Shown: one piece after another, positions 1 to 41,794 of the stretch | How the letters are laid out: each line of letters starts with the position of its first letter | Position numbering within the stretch: position 1 is the first letter of the stretch | NCBI GenBank assembly: GCA_003646305.1 | Contig: QNFJ01000001.1 | Span: 1 to 41,794 of the forward strand | Length of the DNA stretch: 41,794 nucleotides | Source: Gammaproteobacteria bacterium | GTDB taxonomy: Bacteria > Pseudomonadota > Gammaproteobacteria > Methylococcales > UBA2780 | Reading direction: 5' to 3' | Made by a program: the position numbers and the translations under genes | The notes under the pieces: generated by a model | Told to the model about the DNA's origin: nothing | The model's database searches: none | What the model saw: the letters and a program-made list of their open reading frames with translations, nothing else

Positions 1-1325
1 GCTTTGATTTTTTGGGCTTTCTCCTCAGGAACTGCCATGGTGCAGTTCTTCATGAATTTATCTGAGATTTCCTGCAGGGAAAGTGGGCTATCGGCACAAC
101 CCCGGTTTTTGTATTCACGCTGTTGGAGCGTGCGGCCATCTTTAAGTGTTATGCGAATCTCACCTGAATAATAGGTGGGGAAGCCAGAATCAGGATCAAC
201 TTCATAGCCGACCTTTTTTGCCAGGTCGGCAACGATGGGATCAGAAAGCGGCTCTGGTTCCAGGTCATCAAGACTAAAGTCATGGCGAACTAATGCCACG
301 GCCACCAAATAGGGGACGCTGAACTGGGCTTCATAAGCACAAGTGGGTGCCTGTTTGTTTTCAAGAGGTTCGCAGACGGTTTTAACGACCTCTTCAGGGA
401 CTAGCGCGGTGATACTTTCTATTTGCTCCGCAGTGAGCGCATATTGTTCTGTTAGTTTACGTGTGGCATCAATGACTGCGTGGGTAAAATGGCAGGAGGG
501 ATAGGGTTTGACGCCGACATTGATCACTTCCCACACCTCATTTAGTCCAGCGGTTGCGAGGCTATAATCACATTGTGGCTCAAGACCGATCAAGTGGCTT
601 TTGTAGAGGCCAAAGCGGCCATCATAAGGTTTCCTTGGGCCAATATAACCCGCCTTGGCAAAGGTAGCAGCCATAATGCCTGAAACAGCGGCCCATCCTG
701 GGTGATACCTTTTTGTCCAGGCGCCATCCTCGAGGAATTCAAAGTTTCCAGATGCCATGCTGAGCACGATGCCCTGAGCCATAATCATCTGCTCTTCAGT
801 CAATTTCATGAGTCGGGCGGCAACCAGGCTACAGGCAAAAGCACCGGCAATACCTGTCGGGTGATGCCCCACCTGATGAAAAGCACCTTTTGCAACCATG
901 CCTAAGCGAGCACCTACCTCCATTCCGACAATATAGGCGGCCAGCATCTCTTTGCCTGTTGCGTTGGTTTTTTCACCAACGGCCAGTACGCAAGGCCAGA
1001 TGGCTGATGTCATATGAACAACTCCGGCAACATGAGTGTCATCAAAATCGAGACCATGTATAAGCAAGCCATTGGCAAGAGCGGCATCGCGAAAGTTCAT
1101 GCGCTCTCCGGTCCCGAGAACAAAGTGCTCTCCAGGTTCGTTAAATAGGCGTAGCGCTTCCAGCCCCTTTTTACTAAAGTCATATTGGCTTGAGGCGTAA
1201 GCGATGCCGGTTCCGTCTAGAATCAGACTAAGAGCGTATTTTTGGACGGCGTCCGGCACGCTATTTAGATCTAATTTGGCGCTAAATTGGGCAAGTATTT
1301 TTGAGATGTTTTGTTCGGGGTTCAT
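1..1325 (-). CDS. MmgE/PrpD family protein (2-methylcitrate dehydratase superfamily); C-terminal end runs off the window
   Basis: Absent from the ORF track because no stop lies inside the window. The reverse complement from the ATG at 1325 reads MNPEQNISKILAQFSAKLDLNSVPDAVQKYALSLILDGTGIAYASS...NGLLIHGLDFDDTHVAGVVH...HQVGHHPTGIAGAFA...VKPYPSCHFTHA... and stays open to position 1. This is the typical MmgE/PrpD layout. Confidence 0.85.
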   Translation of the reverse strand, partial: MNPEQNISKILAQFSAKLDLNSVPDAVQKYALSLILDGTGIAYASSQYDFSKKGLEALRLFNEPGEHFVLGTGERMNFRDAALANGLLIHGLDFDDTHVAGVVHMTSAIWPCVLAVGEKTNATGKEMLAAYIVGMEVGARLGMVAKGAFHQVGHHPTGIAGAFACSLVAARLMKLTEEQMIMAQGIVLSMASGNFEFLEDGAWTKRYHPGWAAVSGIMAATFAKAGYIGPRKPYDGRFGLYKSHLIGLEPQCDYSLATAGLNEVWEVINVGVKPYPSCHFTHAVIDATRKLTEQYALTAEQIESITALVPEEVVKTVCEPLENKQAPTCAYEAQFSVPYLVAVALVRHDFSLDDLEPEPLSDPIVADLAKKVGYEVDPDSGFPTYYSGEIRITLKDGRTLQQREYKNRGCADSPLSLQEISDKFMKNCTMAVPEEKAQKIK

Positions 1326-1344
1326 AGCTTGTTTATCTTTTTAA

Positions 1345-1381
1345 AAATTTATTGTGAATTTGAAATTATCACAATAAATTT
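1345..1381. promoter_or_regulatory. Perfect 13-bp inverted repeat AAATTTATTGTGA-N11-TCACAATAAATTT in the divergent promoter region; candidate operator
   Basis: Read directly: 1345-1357 is the reverse complement of 1369-1381. It lies between the divergent PrpD-like gene (start 1325) and the ACAD operon (start 1486). Confidence 0.4.
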
Positions 1382-1389
1382 AAAATGTC

Positions 1390-1418
1390 TTGCCTAACCT
1401 AACAAATGTTAGTAATTT
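1390..1418 (+). promoter_or_regulatory. Candidate sigma70 promoter TTGCCT-N17-TAATTT with palindrome CTAACAaaTGTTAG (1399-1412) in the spacer
   Basis: The hexamers and the 17-nt spacing were read directly, about 70 nt upstream of the GTG at 1486. The 6+2+6 palindrome fills the spacer. The -10 match is weak. Confidence 0.3.
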
Positions 1419-1485
1419 ATATTCCATTACCTCTATTTGACCTTTGTTTAGAACGTTTTTGTGAATTTAAGTTAGGAGCACAGAT

Positions 1486-2640
1486 GTGGATTTTTCTTTA
1501 ACCGAAGAGCAGTTGGCCATTCAGGAAAGCGCCAGACGTTTTGCTGAAGACAAGTTACTTCCCGAGTATCAGAATAATGACAAGAAGCATTGTTTTGATA
1601 AGGTGATGCTGAAAGAGATGGGTGAGCTGGGCTTGATCGGCAGCGAGCTTTCGGAGCGGTATGGTGGTTTAGGTCTAGGTTATGTGACAGCGGGTTTGAT
1701 CACCGAAGAGATTGCCCGAGCCGACTTTAATGTGGCCTATGTGCAGATCCTCGCTGGCCTGAACGGGGGGATTATTGAAAAGTTTGCGGCGCCTCATTTA
1801 GCGGAGGAGTGGATTCCAAAAATCATTAGCGGTGAGGCGCTTGTTGCGATCGCTTTGACGGAACCGAGTGCGGGATCTGATGCGGGAAATCTAAAACTGA
1901 AAGCCAAAAGGAAGGGGGATGTGTTCGTTCTTGATGGTGAGAAAACCTCGATTTCAGCTGCTGCTCAAGCGGATGTGGCGGTTGTTTTTGCTCGAACGGG
2001 TACACAGGAAGAAAAAGCGAGAGGGGTGAGTGCCTTTCTGGTGCCTTTAGATCATCCCAACATTACGCGTACTCATTTTGATGACCTTGGTGAGTCGATT
2101 GTTGGGCGCGGCTCAATCTTTTTCGATGGTGTCGAAGTACCGGCCGAGAATATGCTTGGAGAAGAGGGACTCGGTTTTATTCAGGTGATGCAGGGTTTTG
2201 ATTATAGCCGTGCCTTAATTGGTATTGAGTGTTTGGCGGCAGCGAAGAAATCGGTTGAAGAGGCCTGGGAACAGATTCGCCAACGTGAAGCATTTGGTAA
2301 AAAGATCTCAAAGTTTGAAGGTGCTAGCTTTCCTTTGGCCGAAGCGGAGACTTTTATCGAGGCGGCAAAACTGCTGTGTTACAAAACACTCTGGTTAAGA
2401 GATCAAGGTAAACCTCATACTGCCGAAGCGGCAATGTGCAAATGGTGGGCACCAAAAATTTCATTCGAGATTATTCATAATTGTTTGTTAGCGCATGGCC
2501 ACGGTGGCTACAGTAAAGAGTATCCGATCCAGCAGCGGCTACGTGATGTGCTTGGCTTGCAGATTGGTGATGGCACTTCACAAATCCAGAAGATTGTCAT
2601 TGCCAGAGAGAAAATTGGCCGTGATGGCGTTCCCTATTAA
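1486..2640 (+). CDS. acyl-CoA dehydrogenase family protein
   Basis: 384 aa with a GTG start downstream of TAGGAG. ACAD hallmarks are present (ALTEPSAGSDAG; C-terminal LGLQIGDGTSQIQKIVIAR). Asp sits where MCAD-type enzymes have the catalytic Glu (I-Y-E-G-T versus I-G-D-G-T). Confidence 0.9.
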   Translation: MDFSLTEEQLAIQESARRFAEDKLLPEYQNNDKKHCFDKVMLKEMGELGLIGSELSERYGGLGLGYVTAGLITEEIARADFNVAYVQILAGLNGGIIEKFAAPHLAEEWIPKIISGEALVAIALTEPSAGSDAGNLKLKAKRKGDVFVLDGEKTSISAAAQADVAVVFARTGTQEEKARGVSAFLVPLDHPNITRTHFDDLGESIVGRGSIFFDGVEVPAENMLGEEGLGFIQVMQGFDYSRALIGIECLAAAKKSVEEAWEQIRQREAFGKKISKFEGASFPLAEAETFIEAAKLLCYKTLWLRDQGKPHTAEAAMCKWWAPKISFEIIHNCLLAHGHGGYSKEYPIQQRLRDVLGLQIGDGTSQIQKIVIAREKIGRDGVPY

Positions 2641-2655
2641 AGAAGGTATCAGAGC

Positions 2656-3447
2656 ATGAGCGATAAAATTGTTATCTCATCGATAGAGGGAAATGTCGGT
2701 CTGATTATCATCAATCGAGCCGACAAATTTAATTGTCTTTCAATGGCCGTGCATCAGGCTTTGCAAGATGCACTACAGGCGCATGAAAGTAATTCGGAAG
2801 TGAGAGCGGTTTTACTTTGTTCGGAAGGTGATCACTTTTGTACCGGAGCAGATCTTGATGAGGTGCATGGCAAGATAGCGGCTAAAGACGATGCTGTGCT
2901 TAGAGAATTTATCGAACTGGGACATAAAACCTGTCGTGATTTTGAACAGACTAGTTTGCCAGTTGTTGGCGCTATTCAGGGGTTCTGTTTAGCGGGTGGG
3001 TTAGAGATATCACTCGGCTGTGATCTGTTGTTTGCTGCGGATGATGCGCTATTCGGTGATCAGCATGCCAACTATGGGTTGATACCTGGGTGGGGAGGAA
3101 GTCAAAGGCTTACTCGAATTATCGGTTTTCGTCGTGCGCTTGATCTGATGTTGTCAGGTCGCCGATTAAAAGCAAAAGAGGCTCAGGAATGGGGAATGGT
3201 TAATTATCTAGCACCTGCTGAATCGCTTAGGGAAGAGGCGCTTAAATATTGTCATCTGCTGGCATCAAAAAGTTCCGGCGGGCTTTCAATGATGAAAGCG
3301 CTCGCCTATCAAGGAAGTGATTTGAGCCTTGATGACGCTTTGCGACTGGAGGTCAACGAGGCGATTAAGGGGCTGCAAAGTGAAGATGTGGGAGAAGGGC
3401 TTGCTGCATTTGGAGAGCGCCGGGAACCTGTCTTCAGATCCCGATAA
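2656..3447 (+). CDS. crotonase-fold protein (enoyl-CoA hydratase/isomerase family) with atypical active site
   Basis: 263 aa. Crotonase motifs are present (FCTGADLDE, GFCLAGGLEISLGCD, GLIPGWGGSQRL). The first catalytic Glu is present (GGLEIS). The second aligns with His (FGDQHANYG versus FGQPEILLG of rat ECH). Confidence 0.85.
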   Translation: MSDKIVISSIEGNVGLIIINRADKFNCLSMAVHQALQDALQAHESNSEVRAVLLCSEGDHFCTGADLDEVHGKIAAKDDAVLREFIELGHKTCRDFEQTSLPVVGAIQGFCLAGGLEISLGCDLLFAADDALFGDQHANYGLIPGWGGSQRLTRIIGFRRALDLMLSGRRLKAKEAQEWGMVNYLAPAESLREEALKYCHLLASKSSGGLSMMKALAYQGSDLSLDDALRLEVNEAIKGLQSEDVGEGLAAFGERREPVFRSR

Positions 3448-3493
3448 ACAGATTTAAATAACGAATTAATATTTAGCCGAGAAGGGAAAAATA

Positions 3494-4276
3494 ATGAACT
3501 ACGAAGATATTACCTATGAAGTAAAAAATGGAGCAGCTTACGTCACCATTAACCGTCCAAAAGTATTTAATGCTTTTAGAGGGATTACCTGTGAAGAGCT
3601 AATTCATGCGCTGACTAAAGCCGCATGGGACAAAAGTGTTGGTGTGATTGTTCTGGCGGGAGCGGGTGATAAAGCATTCTGTACAGGTGGAGATCAAAGT
3701 GCACATGACGGTCAATATGACGGGCGAGGGATTGTTGGCCTGCCTGTTGAAGAGCTGCAAACAATTCTTCGTGATGCGCCTAAACCAGTTATTGCGATGG
3801 TACAAGGTTATGCCATTGGTGGGGGCAATGTGCTGGCGACGATCTGTGATATGACGATCGCCTCAGAAAGAGCCGTTTTTGGCCAGGTGGGCCCTAAAGT
3901 TGGCTCTGTTGATCCGGGTCATGGAACCGCTTATCTTGCCCGCGTGGTTGGGGAGAAAAAAGCACGTGAAATCTGGTACATGTGCCGTAAATATTCTGCA
4001 CAGGAAGCGCTTGAGATGGGGTTGGTTAACAAGGTTGTTCCACATGAAGAGCTTGCTGATGAAGTACAGAAGTGGTGTGATGAAATCATGGATAAAAGCC
4101 CAACAGCACTAGCGATTGCCAAGCGCTCTTTTAATGCCGATACAGAAAGTATCAGAGGAATTTCCGCGTTGGGTATGCAGACATTGCAGCTTTATTACAA
4201 TACAGAAGAGTCTCAGGAAGGGGTTAAGGCGTTTAATGAAAAGCGTAAACCTGATTTCCGCCAGCATGTTAAATAA
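3494..4276 (+). CDS. MenB/BadI-family crotonase, best read as a BadI-like 2-ketocyclohexanecarboxyl-CoA-type (beta-ketoacyl-CoA) hydrolase
   Basis: 260 aa. It carries FCTGGDQSAHDGQYDGRG (the short BadI-like version of the MenB GGDQ loop), GYAIGGGNVLATICD, GPKVGSVDPGHGTAYLARVVG and the C-terminal KAFNEKRKPDF. There are no menaquinone genes nearby, and it follows an ACAD and a crotonase. Confidence 0.72.
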   Translation: MNYEDITYEVKNGAAYVTINRPKVFNAFRGITCEELIHALTKAAWDKSVGVIVLAGAGDKAFCTGGDQSAHDGQYDGRGIVGLPVEELQTILRDAPKPVIAMVQGYAIGGGNVLATICDMTIASERAVFGQVGPKVGSVDPGHGTAYLARVVGEKKAREIWYMCRKYSAQEALEMGLVNKVVPHEELADEVQKWCDEIMDKSPTALAIAKRSFNADTESIRGISALGMQTLQLYYNTEESQEGVKAFNEKRKPDFRQHVK

Positions 4277-4296
4277 CGTTTAATCGAGATAAACCT

Positions 4297-4884
4297 ATGC
4301 CAGAATCAGGAATTTACGCCATCGATGGGGTTGTCCCAGTTATTCATCCGTCCGCCTTTGTTGACGAAAATGCCACGATTATTGGTGATGTCATTATCGG
4401 ACCAGACTGCTATATCGGTCCTAATGCTTGTCTGAGGGGTGATATGGCCACCATTGAAGTCGGAGCGGGTTCTAATATTCAGGATAACTGCACACTGCAT
4501 TGTATGCCCGGTTTGCCGACAATTATTGGAGAGTGGGGGCACCTTGGTCATGGTGCGGTGGTTCATAGTGCTCGGCTAGCAAAGAATGTCCTGGTTGGTA
4601 TGAATGCTGTTGTGATGGATCAGTCTTTTATCGGTGAGAATAGCGTTGTTGCTGCAATGGCGTTTGTAAAAGTCGGAATGCAAGTGCCAGAAAATACGCT
4701 GGTTGCAGGAACACCTGCACGTATCATTCGGCAGTTGACGGAACAGGAAATTGAAGGAAAACGAGACGGGACACGCTGTTATCACCAGTTAGTGAGCCGT
4801 TGTAAAGACTCTTTAAAGCGGGTCACGCCGCGGACTGAAAAAGAGGTGGGTCGCCCAGAGTTAAAAGTTAAACCGTTAGGATGA
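4297..4884 (+). CDS. gamma-carbonic-anhydrase-like hexapeptide-repeat protein (PaaY/CaiE/YrdA family)
   Basis: 195 aa. Left-handed beta-helix hexapeptide repeats are visible (IIGDVIIGPDCYIGPNACL...). The His triad spacing is retained (H68 in TLH, H85 and H90 in LGHGAVVH). Confidence 0.8.
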   Translation: MPESGIYAIDGVVPVIHPSAFVDENATIIGDVIIGPDCYIGPNACLRGDMATIEVGAGSNIQDNCTLHCMPGLPTIIGEWGHLGHGAVVHSARLAKNVLVGMNAVVMDQSFIGENSVVAAMAFVKVGMQVPENTLVAGTPARIIRQLTEQEIEGKRDGTRCYHQLVSRCKDSLKRVTPRTEKEVGRPELKVKPLG

Positions 4885-4942
4885 ATTTAAGTGAAGCGGT
4901 TGAAAGTATTGTTTTGTTTAAAATTTAGATTAAGAGGAAATC

Positions 4943-6139
4943 ATGGATTTAAATTACACTCCAGAAGAAAAAGCATTTCAATTAGAAGTGCGTAGCTTCT
5001 TAAAGGAAAGCTACCCGAAAGAGCTCCAGGATAAAGTTTCAAAAGGGATTGCGCTCAAAAAAGAGGATTATGTCCGTTGGCAGAAAATTCTTGCTAAGCA
5101 GGGTTGGGTTGCACCTGGCTGGCCGGAAAAATTTGGTGGCCCCGGCTGGAGTCCTGTTCAGAAATATATCTTTGATGAGGAGTGTGGTACTGCGAACTGC
5201 TTGAGGACGGTTGCTTTTGGTCTGGTGATGTTGGCGCCTGTCTTAATGGAATTTGGAACAGACGAGCAGCGTGAAAAGTATTTATCAGACATCTATAACA
5301 GTGATGTTTGGTGGTGCCAGGGTTATTCGGAACCCAACTCAGGTTCAGATTTGGCCTCTTTGCAGACGCGGGCAGAAAAGCAGGGTGACCACTATATCGT
5401 CAATGGCTCTAAAACATGGACAACCCATGGTCATTACGCCGATAAGATGTTTGCACTGGTTCGAACCAGCAAAGAAGATCGGAAACAAAAAGGGATCAGC
5501 TTCCTAATGCTCGATATGAAGGCGCCCGGTGTTACAGTCGACCCGATTATTACGGTTGACGGAATGCATGTGGTCAATCAGGTCTTTCTTGATAATGTAA
5601 AAGTACCGGTTGAAAACCTGGTCGGGGTAGAAGGGGAAGGCTGGACGATTGCAAAGTATTTGTTACAGCACGAACGAACTTATATTGCCCAGGTGCCACG
5701 TTCTAAAAAGCAGATTGAGCGCTTGAAGGTATTGGCAGGAAAAGAGCTGCACAATGGTAAATCGTTATTGGAAGATGATCGCTTTCGCGCAAAAATTGCT
5801 GAAATTGAGATTGAGTTATTGGCATTAGAAATGACCAGTTTGCGGATTCTATCCAAAATGTCAGCAGGGCAGCCTCCAGGGTCTGCCTCATCGCTACTTA
5901 AAGTCAAAGGAACAGAAGTACAGCAGGCGATTACGGCTCTACTAATGGAAGCGACAGGTTACTACGGTTTTCCTTACTTCAAAGAGGTCCTTAAAGAGGG
6001 CTGGAATGAAGAGGCAGTAGGGCCTGAAGAGGCAACCTTCCTCGCCCCACATTACTTCGACTGGCGTAAATCTTCTATTTACGGTGGCTCGAATGAAATT
6101 CAGAAAAATATTATGGCGAAAGCTGTATTGGGACTTTAA
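4943..6139 (+). CDS. acyl-CoA dehydrogenase family protein (putative catalytic subunit of a heteromeric pair)
   Basis: 398 aa with YSEPNSGSDLAS and the C-terminal SSIYGGSNEIQKNIMAKAVLGL. The MCAD-type Glu position is Gly, but an IVD/LCAD-type helix-G Glu is present (LLQHERT). Confidence 0.9.
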   Translation: MDLNYTPEEKAFQLEVRSFLKESYPKELQDKVSKGIALKKEDYVRWQKILAKQGWVAPGWPEKFGGPGWSPVQKYIFDEECGTANCLRTVAFGLVMLAPVLMEFGTDEQREKYLSDIYNSDVWWCQGYSEPNSGSDLASLQTRAEKQGDHYIVNGSKTWTTHGHYADKMFALVRTSKEDRKQKGISFLMLDMKAPGVTVDPIITVDGMHVVNQVFLDNVKVPVENLVGVEGEGWTIAKYLLQHERTYIAQVPRSKKQIERLKVLAGKELHNGKSLLEDDRFRAKIAEIEIELLALEMTSLRILSKMSAGQPPGSASSLLKVKGTEVQQAITALLMEATGYYGFPYFKEVLKEGWNEEAVGPEEATFLAPHYFDWRKSSIYGGSNEIQKNIMAKAVLGL

Positions 6140-6151
6140 GGGAGAACGGGA

Positions 6152-7282
6152 ATGAATCTTGAATTCACAGAAGAACAGGTTATGTTGCAGGATGCATTAA
6201 ACAAATACCTTGAAAAAGAATACAGCTTTGAGCAGCGGCAGAAGTTGAGCCGCAATGGCGTCGGTTATAGTGAAGAGAACTGGCAAAATTTTGCCGATAT
6301 GGGATTGTTGGGTGTTCCTTTTGATGAGCAATATGGCGGTTTTGGGTTTGGTGCAACAGGCCTGATCGTCGTCATGGAAGCGATTGGTAAAGGGCTGGTT
6401 GTTGAACCTTACCTTGCCTCTGTTGTTCTCGGTGGTCAGCTTATTCAACAAGCCGGTAGTGAGGTGCAAAAAGAGGCGTTGATTCCGCAATTGATTGCAG
6501 GTGAGTTGAAACTGGCTTTTGCTTATGTCGAGAGAAATTCTCGTTTTAACCTTGCGGATGTGGCCTTTAAAGCAGAAAAAGAGGGAGATGGTTTCCGTTT
6601 AAGCGGCAAAAAATCGGTGGTTTTCAATGCAGAGACAGCCGATAAAATTATCGTTTCAGCTCGAACAGCAGGAGATCAGACCAGTAAAGAAGGGATTTCT
6701 CTTTTTATTGTTGATAAAGGGGCAGTCGGTCTCTCTAGCAGAGACTATGAAACGGTTGATGGTTTGCGCGCATCTGAACTCGATTTTGATGGCGTGATTG
6801 TAGGGGCTGATGCATTAATTGGCTCATTAAATGAGGCCTATCCTGTTATTGAAAGTGTGATTGATTTTGCATCAGCCGCTATTTGTGCGGAGAGCGTTGG
6901 GGTGATCACGCAGCTTCGTGAGAAAACAGTTGAGTACCTGAAAACCAGAAAGCAGTTTGGTCAGCCTATTGGTGCTTTTCAGGTCCTACAGCACCGCACG
7001 GTTGATATGTTTATGGTAGAAGAGCAGATGCGTTCTTTAGCCTATTTAGCCGCAATTCGTGTGACTGATGGAACAGCGGAAGAGCGCCTCAAGAGTGTTT
7101 CTGCAGCCAAGGTCTATCTGGGTGATGCGCGCCCAATCGTCGGTGAACAATCTGCACAGTTACATGGTGGTATTGGGGTTACGGATGAACTGGATGTGGC
7201 CCATTACGTTAAGCGTTTAACGATGCTGAATGTGCTCTTTGGTGATCGCGATCACCATATGCAGCGCTTTTGCCAAAGCTGA
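6152..7282 (+). CDS. acyl-CoA dehydrogenase-like protein lacking a recognisable catalytic base (putative non-catalytic partner subunit)
   Basis: 376 aa, starting 12 nt after the preceding ACAD. The ACAD fold is recognisable throughout. The helix-G position reads VIDFASAAI (no Glu) and the C-terminal position reads LFGDRDHH (no Glu). Confidence 0.85.
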   Translation: MNLEFTEEQVMLQDALNKYLEKEYSFEQRQKLSRNGVGYSEENWQNFADMGLLGVPFDEQYGGFGFGATGLIVVMEAIGKGLVVEPYLASVVLGGQLIQQAGSEVQKEALIPQLIAGELKLAFAYVERNSRFNLADVAFKAEKEGDGFRLSGKKSVVFNAETADKIIVSARTAGDQTSKEGISLFIVDKGAVGLSSRDYETVDGLRASELDFDGVIVGADALIGSLNEAYPVIESVIDFASAAICAESVGVITQLREKTVEYLKTRKQFGQPIGAFQVLQHRTVDMFMVEEQMRSLAYLAAIRVTDGTAEERLKSVSAAKVYLGDARPIVGEQSAQLHGGIGVTDELDVAHYVKRLTMLNVLFGDRDHHMQRFCQS

Positions 7283-7294
7283 TCGGCTAAGCAG

Positions 7295-8317
7295 ATGTCT
7301 AAAACGGAAAAATTAAGTTATCCGTTTGCGGAAAAGCCATCATTTGGTGGTTTGCTCGAAGTTTCGGAAGGACTGTTCTGGCTGCGGGTACCTATTCCGT
7401 TTGCGCTTGACCACATCAATCTCTGGTTATTGCGTGATGGTGATGGTTGGACAATCATTGATACGGGCTTTTTTAGCGCAGAAGTCGCGACAATCTGGGA
7501 ACGGCTGCTAGAAGAATTTTGTGCAGGCGCACCGATTAAAAAAATTGTGGTGACGCACTTTCATCCCGACCACGTTGGTATGGCGAGCTGGTTGGTTGAG
7601 CGAACCGGAGCAGAGCTGTGGATGAGCGAGCGTGAATTCCTGACCGTTCATCGTGTATGTCAGCCCTATTCTGAACGTGAGATTACGGTGAGGGCTATCT
7701 TCTTCGAGCGTTTTGGGCTAAATGAAAAGCAGCTTGCCAGTGTCGTTAACGCGAGAAGTAGTGATGTTGAGGGGCTTCCGGAAGCCCCGGTCTCATACCG
7801 CCGATTGGTCGGTGGACAAACGTTATCGATAAATGGTGAGAACTGGAACTTGTTCAGTTTCGCAGGCCATAGTCCTGAGCATATTTGTCTGCACAATGCG
7901 GAGCGTAATTTGCTGATCTCGGGGGACCAGGTGTTGCCATCAATCTCTCCGAATATTAGTGTCACCTTTTACGAGCCACAGGCAAATCCGTTAGCGGAGT
8001 ATCTGAACAGTTTATCGAGGCTATCCGAGCTGAATGAAGAGACACTGGTGCTACCGTCACATGGTTCTGTATTCCAGGGTCTTCATCGGAGGATTGATCA
8101 GCTTGAGGCCGGACATCAAAAGCAGCTGGACAGGCTTTTGGAGTTTTGTAGGCAACCGCGTGATGGTAAAGAGGCGCTGGAAGCGATGTTTGGTAACCGC
8201 TTAAGTGCATTCAATTTGAGTCTGGGGGTTGGTGAGGCCCAGGCACACCTGAATTATTTAGTGGCCAAGCGTGAGCTAAAACAAAATGATGAGTTTATTC
8301 CACATTACCAGCGATAG
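7295..8317 (+). CDS. MBL-fold metallo-hydrolase
   Basis: 340 aa with the HxHxDH motif in VVTHFHPDHVG and downstream GHSPEH and PSHG. Confidence 0.85.
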   Translation: MSKTEKLSYPFAEKPSFGGLLEVSEGLFWLRVPIPFALDHINLWLLRDGDGWTIIDTGFFSAEVATIWERLLEEFCAGAPIKKIVVTHFHPDHVGMASWLVERTGAELWMSEREFLTVHRVCQPYSEREITVRAIFFERFGLNEKQLASVVNARSSDVEGLPEAPVSYRRLVGGQTLSINGENWNLFSFAGHSPEHICLHNAERNLLISGDQVLPSISPNISVTFYEPQANPLAEYLNSLSRLSELNEETLVLPSHGSVFQGLHRRIDQLEAGHQKQLDRLLEFCRQPRDGKEALEAMFGNRLSAFNLSLGVGEAQAHLNYLVAKRELKQNDEFIPHYQR

Positions 8318-8383
8318 GGCTCAGATTGTATTGTTTCCTAACAGGCCCCATACCCTAATTAGCTGCAATAGAGATAATTAATA

Positions 8384-8806
8384 ATGAACGATACAGTGAC
8401 ATACAAAAGCCTGATTCTAGGTGATGATTTTCTTGATCCACCGCCCTCTTTTGAGGTGACCAATGAGGTGGTTGATAAATATATTCGTGCAACAAACGAT
8501 GCAACCCAGGAGCTTGGAGAGCCTAATAGTAGAGGCCAGCGAATTGCACCTCCTATGCTGGCTGCGGTTTATGTGATTGACGCGCTGCGTACCAAGGTCG
8601 GGCCGCCGGGTGGCGTTCATGCCAAGCAGCAATTTAAATTTCATCGCCCCGCATGCGTGGGTGAAACACTTTATACCTCGGCAAAGATTGTCAAACTCTA
8701 TCAGAAAAAAGAGCGGAATTACGTTGAGATGACGACTGAAACGCTTAACCAGGATGACGACTTAGTGACGACAGGGCTGATCACTCGGATATGGGGGAAA
8801 GAATAA
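8384..8806 (+). CDS. hotdog-fold protein, MaoC N-terminal-half type (no hydratase-2 catalytic motif)
   Basis: 140 aa. Its size and pattern fit a hotdog fold. It has no [ST]GDxNPxH motif. Its stop TAA (8804-8806) overlaps the next ATG (TAATG). Confidence 0.72.
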   Translation: MNDTVTYKSLILGDDFLDPPPSFEVTNEVVDKYIRATNDATQELGEPNSRGQRIAPPMLAAVYVIDALRTKVGPPGGVHAKQQFKFHRPACVGETLYTSAKIVKLYQKKERNYVEMTTETLNQDDDLVTTGLITRIWGKE

Positions 8807-9237
8807 TGACGATTAGCGAGGAATTACAAAGCTATAAAAACCTTTCTGTAGGAGATCGCCTGCCTGAAATTAAGGTACTGGTTGACCAGAATATGGTCGA
8901 TGCTTACGCGGATGCATCGGGTGATACCAATCCATTACACATTGATCCTGAATTTGCCAAAACAACCTTCTTCGGGCGAACGATTGCGCACGGACTTTTA
9001 ACTCTGGCATTTGTATCGCAAGTGCTATCTGAATGGAACTGGCAGGGATGGGCTTATGGTGGCGAATTAAGCGTTGCTTTTTTAGGTCCTGTATACCCTG
9101 GAGATGAGGTTTCAGTCAGTGGAGAAATAGATTTAATTGAGCAGCGCGAAGAGGGTGTTTTTGCGCGCTGTAATTTGGCTTGTTATTGCGGGGAGAGAGC
9201 CGTTGTTAAGGGAACAGCAACCTGCAAAGTTGGTTAA
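8806..9237 (+). CDS. MaoC-family (R)-specific enoyl-CoA hydratase subunit
   Basis: It carries the canonical hydratase-2 motif YADASGDTNPLHIDPEFA. I prefer the ATG at 8806 (MTISEE..., TAATG coupling, GGGGAAAG upstream) over the track start at 8791. Confidence 0.85.
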   Translation: MTISEELQSYKNLSVGDRLPEIKVLVDQNMVDAYADASGDTNPLHIDPEFAKTTFFGRTIAHGLLTLAFVSQVLSEWNWQGWAYGGELSVAFLGPVYPGDEVSVSGEIDLIEQREEGVFARCNLACYCGERAVVKGTATCKVG

Positions 9238-9248
9238 GGAGAAAATAG

Positions 9249-10652
9249 ATGAGTTACCGTAAAGATGGGGCTTTAGAGAAAAAAGGCGACAGCTATTACC
9301 ACCAGATTGAGTGTGCTTCAGAAGATGAAATCATCAAGATTCAGGAAGAGAAATTACAGGCGCAGATGGCCTATTTGTCTAAAAACTCAAAGCTCTATCA
9401 ACAGAAGTTTGAGAAGGCAGGTATTCGTTTTGATGAGATCAAAACACTAAAGGATTTAGCCAAAGTCCCTTTTACCGTTAAACAGGATCTTAGGGACAGT
9501 CTTCAAGCTGCTCCACCATTTGGTCTTCACCAAACAGCACCGCTTTCTGAGATTGTACAGATGCAGGCCTCGTCAGGAACCACCGGTAGTCCCGCTTATG
9601 TCGCTCTGACTGAAAACGATATTGAGATGTGGAATGAACTGAGTGCGCGAGGATTTTATGCCTGCGGTGTTAACCCAGGCGACTTTGTTTTACATGGCTT
9701 TTCCATGAGTAAAGGCTTTGTTGGCGGTATCCCTTGTATGCAGGCGATTCAATATATGGGGGCAATTGATGTTCCTGTGGGCGCTGATGGTGGGGTTGAT
9801 CGGCTGTTACGTGCCTGTGCGGATATTAAACCGCGAGTTATTATTGGCGCGCCTAATTTTCTACTGCATATTGCCTCGATGGCGCCCGATATTCTTGGTA
9901 AACGTGCCGATGAACTGGGCGTAGAAAGATTAGTTGTTGGTGGTGAACCAGGTGGTGGTATTCCTGCGATTCGCGAATCACTGGAAGAGAAATGGGGCGC
10001 GAAAGTCTGTGAAATGATGGGAGGGACTGATCTCGGCGTCATCTATTGGGCAGAATGTGATGAGCAAGATGGCATGCATATGATCTGTCAGGATCACATT
10101 ATTGTCGAATTGATTGACCCGGAAACAGAGCAGGTGATTCCTTTTGAGAAAGGCGTTACTGGCGAGCTGATTTATACCGCGATTGGCCGCGAGGCTTCAC
10201 CCGTTGTTCGTTTTAAAAGTGGCGATCACATTGTGGTGACCGATACGGCGTGTAGTTGTGGCCGGACAGGCCCTAAAATACGCTGCTTTGGGCGAACAGA
10301 TGATATGTTGATTGTCCGCGGCATCAATGTCTTTCCATCGGCAATCCAGGATCTTATTTTACAGCTACAACCTGACACCAACGGCGTGATGCGTGTCTGG
10401 GCCGATTTTGAAGGCCATACCACGCAAGCAAATCTGAAAGTATTGGTTGAGCGCGGCATTGATCGGTCGAAAGAGCAGGATCAGGAGCTTATCAGCCATG
10501 TGGAGCAAACCATTCGCAACGCCTTATCGTTCAAGGCGAAAGTGATTGTTGTCGATGCAAATAGTTTTGAAAAACCGGGTGTTGCAAAAGTAGCGCTAAC
10601 GCTTCGTGAGCAACCCGGCTTTCTCACTCTTGATGATGAGGGTGCTCAGTAA
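9249..10652 (+). CDS. PaaK-like adenylate-forming enzyme (phenylacetate-CoA ligase / coenzyme F390 synthetase family)
   Basis: 467 aa with the P-loop-like QASSGTTGSPAYV. The overall pattern is PaaK-family rather than FadD-type. Confidence 0.8.
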   Translation: MSYRKDGALEKKGDSYYHQIECASEDEIIKIQEEKLQAQMAYLSKNSKLYQQKFEKAGIRFDEIKTLKDLAKVPFTVKQDLRDSLQAAPPFGLHQTAPLSEIVQMQASSGTTGSPAYVALTENDIEMWNELSARGFYACGVNPGDFVLHGFSMSKGFVGGIPCMQAIQYMGAIDVPVGADGGVDRLLRACADIKPRVIIGAPNFLLHIASMAPDILGKRADELGVERLVVGGEPGGGIPAIRESLEEKWGAKVCEMMGGTDLGVIYWAECDEQDGMHMICQDHIIVELIDPETEQVIPFEKGVTGELIYTAIGREASPVVRFKSGDHIVVTDTACSCGRTGPKIRCFGRTDDMLIVRGINVFPSAIQDLILQLQPDTNGVMRVWADFEGHTTQANLKVLVERGIDRSKEQDQELISHVEQTIRNALSFKAKVIVVDANSFEKPGVAKVALTLREQPGFLTLDDEGAQ

Positions 10653-12262
10653 TGTCAATTATAAAGTCGACTGTACATAATCAGTCTGAAGAGTTTATCG
10701 CTAATCGAAATCGTTATCTTGAACGGATCGAAGAACTACAGGAACACCGGCAGCGCGCCCATTTAGGTGGGCCAGAGAAAGCACGGAAACGTCATATAGA
10801 ACACCGCGAACAGATATTGCCGCGTGATCGTATTCGGTTGCTGATTGACCCGGGTTCTCCTTTTTTTGAACTGGGTGAACTTGCGGGTGATGGTCTGCCC
10901 GAAGGGACTCAGGTCGGTGCAAGTGTTATTACCGGCGTCGGCCTCATTAACAGCCGTCAATGTATGATTATTGCCAATGATGCCACCGTAAAAGGCGGTA
11001 CTTATTTTCCAATGACCTGTAAAAAACATGTTCGGGCGCAGACGTTTGCGATACAGCATCGGCTACCCTGCATCACTTTAGTTCAAAGTGGTGGTGCATT
11101 TTTGCCAGAGCAGGAAGGTATTTTTCCTGATGAGGGTATGTTCGGAAGCATCTTTGTTAACCAGATCGAAATGTCCGCTCAGGGTATTCCACAGATTTCC
11201 GTGGTAATGGGCTCATCAACAGCAGGTGGTGCCTATATACCTGCGTTGTGTGATGAGATTGTCATCATTAAAGGGAAAGGTTTTATGTATCTGGGTGGCC
11301 CCCAACTGGTTGAAGCGGCGACAGGTGAGAAGGTCGAACATGAAGCGCTAGGCGGTGCAGAAATGCATTGTCGGGATAGTGGTGTTACCGATCATCTAGC
11401 AGAAGATGACGCACATGGTTTGAGTATGGTACGCGATATTGTGCGAAATCTGGGTAACCTACCCGAACAACGCTGGGATGTGGCTAAATCGGTTCCACCA
11501 CTATATCCGGTGGAAGAGATTTACGGCATTGTTAATCAGGATACGAAAATTCCGACCGCTAACCGACAAATCTTGGCTCGCTTAATTGATGGTAGTGACT
11601 TTGATGAATTCAAGGCCAATTATGGCGATACGCTGATGTGTGGCTTTGCCAAAATACATGGTTTTGAAATCGGTATTTTAGCTAATGATGGCGTGATGTT
11701 TAGTGAGTCTGCTAAAAAAGGGGCGCACTTTATTAATCTTTGCTGCCAGCGCGATATTCCACTGTTATTTGTGGCCGATGTTCCCGGTTTTATGGTGGGT
11801 GAACATGCCGAGCGGGGTGGTATCGCAAAAGATGGAGCAAAGTTCATCACCGCCATGTGTTCTGCAAAAGTACCTAAATATACCTTAATCACGGGAGGCT
11901 CTTACGGTGCCGGTTATTTAGCCATGTGTGGTCGCCCGTTTAAACCGAATGCCATGTTAGCCTGGCCATCGGGTCGTGCTGGCATTATGGGGCCGGAGCA
12001 GGTTGCCAATACGCTTGCAACGGTACGCGAAGATATCCTCAAACGAGAAGGAAAAAGTTGGACGGAAGAAGAGCGGGAAGAATTTAAAGCGCCACATCGG
12101 AAACGATTTGAGGATTCTGAAGGTGCTTATAACTTTGCCTCCAAGTTGTGGTATGACGCGGTGATTGATCCAACAGAAACACGCGAAGTGCTGGCACTTT
12201 TACTTGATCTGGCAGGACGTTCGCCCAAAGTGGAAACTAAATTTGGTGTATTCAGACAATGA
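10652..12262 (+). CDS. acyl-CoA carboxylase carboxyltransferase (beta) subunit, methylcrotonyl-/geranyl-CoA carboxylase type
   Basis: 536 aa. The layout is typical of MccB/AtuC (RIEELQEHRQRAHLGGPEKARKRH..., ANDATVKGGTYFPMT, GSSTAGGAYIPA, GSYGAGYLAMCG). Its start overlaps the previous stop (TAATG). Confidence 0.9.
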   Translation: MSIIKSTVHNQSEEFIANRNRYLERIEELQEHRQRAHLGGPEKARKRHIEHREQILPRDRIRLLIDPGSPFFELGELAGDGLPEGTQVGASVITGVGLINSRQCMIIANDATVKGGTYFPMTCKKHVRAQTFAIQHRLPCITLVQSGGAFLPEQEGIFPDEGMFGSIFVNQIEMSAQGIPQISVVMGSSTAGGAYIPALCDEIVIIKGKGFMYLGGPQLVEAATGEKVEHEALGGAEMHCRDSGVTDHLAEDDAHGLSMVRDIVRNLGNLPEQRWDVAKSVPPLYPVEEIYGIVNQDTKIPTANRQILARLIDGSDFDEFKANYGDTLMCGFAKIHGFEIGILANDGVMFSESAKKGAHFINLCCQRDIPLLFVADVPGFMVGEHAERGGIAKDGAKFITAMCSAKVPKYTLITGGSYGAGYLAMCGRPFKPNAMLAWPSGRAGIMGPEQVANTLATVREDILKREGKSWTEEEREEFKAPHRKRFEDSEGAYNFASKLWYDAVIDPTETREVLALLLDLAGRSPKVETKFGVFRQ

Positions 12263-14247
12263 TTAAACGAATTCTTATCGCAAACCGCGGCGAAATCGCC
12301 TGTCGAATTACACGAACCTGCCGTAAATTGGGGATTGATGCCGTTGGTGTCTATTCAACGGCAGATAGCCAGGGCCGCCATGTTAGAGAGATTGGTCATT
12401 CTGTTGCTATCGGTGGTGCCAGTGCAGCAGATAGTTACCTCAATATAGATAAAGTCATTGCAGCAGCTAAAGCGACTAACTGTGATGCCATTCATCCAGG
12501 TTATGGTTTTTTATCAGAAAACCCCGACTTTGCCGAGGCGGTTGAAGGTGCTGGGCTTATTTTTATTGGTCCCAGAGCGGATAGCTTACGCCGTTTTGGT
12601 GATAAGTCTGCCGCTAAAAAAGAGGCTATTAATGCCGATGTGCCGGTTATCCCGGGCAGTGATGGAAAGCTTTCCGATCCAGTGGAGATTGCCAAGATTG
12701 TTAAAAGCATGGAGCTTCCAGTGATGCTGAAAGCCGCCGCGGGTGGTGGTGGGAAGGGGATGCGGATTATCAGTGATCTGCCAAGTCTGGAATCCGATAT
12801 CAGCAGTGCCATGAGCGAAGCATTGCGTTCTTTTTCCGATGAGGCGCTACTGATTGAAAAATGTATCTACAATGCGCGTCATGTAGAGGTGCAGATTGCA
12901 GGTGATGGTGAAGGCAATGTCGTTCACCTTTTTGAACGAGAATGCTCTTTACAGCGTCGCCACCAAAAAGTTGTTGAAGAGGCGCCTGCTATTTTCCTCC
13001 GGCTAGAGCAGCGTGAAAAATTGTTGGAAGCTGCTTGCCGACTTGGTAAGCAGATTAATTTTAGAGGACTGGGCACTGTTGAGTTTCTTGTGCTGGGTGA
13101 CGATTACTATTTTCTGGAAGTAAACCCGCGGCTTCAGGTGGAGCACCCCGTTACTGAGAGCATAACTGGTCTGGATCTGGTCGAACTACAGATTCGCATT
13201 GCACAGGGAAGCGGTTTTGGCTTTCGCCAAGAAGAGGTCAGTGCTTCAGGTCACGCCATTGAGGTGCGCCTTTATGCCGAATCACCAGAGCAGAACTTTA
13301 TGCCAGCGACGGGAACAATTGAGCTTGTGAAATTCCCAGACGAGCACCTGCGCGTTGAATCCGGGGTCGATAGCGGTGACGAGATAAGTGCCTATTACGA
13401 CCCAATGGTTGCCAAACTGATTGCTACTGGAGAGAATCGAAATCAGGCGCTGGAACGTCTTCAAAAAGGAGTTGATGAAACCATTCTTTTTGGGGTTGAT
13501 AATAACCGTAATTTTCTTCAGCAACTGCTTCGCCATAACGAGGTTGTCGAGGACAAGATTGACACCGGCACGCTGGATCGCTGGTTAGCCGATTATGCCG
13601 ATGGAAAGGGTTCTCTTGAAGCAGAAAAACAGGCAGCTATTGCGGCTATTCTATGGCTAAACCAGCACCGAAAGAGTGGCTCATTAAATCCATGGGAAGG
13701 CGCCGATATCTTTAGTTATTGGGCATTAAGATCACCGAATGACAAACCTATTTATACCTTTAGCCTGATCGAAAATGAAGATGAGTGGAAGATCGCTTTT
13801 CTGAATATCGATGAGCAAGGGCTTGTTGCGCTGATGGTAAATGACCAGCGGATTGAATTGCGGCTGAAAGCTCAGGGCGATGACAGCTGGATGGCTGAAT
13901 TTCCGGAGGCACATATCCCTGTGACGGCTATTGCCACAACTGAACAGCTCTATATCCACGCACTTTCACAACAAAGTAGCTACCGAGTGGAGCAGGTTGT
14001 CCGCGATAAACAAGGGGAAGCGGCCGGTGCGAATAGTGTCATGGCACCGATGATGGGTGAGATTATCAAGGTGATTATTAAGGAAGGGGATAGCGTAGAA
14101 GAGGGTGATCTTCTGATTGTAATGGAGTCAATGAAAATGCAATTACAAATTGAAGCCGTTAAAGCGGGTACGGTAACTAACGTTCTTTGCAAGGCAGGCG
14201 ACAATGTTGCACGCGGTGAAGTTGTGGTAGAAGTCGATGCAGAATAA
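12259..14247 (+). CDS. acyl-CoA carboxylase biotin carboxylase + BCCP (alpha) subunit
   Basis: 662 aa. It has an ATP-grasp biotin carboxylase domain (ILIANRGEIACRI, KAAAGGGGKGMR, EVNPRLQVEHPVTE). The C-terminal biotinyl domain has the motif VMESMKMQ, with the Lys codon at 14134-14136. The start overlaps the beta subunit stop (ATGA). Confidence 0.92.
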   Translation: MIKRILIANRGEIACRITRTCRKLGIDAVGVYSTADSQGRHVREIGHSVAIGGASAADSYLNIDKVIAAAKATNCDAIHPGYGFLSENPDFAEAVEGAGLIFIGPRADSLRRFGDKSAAKKEAINADVPVIPGSDGKLSDPVEIAKIVKSMELPVMLKAAAGGGGKGMRIISDLPSLESDISSAMSEALRSFSDEALLIEKCIYNARHVEVQIAGDGEGNVVHLFERECSLQRRHQKVVEEAPAIFLRLEQREKLLEAACRLGKQINFRGLGTVEFLVLGDDYYFLEVNPRLQVEHPVTESITGLDLVELQIRIAQGSGFGFRQEEVSASGHAIEVRLYAESPEQNFMPATGTIELVKFPDEHLRVESGVDSGDEISAYYDPMVAKLIATGENRNQALERLQKGVDETILFGVDNNRNFLQQLLRHNEVVEDKIDTGTLDRWLADYADGKGSLEAEKQAAIAAILWLNQHRKSGSLNPWEGADIFSYWALRSPNDKPIYTFSLIENEDEWKIAFLNIDEQGLVALMVNDQRIELRLKAQGDDSWMAEFPEAHIPVTAIATTEQLYIHALSQQSSYRVEQVVRDKQGEAAGANSVMAPMMGEIIKVIIKEGDSVEEGDLLIVMESMKMQLQIEAVKAGTVTNVLCKAGDNVARGEVVVEVDAE

Positions 14248-15418
14248 ACGCTCAATTCGAGGCAAAGTTGCGATTGTTGGTGTTGGGCAATCACCTTCAG
14301 GACGGGTGCCCGGCAGAAGCCCGTTAGACTTGACTGCCGATGCAACGCTTAAAGCACTGGCCGACGCCGGTATGGATAAAAGTGAAATTGACGGGGTCTT
14401 GACGGGTAATGCCTTCGCCTCATCCTTCCACCGTTTTAGTGTTGCATTGAGTGAATACCTGAACATTCAACCTTCATTCTCTAATACCTTGCAGGTCTCG
14501 GGAGCCACTGCGGGAGCCGCCGTTAATATTGCCGCAGCAGCGATTAACGGTGGGCTTGCAGATACGGTGCTGGTCGCCTGTGGTGATAGCCTGTTAACTG
14601 GGATGACACCAGATATGGCGATTAGAGCGATGACCGAAAGCCGTGATCAACAATATGAAATGCCTTTTGGAATTCCTGTGGCCAATACGTTTGCGATGAC
14701 GGCTCAGCGGCATATGAAAGAGTACGGCACCACCTCTGAACAGTTAGCACAAGTGGCCGTTACCTTTCGTGAGCATGCTCGACGTACACCGGGTGCGCAA
14801 AAGACGGACTCGATTACGGTTGAGGATGTGTTAAATTCCAAAATGGTGACGACGCCGTATCACAAACTGGACTGTTCTCTTATTTCTGATGGTGCTGTTG
14901 CGCTAATTTTGACCTCGGCGGAAAAGGCGCATGAATATACTCAGGAGCCAATTTATATTCTGGGTGGTGGCGAGTATTACAGCCATGAGCATATTTTTTT
15001 GATGCCAGAATTGACCCAGACGGGTGCGGTTCAGGCAGCTAAAAAGGCCTATGAGATGGCGGGTGTGACGGCAAAAGATATTGATGTTGCGGGAATTTAT
15101 GATTGTTTTACCGGAACGGTTTTGATGATGCTCGAAGATCTCGGGTTTTGTAAAAAAGGCGAGTCAGGCCCATTCGTTGAGGCGGGAGAAATCACCTACG
15201 GAGGGGCTATTCCGACTAATACTCACGGTGGAATGCTCTCTTATGCGCATCCGGGTATTCCGGCGGCATGGTTTCATTTTGCGGAGGTGGTTAGACAGCT
15301 TCGCAATAGCTGCGGTGAAAGACAGGTTGCCAGTGCAGAGCTTGGACTAGTCCATACCTTAGGTGCTGGTTTTTCAACCCAGGCAACGACGATATTAGGA
15401 ACGGGGAGCACACTGTGA
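14237..15418 (+). CDS. thiolase-fold (SCP-x/Ltp-type) protein apparently lacking the nucleophilic Cys; candidate aldolase subunit
   Basis: 393 aa with an SCP-x-type thiolase pattern (VAIVGVGQS..., NTHGGMLSYAHPG). Gly occupies the nucleophile position (GATAGAAVNIAAAAINGG versus CATGSTALFMARQLIQGG). Confidence 0.85.
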   Translation: MQNKRSIRGKVAIVGVGQSPSGRVPGRSPLDLTADATLKALADAGMDKSEIDGVLTGNAFASSFHRFSVALSEYLNIQPSFSNTLQVSGATAGAAVNIAAAAINGGLADTVLVACGDSLLTGMTPDMAIRAMTESRDQQYEMPFGIPVANTFAMTAQRHMKEYGTTSEQLAQVAVTFREHARRTPGAQKTDSITVEDVLNSKMVTTPYHKLDCSLISDGAVALILTSAEKAHEYTQEPIYILGGGEYYSHEHIFLMPELTQTGAVQAAKKAYEMAGVTAKDIDVAGIYDCFTGTVLMMLEDLGFCKKGESGPFVEAGEITYGGAIPTNTHGGMLSYAHPGIPAAWFHFAEVVRQLRNSCGERQVASAELGLVHTLGAGFSTQATTILGTGSTL

Positions 15419-15855
15419 GTGAGCAAAAGGTTGGAGTAGAAGAGGCGCTAAAAAAACCATTGCCCACGCCTGATGGTGATAGCCAGCCAATGTGGGATGG
15501 TTTTAAAGAAGGTAAATTATTGTTGCAGCATTGCGGTGATTGCGGACATGTTCAATATTACCAACAAGGTATTTGTCGCAACTGCCAATCGCCTAACCTG
15601 CAGCATCAGAAAGCAAGTGGGCGTGGAGTGATTCATTCATATAGTGTCGTTCATCGTGCGCCCGGCCCTGCGTTTAGAGATGATGTTCCTTATGCAGTGT
15701 TATTAGTCGAACTGGAAGAGGGGCCCAGAATGATTAGCCGTTTGGTTGGGCAGGATTTTGACTCACTGGATTTTGATCTGCCGGTCAGGCTGGAAACCAT
15801 TAAGGTGAGTGATGAACTTTTTCTCCCTTATTTCGCATTGAACGAGTGCAATTAA
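15415..15855 (+). CDS. DUF35 OB-fold / zinc-ribbon protein (thiolase-fold partner)
   Basis: 146 aa with a GTG start overlapping the previous stop (GTGA). It has a C-x2-C-x10-C-x2-C ribbon (CGDCGHVQYYQQGICRNC) followed by an OB-fold-like segment. Confidence 0.85.
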   Translation: MSEQKVGVEEALKKPLPTPDGDSQPMWDGFKEGKLLLQHCGDCGHVQYYQQGICRNCQSPNLQHQKASGRGVIHSYSVVHRAPGPAFRDDVPYAVLLVELEEGPRMISRLVGQDFDSLDFDLPVRLETIKVSDELFLPYFALNECN

Positions 15856-15961
15856 ACCGATCCAGAAAAGGTAAGCAGAGAGCGATTTTCGCTGTTTGTA
15901 CTAGTTTCCTGGTAAGTAGGTCAGCTATTATAAGATTACGCAATTGGCGGTTTAAAATAGT

Positions 15962-17011
15962 ATGAATCTTATGTGGAAAATAGTGATCAGCTTTACCCTT
16001 GTGCTTTTGGCCGGCTGTCAATCTGAGGAGGCTCAACAAGATAGCGCACCTCCCTGGGTGAAAACCTTTGTTATTCAGCCACGAAGTGGCGCAGAACGCG
16101 TTTTATCGGGCACGGTACGGGCGCGTCATGAAATGCCGATTGCATTTCGAATTAATGGCCGAATTGAACAGCGTGCAGTTGATGCGGGGCAGCGGGTTAA
16201 AAGCGGCACCTTATTATTCGCACTGGATCCCAGTGATTTAGAGAAAGAGCTGGATGCACGCAAAGCTGAAGTTTCAGCAGCAAAAACGGCAATATCTGTC
16301 GCTGAGGCAGATGTTGTACGAGGTCACGATCTGCTAAAGAAAGAGTTTATCAGTCAGCAATCTCTTGATCGTTTCAATCTAGTTAAGCGTGAAGCGCAAG
16401 AACGGATGAATGCGGCATTGGCTCGGCTTGAGCAGGCTAAAAATGCACTGACTTACGCAAGGTTAACTGCAGAATCTGATGGGTTGCTAACAGAAGTTAC
16501 AGGTGAACAGGGAGAGGTGGTTGCAGCGGGCCAGAGTATCGCTATTTTGGCAAAAGAGGGTGAACTGGAAGTTGAACTTTTTTTTCCGGAAGAGATGAAA
16601 CCGCCAGCCAGCGGCCTGGTTATGCCAAGGAATGGGAAACCGATACCTTTAAAGTTAAGAGAGGTCGCGGGAGCTGCTGATGCGGTGAGTCATACTTGGC
16701 GAGCCCGTTATAGCGTTCGTGCCAGTGGCGATAAGCTGGCACTTGGAAATATTGTCCGCGCTATCTTCAAGCGGGTGGAAAAATCACCTGATAGCCTTGA
16801 AGTGCCTCTGGCAGCGCTGGATGAGCGAGGAGGAACGCCTCGTATCTGGGTCATTAGAGATGAACACGCGCAGCCCCTATCGATTGAATTGATTTCGCTT
16901 GGAACAGAGACGGCCCTGATCAAGACCAAATTGTCAGCGGGTAGCCGCGTCATTGCGCTTGGAACGCACCTGTTGAAGCCCGGAATGGCTGTTCAGCCTT
17001 TACCCCAATGA
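15962..17011 (+). CDS. RND efflux periplasmic adaptor (membrane fusion protein), lipoprotein
   Basis: 349 aa with the lipobox LLAGC near the N-terminus. It has a coiled-coil hairpin region (EKELDARKAEVSAAKTAISVAEAD...) and the HlyD/MFP pattern. Confidence 0.85.
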   Translation: MNLMWKIVISFTLVLLAGCQSEEAQQDSAPPWVKTFVIQPRSGAERVLSGTVRARHEMPIAFRINGRIEQRAVDAGQRVKSGTLLFALDPSDLEKELDARKAEVSAAKTAISVAEADVVRGHDLLKKEFISQQSLDRFNLVKREAQERMNAALARLEQAKNALTYARLTAESDGLLTEVTGEQGEVVAAGQSIAILAKEGELEVELFFPEEMKPPASGLVMPRNGKPIPLKLREVAGAADAVSHTWRARYSVRASGDKLALGNIVRAIFKRVEKSPDSLEVPLAALDERGGTPRIWVIRDEHAQPLSIELISLGTETALIKTKLSAGSRVIALGTHLLKPGMAVQPLPQ

Positions 17012-20000
17012 GTTTCCCTAATCTGTCTGCTCTGGCGGTAAAAGAGCGTTCAGTTACGCTGTTTTTCCTGATTCTATCGATACTTGCCGGTATCTACTCC
17101 TTTAGTTTTCTAGGACGAGCCGAAGACCCTTCTTTTACGGTCAGAATGATGGTGGTTTCCGTTATCTGGCCTGGGGCGGATGCGAACGACCTGCAAGATC
17201 AGGTGGTTGACCGGTTAGAAAAACGGATTCAGGAAGTTAAGTACCTCGATAATATTGTCACAACTGTTCGTCCGGGGCGCGCTGATTTACTCGTTGAGTT
17301 TAAGGATTACTCTCCTGCCGAGATTGTTCCTGACCTTTACTATGAGGTCAGGAAACGCATGCTGGATGAAAAAGAGACGTTACCGGATGGTGTAATCGGG
17401 CCGCTGGTGAATGATGATTTCTCGGATGTTTATTTCAGCCTGATTTCCCTGGCCGCACCGGGTCTGCCGCTGCGGCAGTTGACGCGTGAAGTAGAACAGA
17501 TCCGCGATCGTGTACAGCGGATTGAAGGGGTGCATAAGGCGCTGTTGTTTGGTGAGAGACCAGAAAGGGTTTTTGTCGAGTTTGATAATGCCAAGCTGGT
17601 TAATTTAGGGATTTCTACGCAGGCGGTTTTTGAGGCGATCAAGAACCAGAACCGTCTTTTACCCGCTGGTCTGCTGGAAACTGACGGGCCGCGCATCTAT
17701 TTGCGGCTTGATGCTGATCTGAGTAATCCAGAAGAGCTGGCAAAGATGCCGATCCGGATTGGTAAAAAGGTCATTAATCTATCCGATATTGCAACGATCC
17801 GCCGCGGTTACGAGGAGCCACCCACTTACATGGTGCGAGCAGGAGGGGAGGATACACTGCTTCTGGGCATTATTATGAAGGAGGGAGAAAATGGCTTGGA
17901 CCTCGGGGAACGGATGGCTGAATTCCTCGATAAAGAGCGCTCTCGACTGCCGTTAGGAATGGAGTTGACCCAGCTAACGAATCAGGCTGAAGCGATTTCT
18001 GGTGCGGTGAATCTGTTCCAGATCAAGTTTCTCGTTGCCGTTATAGTCGTTGTACTGGTCAGTATTTTTGCCATCGGTCTGCGGGCGGGGTTGGTCATTG
18101 GTATTGCTGTTCCGCTCACTCTGGGGCTGACCTTTTTGGTGATGCATAGCTCGGGGATGACGTTGAATAGAGTCAGTTTGGGGGCTTTGATTCTTGCGCT
18201 GGGGCTTCTGGTCGATGATGCCATCATTGCGATTGAAATGATGATGGTGAAGATGGAGGAGGGCTGGGGTCGAGTACGAGCCGCATCACATGCCTGGAAT
18301 GTAACGGCAGCACCGATGCTCTTTGGTACCTTGGTAACCGTTGCCGGGTTTGTGCCGATCGGTTTTGCAAAATCTTCTACGGGCGAATATGCAGGGGGTA
18401 TTTTCTGGGTATTGGCCATTGCTTTACTGATTTCCTGGTTGGTTGCTGTAACCTTCACGCCTTATCTTGGTGTGAGAATGTTGAAGGTGATGGCAACGAG
18501 CCATCACACGACAGAGTCGCTCTATCAAACAACGGGTTTTTGCCGTTTGCGTCGCATTGTTCGCTGGTGCGTTGATAATCGAAAAACAGTTGTAACTAGC
18601 ACCGTTTTGCTGCTGATAATTTCCATTGTCGGCATGGTGGGTGTGGTGCAAAAGCAGTTCTTTCCCAGTTCAGATCGTCCCGAAGTGTTGATTAGTGTTT
18701 TTCATCCGCAGGGCAGTGCGATTAAGGCAACCGATAAAACGGTTCAGAAACTTGAAAAAGTACTGAAAGAAATGGGTGAAGTGAAAACACTTTCTGCCTA
18801 TATTGGTGCTGGGCCTCCGCGCTTTTTTATCTCCGAAAACCCAGAGCTTCCCAACCCGGCTTTTGCCAAATTGATTGTTGTCACGCACGATGAAGAGGCG
18901 CGAGACACAGTGATGGCCGAAATTACCAGAAGAGTTAATGAAGGGGAGTTTCCGGAGGCGCGAGTGAGGGTTGTTCGCCTATTATATGGGCCACCGGTTG
19001 TCTGGCCGGTTAGCTTTCGAGTGGTCGGTGCTGACCCTCTGCAATTGCGGCATATTGGTCATAAACTTAGAGAGATCATGGCGGCTAATCCTCATACGCA
19101 TGATGCTCACCTGGAGTGGGATGAGCGAGTGCCGGTATTACACCTGGTAATGGAGCCAGACCGTCTTCGGTTGATGGGTTTGACGCCGAGTGATGTGGCC
19201 CAGCAATTACAGTTTGAGCTGAATGGTGTGCCGGTTACGCAGTTACGAGAGAACATTCGTAGTGTGGAATTGCGAGCAAGGGGTAATGCCGCTTCATTCG
19301 TTGGTTATCAAGACCTGGAGATTCGTACTCGTGATGGGCGCAAAGTTCCACTATCGCAGTTAGGGCGGTTAGAGGTTCAATACGAAGAACCGGTGATCAA
19401 ACGTTATAACCGGGAACCTTTCCTTGCGGTAGAAGCCGATATCAGGAATGCTCAGGCGAATGACGTGACTGCTGCGATATGGAAAGCTTCAGAAACGTTT
19501 CGTAGCGAACTCCCGGAAGGTTATCGAATTGATATTGGTGGTGCGGTTGAGCAGTCGGCTAAAGCGGATGCTTCTATTCAGAAACTGCAACCGTTAATGA
19601 TCGCGTTGATGCTGATCTTTATCATGTTGCAGATGCGCTCATTTACTGGAACGTTTATTGTGCTAGCCACCGCGCCACTCGGCGTGATCGGCGCAACATT
19701 AGCATTACTGCTATTTAATCAGGCTTTTGGGTTCGTGGCGCTACTCGGATTGATTGGACTTGCTGGGATTTTGATGCGCAATACGCTGATATTGACCCAG
19801 CAAGTGACCGATAATCTTGAAGAGGGGATGGATGCAGTCGAGGCCGTTGTAGAAGCTGCTGTTCGTCGGGCACGCCCAGTGATGCTGACCGCAGTTGCAG
19901 CGATGCTGGCATTTATACCGTTAACAATGGACAGCTTTTGGGGCCCACTTGCTTATGTGCTGATTGGTGGTGTTGCGGTTGGCACGGTGATTACGCTGCT

Positions 20001-20049
20001 ATTTGTGCCCGCTTTGTATGCACTGTTTTTTAAGCTTAAAACAACCTGA
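17008..20049 (+). CDS. RND efflux transporter permease (AcrB/HAE family)
   Basis: 1013 aa with two large periplasmic loops and 12-TM-like hydrophobic blocks. The RND motif GLLVDDAIIAIE is present. The start overlaps the adaptor stop (ATGA). Confidence 0.92.
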   Translation: MSFPNLSALAVKERSVTLFFLILSILAGIYSFSFLGRAEDPSFTVRMMVVSVIWPGADANDLQDQVVDRLEKRIQEVKYLDNIVTTVRPGRADLLVEFKDYSPAEIVPDLYYEVRKRMLDEKETLPDGVIGPLVNDDFSDVYFSLISLAAPGLPLRQLTREVEQIRDRVQRIEGVHKALLFGERPERVFVEFDNAKLVNLGISTQAVFEAIKNQNRLLPAGLLETDGPRIYLRLDADLSNPEELAKMPIRIGKKVINLSDIATIRRGYEEPPTYMVRAGGEDTLLLGIIMKEGENGLDLGERMAEFLDKERSRLPLGMELTQLTNQAEAISGAVNLFQIKFLVAVIVVVLVSIFAIGLRAGLVIGIAVPLTLGLTFLVMHSSGMTLNRVSLGALILALGLLVDDAIIAIEMMMVKMEEGWGRVRAASHAWNVTAAPMLFGTLVTVAGFVPIGFAKSSTGEYAGGIFWVLAIALLISWLVAVTFTPYLGVRMLKVMATSHHTTESLYQTTGFCRLRRIVRWCVDNRKTVVTSTVLLLIISIVGMVGVVQKQFFPSSDRPEVLISVFHPQGSAIKATDKTVQKLEKVLKEMGEVKTLSAYIGAGPPRFFISENPELPNPAFAKLIVVTHDEEARDTVMAEITRRVNEGEFPEARVRVVRLLYGPPVVWPVSFRVVGADPLQLRHIGHKLREIMAANPHTHDAHLEWDERVPVLHLVMEPDRLRLMGLTPSDVAQQLQFELNGVPVTQLRENIRSVELRARGNAASFVGYQDLEIRTRDGRKVPLSQLGRLEVQYEEPVIKRYNREPFLAVEADIRNAQANDVTAAIWKASETFRSELPEGYRIDIGGAVEQSAKADASIQKLQPLMIALMLIFIMLQMRSFTGTFIVLATAPLGVIGATLALLLFNQAFGFVALLGLIGLAGILMRNTLILTQQVTDNLEEGMDAVEAVVEAAVRRARPVMLTAVAAMLAFIPLTMDSFWGPLAYVLIGGVAVGTVITLLFVPALYALFFKLKTT

Positions 20050-20103
20050 TGCGGCCGCCACGGTAAGGTAAGTAAAAGGTTAGCAAGCTGGAGTAATCTA
20101 CGG

Positions 20104-21078
20104 ATGTTTAAAACAAAAATCACAGAACTGCTTGGCATAAAGTACCCCATTATCGGCGGCACGATGATGTCCATATCAAAGGCCGAGTTTGTTGCAGCCA
20201 TTTCAAATGCGGGTGGTCTGGGGATTCTTGCCTCGGCGATTTACAAATCCAAAGAGGAATTTTCTGAAGCGATTGATATTGTTCAGTCAAACACTGACAA
20301 ACCTTTTGCGGTAAACCTCAACCTTTTCCCCTCCATGCGACCTGTCGATAATGAAGATTATGTACAGATCATGGTTGATAAAGGAGTGAAGATTGTTGAA
20401 ACATCGGGGCATGCAGCACCGGAAAAATTGAGCGCAATGTTCAAAGAGGCCGGCATGATCTGGCTGCATAAGTGTGTTGGTGCGCGCTATGCAAAAAAAG
20501 CCGAATCGTTAGGGGCTGATGCAGTGACGGTTGTGGGTTATGAGAATGGTGGTGCGACCGGAAAACTGGATATATCGACGTTGGTTTTAATTCCTACTGT
20601 GGTCGATGCGGTCAATATTCCGGTTACAGGTGGAGGGGGTGTTGCCGATGGCAGAGGGTTGCTTGCTGTGTTATCCGCAGGTGCCGATGCGGTCATTATA
20701 GGGAGTCGTCTGATGATGACTAAAGAGTGCCCCATTCATGATGATTTAAAGCAGGCTTTTCTGAATGCCTCCGAACTCGATACGTCGCTGGTTATGCGCT
20801 CAATCGGAGCAACGCATCGGGTCTGGAATAACCAGGCAGCAAAAAACTGTATTGTGATGGAAGATAAAGGGGCGACATTCGAAGAGCTTCTACCGATCAT
20901 AATGGGCGATAACGCCAGGAAAATGTATTCGGAAGGAGATCTCGATGCAGGATTGGTTTCACTTAGTCAGTCTGTTGGGTTGGCTCACGACATCCCTACC
21001 GTGAAAGAATTGTTGGATCGAGTAATGATGGAAGCGCAACAAACCGTTCAGCGCTTAAATAATATTTTCCCCCGTTAG
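20104..21078 (+). CDS. nitronate monooxygenase / 2-nitropropane dioxygenase family FMN oxidoreductase (FabK/IpdC-like enoyl reductase candidate)
   Basis: 324 aa. It starts with LLGIKYPIIGGTMM and carries VTGGGGVADGRG, both typical of the NMO-family TIM barrel. Confidence 0.85.
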   Translation: MFKTKITELLGIKYPIIGGTMMSISKAEFVAAISNAGGLGILASAIYKSKEEFSEAIDIVQSNTDKPFAVNLNLFPSMRPVDNEDYVQIMVDKGVKIVETSGHAAPEKLSAMFKEAGMIWLHKCVGARYAKKAESLGADAVTVVGYENGGATGKLDISTLVLIPTVVDAVNIPVTGGGGVADGRGLLAVLSAGADAVIIGSRLMMTKECPIHDDLKQAFLNASELDTSLVMRSIGATHRVWNNQAAKNCIVMEDKGATFEELLPIIMGDNARKMYSEGDLDAGLVSLSQSVGLAHDIPTVKELLDRVMMEAQQTVQRLNNIFPR

Positions 21079-21107
21079 AGGGACTAGAAAAGTTAAGGGA
21101 GAGAGAG

Positions 21108-21869
21108 ATGGGATATGCAGGCGTTATTTATGAAAAGAAAGGCCACGTTGCCTTAATCACCTTAAATGAACCCGAGAAATTGAATGCGTTGAGCATGAAT
21201 ATTCGAGAAGGTTTAGAGCGTGCTTTCGAAGAAATCGAAAATGATAACGACGTTAGATCTGTGGTTATTACCGGTGCAGGAGAGAAATCTTTCTGTGCAG
21301 GAGCGGATATTAGCGGACTGAAATTTGAAGCCAGTTACATTAAAACCTTTTTAGGTAGCATCCTCGATACCCTGGCAATTGGTGAAAGTTGCAAAAAGCC
21401 GGTGATCTCAGCGGTGAATGGATTCGCTTTTGGTGGCGGATTCGAGTTGGCGATTGGTTCAGACTTTATTATCGCTTCCGAAAAAGCAAAATTTGGCGTT
21501 CCGGAAATTAATCTTGGCCTTCTACCAGGGTTTGCGATTGTTCGGTTGGGGAACATTATTGGGCGGCAAAAAGCTAAAGAGATGAGCATGGTGGGTGACC
21601 CGATCTCAGCTCAGGAAGCAAAAGAGCTTGGTTTAGTACTGGATGTGGTCGCACACGATGAAGTACTCAACAGAGCAATGGAGCTGGCTGAGAAATTGGC
21701 GAGTAAACCACAAGCGGCAATACAGCTGGCGAAATCGGCTTACAACCTTGGTTTGGGTGGTGATGATATTCGATATGCTAAAGATGCCATGCCATTCCTC
21801 TTTCTGACGGAAGACAGTAAAGAGGGGATTACCGCATTTATGGAAAAACGGAAACCGAATTTCTCTTAA
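21108..21869 (+). CDS. enoyl-CoA hydratase (canonical crotonase)
   Basis: 253 aa. Both catalytic Glu positions are present (GGGFELAIGSD and FGVPEINLGLLPG). Confidence 0.9.
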   Translation: MGYAGVIYEKKGHVALITLNEPEKLNALSMNIREGLERAFEEIENDNDVRSVVITGAGEKSFCAGADISGLKFEASYIKTFLGSILDTLAIGESCKKPVISAVNGFAFGGGFELAIGSDFIIASEKAKFGVPEINLGLLPGFAIVRLGNIIGRQKAKEMSMVGDPISAQEAKELGLVLDVVAHDEVLNRAMELAEKLASKPQAAIQLAKSAYNLGLGGDDIRYAKDAMPFLFLTEDSKEGITAFMEKRKPNFS

Positions 21870-21896
21870 AACTTCAGCTTTTTGTAAGGAAAACCG

Positions 21897-22373
21897 ATGA
21901 AACAAGAGGCCAGTACCGACAAGCCCCTGGGCAGTTACTTTACCGCCAAGCGGACAATATTTGATGCAGATATTTGTACTTTTGTGAATGTTGGTGGCTT
22001 GCATGAGCCGTTGTTCATTGATATGGAATATGTCAAAACAAACATGCCACCATCACACCATAAGCGATTCGCTCCAGGCCCTTTCTTAATGACAATGGGG
22101 ATGGGGCTGGTCGCCCCGCTTTTGCTCACCGTTCTGGATGATATTTCAAAGAGCCAGCCTTTCGGGCTGATGAAAGGGATGGTCAACGTTAATGCCGATA
22201 TAAAAGCACCCGGATATATTGGAGACACCGTGCAGGTCGAACTTATCCCTCGCATTAAATCGGTAACCAAATCGGGTAATGTACTATTAACTTTGCAGCA
22301 TATTATGCGCAATCAGGATGATTTGGCTATCGTAGATTTTGTAGAAACGGTGATGCTCGGCCCAGCTGAGTAA
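21897..22373 (+). CDS. MaoC-like hotdog-fold protein with degenerate hydratase motif
   Basis: 158 aa. The hydratase-2 motif position reads VGGLHEPLFID, so Asp and His are not conserved. Confidence 0.7.
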   Translation: MKQEASTDKPLGSYFTAKRTIFDADICTFVNVGGLHEPLFIDMEYVKTNMPPSHHKRFAPGPFLMTMGMGLVAPLLLTVLDDISKSQPFGLMKGMVNVNADIKAPGYIGDTVQVELIPRIKSVTKSGNVLLTLQHIMRNQDDLAIVDFVETVMLGPAE

Positions 22374-22506
22374 GCTAATGAGTCGTTTGCTATCCAAAGG
22401 AAATTAGCAAGGGGAATAGGCTGTTTACAGAAAAACGTAAGAGGTAGAAGCACAAGAAATTCGCATTTTTTATTAATAGTAAATTTAGAATTATTCAGGA
22501 GAAATC

Positions 22507-24066
22507 ATGAATCTGTCTCAATGTGTTAATAGAGCTGTCCAATTTAACCCTCAGGGGTTAGCAACGGTTTTTGGGGAACGAAAACATACCTGGACAGAGT
22601 TTAAAGAGCGTATTGCTCGTTTGGCGCAAGGGCTAAAAGGACTGGGTGTAGAAAATGATGACCGGGTTGCCATCCTTGCGCTGAACAGCGACCGTTATCT
22701 GGAATATTTCTTTGCCGTCCCCTGGGCGGGGGGGATGGTTGTGCCGATCAATATTCGCCTGGCACCACCGGAAATTATTTTCACCCTGAATGATTCAGAA
22801 ACAAAAGTGCTGATTGTTGATGATGTTTTTGCAGCCATGCTACCCGTCCTGAAAGGTAAGCTGGATACGGTCACCCAAATTGTTTTTGTGGGTGAGGGTG
22901 AAACACCCGAAGGTTGTGTGAGTTATGAAGCGTTAGTTGAAAACAGCCAGCCTGCTGAAGATGCAGGCCGTTGCGATGAAGATTTGGCAGGACTGTTTTA
23001 CACAGGTGGCACAACGGGAAGATCCAAAGGGGTGATGCTGACGCATAATAACTTACTCAGTAATGCCTTGAATATTACCCCTGCAATGCAGATAAATGAT
23101 GAAGTCATCTACCTGCACTCTGCACCGATGTTTCACCTAGCCGATTGTGCGTCAACATTTGCCGTCACTCTCGCGGGCGGCAGCCACAGCTTTACACCAA
23201 AATTTGATCCCGAAGAGACCTTAAAAACGATCGTTGCAGACAAAGTCACTAACTGCCTGTTAGTGCCGACAATGCTAAATATGTTGGTTAATTTTCCGGG
23301 GCTTGAAAAATATGATTTATCGAGCTTTAAAAGAGTTTTATACGGCGCCTCCCCAATGCCCGAAGCGGTATTATTGAAAGCGATGCAGCTACTACCAGGT
23401 TGTCAGTTTATGCAAGGCTATGGCATGACCGAAGCATCGCCGCTAATTACTTTTCTGGATGCTAAATACCACGATCTTGATGGGCCTTATGCTGGTCGTT
23501 TAAAATCGGCAGGCCGTGCGGGGGTGGCGGTTGAGCTTAAAATTGCGGATGAAGATGACAAAGAACTGCCTCTTGGTGAGGTGGGTGAAGTGCTCACTCG
23601 AGGCCCTCATACAATGAAAGGGTATTGGAAGATGGAAGCGCTGAGTGAGGAAACCTTACGAGGTGGCTGGTTGCATACGGCTGATATGGGTTATATGGAT
23701 GAAGAAGGCTTTATCTATATTGTCGATCGCTCCAAAGATATGATTATTTCAGGTGGTGAAAATGTCTATTCTACCGAAACTGAAAATGCGATTTATCAAC
23801 ATCCCGCAGTAAGGGAGTGCGCGGTAATCGGCATTCCACATAAAGATTGGGGTGAGCAGGTTCATGCGGTGGTGGTGTTGAGTGAAGGACAACAGCTCAC
23901 TGAAGAGGCGCTAAAAAAATATTGCGCGGAGTTGATCGCTGGTTATAAATGTCCACGCAGCATCAGCTTTCAGAAAGAACCTCTACCTGTCAGCGGAGCG
24001 GGTAAAATCTTAAAAGCTGATTTACGCAAGCCCTACTGGGAAGGGCAAGATAAAGGGGTTAGCTGA
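22507..24066 (+). CDS. acyl-CoA synthetase (class I AMP-forming, FadD-like)
   Basis: 519 aa with AMP-binding motifs YTGGTTGRSKGV and QGYGMTEAS, DMIISGGENVYS, and the C-terminal GKILK. Confidence 0.9.
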   Translation: MNLSQCVNRAVQFNPQGLATVFGERKHTWTEFKERIARLAQGLKGLGVENDDRVAILALNSDRYLEYFFAVPWAGGMVVPINIRLAPPEIIFTLNDSETKVLIVDDVFAAMLPVLKGKLDTVTQIVFVGEGETPEGCVSYEALVENSQPAEDAGRCDEDLAGLFYTGGTTGRSKGVMLTHNNLLSNALNITPAMQINDEVIYLHSAPMFHLADCASTFAVTLAGGSHSFTPKFDPEETLKTIVADKVTNCLLVPTMLNMLVNFPGLEKYDLSSFKRVLYGASPMPEAVLLKAMQLLPGCQFMQGYGMTEASPLITFLDAKYHDLDGPYAGRLKSAGRAGVAVELKIADEDDKELPLGEVGEVLTRGPHTMKGYWKMEALSEETLRGGWLHTADMGYMDEEGFIYIVDRSKDMIISGGENVYSTETENAIYQHPAVRECAVIGIPHKDWGEQVHAVVVLSEGQQLTEEALKKYCAELIAGYKCPRSISFQKEPLPVSGAGKILKADLRKPYWEGQDKGVS

Positions 24067-24296
24067 GAATGGCGGCTACATATGATTAATCATTTCAAGC
24101 GGTTTGGTGTTATTTGATGGCCTCTATATCCTTTGAAAAACTGATCGATGATGAAGGGTTTGAAAATTCATAAATTCCAATCAAAGGAGTGTAAATTAAC
24201 AGGTTCTGTAGTAGGATTTGTAGGCTAAATAGTGGTAAAGGTAGATATTTAGATTTCAATTTCACAGTTTAAATAATATTCACAACGGAGAAAATA

Positions 24297-25157
24297 ATGA
24301 AGCAAGGAATTGTGTTTTTTACACTAATGACTATTTTGTTTTCAGGTGCAAGTTTTGCTAGCGAAGACTCTACACTTGAACAGATAAAAAAGACGGGGGA
24401 AATACGGATTGGATACCGCAAAAACGAGCCTCCTATGTCATTTTTGGATAAAGACAATCAACCAATAGGGTACTCAATAGAGCTTTGTTTAAACGTAGTG
24501 AAAGAAGTGAAAATTTTACTGAAGACACCAAACATCACAGTAACGTATGTTCCTGTTACAGCATCTAATCGCTTTGATGCTTTAATAGACAATAAAATTG
24601 ATATTCTTTGTGGTTCAACAACCAAAACACTCTCACGCTCAGAACTGGTCGATTTTACGCAACTATCATTTGTTACAGGAGCTGATTTGCTTAGCCTGAA
24701 AGCTAATAGAATAGCTTCAGTTTCAAGCCTTAAAGACAAAAAAGTTGCAGTGGTAAAAGATACAACTACCGAGGCAACGTTAAAGTCAGCTCTGAAGAGA
24801 CTGGAAAGCAATGCAAAAGTTATCACGGTTGCTTCTGCCAAAGAGGGTATAAAAGCTGTTGAAGATGGCAAGGTAGATGCCTTTTCGTCTGACCAGATTA
24901 TATTGATTGGGCTGATCGTCACTCATGAAGGTTCGGATAAATTTATACTGTCTGACCAGGTCTTTTCATACGAACCTTTTGCACTTGCAGTTAGACGAAA
25001 TGACTCTGAGTTTAGACTTATTGCTGATCGTGCAATCTCAAAGCTGAGTAGGACTGGGAATATTACACAAGTCTATAAGACTTGGTTTGGGCAATATATT
25101 ACGGAGATCCCTAGTTTGCTTGGTGCAGTATATATGCTGAATGCAATACCTGAATAG
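24297..25157 (+). CDS. periplasmic solute-binding protein, family 3 (amino-acid ABC type), orphan
   Basis: 286 aa with a signal peptide (MKQGIVFFTLMTILFSGASFASED). The SBP_bac_3-like pattern is present (IRIGYRKNEPPMSFLD...). It is visibly more AT-rich than its neighbours. No permease or ATPase gene is adjacent. Confidence 0.82.
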   Translation: MKQGIVFFTLMTILFSGASFASEDSTLEQIKKTGEIRIGYRKNEPPMSFLDKDNQPIGYSIELCLNVVKEVKILLKTPNITVTYVPVTASNRFDALIDNKIDILCGSTTKTLSRSELVDFTQLSFVTGADLLSLKANRIASVSSLKDKKVAVVKDTTTEATLKSALKRLESNAKVITVASAKEGIKAVEDGKVDAFSSDQIILIGLIVTHEGSDKFILSDQVFSYEPFALAVRRNDSEFRLIADRAISKLSRTGNITQVYKTWFGQYITEIPSLLGAVYMLNAIPE

Positions 25158-25213
25158 TTAGCATAATTAACACTCTTTTGGGAGCCTGGCCTCCTGTTGA
25201 GATGTAAATTGCT

Positions 25214-25274
25214 CCGCCATCACTAGACACTCTTTAAAGTTACAATGACCCTAAAGAGTGTCTAGTGATGGCGG
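25214..25274. repeat. Perfect 23-bp inverted repeat (CCGCCATCACTAGACACTCTTTA / TAAAGAGTGTCTAGTGATGGCGG) with 15-nt loop between convergent genes; bidirectional terminator or REP/MITE-like element
   Basis: Read directly: 25214-25236 is the exact reverse complement of 25252-25274. There is no U-tract on either side. Confidence 0.5.
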
Positions 25275-25316
25275 GGCGATTCAAAGTGCATCAGGCGAGT
25301 TAATTGATCTACTGCG

Positions 25317-26471
25317 CTATTTAACTTTCAATCCCATCGTATTGGCAATCAGATTACGCTGCATTTGTGAGGTTCCGGCGGTGATGGTTGTGCTACGGGC
25401 ATCGCGGTAGTGGCGCTGCATATCAAATTCCATCATATAAGAGTAACCGCCCATTATTTGCATACCCATATTGGCCACTTCGGCAAAGGTTTCTGAGCCG
25501 AATAGTTTGGCCTGACTCACTTCTCGCAGTGCCTTTTCGCCTTTTGCCATCTTGCTTGCGGCGCGCAACATCAGCATTCTGCTGGCATCTACTTTAGTTT
25601 GCATATCGGCCAACATATGGGCGATGGCCTGAAAGTTTCCGATCGGTTTGCCGAACTGTTTGCGCTCTTTTGCGTAGGCTAATGCCTGATCAACAACGGT
25701 TTGTGCGTTACCGGCATAACCGGCTGTGGTGACAACGCGTTCTAGCAGAAGGCCGGAGAGCATGCAGTCCCACCCTTCGTTCACTTCACCAATGCGCATT
25801 TCATCACTAATTCTGACATTGTTGAAGAAAATCTCATTGGTTCCGAGCATGCGACGACCTAATGTTTTAAGTCGGCGAATCTCTACGCCGGGTGTGTCGT
25901 AGGGCACCATAAAGAGGGAGATCCCTTTTTGATAGGGAACGGTGGTATCGGTTTTACAGTAAAGATTGATAACGTTATTTTTTGCATCGGCTGCGGTGGA
26001 AAATAGTTTTTGTCCACTAATGACCCAATCATCACCCTCTCGTACCGCGGTGGTGCGCATATTGCCAGCATCCGAGCCTGCATCGGGTTCGGTCATGGAG
26101 ATCGACATGCGAATGTCACCGTTGATCACTTGTGGGATGTATTGTTTTTTCTGGGCTTCGCTGCCGTGGCGAAGGATATTCAGGGCATTAAATACCGATA
26201 GCGCGTAGGCACCGAGAAAGTCATAGCCTTTACGGCCTAGCTCTTCACCAACGATGACCATATCGAGGACATTGCCATCATAACCACCAAACTCTTCTGG
26301 GAAGGGCAGGCCAAGCAGTCCCATTTCGACCCATTGGTCGTAAACTTCATAAGGATAAAGCCCTTGCTCATCGTGCTCACGAATGTAGTCGGCTGTGGCA
26401 ATGTCGTCCATCATGCGGCGAACACTATCGCGCAAAAGATTTTGTTCTTCTGTTAATTCAAAATTCATCAT
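25317..26471 (-). CDS. acyl-CoA dehydrogenase family protein
   Basis: 384 aa with MTEPDAGSDAG and a helix-G Glu (GLLLERV). The C-terminal motif is TITAGTSQMQRN, with Ala at the MCAD Glu position. The start overlaps the upstream stop (TAATG). Confidence 0.9.
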   Translation of the reverse strand: MMNFELTEEQNLLRDSVRRMMDDIATADYIREHDEQGLYPYEVYDQWVEMGLLGLPFPEEFGGYDGNVLDMVIVGEELGRKGYDFLGAYALSVFNALNILRHGSEAQKKQYIPQVINGDIRMSISMTEPDAGSDAGNMRTTAVREGDDWVISGQKLFSTAADAKNNVINLYCKTDTTVPYQKGISLFMVPYDTPGVEIRRLKTLGRRMLGTNEIFFNNVRISDEMRIGEVNEGWDCMLSGLLLERVVTTAGYAGNAQTVVDQALAYAKERKQFGKPIGNFQAIAHMLADMQTKVDASRMLMLRAASKMAKGEKALREVSQAKLFGSETFAEVANMGMQIMGGYSYMMEFDMQRHYRDARSTTITAGTSQMQRNLIANTMGLKVK

Positions 26472-27649
26472 TAACTCCTGCGCTGATTAAAGGTACGGCC
26501 ATAACATTGAGCGGCAATGGTGTTGCGAAGAATTTCCGGTGTACCGCCACCGAGTGAGAAGCCCCGCGCATCACGAACCATGCGTTCAAGCGGATAATCT
26601 CGACAATAGCCATAGTGACCGTGAATCTGTAGAGCTTCATTGGTGATTCTTTGCGCCATTTCATTGGAATAGAGTTTTGCCATCGCGCAGTCATGCGGGT
26701 CTGGGAAACCATTTTTAAGATTGGTGGCGGCGCGATAAACCATCAAGCGCGCGGCGTGCAATTGAGTGGCCATATCGGCTATTTTCCACTGAATACCCTG
26801 AAATTCAGCAATGGGTCGGCCAAACTGTTTGCGTGTTTCACTATAGGCCAGCGCGGTTTCGTAAGCGCCTTGAGAGATACCGACACACATGCCAGCATTG
26901 CCGACCCGTTCGGGGCCGAAAGAGCTCATCAGCCGCTTAAACCCCTCATTACTGTAGGGTGTCGCTTCAACAATAATATTTTCTTTCGGGATGCGGACAT
27001 TATCAAAATGGAGCTCGGCCTCTTTGACCCCACAGCCGCCCATTTTGCGTTCGGGCTTTCCGGTGGTGAAACCTTCCATCCCTTTCTCGACCAGTACCGC
27101 TCCAATCCCACGTGCTCCCTTGCTGTCACCAAAGCGGGCAAAGACCATTGAGTGCGTGGCCTCTATGCCAGCAGTGGTAAAGCACTTTGTGCCATTGAGA
27201 ATATAATCATCACCCTCTTTACGGATATTGGTGCTGAGATCAGTCACCGCTGAACCGGCACCCGGTTCGCTAATGGAAATGGCGATAAGGTAGTCACCTT
27301 TGACTACACCAGGCAGGATGCGCTGTTTCTGTTCTTCTGTACCGAGTTCAGCCAGTGCTTTAGCGGGGCCATTGAGGTATAGCTGGCCGACCAGTGCGGT
27401 GTTAAAACAGACACGGGCAAGCTCTTCAAGAAAGACAACGCCATGAATAAGGGAAAGCCCCGAGCCACCGTAAGCCTCTGGAACCAACATGCCGAGATAA
27501 CCTAATTCGGCAAGCAGGTTTTTATTGGCTTCGGGATATTCCTCATGCTCATCCCAATAGGCAGCGCGTGGGGCGAACTCTTTTTCGGCGAGTGATCTCA
27601 CTTCGTGCCGAAAGGATTCCAGCTCATCGTCTAGTTTAAATGAGAACAT
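26471..27649 (-). CDS. acyl-CoA dehydrogenase family protein
   Basis: 392 aa with ISEPGAGSAVTD and a helix-G Glu (SFGPERV). The C-terminal motif is SLGGGTPEILRN. Confidence 0.9.
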   Translation of the reverse strand: MFSFKLDDELESFRHEVRSLAEKEFAPRAAYWDEHEEYPEANKNLLAELGYLGMLVPEAYGGSGLSLIHGVVFLEELARVCFNTALVGQLYLNGPAKALAELGTEEQKQRILPGVVKGDYLIAISISEPGAGSAVTDLSTNIRKEGDDYILNGTKCFTTAGIEATHSMVFARFGDSKGARGIGAVLVEKGMEGFTTGKPERKMGGCGVKEAELHFDNVRIPKENIIVEATPYSNEGFKRLMSSFGPERVGNAGMCVGISQGAYETALAYSETRKQFGRPIAEFQGIQWKIADMATQLHAARLMVYRAATNLKNGFPDPHDCAMAKLYSNEMAQRITNEALQIHGHYGYCRDYPLERMVRDARGFSLGGGTPEILRNTIAAQCYGRTFNQRRS

Positions 27650-27650
27650 C

Positions 27651-28112
27651 TTAATTCACCTCGGGACGGCGTTTAAGCATCAGTGGGGTTTCGCCTTGCT
27701 GAACAATATCACCATGTTGGTTAATGACTGAGCGCAACAGAACCACGATGCCTCTGTCGGGCTTGCTTGTTTCACGGGTTTCGATCACTTCCAGTACCAC
27801 ATGGATGGTGTCATCGATAAAGATGGGGCCCTTGAATTTCCAGTCGAGACCCAGCAGAGCAATCACGGTTTGTGAAATGCCGGCAATTAAATCTGTTCGT
27901 GTTCCAAGGCCAGAAGCGATGGAAAGGCCGAGCAGCCCATGAGCGATTCGTTTACCAAAATGAGTCTCTTTACAATATTCGGCATCGGTATGTAATTGTA
28001 CGAAATCGCCAGAGAGTCCGGCAAAGTTGACAATATCGGTTTCGGTGATGGTTCGCCCGGGCGATTGCCAGGAATCGCCTTTGTTCAAGTCATCAAAATA
28101 GATTGGATCCAT
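27651..28112 (-). CDS. MaoC-family (R)-specific enoyl-CoA hydratase
   Basis: 153 aa with a hydratase-2-like motif (FAGLSGDFVQLHTDAEY) followed by RIAHGLLGLS. Confidence 0.85.
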   Translation of the reverse strand: MDPIYFDDLNKGDSWQSPGRTITETDIVNFAGLSGDFVQLHTDAEYCKETHFGKRIAHGLLGLSIASGLGTRTDLIAGISQTVIALLGLDWKFKGPIFIDDTIHVVLEVIETRETSKPDRGIVVLLRSVINQHGDIVQQGETPLMLKRRPEVN

Positions 28113-28126
28113 TGTTTTCTCCTCAT

Positions 28127-29299
28127 TTATTTTTTTGTTTTGCCGATGGCACCGGCTGCTTCAAGGTTTTTAATTTTATTGTCTGAAAATCCCCAGTGTG
28201 AGAGCACCTGATAGGTGCTGTTTCCCGCCGCTTCAGGTGGTGTGGGTTGCGCGGTTTTAGTTCGACTAAACCGGGGGCTGGGGGCTGGTTGGGTAATACC
28301 GTCGACCGTTATAAATGTTCCGCGATGTTGGTTATGTGGATGATCGGCCGCTTCGGCCATATTTAGAACCGGCGCAAAGCAGGCATCCGTTCCTTCTAAA
28401 AGTGCGCACCACTCATCCGCTGTTTTCTCGACAAACCGGGTTGCGAATAGCTGTTTGGCATGTGGCCAGTTGTTGCGGTCGTCGAGGTCTGGAAAGGTTG
28501 CTGGATCAAAGCCGATACGGGTCAATAATTCTTTACAAAATTTGGCCTCTATCGGTGCAATGGTGATGACGCCCTGTTCAATTAAGTCGAGCATAGCATC
28601 GATGACAACGCCGGAATGAATGCCAATATCACAATGATTTTTAAGGTTGCCTAGTACCGCATGAGGAATGCCGCCAACACCAACTTGAATGGTCGAACGG
28701 TCGGGAATAAGTGTGCTGGCCAATTGGCCAATCTGCCATTCAACCGCGCTTAGTTGAGGGGTAGATAATTCGACGGGCGGATGGCGAGCCTCAACAAAGA
28801 GGTCGATATTAATATCAGCAGGTAGATCGGCTCCATAACTATAAGGCACATCGGTATTAATTTCGGCAATCACGACCCGTGCCCGGCGAGCGGCTAATGC
28901 GGTGTAATCGTTACATAAGCCGAGATTTAGTTGGCCGCTTTCAGGGTGCTGGGAAAGTTGTAGTAAAACGCAATCTGCTCGAAGGGAACCATCATAAAAA
29001 GCTTGAGAAAAGGCGCTGTATTGCTGTGGAAGTTGGTCAAGAACACCAGCCTTTGCCAGAGCAGCTGCCTGACCGATGCCCCCGTAGGAATAAAAAGAGA
29101 GGTGGTCGCTCTGTTCAGCTTTAAAGGTGTCTGAATAGAGCGCCCCAAGAAAGAGGGTGCAGCCACTAATCTCCTCTCTTTCAGCGACCAGTTTTTGGGT
29201 GAGGGTGAGCGGTTCGGCCGTGCATTGCCCACAAATAATATGATCGCCCGCGCGAAGATAATCTTTAAAATGAAAACTATCTGCCGAGACGATCTTCAT
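28127..29299 (-). CDS. In-frame chimera: N-terminal domain of an acetyl-CoA hydrolase/transferase-family protein fused to the C-terminal half of an alpha-methylacyl-CoA racemase (family III CoA-transferase fold); possibly a deletion-generated pseudogene
   Basis: 390 aa. Residues 1-246 follow the acetyl-CoA hydrolase/transferase pattern (VVIAEINTDVPYSYG, TIQVGVGGIPHAVLGNL, DIGIHSGVVIDAMLDLIEQGVIT). Residues 247-390 match the AMACR/MCR C-terminal half (IAPIEAKFCKELLTRIGF, WPHAKQLFATRFVEKTADEWCALLEGTDACFAPVLNMAEAADHPHNQHRGTFITVDGITQPAPSPRFS). The junction is near nt 28556-28566. Confidence 0.6.
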   Translation of the reverse strand: MKIVSADSFHFKDYLRAGDHIICGQCTAEPLTLTQKLVAEREEISGCTLFLGALYSDTFKAEQSDHLSFYSYGGIGQAAALAKAGVLDQLPQQYSAFSQAFYDGSLRADCVLLQLSQHPESGQLNLGLCNDYTALAARRARVVIAEINTDVPYSYGADLPADINIDLFVEARHPPVELSTPQLSAVEWQIGQLASTLIPDRSTIQVGVGGIPHAVLGNLKNHCDIGIHSGVVIDAMLDLIEQGVITIAPIEAKFCKELLTRIGFDPATFPDLDDRNNWPHAKQLFATRFVEKTADEWCALLEGTDACFAPVLNMAEAADHPHNQHRGTFITVDGITQPAPSPRFSRTKTAQPTPPEAAGNSTYQVLSHWGFSDNKIKNLEAAGAIGKTKK

Positions 29300-29315
29300 T
29301 ATTCATCTCACCTGA

Positions 29316-30482
29316 TCAATAGGACTTCGGTAGCCCGAGAACCCTTTCGGCGATGTAGCATAAAGCGAGTTGTGGGCTGATGGGTGCGATACGTGGCACC
29401 ATCACTTCACGAAGATAGCGCTCCACATGATATTCCTTTGCATAACCAAAACCACCATGCGTCATAACGGCTGTTTCACAGGCATGAAAACCGGCTTCAC
29501 CGGCGAGGTATTTGGCCGCATTAGCCGCCGCGCCACAGGGTTTGCCGTTATCGTATTGCCAAGCTGCGGACATCACCATTAACCAGGCCGCTTCCAGCTC
29601 TGACCAGCATTTGGCGAGTGGGTGTTGAATGCTCTGATTTTGACCAATGGGGCGATTAAAAACGATCCGCTCTTTGGCGTAATTGGTTGCCCGTTCTATG
29701 GCCAGTCTGCCGAGTCCAATCGCCTCTCCAGCAATCAGCACCCGTTCAGGGTTCATGCCATGTAGAATATATTCAAAGCCACGACCCTCTTCACCGATTC
29801 GATCCTCAATTGGAATTTCAAGGCCATCGATGAATAGCTCATTTGAGTCAACACATTTACGACCCATTTTATCAATGAGGTGTACATCGATTTTGCTGCG
29901 GTCGAAATCGGTATAAAAGAGGCTCAGTCCCTGAGTCGGTTTTTTAACTTCTTCGAGTGGTGTTGTCCGTGCCAGGAGGAGGATTTTATCGGCCACTTGC
30001 GCGGTAGAGATCCAGACTTTTTGGCCATTAACGATATAACGATCTCCTTTGCGAACGGCCATGGTTTTTAGCTGTGTCGTGTTTAGGCCGGTATTGGGTT
30101 CGGTGACACCAAAGCAGGCTTTTTCTCGTCCCTCAGCCATGGGTCTTAGCATCCGCTGTTTTTGCTCTTCGGTGCCAAAAACAGCGACAGGATTGAGACC
30201 AAAAATATTGATATGCACCGCTGAAGCTCCTGACATGCCCGCTCCGGACTGGGCAATGGTGCTAGCCATGATGGCCGCTTCAGTAATGCCTAAGCCCGAA
30301 CCCCCATAGGCTTCAGGAATGCAGATGCCGATCCATCCCCCATCGGCCATGGCACGATAGAAGTCGTGGGGGAAAATGCCGTCGGTGTCGCGCTGTAACC
30401 AATAGTCATCATCAAAATCACGGCATATTTTCTGAATCGAATCCTGGATACTGTTTTGGTCGTCTGTCTGTTCAAAATTCAT
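29316..30482 (-). CDS. acyl-CoA dehydrogenase family protein
   Basis: 388 aa with VTEPNTGLNT and a helix-G Glu (GMNPERV). The C-terminus is unusual: VPRIAPISPQLALCYIAERVLGLPKSY. Confidence 0.9.
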   Translation of the reverse strand: MNFEQTDDQNSIQDSIQKICRDFDDDYWLQRDTDGIFPHDFYRAMADGGWIGICIPEAYGGSGLGITEAAIMASTIAQSGAGMSGASAVHINIFGLNPVAVFGTEEQKQRMLRPMAEGREKACFGVTEPNTGLNTTQLKTMAVRKGDRYIVNGQKVWISTAQVADKILLLARTTPLEEVKKPTQGLSLFYTDFDRSKIDVHLIDKMGRKCVDSNELFIDGLEIPIEDRIGEEGRGFEYILHGMNPERVLIAGEAIGLGRLAIERATNYAKERIVFNRPIGQNQSIQHPLAKCWSELEAAWLMVMSAAWQYDNGKPCGAAANAAKYLAGEAGFHACETAVMTHGGFGYAKEYHVERYLREVMVPRIAPISPQLALCYIAERVLGLPKSY

Positions 30483-30485
30483 GAT

Positions 30486-31739
30486 TTAATTCTCTACTTT
30501 GTATTGTCTGGTGATGTCCTCCGGGGACTGAATAACCTTTTGTTTAAGCATCTCGTCGATCTGCTGCTTTGTATAACCGGCCTCTTGCAGTAACTCGATG
30601 CTGTGCTCACCTTGCCGAGGTGCTGGTCGGATTGGCTCTGCGGAGCTATCAGACCAGGTGGCCGGAACAGCCATAGAGAGGATATCGCCTTCTGTTGGAT
30701 GGTTTTGATGACGGAAGAAGTTGGTCGCAATGAGGTGGGGGTCTGACTGGATACTGTTTAAATCATGCATCGGCATCACCGGAATATCAGCTTTGTTGAG
30801 AATCTCAAGCCACTCTGCGGTGCTTCTGGTTTCCATCATGCCGGAGAACCACTTATAAACCGCATCAAAATCTTTAGCGCGGGAAGAAAAGTCTTTGAAA
30901 AGTGGATCGGTTTCTGGAATATCTTCGCGTCCAATGGCTTTAAAGAAGTGATTCCAATGTTTATCGGTATAGACCAGTGCACAGACATAGCCATCTTTGG
31001 TTTTATAAGGGCGACGGTATTTCGATAGTTGACGCGGATAGCCGCCATTATCAAGTGGGGGTTCGTAAGTGAGGCCGCCCATATGATCGCCGAGAGTGAA
31101 GCTGGTCATGGTTTCGAACATGGGAATATCGACACGTTGCCCTTTTCCGGTTCGATCTCGGTGAACCAGTGTTGCCAAAATCGCTCCCACAGCGGCCAGC
31201 CCGACAACACGGTCTGCGATGGCCGAAGGAACATAGCGGGGCTCTCCGCCGTCAACGCGTGTAAAAAGATGGGGCAGGGTTGATGCGCCCTGGATCAGGT
31301 CATCATAGGCCGGTTTTGCGGCATAAGGCCCCTCTTGCCCGTAACCAAACATCCCCGCGTAAATAATACGAGGGTTAACGGCTGAAACCACCTCATAACT
31401 GAGGCCAAGACGTTTCATTGCATTGGCACGGATGTTATAGACAAGGATATCGGCATTGGCACACAGCTTTAACAGCGCTTCGCGCCCCTCATCCTGTTTT
31501 AAGTCGAGGGTAATGGAGCGTTTACTGCGGTTTGCATTTAGAAAGATAGGGCCCATTCCAGGATTGCGGAGCGGGCCGATTGTGCGGACAAGATCTCCTT
31601 CTGGAGATTCGACCTTAATGACATCAGCCCCATAATCGCCGAGGGTCTGCGTTGCGTAAGGGCCCATTAATACGGTTGTCATATCAATAATGCGGACGCC
31701 CTCTAAAGGCCCTTTGTTGGTGGGCTCAGATTGGTTCAT
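30486..31739 (-). CDS. family III CoA-transferase (CaiB/BaiF family)
   Basis: 417 aa. The N-terminus has GVRIIDMTTVLMGPYATQTLGDYGADVIKVE. The conserved Asp region is SAIADRVVG. Confidence 0.9.
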   Translation of the reverse strand: MNQSEPTNKGPLEGVRIIDMTTVLMGPYATQTLGDYGADVIKVESPEGDLVRTIGPLRNPGMGPIFLNANRSKRSITLDLKQDEGREALLKLCANADILVYNIRANAMKRLGLSYEVVSAVNPRIIYAGMFGYGQEGPYAAKPAYDDLIQGASTLPHLFTRVDGGEPRYVPSAIADRVVGLAAVGAILATLVHRDRTGKGQRVDIPMFETMTSFTLGDHMGGLTYEPPLDNGGYPRQLSKYRRPYKTKDGYVCALVYTDKHWNHFFKAIGREDIPETDPLFKDFSSRAKDFDAVYKWFSGMMETRSTAEWLEILNKADIPVMPMHDLNSIQSDPHLIATNFFRHQNHPTEGDILSMAVPATWSDSSAEPIRPAPRQGEHSIELLQEAGYTKQQIDEMLKQKVIQSPEDITRQYKVEN

Positions 31740-32086
31740 TTAGAAACTCCGTGTGAATTGAGAGCGCAACTAAAGGCCTGGTTAGCCCAGTCGATTAATT
31801 CACTGTCATTTTCCAGCAGTTCATCAGGAGACTGGAAGTAGTTAAGGCAGATGGTTTTCCCTTTTTTTGAGTAAGAAAAAGGAGGGAGGTTATTTGCCTG
31901 AAAAACTGCAGCGCTCTTTTTGTCTGCTTTCAGGTAAAGAACGTCATCGGCAACCAGTGCAAACATCAACCCTTCAATAAAAAGCCCATAACAGCCGAAC
32001 ATTTTTTTTGCGATCACAGGCCCCATGGGTTGTAGCCGGTCAATGAGATAGCGGGTGAACTCATCAGTTTGATGGGTCTTGACCAT
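31736..32086 (-). CDS. TfoX N-terminal-domain protein (stand-alone)
   Basis: 116 aa with KKMFGCYGLFIEGLMFALVADDVLYLKAD, which matches my recollection of the TfoX_N pattern. Its stop overlaps the CoA-transferase start (ATGA type, 4 nt). Confidence 0.65.
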   Translation of the reverse strand: MVKTHQTDEFTRYLIDRLQPMGPVIAKKMFGCYGLFIEGLMFALVADDVLYLKADKKSAAVFQANNLPPFSYSKKGKTICLNYFQSPDELLENDSELIDWANQAFSCALNSHGVSK

Positions 32087-32092
32087 AATGAG

Positions 32093-32557
32093 TTAGATAA
32101 TTCCCTCTTCCAGGCTTGCAGCCATAAAAAGCCCCAGCTCTTCGCATTGGTCAATAAATTCTTCCTGAAAGTCACCTTTGCAAATAAGTGGCTCTTGTAC
32201 AACTTTCCATCTAAGCCCGGTTAATATGGATTCAAGAGCGCGCCTTGTGCCGGTGCCGTCGTTACCAGCCCGGATTAAAATGGCGCATGGCAATCCATCT
32301 GTTTTATCCATGCAGGGATAGTAATTTCGGTCAAAAAAATCCTTTAGTGCACCGCTCATGTAACCCAGGTTTTCTGGTGTGGCGAGAATGACAGCATCGG
32401 ACTTAATAACATCCTCTGCAACAGCGTCAAATGCGGGTATATACAACGCTTCGACCTGTTTTACCTCTTCATTCATGGCGCCTTTCAGTACGGCATCAAT
32501 CATCCGTTGTATGTTTGGAGAAGGTGCATGTGCAATGATGAGTAGGCGTTTGTTCAT
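32093..32557 (-). CDS. flavodoxin-like fold protein (NAD(P)H-dependent FMN reductase / flavodoxin family)
   Basis: 154 aa with LLIIAHAPSPN... and DAVILATPENLGYMSGALKDFFDR, typical of flavodoxin-like FMN proteins. Confidence 0.7.
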   Translation of the reverse strand: MNKRLLIIAHAPSPNIQRMIDAVLKGAMNEEVKQVEALYIPAFDAVAEDVIKSDAVILATPENLGYMSGALKDFFDRNYYPCMDKTDGLPCAILIRAGNDGTGTRRALESILTGLRWKVVQEPLICKGDFQEEFIDQCEELGLFMAASLEEGII

Positions 32558-32582
32558 GTTGAACGGTTGGTTTATAGATGGC

Positions 32583-33776
32583 TTATTTATTGGGTTTATC
32601 TAAGACAATTTGCATCTTCAGAAAGTTATCGATCTCTTCATCGGAGTAACCAGCTTCCTGCAAAATAGTATGATTGTGCTGGCCATAGTTGGGCGGCACA
32701 TTACGAAATTCTCCGGGTGTCCGCGATAACTTAATGGGAATGCCAGTACCTCTATAGTCGCCAGACTCTAAGACCATCTCCCGCGCTACGGTTTGTGGAT
32801 GCACCATCACGTCAGGGATGGTTTCAACCGGCCCTGCGGGTATGCCTTTGTTTATCAGTATTTGACAAAGTGCGCGGCCATCCGTTTTTTCCATCATATC
32901 TTCAAGAATGGCTCGCAATACAACTCTATTTTCAGTCCGTTTTCCGTTGTTTAGAAAGCGTGGATCAGCTGCGATCTCTTCGCGTTCAAGCAGCTTACAA
33001 AGACCTGCAAACTGACCGTCATTACCAATGGCTAGAAAGACTAAACCGGTTCTGGTTTTAAATAGATCATATGGGGTGATGCTGGGGTGCGCACTGCCGA
33101 GTCGTTCAGGCTCTTTTCCAGATAGAAACCAACTGGCAGCATGTGGGTGAAGCAGGCTAATCGCCGTGTCGTACAGGCTCACTTCCATTGATTGGCCAAG
33201 ACCCGATTTTTCTCGTTCGTATAGCGCAAGAAGAACCGCCGTTGCGGCATTCATGCCGGTGGTAATATCGACAATCGGTACGCCCACACGGATGGGTAAA
33301 CGTTGGGCTTCACCATTAATGCTGATTAAACCAGACATCGCCTGGGCTACTGCATCATAGCCGGGTGATCCGGCATAAGGGCCTGTGCTGCCAAAGCCGG
33401 TTACGCAGCAGTGAATCAGCTTAGGAAACTTTTTCTTAAGAACTTCCTCGTAACCGATACCCCATTTTTCGAGGGTGCCAATCTTAAAGTTTTCAACGAG
33501 AACATCCGCTTCTTGCAATAGGCGAAATAGAATCTCCTGTCCTGCCTTCTCACGAAGGTTAAGGGCGAGACATTTTTTATTGCGGTTAACACCGTCAAAA
33601 TAGGCACTGCCTCCCTCATGAAAAGGAGGCCCCCAGCCGCGAGTTTCATCGCCGGCAGGGGGTTCGATTTTAATGATTTCAGCGCCATGATCCCCGAGTA
33701 TCTGGGCGCACAAAGGGCCGCCCAGAACACGAGATAGGTCAATGACTTTTACACCATCAAGTGAGCCTTTTGACAT
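32583..33776 (-). CDS. family III CoA-transferase (CaiB/BaiF family)
   Basis: 397 aa. The N-terminus has GVKVIDLSRVLGGPLCAQILGDHGAEIIKIE. The conserved Asp is in VPIVDITTG. Confidence 0.9.
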   Translation of the reverse strand: MSKGSLDGVKVIDLSRVLGGPLCAQILGDHGAEIIKIEPPAGDETRGWGPPFHEGGSAYFDGVNRNKKCLALNLREKAGQEILFRLLQEADVLVENFKIGTLEKWGIGYEEVLKKKFPKLIHCCVTGFGSTGPYAGSPGYDAVAQAMSGLISINGEAQRLPIRVGVPIVDITTGMNAATAVLLALYEREKSGLGQSMEVSLYDTAISLLHPHAASWFLSGKEPERLGSAHPSITPYDLFKTRTGLVFLAIGNDGQFAGLCKLLEREEIAADPRFLNNGKRTENRVVLRAILEDMMEKTDGRALCQILINKGIPAGPVETIPDVMVHPQTVAREMVLESGDYRGTGIPIKLSRTPGEFRNVPPNYGQHNHTILQEAGYSDEEIDNFLKMQIVLDKPNK

Positions 33777-34928
33777 TTATAAAACAGCCTCGGTACCTAA
33801 TATAGAGGTCACCTGGCTCGAGAGAACGCCACCGTTGCCGTGTACTAGAGCCACTTCGGCATCGCTAACCTGACGATCACCACAGCCACCGCGTAGTTGG
33901 CGTACCGCTTCGATCAGAATAAAAATGCCGTACATGCCTGGGTGAACACAAGACAGGCCGCCGCCATTAGTATTAACCGGCAAGCTACCACCCGGTGCGA
34001 TATTGCCATTAGAGACAAAAGCGCCACCTTCACCTTTTGCACAAAAGCCAAGATCTTCCAGAAACAAGATGGTATTGATCGTGAAGGCGTCATATAACTC
34101 AACCACATCAACATCATCTTTAGTTAAGCCGGCCATATCGAAAGCGCGTTTGCCAGAGTCGAGTGCAGCGGTTGTTGTGAGGTCAGGCATTTGAGTGATC
34201 TGACGATGCCAATGAGCCGTGCCAGTGCCCATTAAATAAACAGGCTTATTAGGGAAGTCTTTAGCGCGTTCACTAGAGACCATAATAACCGCGCCACCGC
34301 CATCGGTTACTAAACAGCAATCGAGGAGTGATAATGGATCGCTCACCATTCTTGCGCTCATAACCTCTTCACGGGTTAAATCGGCACGAGAAAAAGCTTC
34401 TGGGTTTAATTGCGCCCATTTTCTGGCAGCAACAGCTACATCGGCCATGTTTTCACGGGTTGTACCATATTGGTGCATATGGCGTGCTGCAGCAAATGCG
34501 TAGGAGCTAATTGGGTAGCGAGGTTTGTAGGGTGTTTCATACGTCTGCTGCTCTGACATGGTAGCGAGTTTGCCACCCGCAGTGCGCTGGTTACTGCCGT
34601 AGCAGATTAGTGCGACCTCACACAGTCCATTCTTGATCGCCATCGCAGCATTTAATGTATGGGCGACAAACGATGATCCACCCACCATGCTGCCATCAGA
34701 AAAGCGCGGTTTGATACCAAGGTACTCAGCTGTACTGAGTGTTGGCATAAAGTGGTATGAAGAACCGGTAAACAGTCCATCAATATCGGAAAGTTTTAAT
34801 CCAGCATCGTCCAGTGCGTTATGGGTGGCTTCTGCCAAAATATCGAGCGGCATTCTGCCGTGTGCTTCGCCACATCCGGCTAGTCCAACGCCAACAATGG
34901 CGGATGATCCTCTTAATTCATGTGACAT
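33777..34928 (-). CDS. thiolase-fold (SCP-x/Ltp-type) protein apparently lacking the nucleophilic Cys; candidate aldolase subunit
   Basis: I place the start at the ATG at 34928 (MSHELRGSSAIVGVGLAG, with AAGAGG upstream). The track's longer ORF, reaching 35045, would overlap the DUF35 gene. Gly is at the nucleophile position (GSSFVAHTLNAAMAIKNG). It also carries NTNGGGLSCVHPG. Confidence 0.85.
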   Translation of the reverse strand: MSHELRGSSAIVGVGLAGCGEAHGRMPLDILAEATHNALDDAGLKLSDIDGLFTGSSYHFMPTLSTAEYLGIKPRFSDGSMVGGSSFVAHTLNAAMAIKNGLCEVALICYGSNQRTAGGKLATMSEQQTYETPYKPRYPISSYAFAAARHMHQYGTTRENMADVAVAARKWAQLNPEAFSRADLTREEVMSARMVSDPLSLLDCCLVTDGGGAVIMVSSERAKDFPNKPVYLMGTGTAHWHRQITQMPDLTTTAALDSGKRAFDMAGLTKDDVDVVELYDAFTINTILFLEDLGFCAKGEGGAFVSNGNIAPGGSLPVNTNGGGLSCVHPGMYGIFILIEAVRQLRGGCGDRQVSDAEVALVHGNGGVLSSQVTSILGTEAVL

Positions 34929-34932
34929 ATTC

Positions 34933-35331
34933 TTAAGCCTCTTTTGCTGGTGTGAAAACCACAAACGGCTCATCACTATCATTATTAATTTGTGCACAAA
35001 CTTGTGCGCCAATTTTGACCGCTTCAGCCTCAATTCCTTCCACACGGCTCATTAGTCGAGGGCCCTCTTCGAGCGTAACTAGGCAAACATTGTAATTGCC
35101 ACCACGCTCAGGTTTGCGACGAATCGTTGTGGTTGAGTAGACCTCACCTTTCCCCGAAAGTGGTTGCCATTCAAGTTCAAAGCTACCGCAATGAGGGCAG
35201 ACGATGCGCGGGAAAAAATGGAATTCACCGCACTTTTTGCATTTTGGTAATGCAAAAACTTCTTTTTTTAAATAGTCGGCATAAACCTTATCTGGGCCGG
35301 GCCCGACAGGAGAGGTGCTTATTTCACTCAT
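34933..35331 (-). CDS. DUF35 OB-fold / zinc-ribbon protein (thiolase-fold partner)
   Basis: 132 aa with a C-x2-C-x10-C-x2-C ribbon (CKKCGEFHFFPRIVCPHC). It lies 4 nt upstream of the thiolase-fold gene. Confidence 0.85.
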   Translation of the reverse strand: MSEISTSPVGPGPDKVYADYLKKEVFALPKCKKCGEFHFFPRIVCPHCGSFELEWQPLSGKGEVYSTTTIRRKPERGGNYNVCLVTLEEGPRLMSRVEGIEAEAVKIGAQVCAQINNDSDEPFVVFTPAKEA

Positions 35332-35387
35332 AGTAACTAATGCTCCTAAAAATTAAGTAGATTAATACGAATCCTGCAATAGGCTAA

Positions 35388-35397
35388 CAAACGTTTG
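35388..35397. promoter_or_regulatory. Perfect palindrome CAAACGTTTG within CTAACAAACGTTTG; candidate operator in divergent promoter region
   Basis: Read directly. It overlaps the candidate -35 box of the OYE promoter. It shares CTAACAAAyGTT with 1399-1410. Confidence 0.35.
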
Positions 35398-35423
35398 ACT
35401 CTCATTCAAATAGCCGTTATGTT
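35395..35423 (+). promoter_or_regulatory. Candidate sigma70 promoter TTGACT-N17-TATGTT for the OYE gene
   Basis: The hexamers and the 17-nt spacer were read directly. It lies about 48 nt upstream of the GTG at 35471. Confidence 0.4.
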
Positions 35424-35470
35424 TTTTACTTGAAAACAGTCTAATTCAATTTGAATGTTGAGGGTGCAGA

Positions 35471-36613
35471 GTGCAAATAAGCAAACCACTACTTTTCTCT
35501 TCATGGGAGATCGCTAAATTAAAGCTATCCAATCGGATCATGATTTCGCCAATGTGTATTTATCAGGCGGAAGCGGATGGGCTAGTATCGGATAAGCATC
35601 TGGTTCACTATGGGCAATACGCTTTGGGAGGCGCAGGACTAATCATAACGGAGGCAATTGCTGTAGAAGAAAGAGGAAGGATTAGTGGCTGGGATCTTGG
35701 GTTATGGGCTGATGAGCAAATCAAACCGCTCCGCAAGATAGTCACTTTCGCGCAGGAACAGGGTTCTAAAATTGGTATACAACTTGGCCATTCCGGGCTT
35801 AAAGGCTCGACGAGGCCGCCCTGGGAAGGGAATGGTTTTCTTGATGAAAGCGATGCGGAAAGAAATGCCAAACCATGGAAAACCGTAGGGCCGTGCGAAA
35901 ATTTATTGCCCCCAGATTGGCCTGCACCTAAAGTATTAACGACTCAGGAAATTGCAGAAGTGGTCGATGCGTGGGGTGATGCGGCGGCGCGAGCTGATGC
36001 TGCCGGATTCGACGTGCTGGAAATACATGGTGCGCACGGATATTTGATAAGCGAGTTTTTATCACCGCTGAGTAACACGCGTAAAGATGGCTATGGAGGC
36101 GAAGAGGGAAGAACACGATTGGCATGTGAAGTGGTTGAGTCGGTTCGGGCGAACTGGCCTGATGATAAACCGCTATTTTTCCGAATATCAGTGATTGATG
36201 GTGTTGATGTAGGTTGGTCGATTGATGATTCCATCAGCTTTTCAAAACAGCTTAAAAGAATGGGAGTTGATTTGATTGATTGCTCCAGCGGTGGCTTTAA
36301 AGTTGAGCGAGACAGAGCTATACCAAGGAAATTAGGCTTTCAAGTCTATCTGTCTGAAGCTGTTAAAGCTGGTGCAAATATCCCCACAGCGTCAGTTGGG
36401 TTGATCACTGAGCCTGACCAGGCGGAGACTATTTTGCAGAGTGGGCAGGCCGACTTGATTGCGATCGGCAGAACCGCGTTGAATAATCCTTACTGGCCAC
36501 GGCATGCGGCTCAGTATTTTAGTGTTGATGATAAGTTTGAGAATTGGCCGACTCAATATGGCTGGTGGCTTGAGCGCTGGGCCAAGACGTTGAATCGATG
36601 TGAAGACAGGTGA
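35471..36613 (+). CDS. NADH:flavin oxidoreductase, Old Yellow Enzyme family (YqjM/NamA-like)
   Basis: 380 aa with a GTG start. It has ISPMCIYQA, IGIQLGHSG, FDVLEIHGAHGYLISEFLSPLSNTRKDGYGG and DLIAIGRTALNNPYWP. Confidence 0.9.
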   Translation: MQISKPLLFSSWEIAKLKLSNRIMISPMCIYQAEADGLVSDKHLVHYGQYALGGAGLIITEAIAVEERGRISGWDLGLWADEQIKPLRKIVTFAQEQGSKIGIQLGHSGLKGSTRPPWEGNGFLDESDAERNAKPWKTVGPCENLLPPDWPAPKVLTTQEIAEVVDAWGDAAARADAAGFDVLEIHGAHGYLISEFLSPLSNTRKDGYGGEEGRTRLACEVVESVRANWPDDKPLFFRISVIDGVDVGWSIDDSISFSKQLKRMGVDLIDCSSGGFKVERDRAIPRKLGFQVYLSEAVKAGANIPTASVGLITEPDQAETILQSGQADLIAIGRTALNNPYWPRHAAQYFSVDDKFENWPTQYGWWLERWAKTLNRCEDR

Positions 36614-36650
36614 AATCGCCCGGTAAATTTTAGATTTTTGGGGAAATAAA

Positions 36651-37112
36651 ATGGAGCAAGAATGTATTCAGGAAAAAATGCGACCAAACTGTTGTTTTGG
36701 GTGTGGACTCGATAATCCCCATGGGTTGCAAATTAATAGCTACTGGAACGGTGATGAGGTTGTTTGTATCTGGAGTCCTAAGGATTACATGACAGGTCCC
36801 CCTGATTATCTATATGGTGGCACCTCTGCTAGTTTAATCGATTGCCATTCCGTCAATGCCGCGATTGCTTATGCTAATAGAATGGAGGGGAATGAGGATA
36901 AATACGATCAAAATATCCGCATGGTCACGGGGACAATGACCGTAAAATATTTAAAACCGGTTCCCATGAAGCCAGTCAAATTAACAGCAACGATTGAAAA
37001 AGTGGAAGGCCGAAAATATACCGTTAAAAGCACACTGCAAAGCGACAATGTGGTTTGTGTAGAGGGTAAGGTGGTTGCTATTCTTTTGAAGGTTGAAAAA
37101 GGTGAGTTGTAA
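36651..37112 (+). CDS. PaaI/4HBT-type hotdog-fold thioesterase
   Basis: 153 aa. The N-terminal CFGCGLDNPHGLQI is typical of this thioesterase group, and the size fits a hotdog fold. Confidence 0.72.
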   Translation: MEQECIQEKMRPNCCFGCGLDNPHGLQINSYWNGDEVVCIWSPKDYMTGPPDYLYGGTSASLIDCHSVNAAIAYANRMEGNEDKYDQNIRMVTGTMTVKYLKPVPMKPVKLTATIEKVEGRKYTVKSTLQSDNVVCVEGKVVAILLKVEKGEL

Positions 37113-37204
37113 TCCAGTAGCTTGGCCTTGAATGGTAATATTGGTATCTCAGTATAAATATAAAAAGCCATAATTAAGGCTAAAACGGGCAGTGGAGGTA
37201 TTGT

Positions 37205-39130
37205 ATGTTGGGGACTGTTTATCGGAATAAAGATTATCAGGGCCGGATTGAGAGAGCCCGAGAGCAATTTCATTGTGGTTTTGAAGTAAACGAAGAAATG
37301 CTTTCCCCGCTTGTGCTCGAGTCATGGCAGCGATCCAGGCAATTTAACGTCAGTAGTAATTTGAGTCGAGCTCCCGAAATTGAGGGAAATGGCTTGACTA
37401 ATACGGAACAGGATTCGTACTTGGCGCTACGAAAAGCCGCACTACCCGTTATCAAGGATGCACGAAGGATTCTTGATGATAATCAGCTGCTTATGCTGCT
37501 AACTTCTGCTGAGGGGAAGATTATTGAGCGTGAGGGGAATCTGCGGTCGTTAAAAATAGCTGATTCACAGCAACTCATTATCGGTAGCAGCTGGACGGAA
37601 AGCAGTTGTGGTACAAATGCAGTGGGAATGGCTATTTCCCTGCAGCAGCCAGCACAGATTGTTGCCCATGAGCATTATTGTGAAATGGTGAAAGTCTGGG
37701 GTTGTGCGGCTGTACCGATCAAAGACTTGAGAGATGGACGTATGCTGGGCGTACTGGATACGACCGGTCCTGCGCATTCATTCGGCTCGATGAACCTTGG
37801 CTGGGTCAACTCAATGGCCTCATGCATTGCATTTCGATTGAATGAAGAGCGCAATTTATCAAAATATCGCTTGCTTGAGCACTGTATGGGGCAAGCTCGC
37901 AGGCTCTCCCAAGCTAACGTACAACTTTTTGATGAAGACGGTTTCCTGGTCTGGATGAGTGATTGGTTATTAACTAAGCAGTGTGACGTGACTCTTCTAG
38001 GGCATAATCAGATTGGCATGAGGTGGGATGAGATGGCTGTGAGTAGGCAACCACTAAAGAATCCCCCGCGAGATATTCAGGCAGATTGCTTGGAGCCCGT
38101 GGTCATTGGAGGCAGAATAGCTGGCCATTTGTTATTTATTCCGGTAAAAGTTGAAAAAAAAGTTACGAAAATAGCTGTAATAGAGGCTAGACAAAGCAGC
38201 TTGATTATTGGGGAAAGCGCTGTAACGGAGGGATTAAAAAATCTTGCGAAACGCTTTGCCTGTGTAGATGCGATTTGCACGCTTACCGGTGAAACAGGTA
38301 CGGGCAAAGAGGTTATGGCCAGAGAAATGCACGCTCTGGGAAATAGAGAGGGTGCATTTATTGCGGTGAACTGTGGCGCGATGCAAAAAGAGCTGCTTGC
38401 GAGTGAGTTGTTTGGTTATGCGGAAGGTAGTTTTACCGGTGCCAAGCGAGGTGGAATGATTGGGAAGTTTGAGGCGGCTAACGGGGGGACTCTGCTGCTT
38501 GATGAGTTTTGCGAACTCCCTCTTGAATTACAGGTTTATCTGCTTAGAGTTCTTGAAGAGCATGAAGTCGTTCGGATTGGGGAATCAAAGCCTCGTAAGA
38601 TTAATGTACGAATTATCGTCGCAACCAATAAAAACCTTGAAGAAGAGGTTGAAGCTAAGCGCCTGAGGGAAGATTTGTACTACAGAATCAATGCAAATAT
38701 GATTGAGCTGCCCCCGTTACGGGAGCACAAAGAAGATATTATGGTTTTGTTCGATCATTTCCTAGGTCGAGTTTCAAGTGAGAGTTGTGGGATAGCACCT
38801 CAATTAACCCCCTCTTTTATAAAAGCGTTGAAAGCGCACAGTTGGCCGGGCAACATAAGAGAACTCCGCAATTTTGCCGAAAATTGTTTTCTGATGAATC
38901 CAGGTGAGACGTTAACGGTAGAGCATCTTCCCAATAGAATGCTGGCATCCGTTTCTCGTAGCTCCGGTCAAGAGGAAAGTGCGTGTGGTTGTACGCTTAA
39001 AGAAGTTGAGCGGCAGGCGCTTGTGGAAGCATTGAGTCTTTTTGATGGGAATATTTCGAAGGCTGCACGGCACCTTGGTATTGCGAGAAGTACGTTCTAT
39101 AAGAAAATGGATGCATTAGAAAAGGATTGA
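37205..39130 (+). CDS. sigma54-dependent transcriptional activator, AcoR/AcxR-like
   Basis: 641 aa. The N-terminal sensory region has the AcoR-type LESWQRSRQF motif. The AAA+ domain has Walker A GETGTGKE, GSFTGA (GAFTGA motif) and LLLDEF. The C-terminal Fis-type HTH is NISKAARHLGIARSTFYKKM. Confidence 0.92.
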   Translation: MLGTVYRNKDYQGRIERAREQFHCGFEVNEEMLSPLVLESWQRSRQFNVSSNLSRAPEIEGNGLTNTEQDSYLALRKAALPVIKDARRILDDNQLLMLLTSAEGKIIEREGNLRSLKIADSQQLIIGSSWTESSCGTNAVGMAISLQQPAQIVAHEHYCEMVKVWGCAAVPIKDLRDGRMLGVLDTTGPAHSFGSMNLGWVNSMASCIAFRLNEERNLSKYRLLEHCMGQARRLSQANVQLFDEDGFLVWMSDWLLTKQCDVTLLGHNQIGMRWDEMAVSRQPLKNPPRDIQADCLEPVVIGGRIAGHLLFIPVKVEKKVTKIAVIEARQSSLIIGESAVTEGLKNLAKRFACVDAICTLTGETGTGKEVMAREMHALGNREGAFIAVNCGAMQKELLASELFGYAEGSFTGAKRGGMIGKFEAANGGTLLLDEFCELPLELQVYLLRVLEEHEVVRIGESKPRKINVRIIVATNKNLEEEVEAKRLREDLYYRINANMIELPPLREHKEDIMVLFDHFLGRVSSESCGIAPQLTPSFIKALKAHSWPGNIRELRNFAENCFLMNPGETLTVEHLPNRMLASVSRSSGQEESACGCTLKEVERQALVEALSLFDGNISKAARHLGIARSTFYKKMDALEKD

Positions 39131-39234
39131 TTTCTTTATTCTTCTCATTGCTATTTGTGTTTGCACTTGAATACCATCGAGCACTTTTTCATCATTTCAT
39201 TCTTCCTAATTTCAATTAAGCTGTTGGTGCTTAA

Positions 39235-39260
39235 CCGAGATACTTAAATCTTTATCTCGG
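39235..39260 (+). terminator. Weak hairpin CCGAGATA-N10-TATCTCGG downstream of the regulator gene
   Basis: It has an 8-bp stem and a 10-nt loop, followed by CTGTCTCATTTT. It is AT-rich and the T-tract is poor. Confidence 0.3.
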
Positions 39261-39273
39261 CTGTCTCATTTTC

Positions 39274-39324
39274 GGACATTTTGTGATGTGATTATCCAAT
39301 ATCAGGACATTATGAGGTGATGTG
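39274..39324 (+). promoter_or_regulatory. Two direct repeats GGACATT(T/A)TG..GTGATGTG; candidate enhancer (UAS) for the sigma54 activator
   Basis: GGACATTTTGTGATGTG (39274-39290) and GGACATTATGAGGTGATGTG (39305-39324) lie about 60-110 bp upstream of the -24/-12 element. Confidence 0.35.
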
Positions 39325-39383
39325 GGTAAAGTTATTTTCTAAATGACCACTGATAAATAAGCGCTCTTCCTGCAACTGTGTTC

Positions 39384-39399
39384 TGGCATAAAGAATGCA
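39384..39399 (+). promoter_or_regulatory. sigma54 (-24/-12) promoter TGGCATaaagaaTGCA
   Basis: The GG and GC dinucleotides have canonical 12-nt register against TGGCACG-N4-TTGCW. It is about 60 nt upstream of the ATG at 39460 and immediately downstream of a sigma54 activator gene. Confidence 0.6.
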
Positions 39400-39459
39400 A
39401 TCGGTTACTTAGGTGCATACCTGTTTGTACCAAACATAAACCTGTAGGAGGGCGATCAA

Positions 39460-39730
39460 ATGGTAGCAGCAACAAAAGAGGTGCAGGGAAATAAGCCTGT
39501 TGAGGTTGAAAAAACGGTAGCCTATAAAATCAGTCAGCGAGATGAGTTAACCGAAAAAACGGGACACTACTGGGGAATTAAAGAATTCACGCTTAAAGAC
39601 AGTATCTGACCCAGTGAAGTTTGAGCGTTTTTATTCACGCCTGCAATCAGCCTGTATGGCGGCCAGAGAGATTTCTCGATTTGTTGCAGCTAGTCTGGGT
39701 GGTCGAGAAATGGGTGAGGCTGTGTGGGGG
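39460..39730 (+). pseudogene. 5' remnant of a second hydantoinase-B/acetone-carboxylase-alpha-like gene (frameshifted, then truncated)
   Basis: A good RBS (GGAGGG) precedes the ATG at 39460. MVAATKEVQGNKPVEVEKTVAYKISQRDELTEKTGHYWGIKEFTLKDSI ends in a stop at 39607-39609. The +1 frame continues DPVKFERFYSRLQSACMAAREISRFVAASLGGREMGEAVWG. Both parts parallel residues of the intact gene at 40653 (LEYKLQQRDELYKKTGHYWGVKELKLKEQDPIKYERFFSRIQSAVFAAREKARFVAASPGGREMGESLW). Homology stops at about 39730. Confidence 0.7.
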
Positions 39731-39732
39731 TT

Positions 39733-40579
39733 GGCAAGAAAGTACATGAAGCTGGGGGGAAGATTGCACCTCAGATCTGGCATACAGGGATGATGAGAGA
39801 GAAAGGAATGGAGCCTGATCCAGAAGAGATTGCTGTTGGGCCAAGCGATATATATAAGGATGTAGAGCTGGTGGCGCGTGGTCTTGGCCTGGATGAAATT
39901 GCAGAGATCGTGCTTGCTTATGCGCAAGCAGCGAAAGATGCAAAATCACTCGGTTTTGATGCGGTAGAAATCCACGGTGCACATCAATATTTAATCGATC
40001 AGTTTTTCTGGGAAGAAACCAATAAACGAACAGATGAATATGGGGGGGTAATAGAAAACCGTATTCGCTTTGGGAAAGAGGTTGTTGCTGCAGTACGGGC
40101 GGTAGTTGGCCCAGAATTTCCTGTTATTTTTCGTTTTTCGCAATGGAAACTACTGGATTACACAGCAAAAATTGCCAACTCTCCTGAGGAGTTAGGGAAA
40201 ATCCTTATTCCTTTGAGTGAAGCAAGGTGTGGACATTTTTCACGCCAGTACAAGGCGTTTTTGGGAGCCAGAATTTGAAGGATCTGATTTAAATTTGGCT
40301 GGTTGGGCGAAAAAACTGACCGGTAAACCTTCCATTACGCTAGGAAGCGTTGGGCTGGATAAGGAATTTAAGCTTGACCACTTTATAGGGACAGAAAATC
40401 CTGATGCAGGCACGACTGATATCAATGAACTGTGTAGCCGATTAAACAAAGGTGAATTTGATTTGGTGGCGCTTGGCCGGGCGATAATGGGCGATCACCA
40501 GTGGGTTAACAAAGTTAAGGCAGGCGATTTTGCGAGCATCAAACCCTTTGATAAGCACGCAATGGATACCCTCACTTGA
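39733..40579 (+). pseudogene. Old Yellow Enzyme-family flavin oxidoreductase remnant: roughly 80 N-terminal codons missing (estimated against the intact OYE at 35471) and one frameshift (about nt 40225)
   Basis: Track ORFs 39724..40278 and 40217..40579 together read KKVHEAGGKIAPQIWHTG...FDAVEIHGAHQYLIDQFFWEETNKRTDEYGG...LSEA/GVDIFHASTRRFWEPEF...DLVALGRAIMGDHQWVNK. There is no N-terminal FMN-binding segment. Removing the single extra A in GCAAGG restores the frame. Confidence 0.75.
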
Positions 40580-40652
40580 TGCCCTTTTTGTTAAAGAAAT
40601 GGTAAAACGGTAAGATCGAGAGAAAGTAATACTGACTTCCTGAGGAGGAAAA

Positions 40653-41794
40653 ATGACATCTGTAATGAAAGAAGGGCTGGGACTTCCAGTTGAAAAGACG
40701 TTGGAATACAAGCTGCAGCAACGTGACGAGTTGTATAAAAAAACAGGGCACTACTGGGGAGTAAAAGAGCTTAAGTTAAAAGAGCAGGATCCAATTAAAT
40801 ATGAACGCTTTTTTTCACGAATTCAGTCCGCCGTTTTTGCTGCGCGTGAAAAAGCTCGGTTTGTTGCGGCAAGTCCGGGTGGACGAGAAATGGGTGAATC
40901 ACTCTGGGCACTAACAACTGCTGAAGGGGACACGATCGCCATGTCGTTGGGCTTTATTTCTCATTGTGCCTCTTTTCCTGTCTCGATCAAACACATGATT
41001 GATAACCAGTTTGAAACTAATCCGGGCATTAACGACGGTGATGTATTTAGTGCTGATGATCCGCTGACATCCGGTGCGCCACATCCGGGAGATACATACA
41101 CGCTGGTTCCTATTTCTGTGGGTGGAGAAGTTATTGCGTGGTCATGTTCGGTTAATCATATCATGGACGCAGGCGCCCCTCAGGCGGGCAGCTGGCCAGT
41201 TTTTACGGTTGATACATTTATGGATGGGTTTGTCTTTCCGCCAATGAAAACAGGCGAAAACTTACGGGCGGCAAAATGGTGGGACAACCTGTGGATGAGG
41301 CGTACCCGTGCGGGAGCGATGAATGTTCTAGATGACAGAATGAGGCTTGCGGGCTGTTCAATGATTCATGGTTCTATACATGAAATTATTGAGGAATTCG
41401 GGGTCGAATACTACCAACAGGCATGCAAGGAGATTATTGAAGAGAGTCGACGGATGATCCTAAATAACATGCGTTCTACGTTGGTCCCTGGGCGATATGA
41501 TGGAAGCTGTTTCAGAATCTCCATGCTAAAAGGGCAGCAAAAAATTTGGGAGCATGCGGATAAAAATGAGCTGATTCACGTGCGTGGTGTATTCAGTGTT
41601 GATGAAGAGGGCCGAGTTGTATGGGATACAGAAGGCTCTTCACGGTGGGGCTATCATGGTTTTAATGGTTACCCTGGTGGTTCTGATGTGGCACTGTATC
41701 TTTGTATGACCACGACATTCGCCCATAGCTGTAAAGCTAGTGCTGGCGTCAATATGAACGTTGAGAGCATCTACCATGAAGGGAGCATTTATAA
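40653..41794 (+). CDS. hydantoinase B/oxoprolinase family protein, acetone/acetophenone-carboxylase alpha-subunit-like (5' part; continues past window end)
   Basis: Absent from the ORF track because no stop lies in the window. GAGGAGG is 5 nt upstream of the ATG at 40653. It reads MTSVMKEGLGLPVEKTLEYKLQQRDELYKKTGHYWGVKELKLKEQDPIKYERFFSRIQ...NPGINDGDVFSADDPLTSGAPHPGDTYTLVPI...HIMDAGAPQAGSWP... and stays open to 41794. Confidence 0.88.
   Translation, partial: MTSVMKEGLGLPVEKTLEYKLQQRDELYKKTGHYWGVKELKLKEQDPIKYERFFSRIQSAVFAAREKARFVAASPGGREMGESLWALTTAEGDTIAMSLGFISHCASFPVSIKHMIDNQFETNPGINDGDVFSADDPLTSGAPHPGDTYTLVPISVGGEVIAWSCSVNHIMDAGAPQAGSWPVFTVDTFMDGFVFPPMKTGENLRAAKWWDNLWMRRTRAGAMNVLDDRMRLAGCSMIHGSIHEIIEEFGVEYYQQACKEIIEESRRMILNNMRSTLVPGRYDGSCFRISMLKGQQKIWEHADKNELIHVRGVFSVDEEGRVVWDTEGSSRWGYHGFNGYPGGSDVALYLCMTTTFAHSCKASAGVNMNVESIYHEGSIY

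Follow-up and report, generated by a model that had tools for sequence, protein, structure and literature searches.

The window analyzed here is a 41,794-nucleotide stretch of contig QNFJ01000001.1 (assembly GCA_003646305.1) from a gammaproteobacterium. A Pfam scan that covered all its non-overlapping open reading frames (ORFs) from 100 aa upward, the two genes truncated at the window ends, and ten shadow ORFs detected six acyl-CoA dehydrogenases (ACADs; starts at positions 1486, 4943, 6152, 25317, 26471, and 29316), three crotonases (2656, 3494, and 21108), two adenylate-forming ligases (9249 and 22507), two intact family III CoA-transferases (30486 and 32583) along with a chimeric one (28127), and two thiolase-fold/DUF35 pairs (14237 plus 15415 and 33777 plus 34933). 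Four MaoC-type hotdog proteins are encoded at positions 8384 (matched by FAS1_DH), 8791, 21897, and 27651, the third of which was recognized from its similarity to the fourth (MaoC2) and to the PDB entry 1q6w; an additional hotdog protein, of the 4HBT family, is encoded at position 36651. All these gene counts, apart from the chimeric transferase and the 4HBT protein, had been given correctly in the first-pass annotation, which was made from the sequence alone and which had also listed an OYE (35471), an NMO-family protein (20104), an RND pump (15962/17008, with its membrane-fusion protein), and two different carboxylation systems, a biotin carboxylase/carboxyltransferase (10652/12259) and a Hydantoinase_B protein (40653), all found by Pfam. 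Its statement that the window encodes no 3-hydroxyacyl-CoA dehydrogenase or SDR was likewise borne out: none of the scanned ORFs contains adh_short, 3HCDH_N, or any other Rossmann dehydrogenase domain, and the gaps between genes do not exceed 330 bp, so that there is no space in the window for an unseen gene.

The left part of the window, on the plus strand, opens with an AliB-type ACAD of the cyclohexanecarboxyl-CoA dehydrogenase family (1486 to 2640; three Pfam ACAD domains), a crotonase in the BadK position (2656 to 3447; Pfam ECH_1, 1.4e-49) that had only generic NCBIfam matches, all under the cutoff, and a predicted BadI-type 2-ketocyclohexanecarboxyl-CoA hydrolase for retro-Claisen ring opening (3494 to 4276). 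The equivalog assignments of AliB (TIGR03207, 583 bits versus the cutoff of 575.35) and BadI (TIGR03210, 475.7 versus 467.6) are narrow, at ∼8 bits over the cutoff each; for the latter, the NCBIfam MenB models scored below TIGR03210. These genes are followed by those for a PaaY/CaiE-like hexapeptide-repeat protein, a putative thioesterase (4297 to 4884; Pfam Hexapep; 251.9 bits with TIGR02287 PaaY, below the cutoff of 319.6), and two adjacent PimC/PimD-like ACADs (4943 to 6139 and 6152 to 7282), whose best NCBIfam matches (pimC_large, 454.6 bits, and pimD_small, 413.3 bits) are both below the cutoff. The closest solved structures of this pair are the α2β2 steroid side-chain ACADs (PDB entries 4x28 and 6wy8/6wy9), and it probably forms an α2β2 heterotetramer as well. 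The first-pass annotation had found no match to described clusters. However, the order aliB, badI, PaaY-like gene, pimeloyl-CoA dehydrogenase parallels that of the bad-ali-aab supraoperon of Aromatoleum, whose aab cluster also holds a PaaY-like ORF (PMC9795900). In contrast to the canonical bad/ali pathway, to which BadH is essential (PMC9795900), this block includes AliB and BadI but no BadH, which leaves the origin of the 2-keto substrate of BadI without explanation.

Downstream of the ACAD pair, the plus strand encodes a metallo-beta-lactamase-fold hydrolase (7295 to 8317; Pfam Lactamase_B) and a hotdog pair (8384 to 8806 and 8791 to 9237; Pfam FAS1_DH_region and MaoC_dehydratas) with matches to HadA and HadB in NCBIfam and to PhaJ and HadB in PDB. 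The first member is HadA/ChsH1-like and has no catalytic motif; the second, whose translation shows the motif GDTNPLH, is a MaoC (R)-hydratase. Next come a PaaK-family (aryl/cycloalkyl-acetate type) CoA ligase (9249 to 10652; Pfam AMP-binding and AMP-binding_C_2), for which the PaaK models gave 255 and 236 bits, far under the cutoffs of 700 and 646, so that this label, just like PimCD-like and PaaY-like, stands below its family cutoff, and a biotin-dependent acyl-CoA carboxylase, with the carboxyltransferase β subunit at positions 10652 to 12262 and the biotin carboxylase/BCCP α subunit at positions 12259 to 14247. This enzyme had been described as of the MCC/geranyl-CoA type, of which only the first half stands. 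The β subunit scored 617 bits with AccD1 (4q0g), 597 bits with PaMCC β (3u9r), to which it aligns with one single-residue gap near residue 50 and otherwise gap-free, but only 425 bits with GCC β (5ikl); the carboxylase is MCC-type. As such, it could be a plain leucine/isovalerate enzyme. The MCC-type carboxylase lies within 10 kb of the next two genes, those for the first aldolase-like pair, in 7 of 7 Cycloclasticus loci and in 37 of the 57 other proteobacterial loci with orthologs of that pair's thiolase-fold protein.

That pair consists of Thl1 (14237 to 15418; Pfam Thiolase_C_1), a Cys-less thiolase-fold protein of the Sal/SLP type, and its DUF35 partner (15415 to 15855; zf-ChsH2 and OB_ChsH2_C), both on the plus strand. 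When aligned with 6esq, an archaeal thiolase, and with Ltp2 (6ok1), Thl1 has Gly89 at the position of the nucleophilic Cys of true thiolases; this Gly and the Y288-D-C-F motif are both invariant in 120 of 120 homologs. The YDCF motif matches the catalytic Tyr/Cys dyad motif of CtSal, a proven aldolase (YDCY in CtSal and YDCF in TbSLP; PMC12329534), and an ACAD pair together with a MaoC pair and an aldolase/DUF35 pair is the igr/Sal architecture, a second described arrangement that the window does match. The PimCD-like ACAD pair and the Lactamase_B gene are both kept in 7/7 Cycloclasticus loci, and homologs of AliB (54 to 59% identity) adjoin Thl1 orthologs in 28 of the 57 other loci. No gene for an HMGL-like lyase was found in the window or in a 21-kb Variibacter locus, and the Thl1/DUF35 plus carboxylase module, itself uncharacterized, probably stands in for HMG-CoA lyase.

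In the middle of the window, also on the plus strand, lie the genes for the membrane-fusion protein and RND efflux pump (15962 to 20049; Pfam HlyD_3 and ACR_tran), which are found in 0 of 7 Cycloclasticus loci and are missing from the chromosomal versions of the island. They are followed by an FMN enzyme of the NMO/FabK family (20104 to 21078; Pfam NMO, 1.9e-55), a putative enoyl reductase that scored 237.8 bits with the FabK model, below the cutoff of 453, and by the crotonase ECH3 (21108 to 21869; Pfam ECH_1), whose orthologs (54 to 60% identity) come after the MCC-type carboxylase in Bradyrhizobium/Afipia-type loci and which has homologs at ≥50% identity in 28 of the 57 loci. The next ORF (21897 to 22373), with neither Pfam nor NCBIfam matches, encodes a degenerate MaoC-like hotdog (24% identity to MaoC2, E = 3e-7; E = 1.2e-3 with 1q6w) in which the catalytic Asp and His are substituted (GGLHEPLF); in the locus L012, it directly follows DUF35_1. 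This part ends with a FadD-type acyl-CoA ligase (22507 to 24066; Pfam AMP-binding and AMP-binding_C; 530.8 bits with PRK06187, cutoff 476) and a periplasmic solute-binding protein (24297 to 25157; Pfam SBP_bac_3).

The genes of the minus-strand operon at positions 25317 to 29299, which code for two ACADs (25317 to 26471 and 26471 to 27649), the MaoC2 hydratase (27651 to 28112), and a chimeric ORF (28127 to 29299) that joins an N-terminal AcetylCoA_hydro part to the final third of a CoA_transf_3 domain, are specific to the window and found in none of the chromosomal Cycloclasticus loci. They are followed on the same strand by ACAD6 (29316 to 30482), CaiB1 (30486 to 31739), a TfoX_N protein (31736 to 32086), an FMN_red flavoprotein (32093 to 32557), and CaiB2 (32583 to 33776), whose top NCBIfam match, succinate-glutarate CoA-transferase, reached 355 bits, below the cutoff of 750. 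ACAD6, the flavoprotein, and CaiB2 are kept in 5 of 7 Cycloclasticus loci, but CaiB1 and the TfoX_N protein are not. The second aldolase-like pair (33777 to 35331) includes Thl2, a 383-aa Cys-less thiolase-fold protein with its true start at about position 34928 (666 bits with PRK06158, cutoff 421), and a DUF35 protein (34933 to 35331) with zf-ChsH2 and OB_ChsH2_C domains in the gene calls. In the alignment to 6esq and 6ok1, Gly84 of Thl2 replaces the nucleophilic Cys and is invariant in 120/120 homologs, so that, as the first-pass annotation had stated, the window has no thiolase with a nucleophilic Cys, and the candidates for C-C cleavage are the BadI-type hydrolase and the two Cys-less aldolase-like pairs. 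Cys327 of Thl2 is retained in 117 of 120 homologs, and its invariant YDAF motif, unlike that of Thl1, lacks the Cys of the Sal Tyr/Cys dyad. In other bacteria, the genes for an MFE-2/FabG-type SDR and a MaoC hydratase immediately adjoin that for the Thl2 ortholog. A role as an atypical thiolytic or retro-Claisen enzyme would be compatible with this as well.

The right end of the window, on the plus strand, encodes an OYE ene-reductase (35471 to 36613; 340 bits with the NamA model, below the cutoff of 431), the 4HBT thioesterase (36651 to 37112), and a sigma54-dependent activator of the AcoR/AcxR/MimR type (37205 to 39130) with GAF, AAA+, and Fis-type HTH domains and MimR_N in the gene call. 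The sole support for a candidate −24/−12 sigma54 promoter (TGGCAT-N5-ATGCA; 39384 to 39399) is its position, with the HydB' start codon 60 bp downstream, the pattern count in the whole window being no higher than expected by chance. A recombination scar (39460 to 40579) joins the 5' remnant of a gene for a paralogous ketone-carboxylase α subunit (39460 to about 39720; 70% DNA identity to positions 40689 to 40897) to a frameshifted OYE gene (39724 to 40579) that has lost its first ∼90 codons (Pfam Oxidored_FMN profile positions 87 to 237); the junction, at position 39739, is equivalent to nucleotide 277 in the OYE gene of the locus L091, which is intact. The Hydantoinase_B α subunit of a divergent acetone-carboxylase-like ketone carboxylase (40653 to 41794) is cut by the window end; further along the contig, the gene calls list the γ and β subunits and an ACS/acetoacetate-CoA-ligase-like gene (L001). 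The full α protein scored 334 bits with Xanthobacter Acx α (5svb) and 121 bits with acetophenone carboxylase.

The absence of dehydrogenases is true only within the window and applies neither to the contig, with one SDR 6 kb upstream, nor to the island of close relatives: a 97%-identical relative has two SDRs downstream of the carboxylase operon, one of which is 64% identical to, and by sequence an ortholog of, the SDR directly beside the Thl2 ortholog in other Proteobacteria. The locus is thus not one closed dehydrogenase-free pathway, as had been proposed; with the "missing" dehydrogenases just beyond the window, the island represents known chemistry in an interesting variant and not a novel kind of pathway. 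Nor is the window a single pathway. Modules have been gained and lost independently among Cycloclasticus genomes: AliB, BadI, the ligase, and the carboxylase are all missing from the locus L016; the chromosomal loci are without the genes for RND, NMO, ACAD4/5, MaoC2, and CaiB1; another Cycloclasticus chromosome (L092) has the acetone-carboxylase-like operon unlinked to the island; and the window itself carries recombination scars (the chimeric CaiB ORF, the OYE pseudogene, and the HydB remnant). While the gene-level observations of the first-pass annotation were confirmed, its interpretation is supported only in part.

We give slightly better than even odds to the window being a catabolic island of composite makeup from a Cycloclasticus-type gammaproteobacterium, with CoA-dependent modules for alicyclic or methyl-branched acids that have a tertiary β-carbon. 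This patchwork, in a marine oil-degrading host, probably serves to degrade fatty acids that are branched or contain rings, and enzymes that add water or split aldols probably replace the usual dehydrogenase and thiolase. In module 1 (1486 to 7282), a bad/ali plus aab-type ring-cleavage block, AliB would desaturate a cyclohexanecarboxyl-CoA-like ester, the crotonase would hydrate the product, and BadI would cleave a 2-keto ring to yield a pimeloyl-CoA-like diacid ester, from which the PimCD-like α/β ACAD would take over. Module 2 (4943 to 15855) would use the same ACAD pair, together with the heteromeric MaoC (R)-hydratase and the Cys-less aldolase docked on the DUF35 zinc-ribbon protein: the acyl-CoA would be desaturated, hydrated to a β-hydroxyacyl-CoA, often a tertiary one, and split by a retro-aldol reaction into acetyl- or propionyl-CoA and a ketone or aldehyde, a step that works without 3-hydroxyacyl-CoA dehydrogenase and thiolase. 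The carboxylase, encoded between the ligase and the aldolase, would carboxylate the γ-methyl group of a 3-methyl-2-enoyl-CoA and, after hydration, the aldolase would take the role that HMG-CoA lyase has in liu/atu catabolism. On the minus strand, module 3 (25317 to 35331) would repeat this theme, with activation by a CaiB CoA-transferase, ACADs, a MaoC hydratase, and the second aldolase-like pair. Module 4 (35471 to past the window end), with the sigma54-controlled ketone carboxylase, OYE, and a β-ketoacid-type CoA ligase, appears to be a separately mobile unit juxtaposed to the island here. The earlier reasoning about blocked or ring β-carbons was sound: the igr/ChsE-ChsH-Ltp2, Scd-Shy-Sal, and thn pathways use the same logic (PMC12329534, PMC12016498), and the thn and lrc pathways have established, for alicyclic CoA esters, that a tertiary alcohol is formed and then acted on by a lyase (PMC12016498, PMC12583861). 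The best-fitting candidate substrates are alkyl-substituted alicyclic or terpenoid acids. The gene families, active-site substitutions, synteny, and modularity are shown by the data, whereas we infer the reactions, their order, and a naphthenic-acid-like or terpenoid substrate class.

In one assembly, the island is located near trfA/parAB. An MmgE/PrpD-family gene (3 to 1325, minus strand; Pfam MmgE_PrpD_N and MmgE_PrpD_C), with the C terminus of its product cut by the window start, falls just outside the range covered by the first-pass annotation (1486 to 41794). It is a conserved neighbor of the island in Cycloclasticus and some Burkholderiales loci, with homologs at 78% identity in L016 and at 47 to 48% identity in the Hydrogenophaga and Ottowia loci.

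The Pfam scan covered every nonoverlapping ORF of the window, the two truncated genes at its ends, and ten antisense shadow ORFs. The scan bore out the gene inventory of the first-pass annotation: 6 ACADs, 3 crotonases, 4 MaoC-type hotdog proteins, 2 ligases, 2 thiolase-fold/DUF35 pairs, and 2 intact family III CoA-transferases (to which one chimeric ORF has to be added), together with the OYE, NMO, and MFP/RND genes, the BC and CT carboxylase subunits, the GAF-sigma54 activator, and a Hydantoinase_B gene running off the window end. The hotdog protein encoded at 21897 is detectable by weak similarity only (24% identity to the MaoC protein encoded at 27651 in pairwise BLASTP and a phmmer match to PDB 1q6w), and its single-sequence AlphaFold model (pLDDT of 42) is too poor for fold comparison. 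Within the 41.8-kb window, Pfam found no adh_short, 3HCDH, or other Rossmann dehydrogenase domain, in agreement with the reported lack of a 3-hydroxyacyl-CoA dehydrogenase, and, since the intergenic gaps do not exceed 330 bp, nothing is hidden between the genes. The absence of a Cys-containing thiolase likewise stands: the only thiolase-superfamily proteins of the window are the two DUF35-paired ones, both with Gly at the nucleophile position, and no canonical Cys-thiolase was seen in any flank examined. Four of the 6 ACADs lack an acidic residue at the MCAD-type C-terminal position, and in all 6 a Glu that may correspond to the alternative IVD-type base occurs within an E-G-x-G-type stretch (A-Y in PimD). 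Rfam and tRNA scans of the window returned no matches.

The two thiolase-fold proteins, Thl1 (14237-15418, plus strand) and Thl2 (33777 to ∼34928, minus strand), are each encoded next to a DUF35 partner (15415-15855 and 34933-35331), an abutting ORF with the zf-ChsH2 and OB_ChsH2_C domains. In the HMMER alignment, the nucleophile site A-A-C-A-S-G of the archaeal thiolase 6esq faces V-S-G-A-T-A-G in the query, with Gly at the Cys position; this residue, Gly89 in Thl1 and Gly84 in Thl2, is invariant in each case (120 of 120 homologues). Thl1 contains the motif Y288-D-C-F, invariant in its family, with both the Tyr and the Cys present. In CtSal, a proven bile-acid aldolase, Y302-D-C304-Y provides the catalytic base and acid, the acid being Cys304 in CtSal and Tyr344 in Ltp2, and thiolysis was ruled out because of the Gly at the nucleophile position (PMC12329534). 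Thl1 thus resembles CtSal both in this Gly and in the shared Tyr-Asp-Cys motif. The corresponding motif of Thl2, YDAF, is invariant as well and retains the Tyr, with the Cys of the Sal dyad absent; a conserved Cys327, located two residues N-terminal of the invariant His at the catalytic-His position, may substitute for it. With its motif matching neither Sal (YDCY) nor Ltp2 (YDHF plus Tyr344), Thl2 is a predicted third active-site variant. The two proteins score 179 to 217 bits against Ltp2 and 9myr and 288 to 396 bits against 4u4e, itself uncharacterised, and each family maintains ∼70% identity across Alpha-, Beta-, and Gammaproteobacteria. In the other Proteobacteria, a gene for a 306-aa FabG/MFE-2-like SDR always comes directly after the Thl2 gene (loci L093 and L094, 10001-12109).

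These proteins could also be taken for atypical thiolases similar to BbsAB, serving, with dehydrogenases encoded next door, an ordinary modified β-oxidation of bulky acyl-CoAs. BbsB and BbsA are indeed detectable homologues (134 to 136 bits in PDB 7pxp), the NCBIfam BbsA and BbsB models match, and SDR genes are present in the flanks. Moreover, the Thl2 array of a Burkholderiales locus (PimD-like, PimC-like, DUF35, Thl2, SDR, MaoC, ECH, ACAD, CaiB) and others of its kind, in which an ACAD pair and DUF35-Thl2 are followed by SDR, MaoC, and ECH genes, resemble a complete (R)-specific set; Futiania carries the same Thl2-SDR-MaoC trio. This reading is nonetheless unlikely, given the invariant Gly in place of the nucleophilic Cys in both families, which makes thiolysis impossible in CtSal (PMC12329534), the exact Tyr/Cys dyad motif of the aldolase in Thl1, and BbsB scores far below those of 4u4e, 9myr, and Ltp2.

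The description of the locus as dehydrogenase-free holds inside the window and fails beyond it, where SDR genes are present in the flanks. One of these lies 6 kb upstream of the window on the same contig; its best model is of the 2,4-dienoyl-CoA-reductase type (208 bits, below the cut-off of 318), and the BadH model is absent among its 25 best hits. It is 44% identical to the SDR of the Variibacter locus, both proteins resembling 2,4-dienoyl-CoA-reductase-type SDRs. On the downstream side, the homologous locus L091, which matches the window's contig at 97% identity in the OYE-carboxylase stretch and at 88% in the ligase-CaiB stretch, continues the island past the carboxylase with a CaiB-ACAD-SDR(251 aa)-ACAD-ACAD-ECH-SDR(302 aa)-ligase-ECH series, and its 302-aa SDR is 64% identical to the SDR encoded directly after the Thl2 orthologue in the Burkholderiales locus. 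Taken as a whole, the system clearly has dehydrogenases of the SDR type; the headline of a pathway devoid of dehydrogenase and thiolase mostly reflects the position of the window edge and should be dropped.

The igr cluster (ChsE1-E2, ChsH1-H2, and Ltp2-DUF35) and the Scd/Shy/Sal system provide a close precedent, as they combine a heteromeric ACAD, a heteromeric MaoC hydratase, and a Cys-less aldolase-like protein with a DUF35 zinc ribbon (PMC12329534, PMC11321319); by analogy, the cycle encoded here would need neither a dehydrogenase nor a thiolase. Unlike in those systems, where DUF35 is fused to the hydratase, the DUF35 proteins here are free-standing, the window contains no steroid ring genes, and an MCC-type carboxylase and AliB/BadI are coupled to the module. 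A cluster of this type for the side chains and rings of steroids or bile acids would account for the α/β ACAD, MaoC pair, and aldolase/DUF35 architecture, for the nearest solved structures (4x28, 6wy8, 6ok1, and 9myr), and for the sub-threshold CasG and FadD3 matches of the ligases. Such a cluster is highly improbable, as no specific NCBIfam model passed (103 bits versus 450 for IpdE2, 302 versus 750 for CasG, and 300 versus 657 for FadD3), no KstD, Ksh, Hsa, or Ipd ring genes occur in the window or flanks, and AliB and BadI indicate monocyclic substrates. Cycloclasticus, in addition, is known as a PAH degrader. Steroid-cluster membership and GCC/atu membership were both dropped on the NCBIfam cut-offs and the missing signature genes.

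At the level of NCBIfam equivalogs, the plus-strand ORF at 1486 is AliB, a cyclohexanecarboxyl-CoA dehydrogenase (TIGR03207; 583 bits, a narrow margin over the cut-off of 575.35), and the ORF at 3494 is BadI, a 2-ketocyclohexanecarboxyl-CoA hydrolase (TIGR03210; 475.7 bits against a cut-off of 467.6). The crotonase encoded between them, in the BadK position, has generic hits only. A PaaY-like gene separates BadI from the ACAD pair at 4943 and 6152, for which the best models are the PimC and PimD pimeloyl-CoA dehydrogenase subunits (below cut-off) and the nearest solved structures are the α2β2 steroid side-chain ACADs 4x28 and 6wy8/6wy9. The window carries no BadH-type SDR (no adh_short domain in Pfam), and the AliA model TIGR03208 is absent among the hits of its ligases, which are PaaK-like and FadD-like. 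In the bad-ali/aab supraoperon of Aromatoleum sp. CIB, aabA (pimelyl-CoA dehydrogenase) follows badI, a PaaY-like ORF is nearby, and BadH is essential (PMC9795900). The block in the window shares with the bad/ali and aab/pim systems of Rhodopseudomonas palustris and Aromatoleum the AliB-type ACAD and BadI at the equivalog level, the pimeloyl-CoA-dehydrogenase-like ACAD downstream of badI, and the PaaY-like ORF close by, with the crotonase as a candidate counterpart of BadK; it is likewise predicted to open rings in an oxygen-independent, CoA-dependent manner. In contrast to these systems, it has no BadH, no BadR regulator, no AabBCD hydratase, dehydrogenase, and thiolase, and, to judge by the model hits, no adjacent AliA-type ligase; its gene order is different, and BadI is followed by a two-gene PimCD-like pair that remains below the family cut-offs. 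The paa phenylacetate pathway was considered and rejected: the two PaaK models (255 and 236 bits) and the PaaY model (252 bits) all fell short of their cut-offs (700, 646, and 319.6, respectively), and the window has no oxygenase and no PaaZ.

The carboxylase encoded downstream of these genes (CT, or β subunit, at 10652 and BC, or α subunit, at 12259, both on the plus strand) had been described as MCC/geranyl-CoA type. The MCC half of that description is retained and the GCC half is not: the β subunit scores 617 bits against AccD1 of Mycobacterium tuberculosis, 597 against the MCC β subunit of Pseudomonas aeruginosa (PaMCC), and 425 against GCC β, and its alignment with PaMCC β is gap-free except for one single-residue gap near residue 50. 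The hallmark of GCC β is a large pocket, with Gly162 in place of Phe191 of MCC and a chain three residues shorter there; the MCC assignment is based on the overall scores and the near-gapless alignment.

For a synteny scan, Thl1 served as the query, with one genome per GTDB species, and all window proteins were mapped onto the 80 loci returned. Outside Cycloclasticus, Thl1 orthologues (66 to 74% identical) are found in Bradyrhizobium, Afipia, Xanthobacteraceae, and many Burkholderiales. They belong to a recurring array that runs from a FadH-like OYE through an AliB-like ACAD (54 to 59%), an ACS-like ligase, ECH, and a ligase to Thl1, and further through DUF35, an ACAD, CT (58 to 67%), BC, and, in some cases, a BadI-like gene (48%) to ECH3 (54 to 60%), the counterpart of the window crotonase at 21108 (plus strand). 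An MCC-type carboxylase is encoded within 10 kb of Thl1 in 37 of the 57 non-Cycloclasticus loci, and an AliB-like ACAD and ECH3 in 28 each; a BadI-like gene joins Thl1 and the carboxylase in a minority of distant proteobacterial loci. Pfam detected no HMGL-family lyase in the window and no domain of AtuA, AtuB, or AtuG; the 21-kb Variibacter locus, as annotated, contains no such lyase either.

An MCC/GCC-clade biotin carboxylase beside ACAD and hydratase genes is also typical of the liu and atu clusters, with which the module would share, by analogy, branch removal by carboxylation, hydration, and retro-aldol cleavage (PMC4673880). It differs from them in several respects: a Sal-type aldolase/DUF35 pair takes the place of the missing HMGL-family lyase, the β subunit is MCC-like rather than GCC-like, AtuA, AtuB, and AtuG are lacking, and the ACAD encoded next to it does not qualify as an equivalog of isovaleryl-CoA dehydrogenase. 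We infer that the carboxylase, a hydratase, and Thl1-DUF35 jointly remove a β-methyl branch as in liu/atu, the Sal-type aldolase replacing HMG-CoA lyase; since AliB-like and BadI-like genes travel with them, the branch is suggested to sit on or next to a ring. One could instead posit a variant acyclic-terpene or leucine (atu/liu) pathway in which the lyase alone was swapped and the alicyclic genes are unrelated neighbours. The MCC-type carboxylase, ACADs, crotonases, and ligases are all present, there is no HMGL gene, and a PQQ alcohol dehydrogenase is encoded upstream; PQQ-ADH contributes to the use of citronellol and geraniol in Pseudomonas. Against this stand the missing AtuA, AtuB, and AtuG homologues, the non-GCC carboxylase, and the fact that an AliB-like ACAD, with a BadI-like gene in a minority of loci, accompanies Thl1 and the carboxylase in distant Proteobacteria, which argues that the alicyclic genes belong to the module; we regard the variant as quite improbable. 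Literature searches found no paper describing this set of genes. Contrary to the earlier statement that no described cluster matched, the locus does, block by block, look like known ones (bad/ali-aab, igr/Sal, liu, and acx); the novelty lies in combining an MCC-type carboxylase, a Sal-type aldolase/DUF35 pair, and AliB/BadI-like genes, conserved across Proteobacteria and uncharacterised.

The divergent operon at the window end codes, according to the gene calls on the window's own contig, for three Acx-type subunits, Hydantoinase_B (α), Acetone_carb_G (γ), and Hydantoinase_A (β); downstream of the window, the contig carries the rest of α, γ, β, an ACS/acetoacetate-CoA-ligase-like gene, and another CaiB gene. 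The α subunit scores 334 bits over 709 residues against Xanthobacter Acx α (5svb) and 121 bits against acetophenone carboxylase; at ∼0.47 bit per residue, it is a distant member of the Acx α family. The operon resembles AcxABC/AcxR of Xanthobacter autotrophicus (PDB 5svb and 5m45) in its three subunits, the GAF-sigma54 activator upstream, and the β-ketoacid-type CoA ligase downstream, and differs in the distant sequence, the α-γ-β gene order, the OYE ahead of it in relatives, and the tandem duplication in L091. The distant OYE-linked ketone-carboxylase clade is also new here. The OYE ene-reductase gene precedes the operon in every relative examined (L092, 2132-11953; L019, 18224-20592; and L091, 3404-11956), and the ACS/acetoacetate-CoA-ligase-like gene follows it wherever the locus reaches far enough (L091, L092, and the window's contig), an arrangement that suggests a conserved route from an enone to a ketone, a β-keto acid, and a β-ketoacyl-CoA.

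In L091, an intact OYE gene is preceded by a complete first carboxylase set, so that there are two tandem sets. In the window segment 39460-40579, the 5′ portion (∼85 codons) of another, paralogous α gene, whose DNA is 70% identical to 40689-40897, is fused at codon ∼93 to an OYE gene that lacks ∼92 N-terminal codons and contains a frameshift. Because the arrangement is intact in L091, the window appears to have lost the first set by a deletion of several kilobases, about the size of one set, and the sigma54 activator and the -24/-12-like site now appear to drive the second. A sigma54 pattern search yielded 23 matches in the window versus 27 expected, among which only the site at 39384 is meaningful, by its position; in a sigma70 promoter and terminator scan of 15500-35499, no count exceeded that expected from shuffled sequence. 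Between the carboxylase β and ACS-like ligase genes (L091, 9677-9878; L001, the window's contig, ∼18540 to 18740), the 3′ end of the OYE gene recurs as a 202-bp copy (93% identical) that matches window positions 40379-40580; it is a putative trace of tandem duplication of the OYE-α-γ-β unit.

The same locus with identical proteins is present on two ENA contigs (61 kb and 129 kb), in JGI 3300013101 and 3300013103, in a Logan assembly, and in the NCBI MAG GCA_003646285.1, and the closest relatives of four tested proteins come from Cycloclasticus MAGs (81 to 96% identity). On the 129-kb contig (ERZ27227323 k141_1524249; flank L005, 1-8380), trfA, parA, and parB are located 7 to 10 kb upstream, which suggests a plasmid or integrated element; a PLSDB search gave no megablast match for window positions 1400-25000 and only weak ParA matches for the trfA/parAB region. 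The upstream flank also encodes the dienoyl-CoA-reductase-like SDR, a truncated CaiB, a TetR regulator, and the PQQ/cytochrome c alcohol dehydrogenase (TIGR03075, 622 bits), which hints at a free alcohol as the upstream substrate. In chromosomal Cycloclasticus loci, the left part of the core comprises the block PrpD-AliB-ECH-BadI-PaaY, PimCD, MBL, the hotdog pair (8384 and 8791 in the window), the PaaK-like ligase (9249), CT, BC, Thl1, and DUF35, and the right part comprises ACAD6 (29316, minus strand), FMNred, CaiB2 (32583, minus strand), Thl2, and DUF35, followed by 4HBT. These loci are devoid of the RND pump, NMO, ECH3, FadD, SBP, ACAD4/5 (25317 and 26471, minus strand), MaoC2 (27651, minus strand), the chimeric CaiB ORF, CaiB1 (30486, minus strand), TfoX, and the sigma54 activator. 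L016 further lacks AliB, BadI, PaaY, the ligase, and the carboxylase. The ketone-carboxylase operon is absent from most chromosomal Cycloclasticus versions of the island; its α gene directly follows the island in L019, and on the L092 chromosome the operon lies among unrelated genes (isocitrate dehydrogenase and sox), with OYE before it and the ACS-like ligase after.

The independent gain and loss of modules, together with the rearrangements, show that the island grew by accretion into a mosaic, with at least four transcription units, rather than being a single pathway operon. The first-pass annotation took the locus for an acyl-CoA pathway free of dehydrogenase and thiolase whose substrate carries a keto group and is methyl-branched or cyclic (e.g., an isoprenoid or monoterpenoid ketone); on this reading, the whole window would encode a single dedicated pathway that uses both carboxylases in sequence. 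The 41.8 kb without SDR/HADH or a Cys-thiolase and the presence of both carboxylation systems fit that proposal, as do the position of the carboxylase α gene in L019 and the additional acyl-CoA genes past the carboxylase in L091; the product of retro-aldol cleavage would moreover be a ketone, the substrate class of the acetone-carboxylase family. Against it stand the SDRs on both sides of the window (one 6 kb upstream and two downstream in L091, 97% identical over the shared stretch), one of the downstream two sharing 64% identity with the SDR that is the conserved partner of Thl2, the carboxylase operon being unlinked in L092 and missing from most chromosomal versions, the modular gain and loss, the at least four transcription units, and the pseudogenes. 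A single locus-wide pathway is accordingly an unlikely reading of this region.

From gene families, active-site residues, and synteny, we infer reactions and substrates that would make these genes a collection of separable modules for acids with a blocked β-carbon, the reading that we hold to be moderately probable. Acids would be activated by the ligases or CaiB transferases, and the CoA ester would be desaturated by an ACAD and then hydrated by an enzyme of the MaoC or crotonase type; where the β-carbon is tertiary, the Thl-DUF35 aldolase would cleave the β-hydroxyacyl-CoA to acetyl- or propionyl-CoA and a carbonyl compound. The MCC-type carboxylase would ready β-methyl branches for the same aldolase cleavage. 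AliB, the crotonase, and BadI would open cyclohexane rings to pimeloyl-type diacyl-CoAs, with the PimCD-like ACAD continuing from there, and the ketone carboxylase, OYE, and ligase would, as a separately mobile module, convert (en)ones to β-ketoacyl-CoAs. [quoted passage not shown] As in thn, with its ThnP CoA-transferase, ThnO ACAD, ThnL hydratase, and ThnQS lyase, a family III CoA-transferase is found with an ACAD and a hydratase (PMC12016498, PMC11659651). The parallel may extend to a cyclohexane intermediate with a tertiary β-hydroxyl, which undergoes cleavage by a lyase instead of oxidation, and to pimeloyl-CoA as the end point. Unlike in thn, the lyase here is of the thiolase-fold/DUF35 rather than the AtuA-like kind, aryl-CoA reductases are not encoded, and the host is not a strictly anaerobic deltaproteobacterium. 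The proposal of a blocked β-carbon was thus sound; it was not new, being the accepted explanation for such enzyme architecture.

A bolder possibility, which we consider rather improbable, is that the modules jointly form an oxygen-independent, dehydrogenase-free route for naphthenic acids of the cycloalkyl-acetate type. The PaaK-like ligase, α/β ACAD, and MaoC pair would yield 1-hydroxycycloalkyl-acetyl-CoA, from which Thl1-DUF35 would release acetyl-CoA together with a cyclic ketone, the chemistry of the orphan activity EC 4.1.3.35. The OYE-linked ketone carboxylase would turn the ketone into a 2-oxocycloalkane-carboxylate, the ACS-like ligase or a CaiB transferase would form its CoA ester, and BadI would open the ring to give pimeloyl-CoA; if true, this route would explain the absence of BadH. 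A (1-hydroxycyclohexan-1-yl)acetyl-CoA lyase, EC 4.1.3.35, was reportedly found by Ougham and Trudgill in 1982 in the cyclohexylacetate pathway of Arthrobacter CA1. That pathway leads from a cycloalkylacetyl-CoA via an ylidene and a tertiary alcohol to a cyclic ketone and acetyl-CoA, and we know of no gene assigned to the activity. The predicted chemistry is the same, and the PaaK-family ligase within the second module may be of the arylacetate/cycloalkylacetate type; Arthrobacter, unlike the window, which encodes no oxygenase, is said to proceed with one. In a more modest variant, the MCC-type carboxylase and Thl1-DUF35 would be a widespread HMG-CoA-lyase-independent remover of β-methyl groups acting on 2-methyl-cycloalk-1-ene-1-carboxyl-CoA-type esters, the retro-aldol step handing a 2-keto substrate directly to BadI.

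Acids whose β-carbon is tertiary or quaternary form the recalcitrant petroleum-derived acid fraction, which includes naphthenic, terpenoid, and hydroaromatic acids; apart from bad/ali, hardly any genes for them have been identified (PMC10710301). In Cycloclasticus, a genus of key importance for hydrocarbon degradation in the sea, the island offers concrete candidate genes, namely the two thiolase-fold/DUF35 families without the nucleophilic Cys, the OYE-paired distant ketone-carboxylase clade, and an MCC-type carboxylase that travels with one Thl family and appears to make HMG-CoA lyase unnecessary. Demonstrating their functions would carry the aldolase principle further than the side chains of steroids, and orphan activities (EC 4.1.3.35, for instance) could be matched with genes.

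Several smaller features of the island may be mentioned. The ORF at 28127-29299 (minus strand), identical in all assemblies, encodes a chimeric protein of 390 aa whose N-terminal ∼160 residues weakly match the N-domain of acetyl-CoA hydrolase/transferase (AcetylCoA_hydro) and whose C-terminal ∼110 residues correspond to the last part of a family III CoA-transferase; within the operon, this ORF probably represents a pseudogene or a scar left by recombination. A TfoX_N gene (31736-32086, minus strand), which codes for a competence-regulator-type domain and is not found in the chromosomal Cycloclasticus versions, is located between CaiB1 and FMN_red. The convergent gap that separates the SBP gene from the final ACAD gene of the minus-strand operon contains a long inverted repeat (25193-25295) with 44-nt arms, 82% complementary, and a 15-nt loop, which could be a bidirectional terminator or a REP/MITE-like element. 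GC content drops to 0.42 at this convergent junction (∼24 to 26 kb), and GC skew is strongly positive (0.14 to 0.23) over the plus-strand block (1-25000) and near zero over the minus-strand block (26000-35000).

Follow-up and report, generated by a model that had tools for sequence, protein, structure and literature searches.

An AliB-type dehydrogenase, a His-variant crotonase and a BadI-type hydrolase encoded side by side in a Cycloclasticus-like gammaproteobacterium

How is a ring-opening hydrolase supplied with its 2-oxo substrate when no gene for the preceding hydroxyacyl-CoA dehydrogenase lies nearby? This question is raised by a locus of a marine Cycloclasticus-like gammaproteobacterium, with hydrocarbon-rich sediments as its habitat, in which genes for an acyl-CoA dehydrogenase (ACAD), a crotonase and a BadI-like hydrolase follow one another in the 41,794-nt stretch of DNA analyzed here (the window; Table 1). 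A sequence-only reading, made without database searches, had proposed alicyclic ring opening, fed by chemistry that may be unusual. The three open reading frames it relied on are real and intact, with spacers of 15 nt (ACAD/crotonase) and 46 nt (crotonase/BadI) and the next gene 20 nt past BadI, and they are included in a same-strand gene array at 1486-24066. The ACAD gene starts with GTG, has AGGAG 7 nt upstream, and is divergent from an MmgE/PrpD gene that holds the same position in all Cycloclasticus-type loci. Between the two lie a perfect 13-nt inverted repeat (1345-1357/1369-1381) and the palindrome CTAACAAATGTTAG, a candidate operator conserved in the window and in loci L006, L086 and L114 while the remaining spacer has diverged. 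In a symbiont Cycloclasticus contig, an AtuA gene was seen near the cluster.

Table 1. Features of the window, with positions, strand and basis of assignment
Feature	Position	Strand	Basis or remark
MmgE/PrpD-family gene	1-1325	-	Pfam MmgE_PrpD_N + MmgE_PrpD_C; 3' end beyond window start
Palindrome, candidate operator	1399-1412	.	Divergent intergenic region MmgE/PrpD-ACAD
AliB-type acyl-CoA dehydrogenase (cyclohexanecarboxyl-CoA dehydrogenase family), 384 aa	1486-2640	+	TIGR03207
His-variant crotonase (ECH_H), 263 aa	2656-3447	+	Pfam ECH_1; under every NCBIfam cut-off
BadI-type 2-ketocyclohexanecarboxyl-CoA hydrolase, 260 aa	3494-4276	+	TIGR03210; S138, D140, Y235 present
PaaY/CaiE-like hexapeptide protein, likely acyl-CoA thioesterase	4297-4884	+	TIGR02287 PaaY 251.9 bits, cut-off 319.6 missed
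PimC-like acyl-CoA dehydrogenase subunit	4943-6139	+	TIGR03204 454.6 bits, best match, under cut-off
PimD-like acyl-CoA dehydrogenase subunit	6152-7282	+	TIGR03203 413.3 bits, best match, under cut-off
Metallo-beta-lactamase-fold hydrolase	7295-8317	+	Pfam Lactamase_B
Two hot-dog/MaoC hydratase subunits	8384-8806, 8791/8806-9237	+	Pfam FAS1_DH_region, MaoC_dehydratas; HadA/HadB-like NCBIfam matches
PaaK-like acyl-CoA ligase	9249-10652	+	AMP-binding + AMP-binding_C_2; PaaK models well under cut-off
MCC/GCC-class acyl-CoA carboxylase, carboxyltransferase (CT)	10652-12262	+	PDB scores, Pfam
MCC/GCC-class acyl-CoA carboxylase, biotin carboxylase/BCCP (BC)	12259-14247	+	Pfam
SCPx/Ltp2-like 'thiolase' without nucleophilic Cys	14237-15418	+	PDB matches include Ltp2 aldolase 6ok1
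DUF35/OB-fold partner of Ltp2-like protein	15415-15855	+	Pfam zf-ChsH2, OB_ChsH2_C
Canonical crotonase, both catalytic Glu	21108-21869	+	17 kb downstream, same strand
FadD-type acyl-CoA synthetase, not AliA orthologue	22507-24066	+	PRK06187 530.8 bits, cut-off 476

The three proteins of the triad

The ACAD belongs to the AliB family, since it passes the NCBIfam AliB model (583 bits, cut-off 575.35), and it shares 53-60% identity with the aliB products of bad-ali clusters (53% to that of Rhodopseudomonas sp. NSM). Its C-terminal end, ...GLQIGDGTSQIQK, has Asp in the x-G-T motif (GDGT). The sequence-only reading correctly placed an Asp at the position of the MCAD-type catalytic Glu, but the residue is not peculiar to this protein: it was found in 60 of 60 AliB homologues, canonical Rhodopseudomonas aliB among them, and as the family norm it gives no pointer to altered chemistry.

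The 260-aa protein is a member of the BadI family. It scored 475.7 bits on the badI model (cut-off 467.6), and fell below the cut-off of each of two MenB models (327.5 and 355.8 bits). Its identity to the Rhodopseudomonas sp. NSM BadI, which is encoded in a canonical badH-badI-aliB-aliA-badK cluster, is 72%; the figure is 71-80% for the BadI of many proteobacteria, and 97% between lineages. The features that had placed it in the MenB/BadI branch, a GGDQSAHDGQYDGRG loop 3-4 residues shorter than that of MenB and the segment GPKVGSVDPG, are present, and 13 homologues showed no variation at the catalytic triad positions S138, D140 and Y235. At position 143, window-type BadI (window, P0001, L006) has His, as against Phe, Tyr or Trp in the remaining aligned BadI. 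An identity of 54-60% to solved MenB structures, and the name 'DHNA-CoA synthase' given to a close relative (P0040) in one database record, might suggest that the protein makes menaquinone precursors as a MenB (1,4-dihydroxy-2-naphthoyl-CoA synthase). However, in addition to the model scores and the BadI-type short loop with GSVDPG, a phylogeny of the kind proposed earlier united three MenBs in a clade with 100% bootstrap support that left out the 260-aa protein. The gene adjoins AliB, and none of the annotated ORFs of the window showed a domain or family characteristic of menaquinone synthesis, in agreement with the first reading; the FadD-type synthetase, tried as MenE, missed the cut-off of TIGR01923 (267.7 bits, cut-off 330.15). 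Having passed the BadI model, failed the MenB models and fallen outside the MenB clade, the protein is a BadI-type ring-opening hydrolase, as had been proposed, and its reading as MenB is almost certainly wrong.

In the crotonase, FGDQHANYG corresponds to residues 133-141, with D135-Q136-H137 replacing x-P-E. MAFFT and HMMER alignments matched His137 with the Glu of the G-x-P-E motif in BadK, EchA8, 5zai, 7eum and further crotonases of solved structure, bearing out the suspected loss of the second catalytic Glu; only the first is retained (E117, in GGLE), and no solved crotonase among the printed alignments has His at this position. ECH_H is 33% identical to Rhodopseudomonas BadK and is a member of a widespread, unnamed subfamily with invariant E117 and G-D-Q-H-A, which further carries W146, C27, H60 and C62. 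The subfamily occurs in at least five cluster architectures and stands in for BadK beside AliB-like ACADs in many taxa, with an AliB-like gene followed by ECH_H in nearly all of 80 metagenome loci and in the GTDB loci carrying ECH_H. ECH_H is probably a hydratase that replaces BadK non-orthologously and uses a Glu/His pair. That it acts as a BadK analogue is not certain, since it also occurs apart from BadI: next to genes for an MCC-type carboxylase and an HMG-CoA lyase, and in sister lineages from which BadI has been lost.

The dehydrogenase step

As first reported, no SDR lies near the triad, and this holds for the window and ~10 kb on either side, save for one dienoyl-CoA-reductase-like SDR upstream. 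When 21 SDRs (BadH, BadH-like and others) were compared by tblastn with the six frames of the window, the best E value was 0.4, and the genes called on longer contigs from this lineage included no hydroxyacyl-CoA dehydrogenase from ~8.5 kb upstream to ~10 kb downstream of the window. The sole SDR in that flanked region (283 aa, ~5.7 kb upstream of the ACAD gene) scored best as 2,4-dienoyl-CoA reductase and shares 26-34% identity with BadH-type SDRs; no candidate dehydrogenase was located for the window's genome. The array at 1486-24066 lacks an NAD-dependent hydroxyacyl-CoA dehydrogenase, and its one thiolase-fold gene is Cys-less (a thiolase-like gene at 33777-35045 lies on the other strand, outside this count). 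Such a make-up suggests design more than omission, and counts against a dehydrogenase supplied in trans.

Of the genes that accompany BadI, BadH does so most faithfully, lying next to it in 59 of 69 loci. Incomplete clusters are nevertheless frequent, in favor of supply in trans: a BadH-like SDR was missing within 10 kb in 9 of the 69 BadI loci with full flanks, a BadK-type or His-type crotonase was absent from 61 of 80 BadI loci, and bad-ali clusters without badK have been reported in which the gene lies elsewhere in the genome (PMC9795900). Every Cycloclasticus-type locus lacks a BadH-like SDR. Because BadH usually adjoins BadI and is absent from all of these loci, its absence is a consistent trait of the lineage and not an assembly accident.

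Most BadI-containing ECH_H architectures also have a BadH-like SDR. Porticoccaceae-type loci consist of AliB, ECH_H, BadI and a BadH-like SDR alone, without canonical BadK or a carboxylase within 10 kb, and thus hold the four enzyme activities that the textbook route needs, and no others; their 265-aa SDR is ~40% identical to BadH, which is its best NCBIfam match (217 bits, under cut-off). Roseobacter-type loci combine AliB-like and ECH_H genes with a true BadH orthologue (59-64% identical). None of the top 120 matches to the Porticoccaceae SDR (67-99% identity) was labeled Cycloclasticus, but most of these matches are nameless, so this counts only weakly against a BadH-like SDR in Cycloclasticus. 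The sequence-only reading had suggested that the chemistry feeding the hydrolase may differ from the textbook sequence. The sister loci, which carry a BadH-like SDR together with the same ACAD, ECH_H and BadI set, speak against this, and make the textbook order (dehydrogenase, hydratase, dehydrogenase, hydrolase) the simplest, with the SDR encoded elsewhere; other chemistry is possible in the window cluster.

A candidate route and its alternatives

We favor, at somewhat better than even confidence, the idea that the triad forms the core of ring opening in a bad/ali-type alicyclic-acid pathway, with ECH_H replacing BadK and the dehydrogenase acting in trans. The AliB-type ACAD would convert a cyclohexanecarboxyl-CoA-type thioester to cyclohex-1-ene-1-carboxyl-CoA, and ECH_H would add water to give the 2-hydroxy compound. 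A 2-hydroxyacyl-CoA dehydrogenase from outside the ~60-kb region would then form the 2-oxo compound, whose ring BadI would cleave hydrolytically to (substituted) pimeloyl-CoA. The PimCD-like ACAD, MaoC pair, MCC/GCC-type carboxylase and Ltp2-like aldolase with its DUF35 partner may handle the ring-opened product. The make-up of these downstream genes suggests alkyl-branched substrates, such as naphthenic or terpenoid acids; the substrates are inferred, as are the hydratase role of ECH_H and the supply of the dehydrogenase in trans.

The carboxylase raises the possibility that the ACAD and ECH_H serve it instead, by Liu/Atu logic, and that the three genes of the triad are neighbors whose products do not catalyze successive steps. 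The ACAD would produce a 3-substituted 2-enoyl-CoA, the carboxylase would add CO2 to its gamma carbon, the crotonase would hydrate the glutaconyl-type product and a lyase would cleave it, with BadI and PaaY a later insertion for 2-oxocyclohexanecarboxyl-CoA formed elsewhere. In favor of this, the CT belongs to the MCC/GCC class (MCC beta 3u9r 596 bits, GCC beta 5ikl 425, PCC-type ~250), and AliB, ECH_H, the PaaK-like ligase, CT and BC of the window are 58, 56, 64, 66 and 46% identical to those of a BadI-less roseobacter/Bradyrhizobium/Halomonas cluster (AliB-like, ECH_H, ACAD, PaaK-like, CT, BC, HMG-CoA lyase). A further architecture (AliB-like, ECH_H, CT, BC, HMGL) has ECH_H as its sole crotonase before the lyase, the sister Cycloclasticus-like lineage L109 has AliB, ECH_H and PimC without BadI or PaaY, and L108, L110 and L111 keep an intact ECH_H with an AliB remnant of ~130 aa. 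We nevertheless consider this arrangement rather unlikely: the Porticoccaceae-type loci join AliB, ECH_H, BadI and SDR without a carboxylase within 10 kb, ECH_H has no specific likeness to methylglutaconyl-CoA hydratase (AUH 1hzd was far below generic hydratases), the window lacks an HMG-CoA-lyase homologue, and ECH_H lies 46 nt from BadI versus 6 kb from the carboxylase.

The consistent lack of the SDR in Cycloclasticus-type loci would also fit a ring opening that needs no dehydrogenase, on substrates with a C2 alkyl or similar tertiary centre. Hydration would yield a tertiary alcohol that is not oxidizable and mimics a hydrated ketone, open to retro-aldol C1-C2 cleavage by BadI or the Ltp2-like aldolase; alternatively, as in the Atu pathway, carboxylation and hydration followed by lyase removal of acetate could generate the 2-oxo group. 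The ChsE/ChsH/Ltp2 system of steroid side chains works without a dehydrogenase. The operon shares its enzyme logic, with a set of tertiary-carbon enzymes that comprises the carboxylase, the Cys-less SCPx/Ltp2-like protein (Gly opposite the catalytic Cys of thiolase 7yvy) with DUF35, and heteromeric ACAD and MaoC hydratase. His143 of window-type BadI points the same way, as does the block that tertiary beta carbons impose on beta-oxidation of naphthenic acids (PMC10710301). However, related ECH_H-bearing clusters have BadH-like SDRs. BadI also keeps its family signatures and its high identity (97% between lineages, 72-78% to canonical BadI), so that its sequence gives no sign of a new reaction, and we regard the proposal as quite improbable.

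Finally, the module could be an incomplete, possibly decaying mobile remnant without a full pathway. One assembly has TrfA, ParA and ParB genes 5-9 kb from the cluster, a plasmid-like context; sister lineages show AliB cut to ~130 aa and the loss of BadI and PaaY; and the window itself contains a split OYE gene (39724-40579). In contrast, all three triad genes are full length, and at least six independent assemblies and metagenomes preserve the gene order of the operon. Compared with two other Cycloclasticus lineages, the triad genes show dN of 0.02-0.2 against saturated synonymous sites, indicating purifying selection, and BadI is nearly identical between lineages. We consider this reading very unlikely.

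Comparison with known systems

The bad-ali clusters of Rhodopseudomonas palustris and Aromatoleum sp. CIB (aliA, aliB, badK, badH, badI) share orthologue-level AliB and BadI with the window, whose genes are likewise adjacent and co-oriented, with PimCD-like genes farther downstream for the pimeloyl-CoA product. The window differs in having no badH within ~60 kb, the His-variant crotonase in place of badK, PaaK-like and FadD-like ligases instead of an aliA orthologue, and no MarR-type badR noted among its annotated ORFs, and in that its module lies inside an operon of 22 kb that also encodes a carboxylase, an aldolase-like pair and an RND pump.

MenB shares with the window BadI the crotonase sub-branch and fold and the G-S-x-D and Tyr catalytic positions, but BadI has a shorter GGDQ loop, GSVDPG versus GSFD(G/A)G, no men context and a separate clade. 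ECH_H resembles canonical crotonases (rat ECHS1, M. tuberculosis EchA8, BadK) in fold, length, E117 and the P-G-x-G-G-x-Q-R-L segment, and departs from them in its His for the second catalytic Glu, within an invariant D-Q-H.

With the Liu/Atu leucine and acyclic-terpene pathways the window operon has the MCC/GCC-class carboxylase in common, and in other taxa AliB-like ACAD and ECH_H genes lie directly beside CT, BC and HMG-CoA-lyase genes; in the window, however, the ACAD is AliB-like and not IVD-like, the crotonase is not LiuC/AtuE-like, and there is no HMG-CoA lyase. The steroid side-chain system ChsE1-E2/ChsH1-H2/Ltp2-DUF35 likewise builds both its ACAD and its MaoC hydratase from two subunits and pairs a Cys-less SCPx-fold protein with DUF35, but the similarity is at family level only (e.g., 179 bits to Ltp2 6ok1), and the window combines this set with BadI and a carboxylase and has no steroid genes.

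The uncharacterized Porticoccaceae/Cellvibrionales-type cluster found in this analysis has a BadH-like SDR directly after BadI, in the slot that the PaaY-like gene takes in the window. Its first three genes match the triad of the window in kind and order, and its crotonase is 48-52% identical to ECH_H of the window, with the G-D-Q-H-A motif in both.

Identity of the three enzymes

The three co-oriented genes that the sequence-only reading had described, encoding an acyl-CoA dehydrogenase (ACAD), a crotonase and a crotonase of the MenB/BadI branch, are present in the window with 15 and 46 nt between them. They are the first genes of a same-strand array extending to ~24 kb, in which BadI is followed, in order, by a PaaY-like hexapeptide protein, PimC- and PimD-like ACAD subunits, a metallo-beta-lactamase (MBL)-fold hydrolase, two MaoC/hot-dog subunits, a PaaK-like ligase, carboxyltransferase and biotin carboxylase, an SCPx-type 'thiolase' with its DUF35 partner, an RND pump, an NMO-like flavoprotein, a canonical crotonase, a MaoC-like protein and a FadD-type ligase. 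Near-identical DNA is present in sediment, marine and hydrothermal-vent metagenomes. Metagenome contigs of up to 129 kb encode proteins identical to those of the window, and the nearest named genome, a Cycloclasticus MAG, has the same gene order and a BadI that is 97% identical. None of the RNA runs searched for co-transcription of the block contains its sequence. Promoter-like matches were fewer than expected from shuffled sequence and terminator-like matches about equal to that expectation, so neither carries information; two candidate operators were seen in the spacer between PrpD and AliB.

Coordinates of features in the window and in fetched relative loci (L numbers)
Feature	Position	Strand	Remarks
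Inverted repeat, PrpD/AliB spacer	1345-1381		perfect, 13 nt: AAATTTATTGTGA / TCACAATAAATTT; candidate operator
Palindrome, PrpD/AliB spacer	1399-1412		CTAACAAATGTTAG; conserved in four Cycloclasticus-type loci; candidate operator
MmgE/PrpD gene		-	upstream of ACAD, divergent
Catabolic array	1486-24066	+	opens with ACAD, crotonase, BadI
ACAD (AliB)	1486-2640	+	GTG start; AGGAG 7 nt upstream
His-crotonase	2656-3447	+	
MenB/BadI-branch crotonase (BadI)	3494-4276	+	260 aa
Carboxyltransferase	10652-12262		MCC/GCC class
SCPx-type 'thiolase'	14237-15418		Gly at Cys position
First 'thiolase' + DUF35 pair	14237-15855		
Second catabolic block	25317-35331	-	
390-aa ORF	28127-29299	-	same gene on L097
Second 'thiolase' + DUF35 pair	33777-35331		
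Sigma-54 activator	37205-39130		MimR_N domain
Old-Yellow-Enzyme-type gene	39724-40579		split into two ORFs, 184 and 120 aa, that overlap
AliB remnants, ~130 aa	L108:9596-9982; L111:272-673		sister lineages
Type B cluster	L095:1234-19676		also L090, L092, L113-L148
TrfA, ParA, ParB	L100:1-2825		129-kb contig, same lineage; 5-9 kb upstream of window start
Acetone carboxylase region	L097:13449-20835		past window end
AtuA	L089:10629-10917		sponge-symbiont Cycloclasticus contig

The ACAD passes the curated equivalog model for AliB (TIGR03207; 583 bits, cut-off 575.35), and reaches only 184.9 bits, against a cut-off of 650, on the Geobacter/Syntrophus-type model NF043006. Its GDGT motif contains an Asp at the position of the catalytic Glu of MCAD-type enzymes (Glu376-equivalent), and this residue had been read as a sign of an atypical enzyme with different chemistry. 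That reading was not borne out and was dropped: GDGT is present in 60/60 AliB-like proteins of at least 50% identity in the fetched loci, including the canonical Rhodopseudomonas aliB product, so the Asp is the norm and the argument built on it falls.

The 260-aa protein likewise passes the curated BadI equivalog model (TIGR03210; 475.7 bits, cut-off 467.6), while falling under the cut-offs of both MenB models, TIGR01929 (327.5 versus 342.7) and PRK07396 (355.8 versus 380). Its best 120 database relatives are 75-93% identical, and nearly all the named ones among them are 2-ketocyclohexanecarboxyl-CoA hydrolases; BadI from Rhodopseudomonas sp. NSM, which has the classical order badH-badI-aliB-aliA-badK, is 72% identical, compared with 54-60% for solved MenBs. 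Its GGDQ loop is 3-4 residues shorter than that of MenB, a short form common to 13 BadI proteins and unlike the three MenBs, and the window protein and the 13 BadIs read GSVDPG where MenB (n = 3) reads GSFD(G/A)G. Ser138, Asp140 and Tyr235, the catalytic positions reported from BadI mutagenesis, are invariant in 13 homologues, window included. In a small neighbor-joining tree, the phylogeny called for by the sequence-only reading, the window protein lies outside a MenB trio that is monophyletic at 100/100; monophyly of the 14 BadI sequences was supported at only 36/100, and weight was therefore placed on the curated models and signatures. On the scores under both MenB cut-offs and the position outside the MenB clade, MenB was rejected as an identity and is given virtually no credence, and the assignment to BadI holds. 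The accompanying claim that menaquinone genes are absent nearby also agrees with what was found, since no typical menaquinone-synthesis domains or families occur among the annotated ORFs of the window, and its FadD-like ligase scores 267.7 on the MenE model (cut-off 330.15). As a member of the BadI family, the protein is predicted to cleave 2-ketocyclohexanecarboxyl-CoA hydrolytically to pimeloyl-CoA. Residue 143 of BadI is His (D-P-G-H-G) in the window-type lineage, Phe, Tyr or Trp in other BadIs, and Tyr or Trp in MenB.

Alicyclic and naphthenic acids are persistent, toxic constituents of petroleum, and little is known of the genes with which Cycloclasticus and other marine specialists degrade them. 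With this locus, bona fide AliB and BadI can be placed in the Cycloclasticus lineage.

The Glu/His crotonase and its partners

The replacement of the second catalytic Glu by His in the middle gene product, noticed from the sequence alone, was confirmed by MAFFT and HMMER alignments, which align His137 unambiguously with that Glu (in G-x-P-E) of BadK, EchA8, 5zai, 7eum and others, with the first catalytic Glu (E117) retained. This His-crotonase scores under every NCBIfam cut-off and is not a BadK orthologue: it has E117 as its only catalytic Glu, and is only 33% identical to Rhodopseudomonas BadK, compared with 54-59% for true BadK orthologues at other loci. Across 16 homologues from Bradyrhizobium, Halomonas, Hoeflea, roseobacters and uncultured Gammaproteobacteria, with identities down to 51%, E117, G134-D-Q-H-A138 and P144-G-W-G147 are invariant, and all homologues bear generic names only. 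No solved crotonase with His at this position was among the matches listed from whole-protein and 44-residue motif searches, no studied or structurally solved member of the subfamily was found, and nothing specific emerged from literature searches covering crotonases of the His type, the occurrence of BadI in Cycloclasticus and the cyclohexanecarboxyl-CoA dehydrogenase Asp.

To place the His-crotonase in its genomic setting, 80 GTDB loci retrieved with BadI and 80 metagenome loci retrieved with the crotonase were surveyed, and neighboring genes were classified by BLAST with a reference set. In nearly all loci of sufficient length, the gene immediately upstream of the His-crotonase encodes an AliB-like ACAD, and the two kinds of enzyme are constant partners across at least five cluster architectures from Alpha-, Beta- and Gammaproteobacteria. 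AliB and BadI are already known; no description of the cluster architecture or of the Glu/His subfamily was found in the literature searched, and the chief value of the finding is this unnamed crotonase subfamily with its fixed partnership. Candidate reactions include hydration of a ring enoyl-CoA, hydration of a carboxylated enoyl-CoA, and a hydratase-lyase reaction, and the reaction, once established, would annotate many homologues in public genomes and metagenomes.

Cluster architectures around the His-crotonase (ECH_H; CT, carboxyltransferase; BC, biotin carboxylase; HMGL, HMG-CoA-lyase)
Type	Occurrence	Genes
A	Cycloclasticus-type (window)	PrpD (-) / AliB, ECH_H, BadI, PaaY, PimC, PimD, MBL, MaoC, MaoC, PaaK-like, CT, BC
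A'	sister lineage L109	AliB, ECH_H, PimC; no BadI or PaaY
A'	L108, L110, L111	ECH_H intact; AliB a ~130-aa remnant (L108, L111) or not detected upstream (L110); no carboxylase
B	Roseobacter/Bradyrhizobium/Halomonas	BadH orthologue, ACS, NmrA / ligase and FadH-like (-) / AliB-like, ECH_H, ACAD, PaaK-like, CT, BC, HMGL, SDR, citrate-synthase-like; no BadI
B'	L143	as type B, with BadH and BadI
C	Porticoccaceae/Cellvibrionales	AliB, ECH_H, BadI, BadH-like SDR (or permuted); no carboxylase within 10 kb
D	various taxa	FadH-like (-) / AliB-like, ECH_H, CT, BC, HMGL and second carboxylase
E	L164	BadH, ECH_H, BadI

The type B cluster is strongly conserved and apparently undescribed. It has a carboxylase of MCC type and, with BadH and without BadI, forms a mirror image of the window; identities between the two are 58% for AliB, 56% for the His-crotonase, 64% for the PaaK-like ligase, 66% for the carboxyltransferase and 46% for the biotin carboxylase. 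Types B and D, together with the sister lineages that have no BadI, favor an alternative in which the ACAD and crotonase act for the carboxylase, in a sequence of reactions like that of Liu/Atu, with BadI as an insertion. We consider this unlikely, if worth keeping in mind.

In the sister lineages the AliB/ECH_H/BadI module is evolutionarily labile: L108 and L111 have a full-length His-crotonase beside an AliB remnant and have neither BadI nor PaaY, and in L110, where BadI and PaaY are also absent, an AliB-like ORF was not detected upstream of the His-crotonase. Compared with two other Cycloclasticus lineages, the three window genes have dN of 0.02-0.2 with synonymous sites saturated, so that it can be stated only that dN is far below dS, and all three genes are under purifying selection. 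That the module is a decaying mobile remnant strikes us as very improbable.

The missing dehydrogenase

In the bad/ali route, a BadH-type short-chain dehydrogenase (SDR) acts between the hydratase and BadI, and the sequence-only reading had pointed out that no SDR accompanies the triad. This stands: tblastn of all frames of the window with 21 SDRs gave a best E value of 0.4, and Pfam searches of the larger ORFs detected none. Of the complete bad-ali cluster, the window thus contains aliB and badI, with badK replaced by a non-orthologous crotonase and badH absent; an AliA orthologue was not detected there either. On longer contigs of the same lineage, ~8.5 kb upstream and ~10 kb downstream of the window could be read. 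The upstream flank encodes TrfA, ParA, ParB, a 283-aa SDR, a CoA-transferase fragment, TetR and a PQQ alcohol dehydrogenase, and the SDR, the only one in these flanks, scores best as a 2,4-dienoyl-CoA reductase and is 26-34% identical to BadH-type SDRs. Downstream are genes for acetone carboxylase, an ACS-like ligase and a CoA-transferase.

A BadH-like SDR is adjacent in 59/69 BadI loci with full flanks, and none occurs within 10 kb in 9/69, making its absence at a BadI locus unusual, though not unique. A distant Cycloclasticus lineage (BadI 83% identical) contains, 4-8 kb upstream of AliB, an extra operon that is absent from the window's lineage, with genes for a ligase, a thiolase, a FabG/HSD10-like SDR, a BadK-like crotonase (47% identical to BadK), an SDR and a CoA-transferase. 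When the type C SDR was used as a query, no Cycloclasticus-labelled protein was among the best 120 matches, which extend down to 67% identity and are mostly unnamed, making this weak evidence against such a gene in Cycloclasticus. A BadK-type or His-type crotonase is missing from 61/80 BadI loci, in agreement with the report that many bad-ali clusters are without badK and have a copy elsewhere in the genome (PMC9795900).

On balance, we read the block as a bad/ali-type ring-opening module in which AliB and BadI are orthologues of the known enzymes, the His-crotonase takes the place of BadK, and the 2-hydroxyacyl-CoA dehydrogenase would come from elsewhere. In favor of this reading, type C clusters encode the four activities required and no more, the His-crotonase being their sole hydratase, type B pairs the His-crotonase with a true BadH orthologue, and incomplete clusters are common. 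Should another part of the genome simply encode the dehydrogenase, the finding would amount to an ordinary yet useful annotation.

Several other features were observed in and around the window. The replication-initiator and partition genes upstream raise the possibility that the catabolic cluster of that lineage may be on a plasmid or integrated element; in other Cycloclasticus assemblies, it is on contigs of about 1 Mb. Near-complete assemblies with the operon include MAG JBALVF01 (L006), on a contig of 980 kb, and the 977-kb metagenome contig Ga0209630_10000001 (L114). A second catabolic block, on the opposite strand, contains three ACADs, a MaoC hydratase, three family III CoA-transferase genes, a flavin reductase, a TfoX-like gene and an SCPx/DUF35 pair, and no hydroxyacyl-CoA dehydrogenase was found here either. 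Within it, the match of the 390-aa ORF to the family III CoA-transferase domain is confined to the last third of that profile (positions 237-358); its N-terminal part weakly matches acetyl-CoA hydrolase/transferase, and the ORF looks like a chimeric or truncated gene. The split Old-Yellow-Enzyme-type gene is probably a frameshifted pseudogene, and the same split is present in the independent assemblies L097, L098 and L099. Past the window end, after the sigma-54 activator, are the acetone carboxylase subunits (Hydantoinase_B, Acetone_carb_G, Hydantoinase_A) and an acetoacetyl-CoA-synthetase-like ligase.

Tertiary-carbon enzymes of the array

The carboxyltransferase of the array is of the MCC/GCC class, scoring 596 bits against MCC beta 3u9r, 425 against GCC beta 5ikl and ~250 (at most 253) against PCC-type enzymes; enzymes of this class carboxylate 3-substituted 2-enoyl-CoAs at the gamma carbon. 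The 'thiolase' has Gly at the nucleophilic Cys (C-A-S-G motif) of thiolase 7yvy, its closest structures, 4u4e, 9myr and the Ltp2 aldolase 6ok1, are likewise without that Cys, and a DUF35/OB-fold gene follows directly. Accordingly, the array has neither an NAD-dependent hydroxyacyl-CoA dehydrogenase nor, in its sole thiolase-fold gene, the catalytic Cys. The window has a second 'thiolase' and DUF35 pair, in which V-G-G-S-S was read by eye at the Cys position.

Tertiary beta carbons are a recognized block to beta-oxidation of naphthenic acids (PMC10710301). The consistent absence of an SDR and the tertiary-carbon enzymes of the operon favor a further reading, which we regard as decidedly doubtful, that the Cycloclasticus-type operon opens 2-alkyl or otherwise tertiary alicyclic rings without an NAD-dependent dehydrogenase. 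The Glu/His crotonase would hydrate 2-substituted cyclohex-1-ene-1-carboxyl-CoA to a tertiary alcohol, which BadI or the Cys-less Ltp2-like/DUF35 aldolase might cleave directly because the alcohol mimics a hydrated ketone; alternatively, the 2-oxo group could be made via the MCC/GCC-type carboxylase and a lyase. If this were true, the missing SDR would be a design feature of a tertiary-carbon pathway and not a gap. The reaction of the His-crotonase, once established, would reveal whether rings with tertiary carbons open without a dehydrogenase. On a sponge-symbiont Cycloclasticus contig, AtuA (acyclic terpene utilization) lies near the BadI-PaaY-PimCD block, which hints at terpenoid-type substrates. 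Among known systems, the ChsE/ChsH/Ltp2 enzymes of steroid side-chain degradation cleave at a tertiary alcohol without a dehydrogenase, and their enzyme logic is repeated in the window by the two-subunit ACAD, the two-subunit MaoC hydratase and the Ltp2-like/DUF35 pair.

Follow-up and report, generated by a model that had tools for sequence, protein, structure and literature searches.

Two acyl-CoA dehydrogenase (ACAD) genes that adjoin each other in a marine oil degrader related to Cycloclasticus raise a simple question: do they encode two enzymes or the two halves of one? We addressed this for the whole 41,794-nt stretch of DNA that contains them (the window), beginning with an initial annotation which had proposed that the second protein has no catalytic base. 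Very probably the two proteins, called alpha (P0001) and beta (P0002) here, make up a single heteromeric ACAD of the PimC/PimD branch in which only alpha is catalytic, with an alpha2beta2 arrangement as the likely one and a substrate that we infer from the surrounding genes. Since enzymes of this type have been described before, the observation is sound but rather unremarkable. The 12-nt distance between the genes given in the initial annotation was confirmed by measurement (Table 1): the alpha gene stops with TAA at 6137-6139, the beta gene starts with ATG at 6152, and the spacer includes a Shine-Dalgarno-like GGGAGA. All three ACAD Pfam domains are found in alpha and in beta, and the organism's own genome holds one PimD-type gene only.

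Table 1. Features of the ACAD gene pair and its surroundings, in window coordinates.
Feature	Position	Strand	Basis
Shine-Dalgarno-like AAGAGGA, 5' of alpha gene	4932..4938	+	ends 4 nt before ATG at 4943
Alpha gene (P0001), PimC-like ACAD, large, predicted catalytic	4943..6139	+	398 aa ORF
Alpha FAD isoalloxazine-side motif YSEPNSGSD, residues 128-136	5324..5350	+	PimC-type family alignment
Alpha FAD motif K157-T-W159-T160-T161	5411..5425	+	aligned with IVD 'KFWIT' (MSA)
Alpha E244 codon, predicted catalytic base, helix G	5672..5674	+	= ChsE4 E247, IVD E254 by alignment
Alpha-specific insertion FPYFKEVLKEGWNEEAVGPE, residues ~343-362, at canonical GGxGY region	5969..6028	+	MSA
Alpha C-terminal loop YGGSNEIQ, G381 at MCAD-Glu376 position	6080..6103	+	MSA and family alignment
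Spacer GGGAGAACGGGA, 12 nt, with RBS for beta gene	6140..6151	+	read from sequence
Beta gene (P0002), PimD-like ACAD, small, predicted non-catalytic	6152..7282	+	376 aa ORF
Beta degenerate FAD motif VERNSRFN replacing SEPxxGSD	6527..6550	+	alignment with IVD 'SEPNAGSD'
Beta degenerate FAD motif KSVVFNA replacing KxWITNG	6611..6631	+	Trp -> V156, Thr -> F158
Beta helix-G segment D238-F-A240-S, A240 in IVD/ChsE4 catalytic-Glu column	6863..6874	+	HMMER alignment, MSA
Beta R266-K-Q-F-G...F276-Q277...H281, canonical counterpart contacts neighbouring subunit's FAD	6947..6994	+	family alignment
Beta Q336-L-H338-G339-G340, QxxGG kept	7157..7171	+	Q336 145/149, H338 147/149, G339 148/149
Beta F363-G364-D365 at MCAD Glu376-Gly377-Thr378 columns	7238..7246	+	MSA
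Split MaoC-type hydratase pair (140 + 148 aa), likely next step	8384..9237	+	Pfam FAS1_DH_region, MaoC_dehydratas

Alpha retains both FAD motifs of the flavin-ring side. In the first, S129, E130, P131, G134, S135 and D136 are invariant across 126 PimC-type sequences (Y128 in 124 of them), while K157 and W159 of the second are kept in 126/126 and T160 in 122/126. The predicted base, E244, lies in the helix-G segment LLQHERT (residues 240-246), which the initial annotation had correctly recognised as being of the IVD/LCAD type; the residue is invariant in the same 126 sequences and, as E638, in the alpha half of 70 fusions. The column of MCAD Glu376 is occupied in alpha by G381, which implies a shift of the base to helix G, where IVD, LCAD and ChsE4 also have it. 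In the alpha family, as aligned from 126 PimC-type sequences, neither QxxGG nor RxxFG occurs.

The losses in beta are complementary. Both of its flavin-ring motifs are degenerate, and the change runs through the family: among 149 beta-type homologues position 126 is variable, R131 is present in 119, and positions 156 and 158 are V/L/A and L/I/F, respectively. The claim that the second protein lacks the helix-G glutamate holds, since VIDFASAAI (residues 236-244) places A240 in the column of IVD E254, and this is not the accident of one sequence: the position is Ala in 93 homologues, Gly in 41 and Glu in none of the 149. A Gly of LFGDRDHH (362-369) had also been assigned to the MCAD-type position. 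There is indeed no acidic residue at the base position in either register, but the MSA and an ungapped continuation of the HMMER alignment set F363 against MCAD Glu376 and G364 against Gly377, so that the proposed register was one residue off; G364 is found in 146/149 homologues and D365 is Asp in just 97. Other acidic residues were considered as a base and rejected. D238 precedes the base column by two residues, is Asp in only 65% of sequences and is shared by the non-catalytic IpdE2; E247 falls in the column of the structural Gln of 'AAQALG'; D365 and D367 are conserved in only 65% and 64%; and for any alternative base the flavin-ring residues are missing from the site. What beta keeps is the set of residues absent from alpha, with R266 and Q277 present in all 149 homologues, Q268, F269 and H281 in 147 and G270 in 139, a motif from which the beta half of the fusions does not deviate either. 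Homotetrameric enzymes of the IVD/LCAD type (human IVD, 1IVH) share the fold and alpha's helix-G base, but each of their subunits combines the base with the flavin-ring motifs and with the RxxFG/QxxGG motifs that act in trans, whereas the window pair splits these over two proteins and neither alpha nor beta carries all of them on one chain.

Genome context ties the two families together. Across a sample of 151 Pseudomonadota genomes every one of the 28 PimD-type genes directly adjoins a PimC-type gene on the same strand (26 in the order C then D, two D then C), and the adjacency recurs in three further metagenomic contexts. Fusion-length homologues (n = 125) occur in both orders, 73 as beta-alpha and 43 as alpha-beta; isolate-derived examples come from Saccharopolyspora elongata, Sphingomonas sp. 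YL-JM2C, Bradyrhizobium diazoefficiens and Achromobacter. The same division of motifs between alpha half and beta half is kept inside these single chains, as analysed in a fusion-only alignment (a mixed alignment of fused and unfused sequences, in which alpha sequences aligned to the beta half at 24-29% identity, was dropped). For one fusion homologue of 792 residues (P0147), which is ~40-48% identical to the window pair, an AF2 model has a pLDDT of 94.1 and a pTM of 0.94, the latter an indirect measure of the interface, and on these values the chain is predicted to fold as one compact body, with its two halves confidently placed against each other. Both genes of the pair are under strong purifying selection, with dN/dS against the closest relative of 0.027 for alpha and 0.049 for beta, the latter lower than for the crotonase and PaaY-like genes nearby.

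Phylogeny agrees. In an IQ-TREE analysis with the known alpha2beta2 ACADs, alpha groups with ChsE4/IpdE1 (support 100/100) and beta with ChsE5/IpdE2 (99/98), and within each group the steroid-type and Pim-type sequences are sisters; the tree includes 8 canonical ACADs only, and its PDB sequences are partial, as printed in HMMER alignments. An 'alpha-like' ORF of locus L052 (2639-3862) with a branch of ~7 substitutions per site was excluded from the final tree and is probably a spurious high-GC ORF. IpdE2 equivalogs gave no match over E 1e-100 among 41 actinomycete genomes. Taken together, the motif losses, the 28/28 adjacency, the fusions in both orders and the mirrored phylogenies point to one ancient alpha/beta pair. 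Judged by sequence, the window pair is a member of the PimC/PimD branch of an alpha/beta ACAD lineage shared with ChsE4-ChsE5 and IpdE1-IpdE2.

The initial annotation had gone further and likened the pair to FadE28-FadE29. Its heteromeric reading, with one catalytic subunit, is favoured by the complementary motif loss, the adjacency, the fusions, the fusion model and the phylogeny, all of which argue at the level of sequence and prediction, but the nearest family for both proteins is PimC/PimD (Rhodopseudomonas palustris pimFABCDE). The best NCBIfam match of alpha is TIGR03204 pimC_large (454.6 bits; alpha 2-398 on model 1-395) and that of beta is TIGR03203 pimD_small (413.3 bits; beta 4-374 on model 3-373), in both cases end to end. 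These scores lie under the cut-offs of 623.85 and 652.7, so that the pair is not a PimC/PimD equivalog; the PimD cut-off was passed in only one of the 151 sampled genomes. Sizes (about 395 and 378 aa), the large-subunit gene coming first and the family-wide motif split are all shared, and Cycloclasticus MAG homologues of the pair have already been given the names PimC and PimD by NCBI. Pim-type clusters contain a FadB-like enzyme and a true thiolase (as in the contrast locus L051), whereas the window operon is without these. Other homologues of PimC/PimD are ThnJ/ThnK of Sphingopyxis granuli TFA and a dicarboxylate-specific pair of beta-proteobacteria (PMC12543098).

The steroid alpha2beta2 ACADs that we compared, ChsE4-ChsE5 (FadE26-FadE27, 4X28), IpdE1-IpdE2 (6WY8/6WY9) and ChsE1-ChsE2 (FadE28-FadE29), are more distant. 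Alpha shares with ChsE4 the catalytic Glu on helix G, and its best PDB matches by HMMER are alpha subunits (4x28_A, ChsE4, 164.6 bits; 6wy9_A/6wy8_B, IpdE1, 152.5 bits). Beta likewise has a small residue in the Glu column, Ala as in IpdE2 (D-V-A-R) where ChsE5 has Ser, and it keeps the RxxF(G/D)xPIGxFQ of the steroid beta subunits. Scores, however, reach only ~160 bits for alpha and 86-121 bits for beta, with a beta identity of about 25-28%, and the middle domain of beta is of full length, unlike that of ChsE5, which is shortened by a deletion at the SEPxxGSD site. The suggestion that the enzyme accommodates a bulky substrate gained no support: the window contains no steroid ring-degradation genes, and the Pro89/Pro91 loop of the ChsE4 E-helix is not conserved, being replaced in alpha by Leu87 and Ala91. 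Two E-helix prolines are common in other PimC proteins and lost in the Cycloclasticus clade, which suggests a changed pocket. Compared by description only, ORF21/ORF22 of Comamonas testosteroni TA441 are another PimC-like and PimD-like pair. They differ in sitting in a steroid gene cluster; their substrate, 4-methyl-5-oxo-octane-1,8-dioyl-CoA, is a branched dicarboxylyl-CoA from ring opening, the kind that the window pair may use.

The pair lies in an operon for alicyclic acids. Among the genes of the window are aliB-like, badI-like, carboxylase, CoA-transferase and OYE genes; the pair's neighbours include a MaoC pair, an MBL-fold hydrolase, a PaaK-like ligase, a carboxylase and a Cys-less thiolase-like protein with DUF35. 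The BadI-like gene two genes upstream scores 475.7 bits, above its cut-off of 467.6, and it is this gene alone that suggests pimeloyl-CoA as the substrate. It is possible, though we consider it doubtful, that the heteromeric ACAD is instead not a pimeloyl-CoA dehydrogenase but opens an igr-like module of three steps, in which the split MaoC hydratase and a Cys-less thiolase-fold aldolase with DUF35 follow. Such a module would take acyl-CoAs with a tertiary beta-carbon, for example cyclohexylacetyl-CoA-type naphthenic or 3-methyl-branched acids, and would end in retro-aldol cleavage rather than in oxidation and thiolysis. We take the gene order in the window to resemble the igr operon: after the ACAD pair come the two subunits of a MaoC hydratase and, farther downstream, an Ltp2-like protein with DUF35. 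The arrangement PimC-PimD-(MBL)-MaoC_A-MaoC_B is found in 10 of 11 Cycloclasticus-clade loci, the eleventh ending before that point (our search of genome contigs for related loci returned only Cycloclasticus relatives and one weak match). Two loci (L003 and L004) carry a four-gene unit of ACAD pair and MaoC pair with no badI or aliB upstream, and in a third (L010) the ACAD pair, MBL, MaoC pair, thiolase-like gene and DUF35 follow one another with nothing between. A 3-hydroxyacyl-CoA dehydrogenase (3HCDH domain) is absent from the plus-strand operon 1486-15855, and in the closest relative badI is internally deleted while the ACAD pair is intact. At 27 other PimCD-type pairs no MaoC gene is a neighbour, which makes the MaoC context a clade-specific recruitment, and the loss of the E-helix prolines in this clade also fits such a module. 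Other points count against it. In sequence the pair is much nearer to PimCD of the dicarboxylate type (454 and 413 bits) than it is to the steroid enzymes; the upstream BadI, over its cut-off, yields pimeloyl-CoA; and the MaoC pair is separated from the aldolase by carboxylase genes, which better fit a Liu/Atu-like route. We entertain only tentatively the idea that Cycloclasticus and its relatives have recruited a PimCD-type alpha2beta2 ACAD to a non-steroid igr logic, removing acetyl or propionyl by retro-aldol cleavage from alicyclic or beta-branched petroleum (naphthenic) acids. If true, genes would be assigned to the cyclohexylacetate-type route, long an orphan, whose enzyme is presumably (1-hydroxycyclohexan-1-yl)acetyl-CoA lyase (EC 4.1.3.35).

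That alpha and beta are instead two independent homotetramers, beta with its own FAD binding and an unconventional base (D238, D365 or D367), appears very improbable. Beta does have all three ACAD domains, the D238 position is Asp/Glu in 109/149 homologues and D365 is Asp in 97, and homotetrameric IVD is the best PDB sequence match of full-length beta (9jq4_A, 135.4 bits, with Ala at the Glu254 position in this alignment; 1ivh, 133.5; IpdE2, 121.3; ChsE5, 85.8); in a profile search of the PDB no beta subunits came among the top five listed. The C-terminal half of beta as query has IpdE2 first (57.2 bits vs 49.2 for the next), and the best PDB fold match by Foldseek to the AF2 model of beta (pLDDT 94.1) is the IpdE2 beta subunit (6wy8_C/A, E 1.2e-25, TM 0.89/0.92), by a small margin over IVD. 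Evidence against two homotetramers comes from the replacement of SEPxxGSD and WxT by residues that are variable or hydrophobic family-wide, from the solved and non-catalytic IpdE2 beta, which has the same D-x-A arrangement, and from the unbroken adjacency and many fusions in both orders; moreover, an alpha homodimer would miss the trans contacts to FAD, since alpha has neither RxxFG nor QxxGG. Least likely of all is that beta is a decaying or functionless duplicate beside an alpha that works alone: catalytic and flavin-ring residues are missing from it, but its dN/dS is under that of neighbouring genes, 149 diverse sequences all share a set of non-catalytic residues, it is kept beside alpha in every sampled genome and often fused to it, and RB-TnSeq and knock-outs of homologues show both genes to be required.

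For the single heteromeric enzyme that we favour, the most likely assembly is an alpha2beta2 tetramer, which would bind two FAD and have two active sites. Flavin ring and acyl-CoA would both be bound by alpha, whose helix-G residue Glu244 would abstract the alpha-proton. Beta, having neither flavin-ring site nor base, would serve as the dimer partner, its Arg266/Gln277/Gln336-His338-Gly339 surface holding the ADP part of alpha's FAD, and the reciprocal site (beta holding the flavin ring, alpha the ADP) would be dead from both sides. In the solved alpha2beta2 ACADs, isoalloxazine, Glu and substrate are on alpha and the ADP-ribose is on beta (PMC11153573). The probable substrate is a product of the same operon, either a medium-chain dicarboxylyl-CoA or an acyl-CoA that is alicyclic or branched, for example a (methyl-)pimeloyl-CoA released by the BadI-like ring hydrolase; the split MaoC hydratase, whose genes follow just downstream, would then receive the enoyl-CoA. 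Our literature search found no purified PimCD-type enzyme. PimCD homologues are both required for growth on C8-C12 dicarboxylates, and a heterotetramer was suggested by the authors of that work (PMC12543098, 2025).

In annotation the pair is best entered as a single enzyme of which one subunit is catalytic, so that the two genes bring half as many ACAD activities to this catabolic island as their number would suggest. PimCD-type dicarboxylate dehydrogenases are widespread, and the alpha2beta2 comparators are mycobacterial steroid enzymes; our analysis lends computational support to an idea only suggested in print (PMC12543098), that the former share the alpha2beta2 architecture of the latter. 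The clade-specific link of the pair to a split MaoC hydratase and an aldolase may also hint at how Cycloclasticus handles ring-bearing or branched acids.

The acyl-CoA dehydrogenase (ACAD) pair comprises two co-directional genes 12 nt apart, as the initial annotation had described and as their ORFs and coordinates confirm. N-terminal, middle and C-terminal ACAD domains are all present in both products, P0001 (alpha) and P0002 (beta). Of the NCBIfam profiles, pimC_large (TIGR03204) matches P0001 end to end with 454.6 bits, without reaching its cut-off of 623.85, and pimD_small (TIGR03203) matches P0002 with 413.3 bits, without reaching its equivalog cut-off of 652.7; every other NCBIfam family scores far below these. 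The top PDB matches of P0001 are alpha subunits of solved steroid alpha2beta2 ACADs (4x28_A, ChsE4, 164.6 bits; 6wy9_A/6wy8_B, IpdE1, 152.5 bits), and the top canonical ACAD follows at 128.9 bits. Full-length sequence places P0002 less clearly, with the homotetrameric IVD at 133-135 bits, IpdE2 at 121 and ChsE5 at 86. Three further comparisons argue that it is beta-type: only the two beta subunits reach the C-terminus of the PimD profile when this is compared with PDB sequences (canonical ACADs end near residue 355); IpdE2 is the first PDB match of its C-terminal half; and the closest PDB folds to its AF2 model (pLDDT 94.1) are IpdE2 chains (E 1.2e-25, TM 0.89/0.92), with IVD only slightly behind.

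Coordinates of the ACAD pair, its operon (numbered genes, first to last) and other genes in the window
Feature	Position	Strand	Remarks
Operon	1486-15855	+	
1: AliB-type cyclohexanecarboxyl-CoA dehydrogenase	1486-2640	+	583 bits, above cut-off
2: crotonase		+	
3: BadI-type 2-ketocyclohexanecarboxyl-CoA hydrolase		+	475.7 bits, above cut-off
4: PaaY-like protein		+	
5: ACAD pair P0001/P0002	4943-7282	+	
P0001 ORF	4943-6139	+	398 aa; TAA stop at 6137-6139
P0001/P0002 spacer	6140-6151	+	12 nt, GGGAGAACGGGA; ribosome-binding site for ATG 6152
P0002 ORF	6152-7282	+	376 aa; ATG at 6152
6: MBL-fold hydrolase		+	
7: split MaoC hydratase (8384-9237)		+	two genes
8: PaaK-like ligase		+	
9: MCC-type carboxylase		+	two genes
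10: thiolase-like protein + DUF35 (14237-15855)		+	
ACAD	25317-26471	-	
ACAD	26471-27649	-	
ACAD	29316-30482	-	
Intact old yellow enzyme (OYE) gene	35471-36613		separate gene
Oxidored_FMN ORF	39724-40278		184 aa
ORF after Oxidored_FMN ORF	40217-40579		120 aa

The initial annotation had assigned a helix-G glutamate to the first protein and no catalytic base to the second. In P0001, E244 of LLQHERT (residues 240-246) stands opposite ChsE4 E247, and in P0002, A240 of VIDFASAAI (residues 236-244) stands opposite IVD E254, both in HMMER alignments and in the same column of a 12-sequence L-INS-i alignment. In the latter, the MCAD-Glu376 column holds G381 of P0001 and F363 of P0002. The MCAD-type site of P0002 (LFGDRDHH, residues 362-369) is indeed free of acidic residues, but the glycine that had been placed there is off by one, G364 corresponding to the conserved Gly377. 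With the register corrected, neither base column of P0002 is acidic, so the initial conclusion stands. Alanine in the helix-G column is common to IpdE2 (D-V-A-R) and P0002 (D-F-A-S). Among the other dehydrogenases of the window, a multiple alignment gives the three minus-strand ACADs an IVD/LCAD-type helix-G glutamate (LERV, PERV and PERV) and no MCAD-type glutamate, and the AliB-like enzyme a helix-G serine and an aspartate at the MCAD-type position (GDGT).

Motif losses in the two families are complementary. We profiled 126 PimC-type and 149 PimD-type sequences, including representatives at <=50% identity from a 1.8-billion-protein library. The alpha family shows no variation at E244, at S129-P131 and G134-D136 of YSEPxxGSD, or at K157 and W159 of K157-x-W159-T-T. 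In canonical ACADs, RxxFG and QxxGG contact the FAD of the neighbour across the dimer; neither motif occurs in the 126 PimC-type sequences, and the GGxGY region is replaced by an insertion of ~18 residues. In the beta family the base column holds Ala (93/149) or Gly (41/149) and never Glu (0/149). The flavin-ring contacts are also lost (segment VERNSRFN; Arg131 in 119/149), with Val in place of Trp and Phe or Leu in place of Thr. Little or no variation is seen among the 149 sequences at R266, Q268, F269, G270, F276, Q277, H281, Q336, H338 and G339. Because of this complementarity, the site built from the alpha body and the beta trans-contacts would be intact and the reciprocal site defective on both sides. 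The same arrangement is seen in the solved alpha2beta2 enzymes, in which isoalloxazine, catalytic Glu and substrate lie at alpha and the ADP-ribose of FAD is bound by beta (PMC11153573).

Genomic context also points to joint function. Among 151 evenly sampled Pseudomonadota genomes, 21 contain a total of 28 PimD-type genes (E <= 1e-80), and each of the 28 has a PimC-type gene as its immediate, same-strand neighbour (26 in alpha-beta order, 2 reversed). Three further metagenomic contexts, those of the nearest homologues outside Cycloclasticus, repeat this pairing, and a single PimD-type gene is present in the MAG that contains the window (2.45 Mb, 88% complete). Natural fusions of 765-793 aa account for 6 of the 150 best-ranked representatives. 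Used as a query, one of these retrieved 1009 proteins at E <= 1e-40, and among 125 of fusion length that were inspected the order was beta-alpha in 73 and alpha-beta in 43. This abundance in both orders (proteins P0132, P0140, P0147, P0165, P0204, P0232 and P0397-P0515) implies that the subunits were fused repeatedly and independently. Fusions are present in isolates (Saccharopolyspora elongata WP_132488836.1, Sphingomonas sp. YL-JM2C WP_081663429.1, Bradyrhizobium diazoefficiens, Achromobacter and Novosphingobium), and the one checked on its contig is an uninterrupted ORF. Across 70 aligned fusions, the R/F/G/Q/H residues are kept in the beta half, and SEPxxGSD, KxW and the E-R pair in the alpha half. 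As a stand-in for the multimer prediction that had been proposed, an AF2 model of the homologous fusion P0147 (792 residues, fusion alignment) gave a pLDDT of 94.1 and a pTM of 0.94, and its halves are therefore predicted to be docked with confidence. Relative to the closest relative contig (amino-acid identity 95% for alpha and 92% for beta; dS ~1), the alpha gene has a dN/dS of 0.027 and the beta gene one of 0.049. Both lie under the values of the neighbouring crotonase (0.067) and PaaY-like (0.078) genes, and the beta gene is not decaying.

The phylogeny with known alpha2beta2 ACADs that had been suggested places P0001 with ChsE4 and IpdE1 and P0002 with ChsE5 and IpdE2. This tree (IQ-TREE, LG+C20+F+G4, UFBoot/SH-aLRT) covers 37 sequences: P0001, P0002, PimC- and PimD-type proteins, both halves of three fusions, the four other window ACADs and partial PDB sequences taken from HMMER outputs, with only eight canonical ACADs. 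A 100/100 branch separates all alpha-type sequences, ChsE4 and IpdE1 among them; a 99/98 branch does the same for all the beta-type ones, ChsE5 and an IpdE2 fragment among them. Pim-type and steroid-type sequences are sisters within each group, a mirrored topology compatible with a single alpha/beta pair as their common ancestor.

The organism is related to Cycloclasticus, with 75-82% identity to proteins from MAGs of that genus; in the cultured C. pugetii the beta subunit is 75% identical. Pimeloyl-CoA is the product of BadI, and on the simplest reading the pair would therefore oxidise ring-opened, possibly alkyl-substituted pimeloyl-CoA. The main functional alternative, which we consider less likely, is a module like mycobacterial igr, where a heteromeric ACAD, a heteromeric MaoC hydratase and an aldolase come in that order. 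In its favour, and loosening the link to BadI, no 3-hydroxyacyl-CoA dehydrogenase was found in the operon, and a MaoC pair follows the ACAD pair in all related loci long enough to show it, with MaoC neighbours at 0/27 other PimCD-type pairs. The two pairs form a four-gene unit (PimC-PimD-MaoC_A-MaoC_B) without badI or aliB at L003:4794-8006 and L004:4790-7991, and at L010:3945-10943 the ACAD pair, MBL, MaoC pair, thiolase-like and DUF35 genes follow one another directly, without an intervening ligase or carboxylase. In the closest relative contig, badI retains only ~85 nt at its start and ~65 nt at its end (L056:953-1150, Logan ERR4801159, against window 3487-3576 and 4224-4288; the middle ~650 nt deleted), beside intact ECH1, PaaY and ACAD-pair genes, a deletion that could be real or an assembly artefact. 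At L051:3078-10358 (S. elongata SMKW01000034.1), from an actinomycete, the operon that encodes a fused alpha-beta ACAD also carries genes for DUF35, an SCP-x-type thiolase, both CoA-transferase subunits (A and B) and a FadB-like hydratase/dehydrogenase. That context is pim-like, whereas that of the window is MaoC/aldolase. Elsewhere in the window, the 184-aa ORF matches the 342-position Oxidored_FMN profile solely at positions 87-237 and, with the 120-aa ORF after it, may represent a broken or frameshifted OYE gene.

The earlier proposal that the pair accommodates bulky substrates found no direct support. In most PimC-type proteins, proline occupies positions 87 and 91, close to the E-helix loop of ChsE4 that carries P89 and P91 (PMC11153573). 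Leu87 and Ala91 take its place in the Cycloclasticus clade (P0001 residues 86-92, CLRTVAF, window 5198-5218), which may mean that the substrate pocket has changed specifically in this clade.

The enzyme itself is unsurprising. The tetralin-pathway proteins ThnJ/ThnK have likewise been described as dehydrogenase subunits (PMC6563040), Comamonas ORF21/22 were regarded by their authors as two subunits of one dehydrogenase after substrate accumulated in each single mutant, and a 2025 RB-TnSeq paper noted that PimCD homologues resemble ChsE1-2 (PMC12543098). In NCBI records, the Cycloclasticus orthologues are already called subunits of pimeloyl-CoA dehydrogenase; the literature searched yielded no purification of a PimCD-type enzyme. 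What our analysis adds is, firstly, family-wide support for heteromery: motif complementarity, synteny, fusions and mirrored trees support a heteromeric ACAD with one catalytic subunit, and the sequence comparisons place the pair among the alpha2beta2 ACADs, on their PimCD branch. Secondly, it raises the hypothesis of a clade-specific link between the pair, a split hydratase and an aldolase.

Follow-up and report, generated by a model that had tools for sequence, protein, structure and literature searches.

A probable split MaoC-type hydratase encoded in a putative alicyclic acyl-CoA catabolic operon of the Cycloclasticus lineage

Results

Overview of the locus

The analyzed stretch of DNA (the window) is 41.8 kb long and carries a gene pair, ORF1 and ORF2, as part of a module that sits in one 14-gene operon of the Cycloclasticus lineage (Table 1). 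The unity of the operon is indicated by its small or negative intergenic distances. A promoter and terminator scan of positions 1-20000 gives counts at or below shuffle expectation and is uninformative on operon boundaries.

Table 1 Coordinates of the operon genes and of two conserved companion genes
Feature	Position	Strand	Basis
Cyclohexanecarboxyl-CoA dehydrogenase (AliB equivalog), first gene of the operon	1486..2640	+	TIGR03207 583 bits (cutoff 575.35)
Crotonase-family enoyl-CoA hydratase	2656..3447	+	PF00378 1.4e-49
2-Ketocyclohexanecarboxyl-CoA hydrolase (BadI equivalog)	3494..4276	+	TIGR03210 475.7 bits (cutoff 467.6)
PaaY/CaiE-like hexapeptide-repeat protein	4297..4884	+	TIGR02287 3.4e-75, under cutoff
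Acyl-CoA dehydrogenase (ACAD) large subunit, PimC-like	4943..6139	+	TIGR03204 2.6e-136, under cutoff
ACAD small subunit, PimD-like	6152..7282	+	TIGR03203 9.7e-124, under cutoff
MBL-fold metallo-hydrolase	7295..8317	+	PF00753, PF21221
ORF1, non-catalytic MaoC-type hot-dog subunit (MaoN), 140 aa	8384..8806	+	PF13452, paralogy, HadA similarity, AF2, Foldseek
ORF2, predicted catalytic MaoC (R)-specific enoyl-CoA hydratase subunit, 143 aa	8806..9237	+	PF01575, invariant residues, AF2, Foldseek
PaaK-like (phenylacetate-CoA-ligase family) acyl-CoA ligase	9249..10652	+	NF041878 1e-75, TIGR02155 5.6e-70, both under cutoff
Carboxyltransferase (beta) subunit, MCC/GCC-type acyl-CoA carboxylase, 536 aa	10652..12262	+	PDB matches
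Biotin carboxylase + BCCP (alpha) subunit	12259..14247	+	Pfam BC_N/CPSase_L_D2/BC_C/Biotin_lipoyl
Cys-less SCP2-thiolase-fold protein, predicted retro-aldolase (Sal/SLP type)	14237..15418	+	motifs, PDB matches
Free-standing DUF35 protein (Cys4 zinc ribbon + OB fold), predicted aldolase partner	15415..15855	+	PF12172, PF01796; CGDC...CRNC
NMO/FabK-like flavoprotein, conserved module companion in alphaproteobacteria	20104..21078	+	PF03060 1.9e-55
Crotonase-family hydratase, conserved module companion	21108..21869	+	PF00378 1.8e-66; synteny

The BadI equivalog is 83-97 % conserved across Cycloclasticus loci. A BadH-type SDR (2-hydroxycyclohexanecarboxyl-CoA dehydrogenase) is not found among the scanned ORFs of the window, so the Bad/Ali route is incomplete in the operon, which lacks this 3-hydroxyacyl-CoA dehydrogenase gene. 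The operon also contains no gene for HMG-CoA lyase, PimF, or a Cys-bearing PimB thiolase, and steroid-ring catabolic genes are absent from the 41.8-kb window.

ORF1 and ORF2 form a conserved, coupled gene pair

Both ORFs are present with the boundaries given in the original prediction. The TAA stop of ORF1 (8804-8806) overlaps the ATG of ORF2 (8806-8808) by one base, forming TAATG. A Shine-Dalgarno-like run, GGGGGAAAG, lies just 5' of the junction, and an in-frame ATG at 8791 offers an alternative start, but the AATAATG junction is common to 8 homologous loci. In related loci from several phyla, an ORF2 homologue lies immediately 3' of the ORF1 homologue in 37 of 38 cases, and roughly 33 of the 37 paired loci have a stop/start overlap (TAATG, ATGA, or 8 nt), consistent with the translational coupling that had been proposed. 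The genome scan used a 13-sequence ORF1 alignment, the 35-sequence version being too diverse. The arrangement is not a matter of chance. The sole locus without a MaoC homologue (L036) has a canonical thiolase upstream of its MaoN gene. MaoN and MaoC also occur as natural fusions (P0167 and P0101), and MaoN is found fused to DUF35 (P0197) and to an HMGL-like lyase (P0092).

ORF2 matches PF01575 at 3.5e-24 (85 bits; cutoff 27). Its hydratase-2 motif, YADASGDTNPLHIDPEFA, includes SGDTNPLH, in agreement with the SGDTNPLHID noted earlier, and fits the strict hydratase-2 pattern except for Ala in place of L/V/I/G at one non-catalytic residue. Residues Asp40, Asn42, Pro43, His45, His62, and Gly63 are invariant in 39 ORF2 homologues, and the HG dipeptide forms the start of the central helix, as expected of hydratase 2. 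The AF2 model (pLDDT 96.2) is a single hot-dog fold with a 21-residue central helix. Foldseek retrieves PhaJ (1iq6, E 1.7e-11), and the best superposition is on HadB (TM 0.81-0.83, rmsd 1.7-2.0 Å), which is also matched by sequence (phmmer, 9e-11). ChsH1 is absent among the phmmer matches at E <= 0.01.

ORF1 matches PF13452 at 4.5e-14 and has no DUF35 domain. Profile-profile alignment of the ORF1 and ORF2 families (98.3 %, E 1.4e-14) indicates that the two are paralogous MaoC-type hot-dog proteins. In this alignment, a 5-residue deletion spanning 'NPLHI' removes the catalytic His from ORF1, and HG is replaced by PP. The division into a hot dog without the hydratase-2 motif and a catalytic hot dog with invariant residues thus holds as predicted. 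The ORF1 family profile matches HadA, HadC, and HadD at 1e-9 to 2e-11 (HadA at 2e-11). The matches to ChsH1/ChsH2 (4w78/4wnb) are not significant (E 0.39-0.44). AF2 models ORF1 (pLDDT 86.9) as a single hot dog whose central helix has 12 residues, compared with 21 in ORF2, and Foldseek places it on the HadA chains of HadAB with a TM of 0.72. The likeness of ORF1/ORF2 to ChsH2/ChsH1 is at the level of the fold (TM 0.68-0.76, Foldseek). Membership of the pair in the ChsH1-ChsH2 family is not supported, since HadA/HadB are closer and the profile matches to ChsH1/ChsH2 have E values of about 0.4.

ORF1 contains an invariant patch, PGG[VI]HAKQ (H79, K81, and Q82), which might indicate that ORF1 has its own activity. 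This His/Lys/Gln patch, the DxNPLH motif retained in some distant ORF1 relatives (P0081), and the fact that homodimeric MaoC hydratases such as PhaJ and Shy are common would suit an independent thioesterase or dehydratase standing beside a homodimeric ORF2 hydratase. However, the strict adjacency and the stop/start overlap are kept across phyla, MaoN-MaoC fusions exist, the catalytic His is deleted and the HG motif lost, and the closest solved relatives (HadA, HadC, and HadD) are obligate non-catalytic partners. An independent ORF1 enzyme is accordingly very improbable. From the conserved adjacency, the gene order, the stop/start overlap, and the natural fusions, the ORF1/ORF2 pair is very probably a heterodimeric (R)-enoyl-CoA hydratase.

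The dehydrogenase subunits are complementary and PimCD-like

Among NCBIfam models, PimC and PimD fit the two ACAD subunits far better than any other, with IpdE2 reaching only 1e-29. The scores, 454.6 bits for the large subunit against PimC (cutoff 623.85) and 413.3 bits for the small subunit against PimD (cutoff 652.7), are below both equivalog cutoffs. The large subunit keeps SEPNSGSD and has Gly at the catalytic-base position (IYGGS). In the small subunit, TEPxxGSD is degenerate (VERNSRFN) and the base position is occupied by Asp (FGDRD), as in AliB. The motif losses of the two subunits are complementary, as in heteromeric dehydrogenases of the PimCD/ChsE type. In alphaproteobacterial loci, the two subunits are fused into one 751-aa protein.

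The MaoC pair had been placed next to the ACAD pair. The two pairs are linked in the same module, but the MBL-fold gene, which had been missed, lies between them. Its product is possibly a thioesterase, and the gene is confined to the Cycloclasticus-lineage version of the module.

A nucleophile-less thiolase-fold protein is followed by a free-standing DUF35 protein

The thiolase-fold protein has VSGATAG at the nucleophile position and hence no Cys, and residues 288-291 read YDCF, a Sal/TbSLP-type motif that supplies the Tyr/Cys dyad of Sal/SLP proteins. This dyad is defined, and is catalytic, in CtSal (PMC12329534). The PDB matches are 4u4e (1e-84), CtSal 9myr (3e-63), and TcLtp2 6ok1 (1e-51). 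Ltp2 is characterized by Tyr294 of YDHF together with Tyr344; here the motif is YDCF, and the Tyr344 equivalent (N+10 in NTHGG...) is His. [quoted passage not shown] All thiolase-fold proteins encoded beside complete MaoN/MaoC pairs lack the nucleophilic Cys and have the Tyr of YD[CSA]F.

A 4-nt overlap joins the DUF35 gene to the stop of the aldolase gene, and in every related locus DUF35 lies directly 3' of the thiolase-fold gene. The expectation of a Cys-less thiolase-fold protein paired with a separate DUF35 gene is thus correct.

As the best models for the ACADs are pimeloyl-CoA dehydrogenase subunits, a plain dicarboxyl-CoA substrate is possible for the module. The ACADs would then be a true pimeloyl-CoA dehydrogenase acting in dicarboxylate beta-oxidation after BadI, whose product, pimeloyl-CoA, is formed by an enzyme of the same operon, and the MaoC pair would hydrate 2,3-dehydropimeloyl-CoA as an (R)-specific counterpart of PimF. 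Against this, the PimC and PimD scores are well under the cutoffs (454 vs 624 and 413 vs 653 bits), the operon has neither a 3-hydroxyacyl-CoA dehydrogenase nor a Cys-bearing thiolase (its sole thiolase-fold protein is nucleophile-less), and the same module is found in genomes or loci without BadI nearby. We regard this pathway as doubtful.

A ligase and a complete carboxylase are inserted in the module

The genes for the ligase, the carboxyltransferase, and the biotin carboxylase are inserted exactly between those for the hydratase and the aldolase, with overlapping stops and starts. The original prediction had a ligase and a biotin carboxylase at this position. Both are there, but the carboxyltransferase subunit had been overlooked. 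To judge from the sequences, the carboxyltransferase and the biotin carboxylase/BCCP fusion constitute a complete acyl-CoA carboxylase.

The carboxyltransferase matches AccD1 (4q0g, 3e-184), PaMCC-beta (3u9r, 5e-178), and GCC-beta (5ikl, 5e-126), and PCC-type structures at 1e-74 or weaker, placing it in the MCC/GCC lineage, which is gamma-carboxylating (PMC4673880). The best PDB match of the biotin carboxylase/BCCP fusion is MCC-alpha (3u9s, 7e-144). As regards the MCC-Phe191/GCC-Gly162 selectivity residue, neither numbering of 3u9r_B has a Phe at 191; in the alignment with MCC, the only nearby difference is 'IFF' in MCC versus 'IFV' in the window.

The module without the carboxylase and the ligase occurs at Cycloclasticus locus L011 and at all non-Cycloclasticus loci. 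The carboxylase may therefore serve another step or substrate.

Distribution of the module

The genes for the ACAD pair, the MaoC pair, the thiolase-fold protein, and the DUF35 protein are contiguous in alpha- and gamma-proteobacterial relatives, with the ACADs split or fused. The hosts are Alpha- and Gammaproteobacteria and MAGs labelled Thermodesulfobacteriota, Nitrospinota, and Tectomicrobia, and a Neobacillus genome carries a partial module. The NMO/FabK-like gene follows DUF35-ECH in three loci (L001, L003, and L035).

Discussion

We read the gene cluster as an alicyclic acyl-CoA catabolic operon of the Cycloclasticus lineage. As the same operon encodes a PaaK-like ligase and an MCC/GCC-type carboxylase in addition to AliB and BadI equivalogs, the substrates are most likely alicyclic (naphthenic-type) carboxylic acids and not steroids. 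Cycloclasticus is a key marine hydrocarbon degrader, and a Cycloclasticus bloom has been reported in one methylcycloalkane enrichment. Literature searches returned no paper on this Cycloclasticus cluster or on genes of cyclohexylacetate catabolism.

On balance, ORF1/ORF2 is probably a HadAB/ChsH-style heterodimeric hydratase that performs the middle step of a three-step module acting on alicyclic acids. The order of reactions that we infer, as distinct from the observed sequence features, predicted folds, synteny, and fusions, would be as follows. The two-subunit PimCD-like acyl-CoA dehydrogenase would form a 2-enoyl-CoA, to which the ORF1/ORF2 hydratase would add water, yielding a 3-hydroxyacyl-CoA. 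ORF2 would supply the Asp40/His45 catalytic pair, and ORF1, with its catalytic His deleted, may shape and enlarge the acyl pocket, by analogy with HadA and ChsH2. The thiolase-fold protein with its Tyr/Cys dyad, held by DUF35, would then carry out retro-aldol cleavage to acetyl-CoA and a carbonyl compound. Such a route would suit beta-substituted or ring-attached acyl chains that are refractory to ordinary beta-oxidation.

In the Cycloclasticus version, a specific sub-case of this scheme would be a branch removal resembling the Liu/Atu pathways. The carboxylase would act on the gamma carbon of a 3-substituted 2-enoyl-CoA delivered by the ACAD pair, the MaoC pair would form a tertiary (R)-alcohol by adding water to the glutaconyl-type CoA ester, HMG-CoA lyase would be replaced by the thiolase-fold/DUF35 pair, which would release acetyl-CoA and a 3-oxo acid, and the PaaK-like ligase would re-activate the acid. 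The gamma-carboxylating lineage of the carboxyltransferase (PMC4673880), the placement of the ligase and carboxylase genes between hydratase and aldolase, the lack of an HMG-CoA lyase gene in the operon, and the natural fusion of an HMGL-like lyase with MaoN (P0092) speak in its favor. A precedent comes from M. tuberculosis, where an R-stereospecific route for leucine uses an AccD1-type MCC (PMC6689899, PMC4347857). However, the hydratase/aldolase module is conserved without the carboxylase in most lineages and in Cycloclasticus L011, and the crotonase genes of the operon could instead encode the glutaconyl-type hydratase. We consider this sub-case possible but on the unlikely side.

A further extension of the three-step reading, offered as a long shot, is that the operon encodes an undescribed aerobic pathway in which carboxylation-assisted retro-aldol cleavage strips cycloalkyl-acetic (naphthenic) acids of their acetyl side chain. 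The PaaK-like ligase would activate cyclohexylacetate, the saturated analogue of phenylacetate, and the PimCD-like ACAD would convert the ester to cyclohexylideneacetyl-CoA, a 3,3-dialkylacryloyl-CoA resembling methylcrotonyl-CoA. The MCC/GCC-type carboxylase would act on ring carbon 2 to give 2-carboxycyclohexylideneacetyl-CoA, an intermediate shared with anaerobic naphthalene degradation; the ORF1/ORF2 heterodimer would hydrate this to the tertiary alcohol; and the thiolase-fold/DUF35 aldolase would release acetyl-CoA and 2-oxocyclohexanecarboxylate. CoA activation and ring opening by BadI would then lead to pimeloyl-CoA. If true, this route would explain all operon genes except the MBL-fold and PaaY-like ones, and the odd- and even-chain alkylcyclohexane routes would merge at BadI.

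The characterization of heteromeric MaoC hydratases that include an inert subunit has centered mainly on mycobacterial mycolate synthesis and steroid side-chain removal. The spread of the cassette of dehydrogenase, split hydratase, thiolase-fold aldolase, and DUF35 over several phyla suggests that it serves generally to deal with acyl chains on which beta-oxidation stalls. In Cycloclasticus, it is linked with genes of cyclohexanecarboxylate metabolism and a gamma-carboxylating carboxylase, which points to a testable pathway for naphthenic/alicyclic acids; the literature searched yielded no gene-level description of this pathway. If confirmed, the pathway would provide gene markers for oceanic cycloalkane and naphthenic-acid degradation and, for use in biocatalysis, a new aldolase/hydratase pair of the non-steroid kind.

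Comparison with known systems

Like HadAB, HadBC, and HadBD of M. tuberculosis, ORF1/ORF2 consists of two single hot dogs, each about 140-160 aa long, whose genes are adjacent and coupled, and as in HadAB the gene for the non-catalytic subunit comes first and that for the subunit with the hydratase-2 motif second. HadA and HadB are the closest relatives of ORF1 and ORF2 in both sequence and fold, ahead of ChsH2 and ChsH1, but the NCBIfam HadA and HadB models give only 30 bits (cutoff 180) and 50 bits (cutoff 203). In FAS-II biosynthesis, the substrates of the Had enzymes are meromycolate precursors bound to ACP. In contrast, ORF1/ORF2 belongs to an operon for CoA-thioester catabolism that also encodes ACADs, a ligase, and an aldolase, and we reject a HadAB-like biosynthetic role, as the neighbors are catabolic CoA genes.

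The igr system (ChsE1-ChsE2, ChsH1-ChsH2, and Ltp2 in M. tuberculosis, with a counterpart in C. testosteroni TA441; PMC12502768) has the same component list, the same order of ACAD, ACAD, non-catalytic hot dog, catalytic hot dog, and aldolase (fadE28-fadE29-chsH2-chsH1-ltp2), and the same chemical logic of dehydrogenation, hydration, and retro-aldol cleavage. The predicted igr-like module thus stands as regards the linkage and order of the ACAD pair, the MaoC pair, the aldolase, and DUF35, which synteny in alpha- and gamma-proteobacteria bears out, but not as regards family membership. DUF35 is free-standing 3' of the aldolase here, but in ChsH2 it is the C-terminal domain of the non-catalytic subunit (the DUF35-MaoN fusion P0197 has the reverse domain order), and MBL, ligase, and carboxylase genes are added inside the module. 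The ACADs are PimCD-like, the aldolase has YDCF, and the context is that of AliB and BadI. The shared components and order, the fold likeness to ChsH1/ChsH2, and the naming of the DUF35 domains after ChsH2 in Pfam would accord with a true igr orthologue that removes steroid or bile-acid side chains. However, ChsH1/ChsH2 are not significant matches, the aldolase departs from YDHF plus Tyr344, IpdE2 is a poor model for the ACADs, the window has no steroid-ring genes, and the host lineage, Cycloclasticus, is a hydrocarbon degrader. A true orthologue is hence highly unlikely, and a steroid role is rejected, with sequence, motif, and context all against it.

The aldolase resembles that of the Shy-Sal system of Comamonas testosteroni (PMC11321319, PMC12329534), which has a Tyr/Cys dyad (YDCY in Sal, YDCF here), no thiolase-nucleophile Cys, and a dependence of Sal on a DUF35 domain, corresponding to the predicted DUF35 partner here. 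CtShy is a steroid MaoC hydratase able to work without an inert partner (PMC11321319), a point against the heterodimer reading of ORF1/ORF2. Unlike Shy, which itself bears DUF35, the hydratase here is split, DUF35 is a separate gene, and steroid substrates are unlikely.

With the Bad/Ali/Pim systems of Rhodopseudomonas palustris and Aromatoleum sp. CIB (PMC9795900), the operon shares AliB and BadI, both above their cutoffs, and PimC/PimD-like ACADs. It lacks BadH, PimF, and PimB, and has instead the MaoC pair, the aldolase/DUF35 pair, the MCC-type carboxylase, and the PaaK-like ligase.

Finally, the combination of a gamma-carboxylase (MCC/GCC-type), tertiary-alcohol hydration, and a lyase recalls the Liu/Atu pathways of leucine and acyclic terpenes and ring-II cleavage in anaerobic naphthalene degradation. 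The thn route (ThnO, a hydratase, and the ThnQS lyase) proceeds through 2-carboxycyclohexylideneacetyl-CoA and then its tertiary-alcohol hydrate (PMC12016498), and the former is the product expected from gamma-carboxylation of cyclohexylideneacetyl-CoA. In the Liu/Atu pathways the hydratases are of the crotonase type and the lyase is of the HMGL type, and the thn route has an AtuA-like lyase, whereas the candidates for these steps here are the MaoC heterodimer and the thiolase-fold aldolase.

The split hydratase

The two hot-dog ORFs of the original prediction, ORF1 (MaoN, the non-catalytic MaoC-type subunit; 140 aa) and ORF2 (the catalytic MaoC subunit; 143 aa), indeed overlap by one nucleotide, with the TAA stop of ORF1 at 8804–8806 and the ATG of ORF2 at 8806–8808. 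A purine run, GGGGGAAAG, is located a few bases 5' of this ATG. An alternative in-frame ATG for ORF2 is possible at 8791, but the AATAATG junction is common to eight homologous loci. The pair lies in a run of 14 plus-strand ORFs (1486–15855) spaced by −11 to +66 nt.

As predicted, ORF2 carries the hydratase-2 motif and ORF1 does not. ORF2 contains YADASGDTNPLHIDPEFA, and D40, N42, P43, H45, H62, and G63 are invariant in its family (39 homologues). In profile–profile comparison, the ORF1 and ORF2 families align over the full length (98.3% probability, E 1.4e-14), with a five-residue deletion in ORF1 precisely at the NPLHI of ORF2 and, where the central helix begins, Pro-Pro instead of the ORF2 His-Gly. 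At the deletion site, DxNPxY or DDNPLH persists in more distant ORF1 relatives. The deletion, the Pro-Pro, and these remnants identify ORF1 as a hydratase-subunit paralogue that has degenerated. The best-conserved stretches of the supposedly inert subunit are residues 74–82 (PPGG[VI]HAKQ) and 55–63 (APP[MT]xAA[VI]Y); H79, K81, and Q82 are invariant among close relatives, and candidate roles of the two stretches are pocket lining, CoA binding, or residual catalysis.

AlphaFold confidently models each protein as a single hot dog (pLDDT 86.9 for ORF1 and 96.2 for ORF2). The central helix spans 21 residues in ORF2 and 12 in ORF1, where a lower-confidence loop follows. Foldseek matches ORF2 to PhaJ and to the HadB chains of the HadAB, HadBC, and HadBD dehydratases (TM 0.81–0.83, rmsd 1.7–2.0 Å), with ChsH1 next (TM 0.76). 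ORF1 matches NodN-like 4ffu, HadA chains (TM ~0.72), and PhaJ1, and ChsH2 chains rank lower (TM 0.68, E ~7e-5). An HMM of 35 ORF1 relatives finds HadA (2e-11), HadC (2e-10), Rv0504c/HadD (1e-9), and the N-halves of double-hot-dog dehydratases, but reaches ChsH1/ChsH2 only at E ~0.4. These profile and fold matches make the pair HadA/HadB-like by descent, outside the ChsH1/ChsH2 family, and ChsH-like in architecture only.

Features of the window
Feature	Position	Strand	Remarks
MmgE/PrpD-family gene	1–1325	−	441 aa readable to window edge
AliB-like (cyclohexanecarboxyl-CoA dehydrogenase equivalog)	1486–2640	+	583 vs 575 bits cutoff, passed
BadI (2-ketocyclohexanecarboxyl-CoA hydrolase equivalog)	3494–4276	+	475.7 vs 467.6 bits cutoff, passed
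ACAD large subunit	4943–6139	+	best NCBIfam pimeloyl-CoA dehydrogenase large subunit, 2.6e-136, under equivalog cutoff
ACAD small subunit	6152–7282	+	best NCBIfam pimeloyl-CoA dehydrogenase small subunit, 9.7e-124, under equivalog cutoff
MBL-fold hydrolase	7295–8317		between ACADs and ORF1
ORF1	8384–8806	+	PF13452 ("N-terminal half" hot-dog model), 4.5e-14
ORF2	8806–9237	+	PF01575 (MaoC), 3.5e-24
Thiolase-fold protein	14237–15418		VSGATAG; YDCF at residues 288–291
DUF35	15415–15855	+	free-standing; Cys4 ribbon and OB fold
HlyD-type adaptor, AcrB-type RND pump	15962–20049	+	between DUF35 and NMO/ECH genes
158-aa ORF	21897–22373	+	no Pfam/NCBIfam match
Second CoA-catabolic operon	25317–35331	−	
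Second-operon MaoC (single)	27651–28112	−	SGDFVQLH
Second-operon Cys-less thiolase-fold protein	33777–35045	−	MVGGSSF at nucleophile position; YDAF
Second-operon DUF35	34933–35331	−	first in 5'-to-3' order
Old-Yellow-Enzyme (OYE)-family flavoprotein	35471–36613	+	complete
Sigma-54 activator	37205–39130	+	GAF domain
OYE fragment	39724–40278	+	184 aa
120-aa ORF	40217–40579	+	overlaps OYE fragment
Hydantoinase_B/oxoprolinase match	40644–41794	+	3e-41; edge-cut at window end

Probable partnership of ORF1 and ORF2

In an exhaustive HMMER search, stand-alone ORF1-like proteins amount to ~250 cluster representatives, and 34 genome loci plus six from exact-protein look-ups were compared. An ORF2 homologue lies directly 3' of the ORF1 homologue in 37 of the 38 loci with a detected ORF1 homologue. 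Roughly 33 of the 37 have a TAATG or ATGA junction or an overlap of 8 nt. Overlap is missing or not established only in three distant loci (a Nitrospinae-labelled, a Nitrospinota, and a Tectomicrobia MAG), two with ~100-nt gaps and one (L039) with a junction that is not resolvable. Two representative ORF1 relatives (P0101 and P0167) are natural MaoN–MaoC double-hot-dog fusions with the domains in gene order. In P0197, DUF35 is fused N-terminally to the MaoN domain, an order reversed relative to ChsH2, and in P0092 an HMG-CoA-lyase-like TIM barrel is fused to it. By a Rosetta-stone argument, adjacency, overlap, and fusions argue for a physical MaoN–MaoC complex, predicted to be a heterodimer, linked to DUF35 and a C–C lyase step. 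The invariant PGG[VI]HAKQ patch would suit an independent ORF1 enzyme, but the coupling, the fusions, and the lost catalytic residues make such an enzyme highly improbable.

The surrounding module

Synteny across genomes upholds the predicted co-occurrence. Relatives among the Alpha- and Gammaproteobacteria have, in this order, MaoN, MaoC, the thiolase-fold protein, DUF35, in most cases ECH with an NMO-family flavoprotein, and an ACAD of two domains (split, or fused as one 751-aa polypeptide). The ACAD genes of the window are 5' of the pair, as predicted, with an overlooked MBL-fold gene in between. In the large subunit the SEPNSGSD loop is retained, but Gly occupies the position of the catalytic base (IYGGS); in the small subunit the loop is degenerate (VERNSRFN), but the base position is taken by Asp, which is also the case in the operon's AliB-like ACAD. 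Such complementary defects are the pattern expected for an obligate heteromer.

In four loci of Hyphomicrobiales, Mesorhizobium, and Alphaproteobacteria (L001, L003, L030, and L035), a 712–714-aa ADP-forming (NDP-forming) acyl-CoA synthetase is 5' of the module, which ends in a 751-aa protein of two ACAD units in small–large order. Genes nearby for a TctABC transporter and a GntR regulator suggest a di- or tricarboxylate substrate there.

The thiolase-fold protein has VSGATAG in place of the nucleophilic Cys, and DUF35 is a separate gene, both as anticipated. In the related loci, every thiolase-fold protein adjoining a complete MaoN/MaoC pair lacks the Cys and has YD[CSA]F; L036, the sole locus without a MaoC homologue, has a canonical thiolase (IQCASG...HDCF...GHP) upstream of MaoN. 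In the Sal-type retro-aldolase CtSal, Tyr302 and Cys304 of YDCY form the catalytic dyad, and Ltp2 is contrasted as having YDHF and Tyr344 instead, according to a 2025 study of CtSal (PMC12329534). The window protein fits the Sal/SLP motif pattern and has His at the Tyr344 equivalent, which places it outside the Ltp2 family. Its PDB matches rank 4u4e (1e-84), CtSal 9myr (3e-63), and TcLtp2 6ok1 (1e-51). Of the predicted igr-like module, the logic and gene order thus stand, and the ChsH and Ltp2 family membership does not. Plain pimeloyl-CoA β-oxidation is an unlikely reading of the operon, which has neither a 3-hydroxyacyl-CoA dehydrogenase nor a Cys-bearing thiolase.

Between ORF2 and the aldolase, the ligase and biotin carboxylase of the original prediction are present, as a PaaK-like ligase and a biotin carboxylase–BCCP fusion, together with an overlooked 536-aa carboxyltransferase. 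The carboxyltransferase matches AccD1 (3e-184), PaMCC-β (5e-178), and GCC-β (5e-126), with PCC-type proteins at 1e-74 or weaker, and by sequence groups with the γ-carboxylating MCC/GCC lineage, as distinguished from PCC-type carboxylases in PMC4673880. Among the related loci, the MBL, ligase, and carboxylase insertions are confined to the Cycloclasticus/Piscirickettsiaceae lineage. The module of L011 (a Cycloclasticus MAG) has no ligase or carboxylase genes. At 11088–12755 of L011, the aldolase (89% identical) lies ~330 nt after the MaoC pair, an arrangement reflecting either deletion or the ancestral state.

Operon context and proposed pathway

BadI is followed, in the upstream part of the operon, by a PaaY/CaiE-like hexapeptide protein gene. 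ORF1 homologues with 64–88% identity are from Cycloclasticus and related MAGs, one a sponge symbiont. Cycloclasticus reportedly bloomed in one deep-sea enrichment on methylcycloalkanes. No steroid-ring gene is found among the scanned window ORFs of at least 120 aa. On these grounds, with AliB and BadI in the operon, we assign the module to the CoA-dependent breakdown of alicyclic acids. That it is a true steroid igr orthologue is scarcely credible, since sequence, motif, context, and host all speak against it.

In the proposed pathway, the two-subunit ACAD would desaturate the acyl-CoA, the ORF1/ORF2 heterodimer would add water, with ORF2 providing catalysis and ORF1 the pocket, and the thiolase-fold enzyme, which lacks the Cys and would be held by DUF35, would perform retro-aldol cleavage to acetyl-CoA and a carbonyl product. 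In the Cycloclasticus version, the location of the carboxylase and ligase genes points to a Liu/Atu-like detour acting on a 3,3-disubstituted enoyl-CoA, which would undergo γ-carboxylation and be hydrated to a tertiary alcohol; a lyase would then cleave this alcohol, and the 3-oxo acid set free would be re-activated. The most appealing specific substrate is cyclohexylacetyl-CoA, carboxylated, hydrated, and then cleaved toward BadI, but this reading is speculative, with a slim chance of being correct. Carboxylated and hydrated cyclohexylacetyl-CoA derivatives are the intermediates demonstrated for ring-II cleavage in anaerobic naphthalene degradation (PMC12016498). The retro-aldol step would yield 2-oxocyclohexanecarboxylate, and BadI acts on the CoA ester of this acid; the route would employ all operon genes except the MBL-fold and PaaY-like ones.

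Other genes of the window

The MmgE/PrpD-family gene is divergent from the operon; the family adjoins the module in Cycloclasticus L005 and L006 (with a TetR gene) and is near it in Mesorhizobium L003. The HlyD/AcrB genes do not occur at the corresponding place in L005–L013, the related Cycloclasticus loci that were examined, and may be a lineage-specific efflux-system insertion into the catabolic cluster. The 158-aa ORF is, by hhalign against the ORF2 family (90.6%, E 1.3e-6), a third MaoC-like hot dog with a degenerate motif, GGLHEPLFID, in which Leu and Phe occupy the Asp and His positions; a homologue (75%) is directly 3' of DUF35 in L013.

After the thiolase-fold gene, the second operon encodes, 5' to 3', two family-III CoA-transferases, an FMN reductase, an ACAD, a CoA-transferase-like protein, MaoC, and two ACADs. 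In other Cycloclasticus genomes (L016 and L018), its thiolase/DUF35 genes are convergent to a paralogous ACAD–ACAD–MaoN–MaoC set. The OYE fragment and the 120-aa ORF may together represent a second OYE gene disrupted by a frameshift. The sigma-54 activator and the edge-cut ORF look like an acetone/ketone-carboxylase locus, which could be relevant to the metabolism of short-chain alkanes in Cycloclasticus, or in the event that ketones are released by the aldolases.

Comparison with known systems

The cassette is not described in the literature searched; its architecture is unsurprising to specialists. The operon lends itself to a concrete proposal, open to testing, on how naphthenic and alicyclic acids are broken down in the sea. 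The split hydratase is a new representative of the HadAB/ChsH type. In the cassette it is joined by a free-standing DUF35, a Sal-type aldolase, and a PimCD-like ACAD, and the Cycloclasticus version adds an embedded MCC-type carboxylase and a PaaK-like ligase, adjoining AliB and BadI.

Follow-up and report, generated by a model that had tools for sequence, protein, structure and literature searches.

The window (the whole 41.8-kb stretch of DNA that was analysed) comes from an uncultured, oil-associated marine gammaproteobacterium related to Cycloclasticus. Our domain scan covered 36 of its ORFs: 34 long, non-nested ones (90 aa or more) and two short ones close to the right end. The region from 1486 to 15855 carries 14 genes on the plus strand. 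We propose that they form an operon for the CoA esters of alicyclic acids.

The first gene encodes an AliB-like acyl-CoA dehydrogenase (ACAD) of the cyclohexanecarboxyl-CoA dehydrogenase family (1486-2640; TIGR03207, 583 bits, cutoff 575). It is followed by the crotonase ECH1 (2656-3447; Pfam ECH_1), a candidate hydratase of a carboxylated enoyl-CoA, and by a BadI-like 2-ketocyclohexanecarboxyl-CoA hydrolase, a ring-opening crotonase (3494-4276; TIGR03210, 476 bits, cutoff 468). Next come a PaaY/CaiE-like hexapeptide-repeat protein (4297-4884; TIGR02287, 252 bits, below cutoff) and a two-subunit ACAD (4943-7282). The top families of its PimC-like (4943-6139) and PimD-like (6152-7282) subunits are TIGR03204 (455 bits) and TIGR03203 (413 bits), yet both scores lie below the equivalog cutoffs. 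A metallo-beta-lactamase-fold hydrolase (7295-8317; Pfam Lactamase_B) and two small MaoC/hot-dog hydratase subunits (8384-8806 and 8791-9237; Pfam FAS1_DH_region and MaoC_dehydratas) complete the upstream part. The MaoC genes overlap by 16 nt and carry no fused DUF35.

The presence of AliB-like, BadI-like and PimCD-like enzymes in one operon, as in the Bad/Ali/Pim cyclohexanecarboxylate pathway of Rhodopseudomonas palustris, suggests that alicyclic acids are handled. The likeness has limits, since the AliB-like and BadI-like proteins score barely above their cutoffs and the PimCD-like pair below. Unlike that pathway, the window lacks a BadH-type 2-hydroxyacyl-CoA dehydrogenase and contains an additional carboxylase and a putative aldolase.

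These additional genes lie downstream of a PaaK-family acid-CoA ligase (9249-10652), which among PDB entries best matches phenylacetate-CoA ligases (205 bits), then 2-hydroxyisobutyryl-CoA synthetase (178 bits), and is translationally coupled to the carboxyltransferase beta subunit. Four overlaps follow in succession, between ligase and beta (1 nt), beta and alpha (4 nt), alpha and a thiolase-fold protein (Thl, 11 nt), and Thl and a stand-alone DUF35 protein (4 nt); spacers of 11-133 nt are found at other junctions. The placement of Thl and DUF35 directly after alpha, with overlapping stop and start codons, thus agrees with the preliminary description of the locus. The entire block is kept in six loci from Cycloclasticus MAGs and in L090, at 53-97% amino-acid identity. 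Best conserved is the BadI-like gene (83-97% in Cycloclasticus MAGs), worst the metallo-beta-lactamase-fold gene (53-56%). The hexapeptide-repeat gene is syntenic in five of the seven related loci that reach its position (four of L003-L008, plus L090).

The beta subunit (536 aa, 10652-12262; Pfam Carboxyl_trans, 434 bits) and the alpha subunit (662 aa, 12259-14247) were found as previously described. Alpha has the biotin carboxylase-BT-BCCP architecture, with Pfam domains Biotin_carb_N, CPSase_L_D2, Biotin_carb_C and Biotin_lipoyl; it contains LIVMESMKMQLQ close to the C-terminus and an MKM biotinylation motif (VMESMKMQ). Against solved structures, beta scored highest with Mtb AccD1 (617 bits), P. 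aeruginosa methylcrotonoyl-CoA carboxylase (MCC, 596 bits) and human MCCB (589 bits), compared with 425 bits for geranyl-CoA carboxylase (GCC) and about 250 or less for PCC-type subunits. By sequence, the two subunits are an ATP- and biotin-dependent acyl-CoA carboxylase of the gamma-carboxylating MCC/GCC lineage with an MCC-like small pocket. The earlier label "MCC/geranyl-CoA-type" therefore holds for the lineage but not for the pocket. GCC is marked by Gly162 and a 3-residue deletion (PMC4673880). In the alignment with characterised MCC and GCC subunits, the window beta has Phe164 at the position of human MCCB Phe191 and lacks the deletion, so that its pocket is of the MCC and not of the GCC type.

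The Phe pocket, the full-length similarity to solved MCCs and the public annotation as methylcrotonoyl-CoA carboxylase would all fit an ordinary 3-methylcrotonyl-CoA carboxylase of leucine/isovalerate catabolism with unrelated beta-oxidation genes as neighbours. The Liu pathway of Pseudomonas and Shewanella indeed follows a comparable logic: an ACAD (LiuA, isovaleryl-CoA dehydrogenase), gamma-carboxylation by an alpha/beta biotin enzyme (LiuB/LiuD, MCC), hydration to a tertiary alcohol (LiuC) and C-C cleavage (LiuE, HMG-CoA lyase). The window beta shares with Liu the MCC-defining Phe and a 3-residue insertion. However, it falls into a clade apart from canonical LiuB, with merely 50-52% identity (about 51%) to the gammaproteobacterial members. 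Orthologues of isovaleryl-CoA dehydrogenase, LiuC and LiuE are absent from the window, and its ACADs and crotonases are non-orthologous to those of the Shewanella and Idiomarina liu clusters (25-37% identity). Moreover, the genes for beta and alpha overlap directly, no hydratase gene intervenes, and both overlap their neighbours inside an operon with AliB-, BadI- and PimCD-like genes. A role in leucine catabolism is therefore quite improbable.

A further difference from Liu concerns the lyase. In 66 of 74 canonical loci, the beta gene is followed, at a distance of about 3 kb, by a gene of the HMG-CoA-lyase family (HMGL). The preliminary description had recognised no such gene in the window, and we confirmed this in two ways: no HMGL-like domain occurred in the 36 scanned ORFs, and tblastn of two HMGL proteins against the window returned only noise (E of at least 1.4). 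The domain scan also found no AtuA. The Atu pathway, in which a larger beta-methyl-branched enoyl-CoA is carboxylated so that the blocking branch becomes removable, uses AtuC/AtuF (GCC), the hydratase AtuE and LiuE or AtuA as lyase; the window resembles it in this principle, but lacks both the GCC signature and AtuA. Part of the literature links atu operons to naphthenic acids.

The gene after alpha encodes the thiolase-fold protein (393 aa, 14237-15418), which we predict to be a Sal-type retro-aldolase from its active-site signature and its PDB matches (4u4e, 288 bits; Sal, 217 bits; Ltp2, 179 bits). It had been described as "Cys-less". This is correct for the nucleophile, which is replaced by Gly89 (VSGATAG), but Cys290 within the YDCF motif (Y288-D-C290-F) and three further conserved cysteines are present. 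DUF35 (146 aa, 15415-15855; Pfam zf-ChsH2 and OB_ChsH2_C), the predicted aldolase partner, combines a Cys4 zinc ribbon (CxxC...CxxC) with an OB fold, and a DUF35 gene comes after the Thl orthologue in all loci that extend past Thl.

The thiolase Pfam and NCBIfam matches, together with a neighbouring DUF35 as in benzoylsuccinyl-CoA thiolase BbsAB, could be taken to indicate a true thiolase acting thiolytically on a 3-oxoacyl-CoA. We consider this highly improbable, because all 11 family members in the alignment have Gly in place of the nucleophile and no acyl-enzyme intermediate can form without the cysteine. Besides, no 3-hydroxyacyl-CoA dehydrogenase that could supply a 3-oxo substrate was detected among the window ORFs.

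The steroid side-chain aldolases Sal-Shy(DUF35) of Comamonas testosteroni and Ltp2-ChsH2(DUF35) of actinobacteria are better models. They share the thiolase fold with Gly at the nucleophile position, depend on an obligatory DUF35 zinc-ribbon/OB partner and catalyze retro-aldol cleavage of 3-hydroxyacyl-CoA, which we predict for the window pair as well. Y288 and C290 match the dyad Y302/C304 (motif YDC[YF]) that is essential in the proven retro-aldolase CtSal. The window protein is nevertheless distant from Sal and Ltp2 in sequence, as the phmmer scores above indicate, and the CtSal residues that support Cys304, Gln347 and Gln352, are replaced by Met and His. In addition, its DUF35 is separate rather than fused to a MaoC hydratase, and the genes around it are for a biotin carboxylase and alicyclic acids, not for steroids. 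One might also suppose that the pair is not an aldolase at all, but decarboxylates, or serves as a scaffold for channelling, while another enzyme such as the BadI-like hydrolase cleaves the C-C bond. TbSLP, the Trypanosoma SLP, has the same YDCF motif and is only a weak malonyl-CoA decarboxylase with no known physiological function, and in archaea DUF35 bridges thiolase and HMG-CoA synthase as a scaffold. Against this, CtSal shares both the dyad and the Gly in place of the nucleophile, decarboxylation of a product that has just cost ATP would be futile, and a positional swap with HMGL indicates the same reaction class. We regard this explanation as improbable.

The swap is seen in related operons. 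The nearest carboxylases outside Cycloclasticus (64-67% identity; beta 65-67% identical in L085, L086 and L172) belong to ACAD-(ECH)-(PaaK-like ligase)-beta-alpha-HMGL operons, in which HMGL occupies precisely the slot of Thl/DUF35 in the window. Their ACAD, ECH and ligase are orthologous to window genes (52-66% identity). The AliB-like ACAD is 54-57% identical to the ACAD heading L085 and L172 and to ACAD1 of the Thl/DUF35 cassette L170, ECH1 52-54% to the ECH of L085 and L172, and the ligase 63-66% to that immediately 5' of beta in L086 and L172, and 72% to the one upstream of Thl/DUF35 in L087. Conversely, orthologous cassettes of Variibacter- and Rhodopseudomonas-like genomes contain ACADs, carboxylase, ligases and Thl/DUF35, but no HMGL. 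Comparison of L170 and L089 with L172 and L086 revealed orthologous ACAD1 (72%), ACAD2 (63%) and beta (64%), and also common alpha, AACS-like ligase and FadD-like ligase genes. The first two have Thl/DUF35 and an ECH3-like hydratase where the latter have HMGL and an ECH1-like hydratase. As Cycloclasticus pairs an ECH1-like hydratase with Thl/DUF35, hydratase and lyase types co-vary imperfectly. Partner prediction was tested by typing beta subunits by motif: the Q-type P0066 (LVQSGGA) was found in a Thl/DUF35 cassette, the D-type P0061 (LVDSGGA) with HMGL. In L171, an AtuA gene follows a related carboxylase.

Carboxylase genes (CT and BC) flank 8 of the 18 loci of the aldolase family, but only 1 of 31 control loci with more remotely related thiolase-like genes (Fisher p = 7e-4), and HMGL was found in the flanks of none of the 18. 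In the other 10 there is no carboxylase within about 10 kb, so that the aldolase is not strictly dependent on the carboxylation step. The operon might contain two interleaved independent modules, in which the aldolase serves only the PimCD-like ACAD and MaoC pairs and cleaves, in the igr/Sal manner, a tertiary or secondary 3-hydroxyacyl-CoA that has not been carboxylated, and the carboxylase product is cleaved by an HMGL or AtuA encoded elsewhere. The steroid igr operon has the order fadE28-fadE29-chsH1-chsH2-ltp2. The window order of ACAD pair, MaoC pair and, further on, aldolase resembles it, so the aldolase could be supplied without the carboxylase. Thl/DUF35 orthologues lack a carboxylase in L087, L088, L094, L099-L101 and L104-L106; MaoC and ACAD adjoin the pair in L088, and BadI-like genes (68-74% identity) flank it in L094, L099 and L105. 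The characterised relatives, Ltp2 and Sal, all use non-carboxylated substrates. On the other hand, operons that are otherwise orthologous differ exactly in the position after alpha, where HMGL is replaced; translational coupling links alpha, Thl and DUF35; and the carboxylase-aldolase association is enriched. The minimal Variibacter/Rhodopseudomonas-type cassettes, moreover, combine Thl/DUF35 with the carboxylase in the absence of a MaoC pair and a two-subunit ACAD. Independent modules thus appear possible, though unlikely.

We favour, with a probability of roughly 0.55, a Liu/Atu-style bypass in which the Thl/DUF35 aldolase is a non-orthologous replacement of HMGL. Retro-aldol cleavage in place of the lyase step had been suggested previously; the positional swap, the HMGL-free orthologous cassettes and the Sal-like signature speak for it, the roughly one half of aldolase loci without carboxylase against it. 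We infer that the hydrated carboxylation product is what the aldolase cleaves, and the step order, hydratase and substrates given here are likewise our reading. The target would be a beta-blocked enoyl-CoA, 3,3-disubstituted or ring-attached. The PaaK-like ligase would activate the acid, an ACAD would form the 2-enoyl-CoA, and the carboxylase would place CO2 on the gamma carbon. ECH1, ECH3 or the MaoC pair would then act as the hydratase and yield a tertiary 3-hydroxyacyl-CoA, which cannot be oxidised. Thl in complex with DUF35 would cut the C-alpha/C-beta bond, with Tyr288 as base and Cys290 as acid, to release an acyl-CoA (acetyl-CoA) together with a beta-keto acid. The keto acid may be re-activated; its opening or shortening would then fall to the BadI-like hydrolase, the PimCD-like ACAD and ordinary beta-oxidation. 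Possible substrates are of the cyclohexylacetyl-CoA or 2-methylcyclohexanecarboxyl-CoA types, whose routes would meet at 2-oxocyclohexanecarboxyl-CoA and pimeloyl-CoA.

Genes elsewhere in the window may contribute. The crotonase ECH3 (21108-21869, plus strand) is an alternative candidate for the partner hydratase, with 55-58% identity to the ECH after beta-alpha or Thl-DUF35 in L092, L100, L109 and L170. A CaiA-like ACAD (29316-30482, minus strand) is the closest window relative of ACAD2 from both cassette versions (36-37% identity in L086, L089, L170 and L172); it is 86-89% conserved in Cycloclasticus loci, and a 69% identical orthologue adjoins Thl-DUF35 in L107. A family III CoA-transferase (32583-33776, minus strand; Pfam CoA_transf_3, 411 bits), also conserved in Cycloclasticus loci, is a candidate for re-activating the keto acid. 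A second pair on the minus strand (33777-35331) consists of DUF35 (34933-35331) and a thiolase-fold protein (ORF 33777-35045, likely start 34928) that lacks both of the catalytic cysteines (VGGSS, YDAF), and is 88-90% conserved in Cycloclasticus loci.

A comparable intermediate is known from anaerobic naphthalene degradation. In ring-II cleavage, which involves the ACAD ThnO, the hydratase ThnL, the AtuA-like lyase ThnQS and the thiolase ThnV, 2-carboxycyclohexylideneacetyl-CoA is hydrated to a tertiary alcohol and cleaved by the non-HMGL lyase ThnQS en route to pimeloyl-CoA (PMC12016498). The window operon would produce the same type of intermediate if it carboxylated cyclohexylideneacetyl-CoA. 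In the naphthalene pathway, however, which operates in sulfate reducers, the carboxyl group stems from ring I and not from a carboxylase, and the lyase is not of the thiolase fold. The replacement of HMGL by Thl/DUF35 recurs in unrelated bacteria, suggesting that a second, unstudied route exists for the lyase step.

The beta subunit of the carboxylase (536 aa, 10652-12262) matched the Pfam family Carboxyl_trans with 434 bits. The alpha subunit (662 aa, 12259-14247) contained Biotin_carb_N, an ATP-grasp domain, Biotin_carb_C and Biotin_lipoyl, with the MKM biotin site in its C-terminus (...LIVMESMKMQLQ...). It thus has the BC, BT and BCCP regions that the gamma-carboxylating lineage demands, and its closest solved relative is the P. 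aeruginosa MCC alpha subunit. Among solved structures, beta scored 590-617 bits with MCC-type enzymes (M. tuberculosis AccD1, P. aeruginosa MCC, human MCCB), 425 bits with geranyl-CoA carboxylase (rank 9 among the PDB matches) and about 250 bits or less with PCC-type enzymes. Including an N-terminal extension of about 30 residues, it is collinear with MCC beta over its full length, residues 1-535 aligning with P. aeruginosa MCC beta from residue 1 of the latter. Judged from these comparisons, the carboxylase is a member of the gamma-carboxylating (MCC/GCC) lineage, not of the PCC/ACC lineage.

MCC and GCC enzymes differ in a pocket residue, Phe191 in MCC and Gly162 in GCC, and in three residues directly before it, which are inserted in MCC and deleted in GCC (Jurado et al., 2015; PMC4673880). 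According to our alignment, the published numbers appear to be those of the human enzyme. In HMMER alignments with MCC enzymes, Phe164 of beta (DEGMFGSIF) aligned without gaps with Phe191 of human MCCB and with the Phe of P. aeruginosa 'EHFGR'. By the published rule, the pocket of beta would be small and of the MCC type. In the comparison proposed in the preliminary description, Phe164 is present, and the GCC signature of Gly plus three-residue deletion is absent from beta.

Other pocket types were seen among relatives. Some carry two or three tandem beta paralogues with one common alpha (L083, 8344-13232; L171, 10001-13226), and the extra copies have Gly or Ala at the position equivalent to Phe191 (EGHGGSIMY, EGHAGSIMY). 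Their pockets would therefore be larger, and each holoenzyme system would accept several substrates. Two loci (L093, L098) encode, on the minus strand and about 3 kb from orthologues of the aldolase/DUF35 pair of the window, carboxylases that are 39-41% identical to beta and show the published GCC signature, a three-residue deletion followed by Gly.

Despite its MCC-type pocket, the enzyme is not a canonical LiuB, because beta is only 50-52% identical to LiuB of Shewanella, Idiomarina and P. aeruginosa and falls into a clade apart from canonical MCC in a neighbour-joining tree. Its identity is 88-89% to Cycloclasticus MAG proteins and 64-69% to proteins from a wide range of alpha-, beta- and gammaproteobacteria. 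The identical protein has the accession RLA24686.1 ('MAG: methylcrotonoyl-CoA carboxylase [Gammaproteobacteria bacterium]'), and its 90%-identity cluster includes Cycloclasticus sp. Phe_18. Orthologues of the isovaleryl-CoA dehydrogenase LiuA, the methylglutaconyl-CoA hydratase LiuC and the HMG-CoA lyase LiuE, which canonical loci carry, were not found within the window, and the acyl-CoA dehydrogenases (ACADs), hydratases and HMG-CoA lyase family proteins (HMGLs) that accompany this carboxylase clade are only 25-37% identical to the canonical ones. These low identities argue against the ordinary leucine pathway and leave the substrate unspecified. We rejected an ordinary leucine MCC on the basis of gene context and clade.

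The thiolase-fold protein that follows alpha (Thl, 393 aa, 14237-15418; Thiolase_C_1, 183 bits) is most similar among solved structures to an uncharacterised 'thiolase' (4u4e, 288 bits), followed by the Comamonas bile-acid aldolase Sal (9myr, 217 bits), the actinobacterial aldolase Ltp2 (6ok1, 179 bits) and archaeal thiolases. Gly89 (VSGATAG), invariant in 11/11 aligned family members, occupies the position of the nucleophilic Cys; its counterpart is Cys in archaeal thiolase 6esq and Gly in Sal and Ltp2. Since Gly89 replaces the Cys that forms the acyl-enzyme, a true thiolase, including one of the BbsAB type, was rejected. Y288, D289 and F291 do not vary among family members, and at least 90% of them have C290. 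In the Comamonas enzyme CtSal, retro-aldol cleavage depends on the equivalent residues Y302 and C304 as base/acid dyad, and thiolysis is precluded by the Gly that stands in for the nucleophile (PMC12329534). Both the Tyr/Cys dyad (YDC[YF]) and the Gly-for-Cys exchange of Sal are present in Thl. The earlier label 'Cys-less' is hence accurate for the nucleophile and misses C290 of YDCF. Thl differs from Sal in that Gln347 and Gln352, which support the catalytic Cys, are replaced by Met and His (NTHGGMLSYAHPG vs NTHGGQLSFGQSG). Ltp2 has a YDHF motif and the pair Tyr294/Tyr344, whereas Thl has YDCF and no Tyr in the region aligned with Tyr344.

The gene overlapping the Thl stop codon encodes a stand-alone DUF35 protein (146 aa, 15415-15855) with a CxxC...CxxC zinc ribbon and an OB fold. 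It always co-occurs with Thl and is its predicted partner. The DUF35 domain of ChsH2 and Shy is fused to a MaoC hydratase, in contrast to the unfused protein of the window. Aldolase orthologues were absent from the plasmid collection, which contained only relatives at 41-44% identity.

A second thiolase-fold/DUF35 pair is located at 33777-35331 on the minus strand (DUF35 at 34933-35331). The thiolase-fold ORF extends to 35045, and homologues suggest a start at 34928. This pair lacks both catalytic Cys residues, having VGGSS at the nucleophile position and YDAF for YDCF (compare YDSF in PDB 4u4e). It is 88-90% conserved in Cycloclasticus MAGs and adjoins genes for a CoA-transferase, an FMN reductase and an ACAD.

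The carboxylase and the first pair are part of a plus-strand gene array (1486-24066). It begins with an AliB-like ACAD (TIGR03207, 583 bits against a cutoff of 575), the crotonase ECH1 (2656-3447), a BadI-like 2-ketocyclohexanecarboxyl-CoA hydrolase (TIGR03210, 476 bits against a cutoff of 468) and a PaaY-like protein, followed in this order by a PimC/PimD-like two-subunit ACAD (455 and 413 bits, both under the cutoff), an MBL-fold protein, a small MaoC hydratase pair and a PaaK-family ligase. The ACAD pair was considered as FadE28/29-like (igr) and rejected, PimC/PimD being the nearest NCBIfam models. Successive genes overlap from ligase to beta by 1 nt, from beta to alpha by 4, from alpha to Thl by 11 and from Thl to DUF35 by 4, and most other junctions of the array are spacers of 11-133 nt. 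Six Cycloclasticus MAG loci and one metagenome contig share synteny with the window over a block of 14 genes (53-97% identity). The AliB-, BadI- and PimCD-like content points to alicyclic acid CoA esters processed towards pimeloyl-type dicarboxyl-CoAs. Altogether, the window encodes seven ACADs, three crotonases, three MaoC hydratases, three family III CoA-transferases and two aldolase-like pairs; no SDR, 3-hydroxyacyl-CoA dehydrogenase or Cys-containing thiolase was found in 1-41794. This inventory suggests hydration and aldol cleavage rather than oxidation and thiolysis, or else reliance on housekeeping enzymes.

Several features of the surroundings were also recorded. An RND efflux pair (membrane-fusion protein and AcrB-type pump, 15962-20049) follows DUF35 in this genome only; six related Cycloclasticus loci have no pump there, and an orthologous pump (68% identical) lies directly upstream of Thl-DUF35 in a metagenome locus (L100). 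The first operon gene is preceded, at a distance of about 105 nt, by a perfect 13-nt inverted repeat (1345-1381; AAATTTATTGTGA, 11 nt spacer, TCACAATAAATTT), a likely operator site in a divergent intergenic region that is bordered on the other side by a partial MmgE/PrpD-family gene at the left edge. A sigma-54 promoter was sought because of the GAF-domain sigma-54 enhancer-binding protein encoded at 37205-39130. The idea was dropped for the operon, as the window contained three one-mismatch matches to the -24/-12 pattern against 3.8 expected by chance, none of them upstream of 1486. An old-yellow-enzyme gene appears to be broken into several overlapping short ORFs (39460-40579), with only profile positions 87-237 recognisable (39724-40278), and is followed by about 1.2 kb (40579-41794) without an ORF above 60 aa; either a pseudogene or an error of assembly may be the cause. 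The window has an intact old-yellow-enzyme gene at 35471-36613. A TfoX_N-domain gene (31736-32086, minus strand) is unusually placed between two CoA-transferase genes of the catabolic cluster.

The carboxylase pair had been described as lacking an HMGL-type gene in the window and as being followed by Thl/DUF35 instead. Pfam scans and tblastn bore this out: no scanned ORF of the window matched the HMGL-like TIM barrel (PF00682), and tblastn with two HMGL proteins gave only noise (E of at least 1.4). In canonical liu loci, HMGL is found about 3 kb downstream of the beta gene in 66/74 cases. The Sinimarinibacterium operon (L085) has the order ACAD-ECH-beta-alpha-HMGL, its ACAD and ECH being 54% identical to the AliB-like ACAD and ECH1. 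Sneathiella (L086) and a metagenome contig (L172) have ACAD-(ECH-ACAD)-PaaK-like ligase-beta-alpha-HMGL, with ligases 63-66% identical to that of the window. By gene order, therefore, HMGL there fills the exact slot of Thl/DUF35 here. The opposite version, ligase-Thl-DUF35-(ACAD)-beta-alpha(-ECH), occurs in Variibacter gotjawalensis (L089), a Rhodopseudomonas-like contig (L170) and three metagenome contigs (L092, L096, L109), with HMGL in 0/5; across Proteobacteria the aldolase family is 70-74% identical. The Rhodopseudomonas-like contig and the HMGL-bearing metagenome contig share orthologues of ACAD1 (72%), ACAD2 (63%), beta (64%), alpha (46%), an acetoacetyl-CoA-synthetase-like ligase (42%) and a FadD-like ligase (55%). 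They differ in the hydratase, like ECH3 (21108-21869) or ECH1, respectively, and in the lyase, Thl/DUF35 or HMGL.

The type of lyase also correlates with a residue of the carboxyltransferase. The motif LVDSGGA reads LVQSGGA in the beta subunit of the window (residue 145). Over about 15 loci (including L083-L089 and L170-L172), on which the correlation rests, all beta subunits beside Thl/DUF35 or AtuA and those of multi-beta loci were of the Q type, and relatives followed by HMGL kept Asp. The best 120 beta homologues comprised 60 D-type and about 52 Q-type proteins. When the motif was used to predict the partner of two unseen proteins, the Q-type P0066 was accompanied by Thl/DUF35 and the D-type P0061 by HMGL. 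Another Q-type variant, P0073 from Algiphilus, had neither partner; an AtuA gene lies downstream of a second carboxylase alpha subunit.

Carboxyltransferase and biotin carboxylase genes flanked 8/18 aldolase-family loci of at least 8 kb, compared with 1/31 loci of distant thiolase-like genes (41-48% identity) used as controls (Fisher's exact p = 7e-4). No HMGL was found in the flanks of the aldolase-family loci (0/18). The other 10/18 orthologous loci have no nearby carboxylase; examples contain a PaaK-like ligase and ECH (L087), MaoC and ACAD (L088) or BadI-like genes (L094, L099, L105). The aldolase family is hence not confined to carboxylation products. In the chief rival explanation, the aldolase would serve the module of two-subunit ACAD and MaoC, and a lyase encoded elsewhere would serve the carboxylase; the window order of two-subunit ACAD, MaoC pair and aldolase is that of the steroid igr operon. 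The exchange of HMGL for Thl/DUF35 in related operons speaks for the replacement of the lyase proposed in the preliminary description, and the carboxylase-free loci speak against it. Our confidence that Thl/DUF35 acts as the functional lyase on the product of the carboxylase is roughly 0.55.

If Thl/DUF35 has this role, a ligase would activate the acid, and the acyl-CoA would undergo alpha,beta-dehydrogenation, ATP/biotin-dependent gamma-carboxylation and hydration to a tertiary 3-hydroxyacyl-CoA. Retro-aldol cleavage by Thl/DUF35 would then release acetyl-CoA and a beta-keto acid; Tyr288 would take the proton from the hydroxyl, and Cys290 would donate one to the acyl-CoA enolate. The keto acid would be re-activated by a family III CoA-transferase (in alphaproteobacterial cassettes, by the AACS-like ligase), followed by BadI-type hydrolysis and PimCD-type beta-oxidation. 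The reason for carboxylating first would be that of the leucine (Liu) and geranyl (Atu) routes: a carboxyl handle is retained in the keto product, which remains within CoA chemistry.

A candidate substrate is cyclohexylacetyl-CoA. The corresponding enoyl-CoA (cyclohexylideneacetyl-CoA) represents a ring analogue of 3-methylcrotonyl-CoA. Gamma-carboxylation would yield 2-carboxycyclohexylideneacetyl-CoA and then the hydrated tertiary alcohol, both established intermediates of anaerobic naphthalene degradation (PMC12016498). In that pathway, the AtuA-like lyase ThnQS cleaves the tertiary alcohol en route to pimeloyl-CoA (PMC12016498), whereas Sal-type cleavage would give acetyl-CoA and 2-oxocyclohexanecarboxylate, the CoA ester of which is the BadI substrate. 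A route from 2-methylcyclohexanecarboxyl-CoA is equally possible. Any one particular substrate is doubtful at best, and cyclohexylacetyl-CoA is speculative. Taken jointly, the observations could describe a widespread, uncharacterised third gamma-carboxylation pathway beside Liu and Atu, with a lyase that is swappable between three unrelated types, HMGL, AtuA-like and Sal-like Thl-DUF35. Its Cycloclasticus version, wired to BadI- and PimCD-like enzymes, would degrade beta-blocked alicyclic acids without oxygenases. The substrates would be typical naphthenic acids, for example of the cyclohexylacetate or 2-methylcyclohexanecarboxylate types, converted by gamma-carboxylation, hydration and retro-aldol cleavage to acetyl-CoA and 2-oxocyclohexanecarboxylate(-CoA), with hydrolytic ring opening to pimeloyl-CoA. 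In its entirety, we consider this scenario rather unlikely.

Tertiary and quaternary beta-carbons are the classic cause of resistance to beta-oxidation in naphthenic acids, alkyl-cycloalkane metabolites and terpenoid acids. Established ways around this block are the Liu/Atu carboxylases with HMG-CoA lyase, alpha-oxidation and steroid-type aldolases. Our literature searches found no paper linking DUF35/thiolase-fold aldolases with MCC/GCC-type carboxylases, and nothing on Cycloclasticus with MCC, HMG-CoA lyase or cyclohexanecarboxyl-CoA that describes a carboxylase-aldolase association. Each component is of a known kind; the novelty lies in how they are combined, and in HMGL, AtuA-like and thiolase-fold lyases apparently replacing one another behind a single carboxylase clade. 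The simple cassette has cultured carriers, so the idea is directly testable. If Thl/DUF35 cleaves hydrated carboxylation products, the routine labels 'methylcrotonoyl-CoA carboxylase' and 'thiolase/acetyl-CoA acetyltransferase' would be corrected, and Sal/Ltp2-type aldolases would no longer be steroid-only. It would also be a clean non-orthologous displacement of HMG-CoA lyase, with three alternative lyases among related operons, and would define a pathway that annotations miss, both in marine oil degraders (Cycloclasticus) and in alphaproteobacteria common in soil (Variibacter- and Rhodopseudomonas-like).
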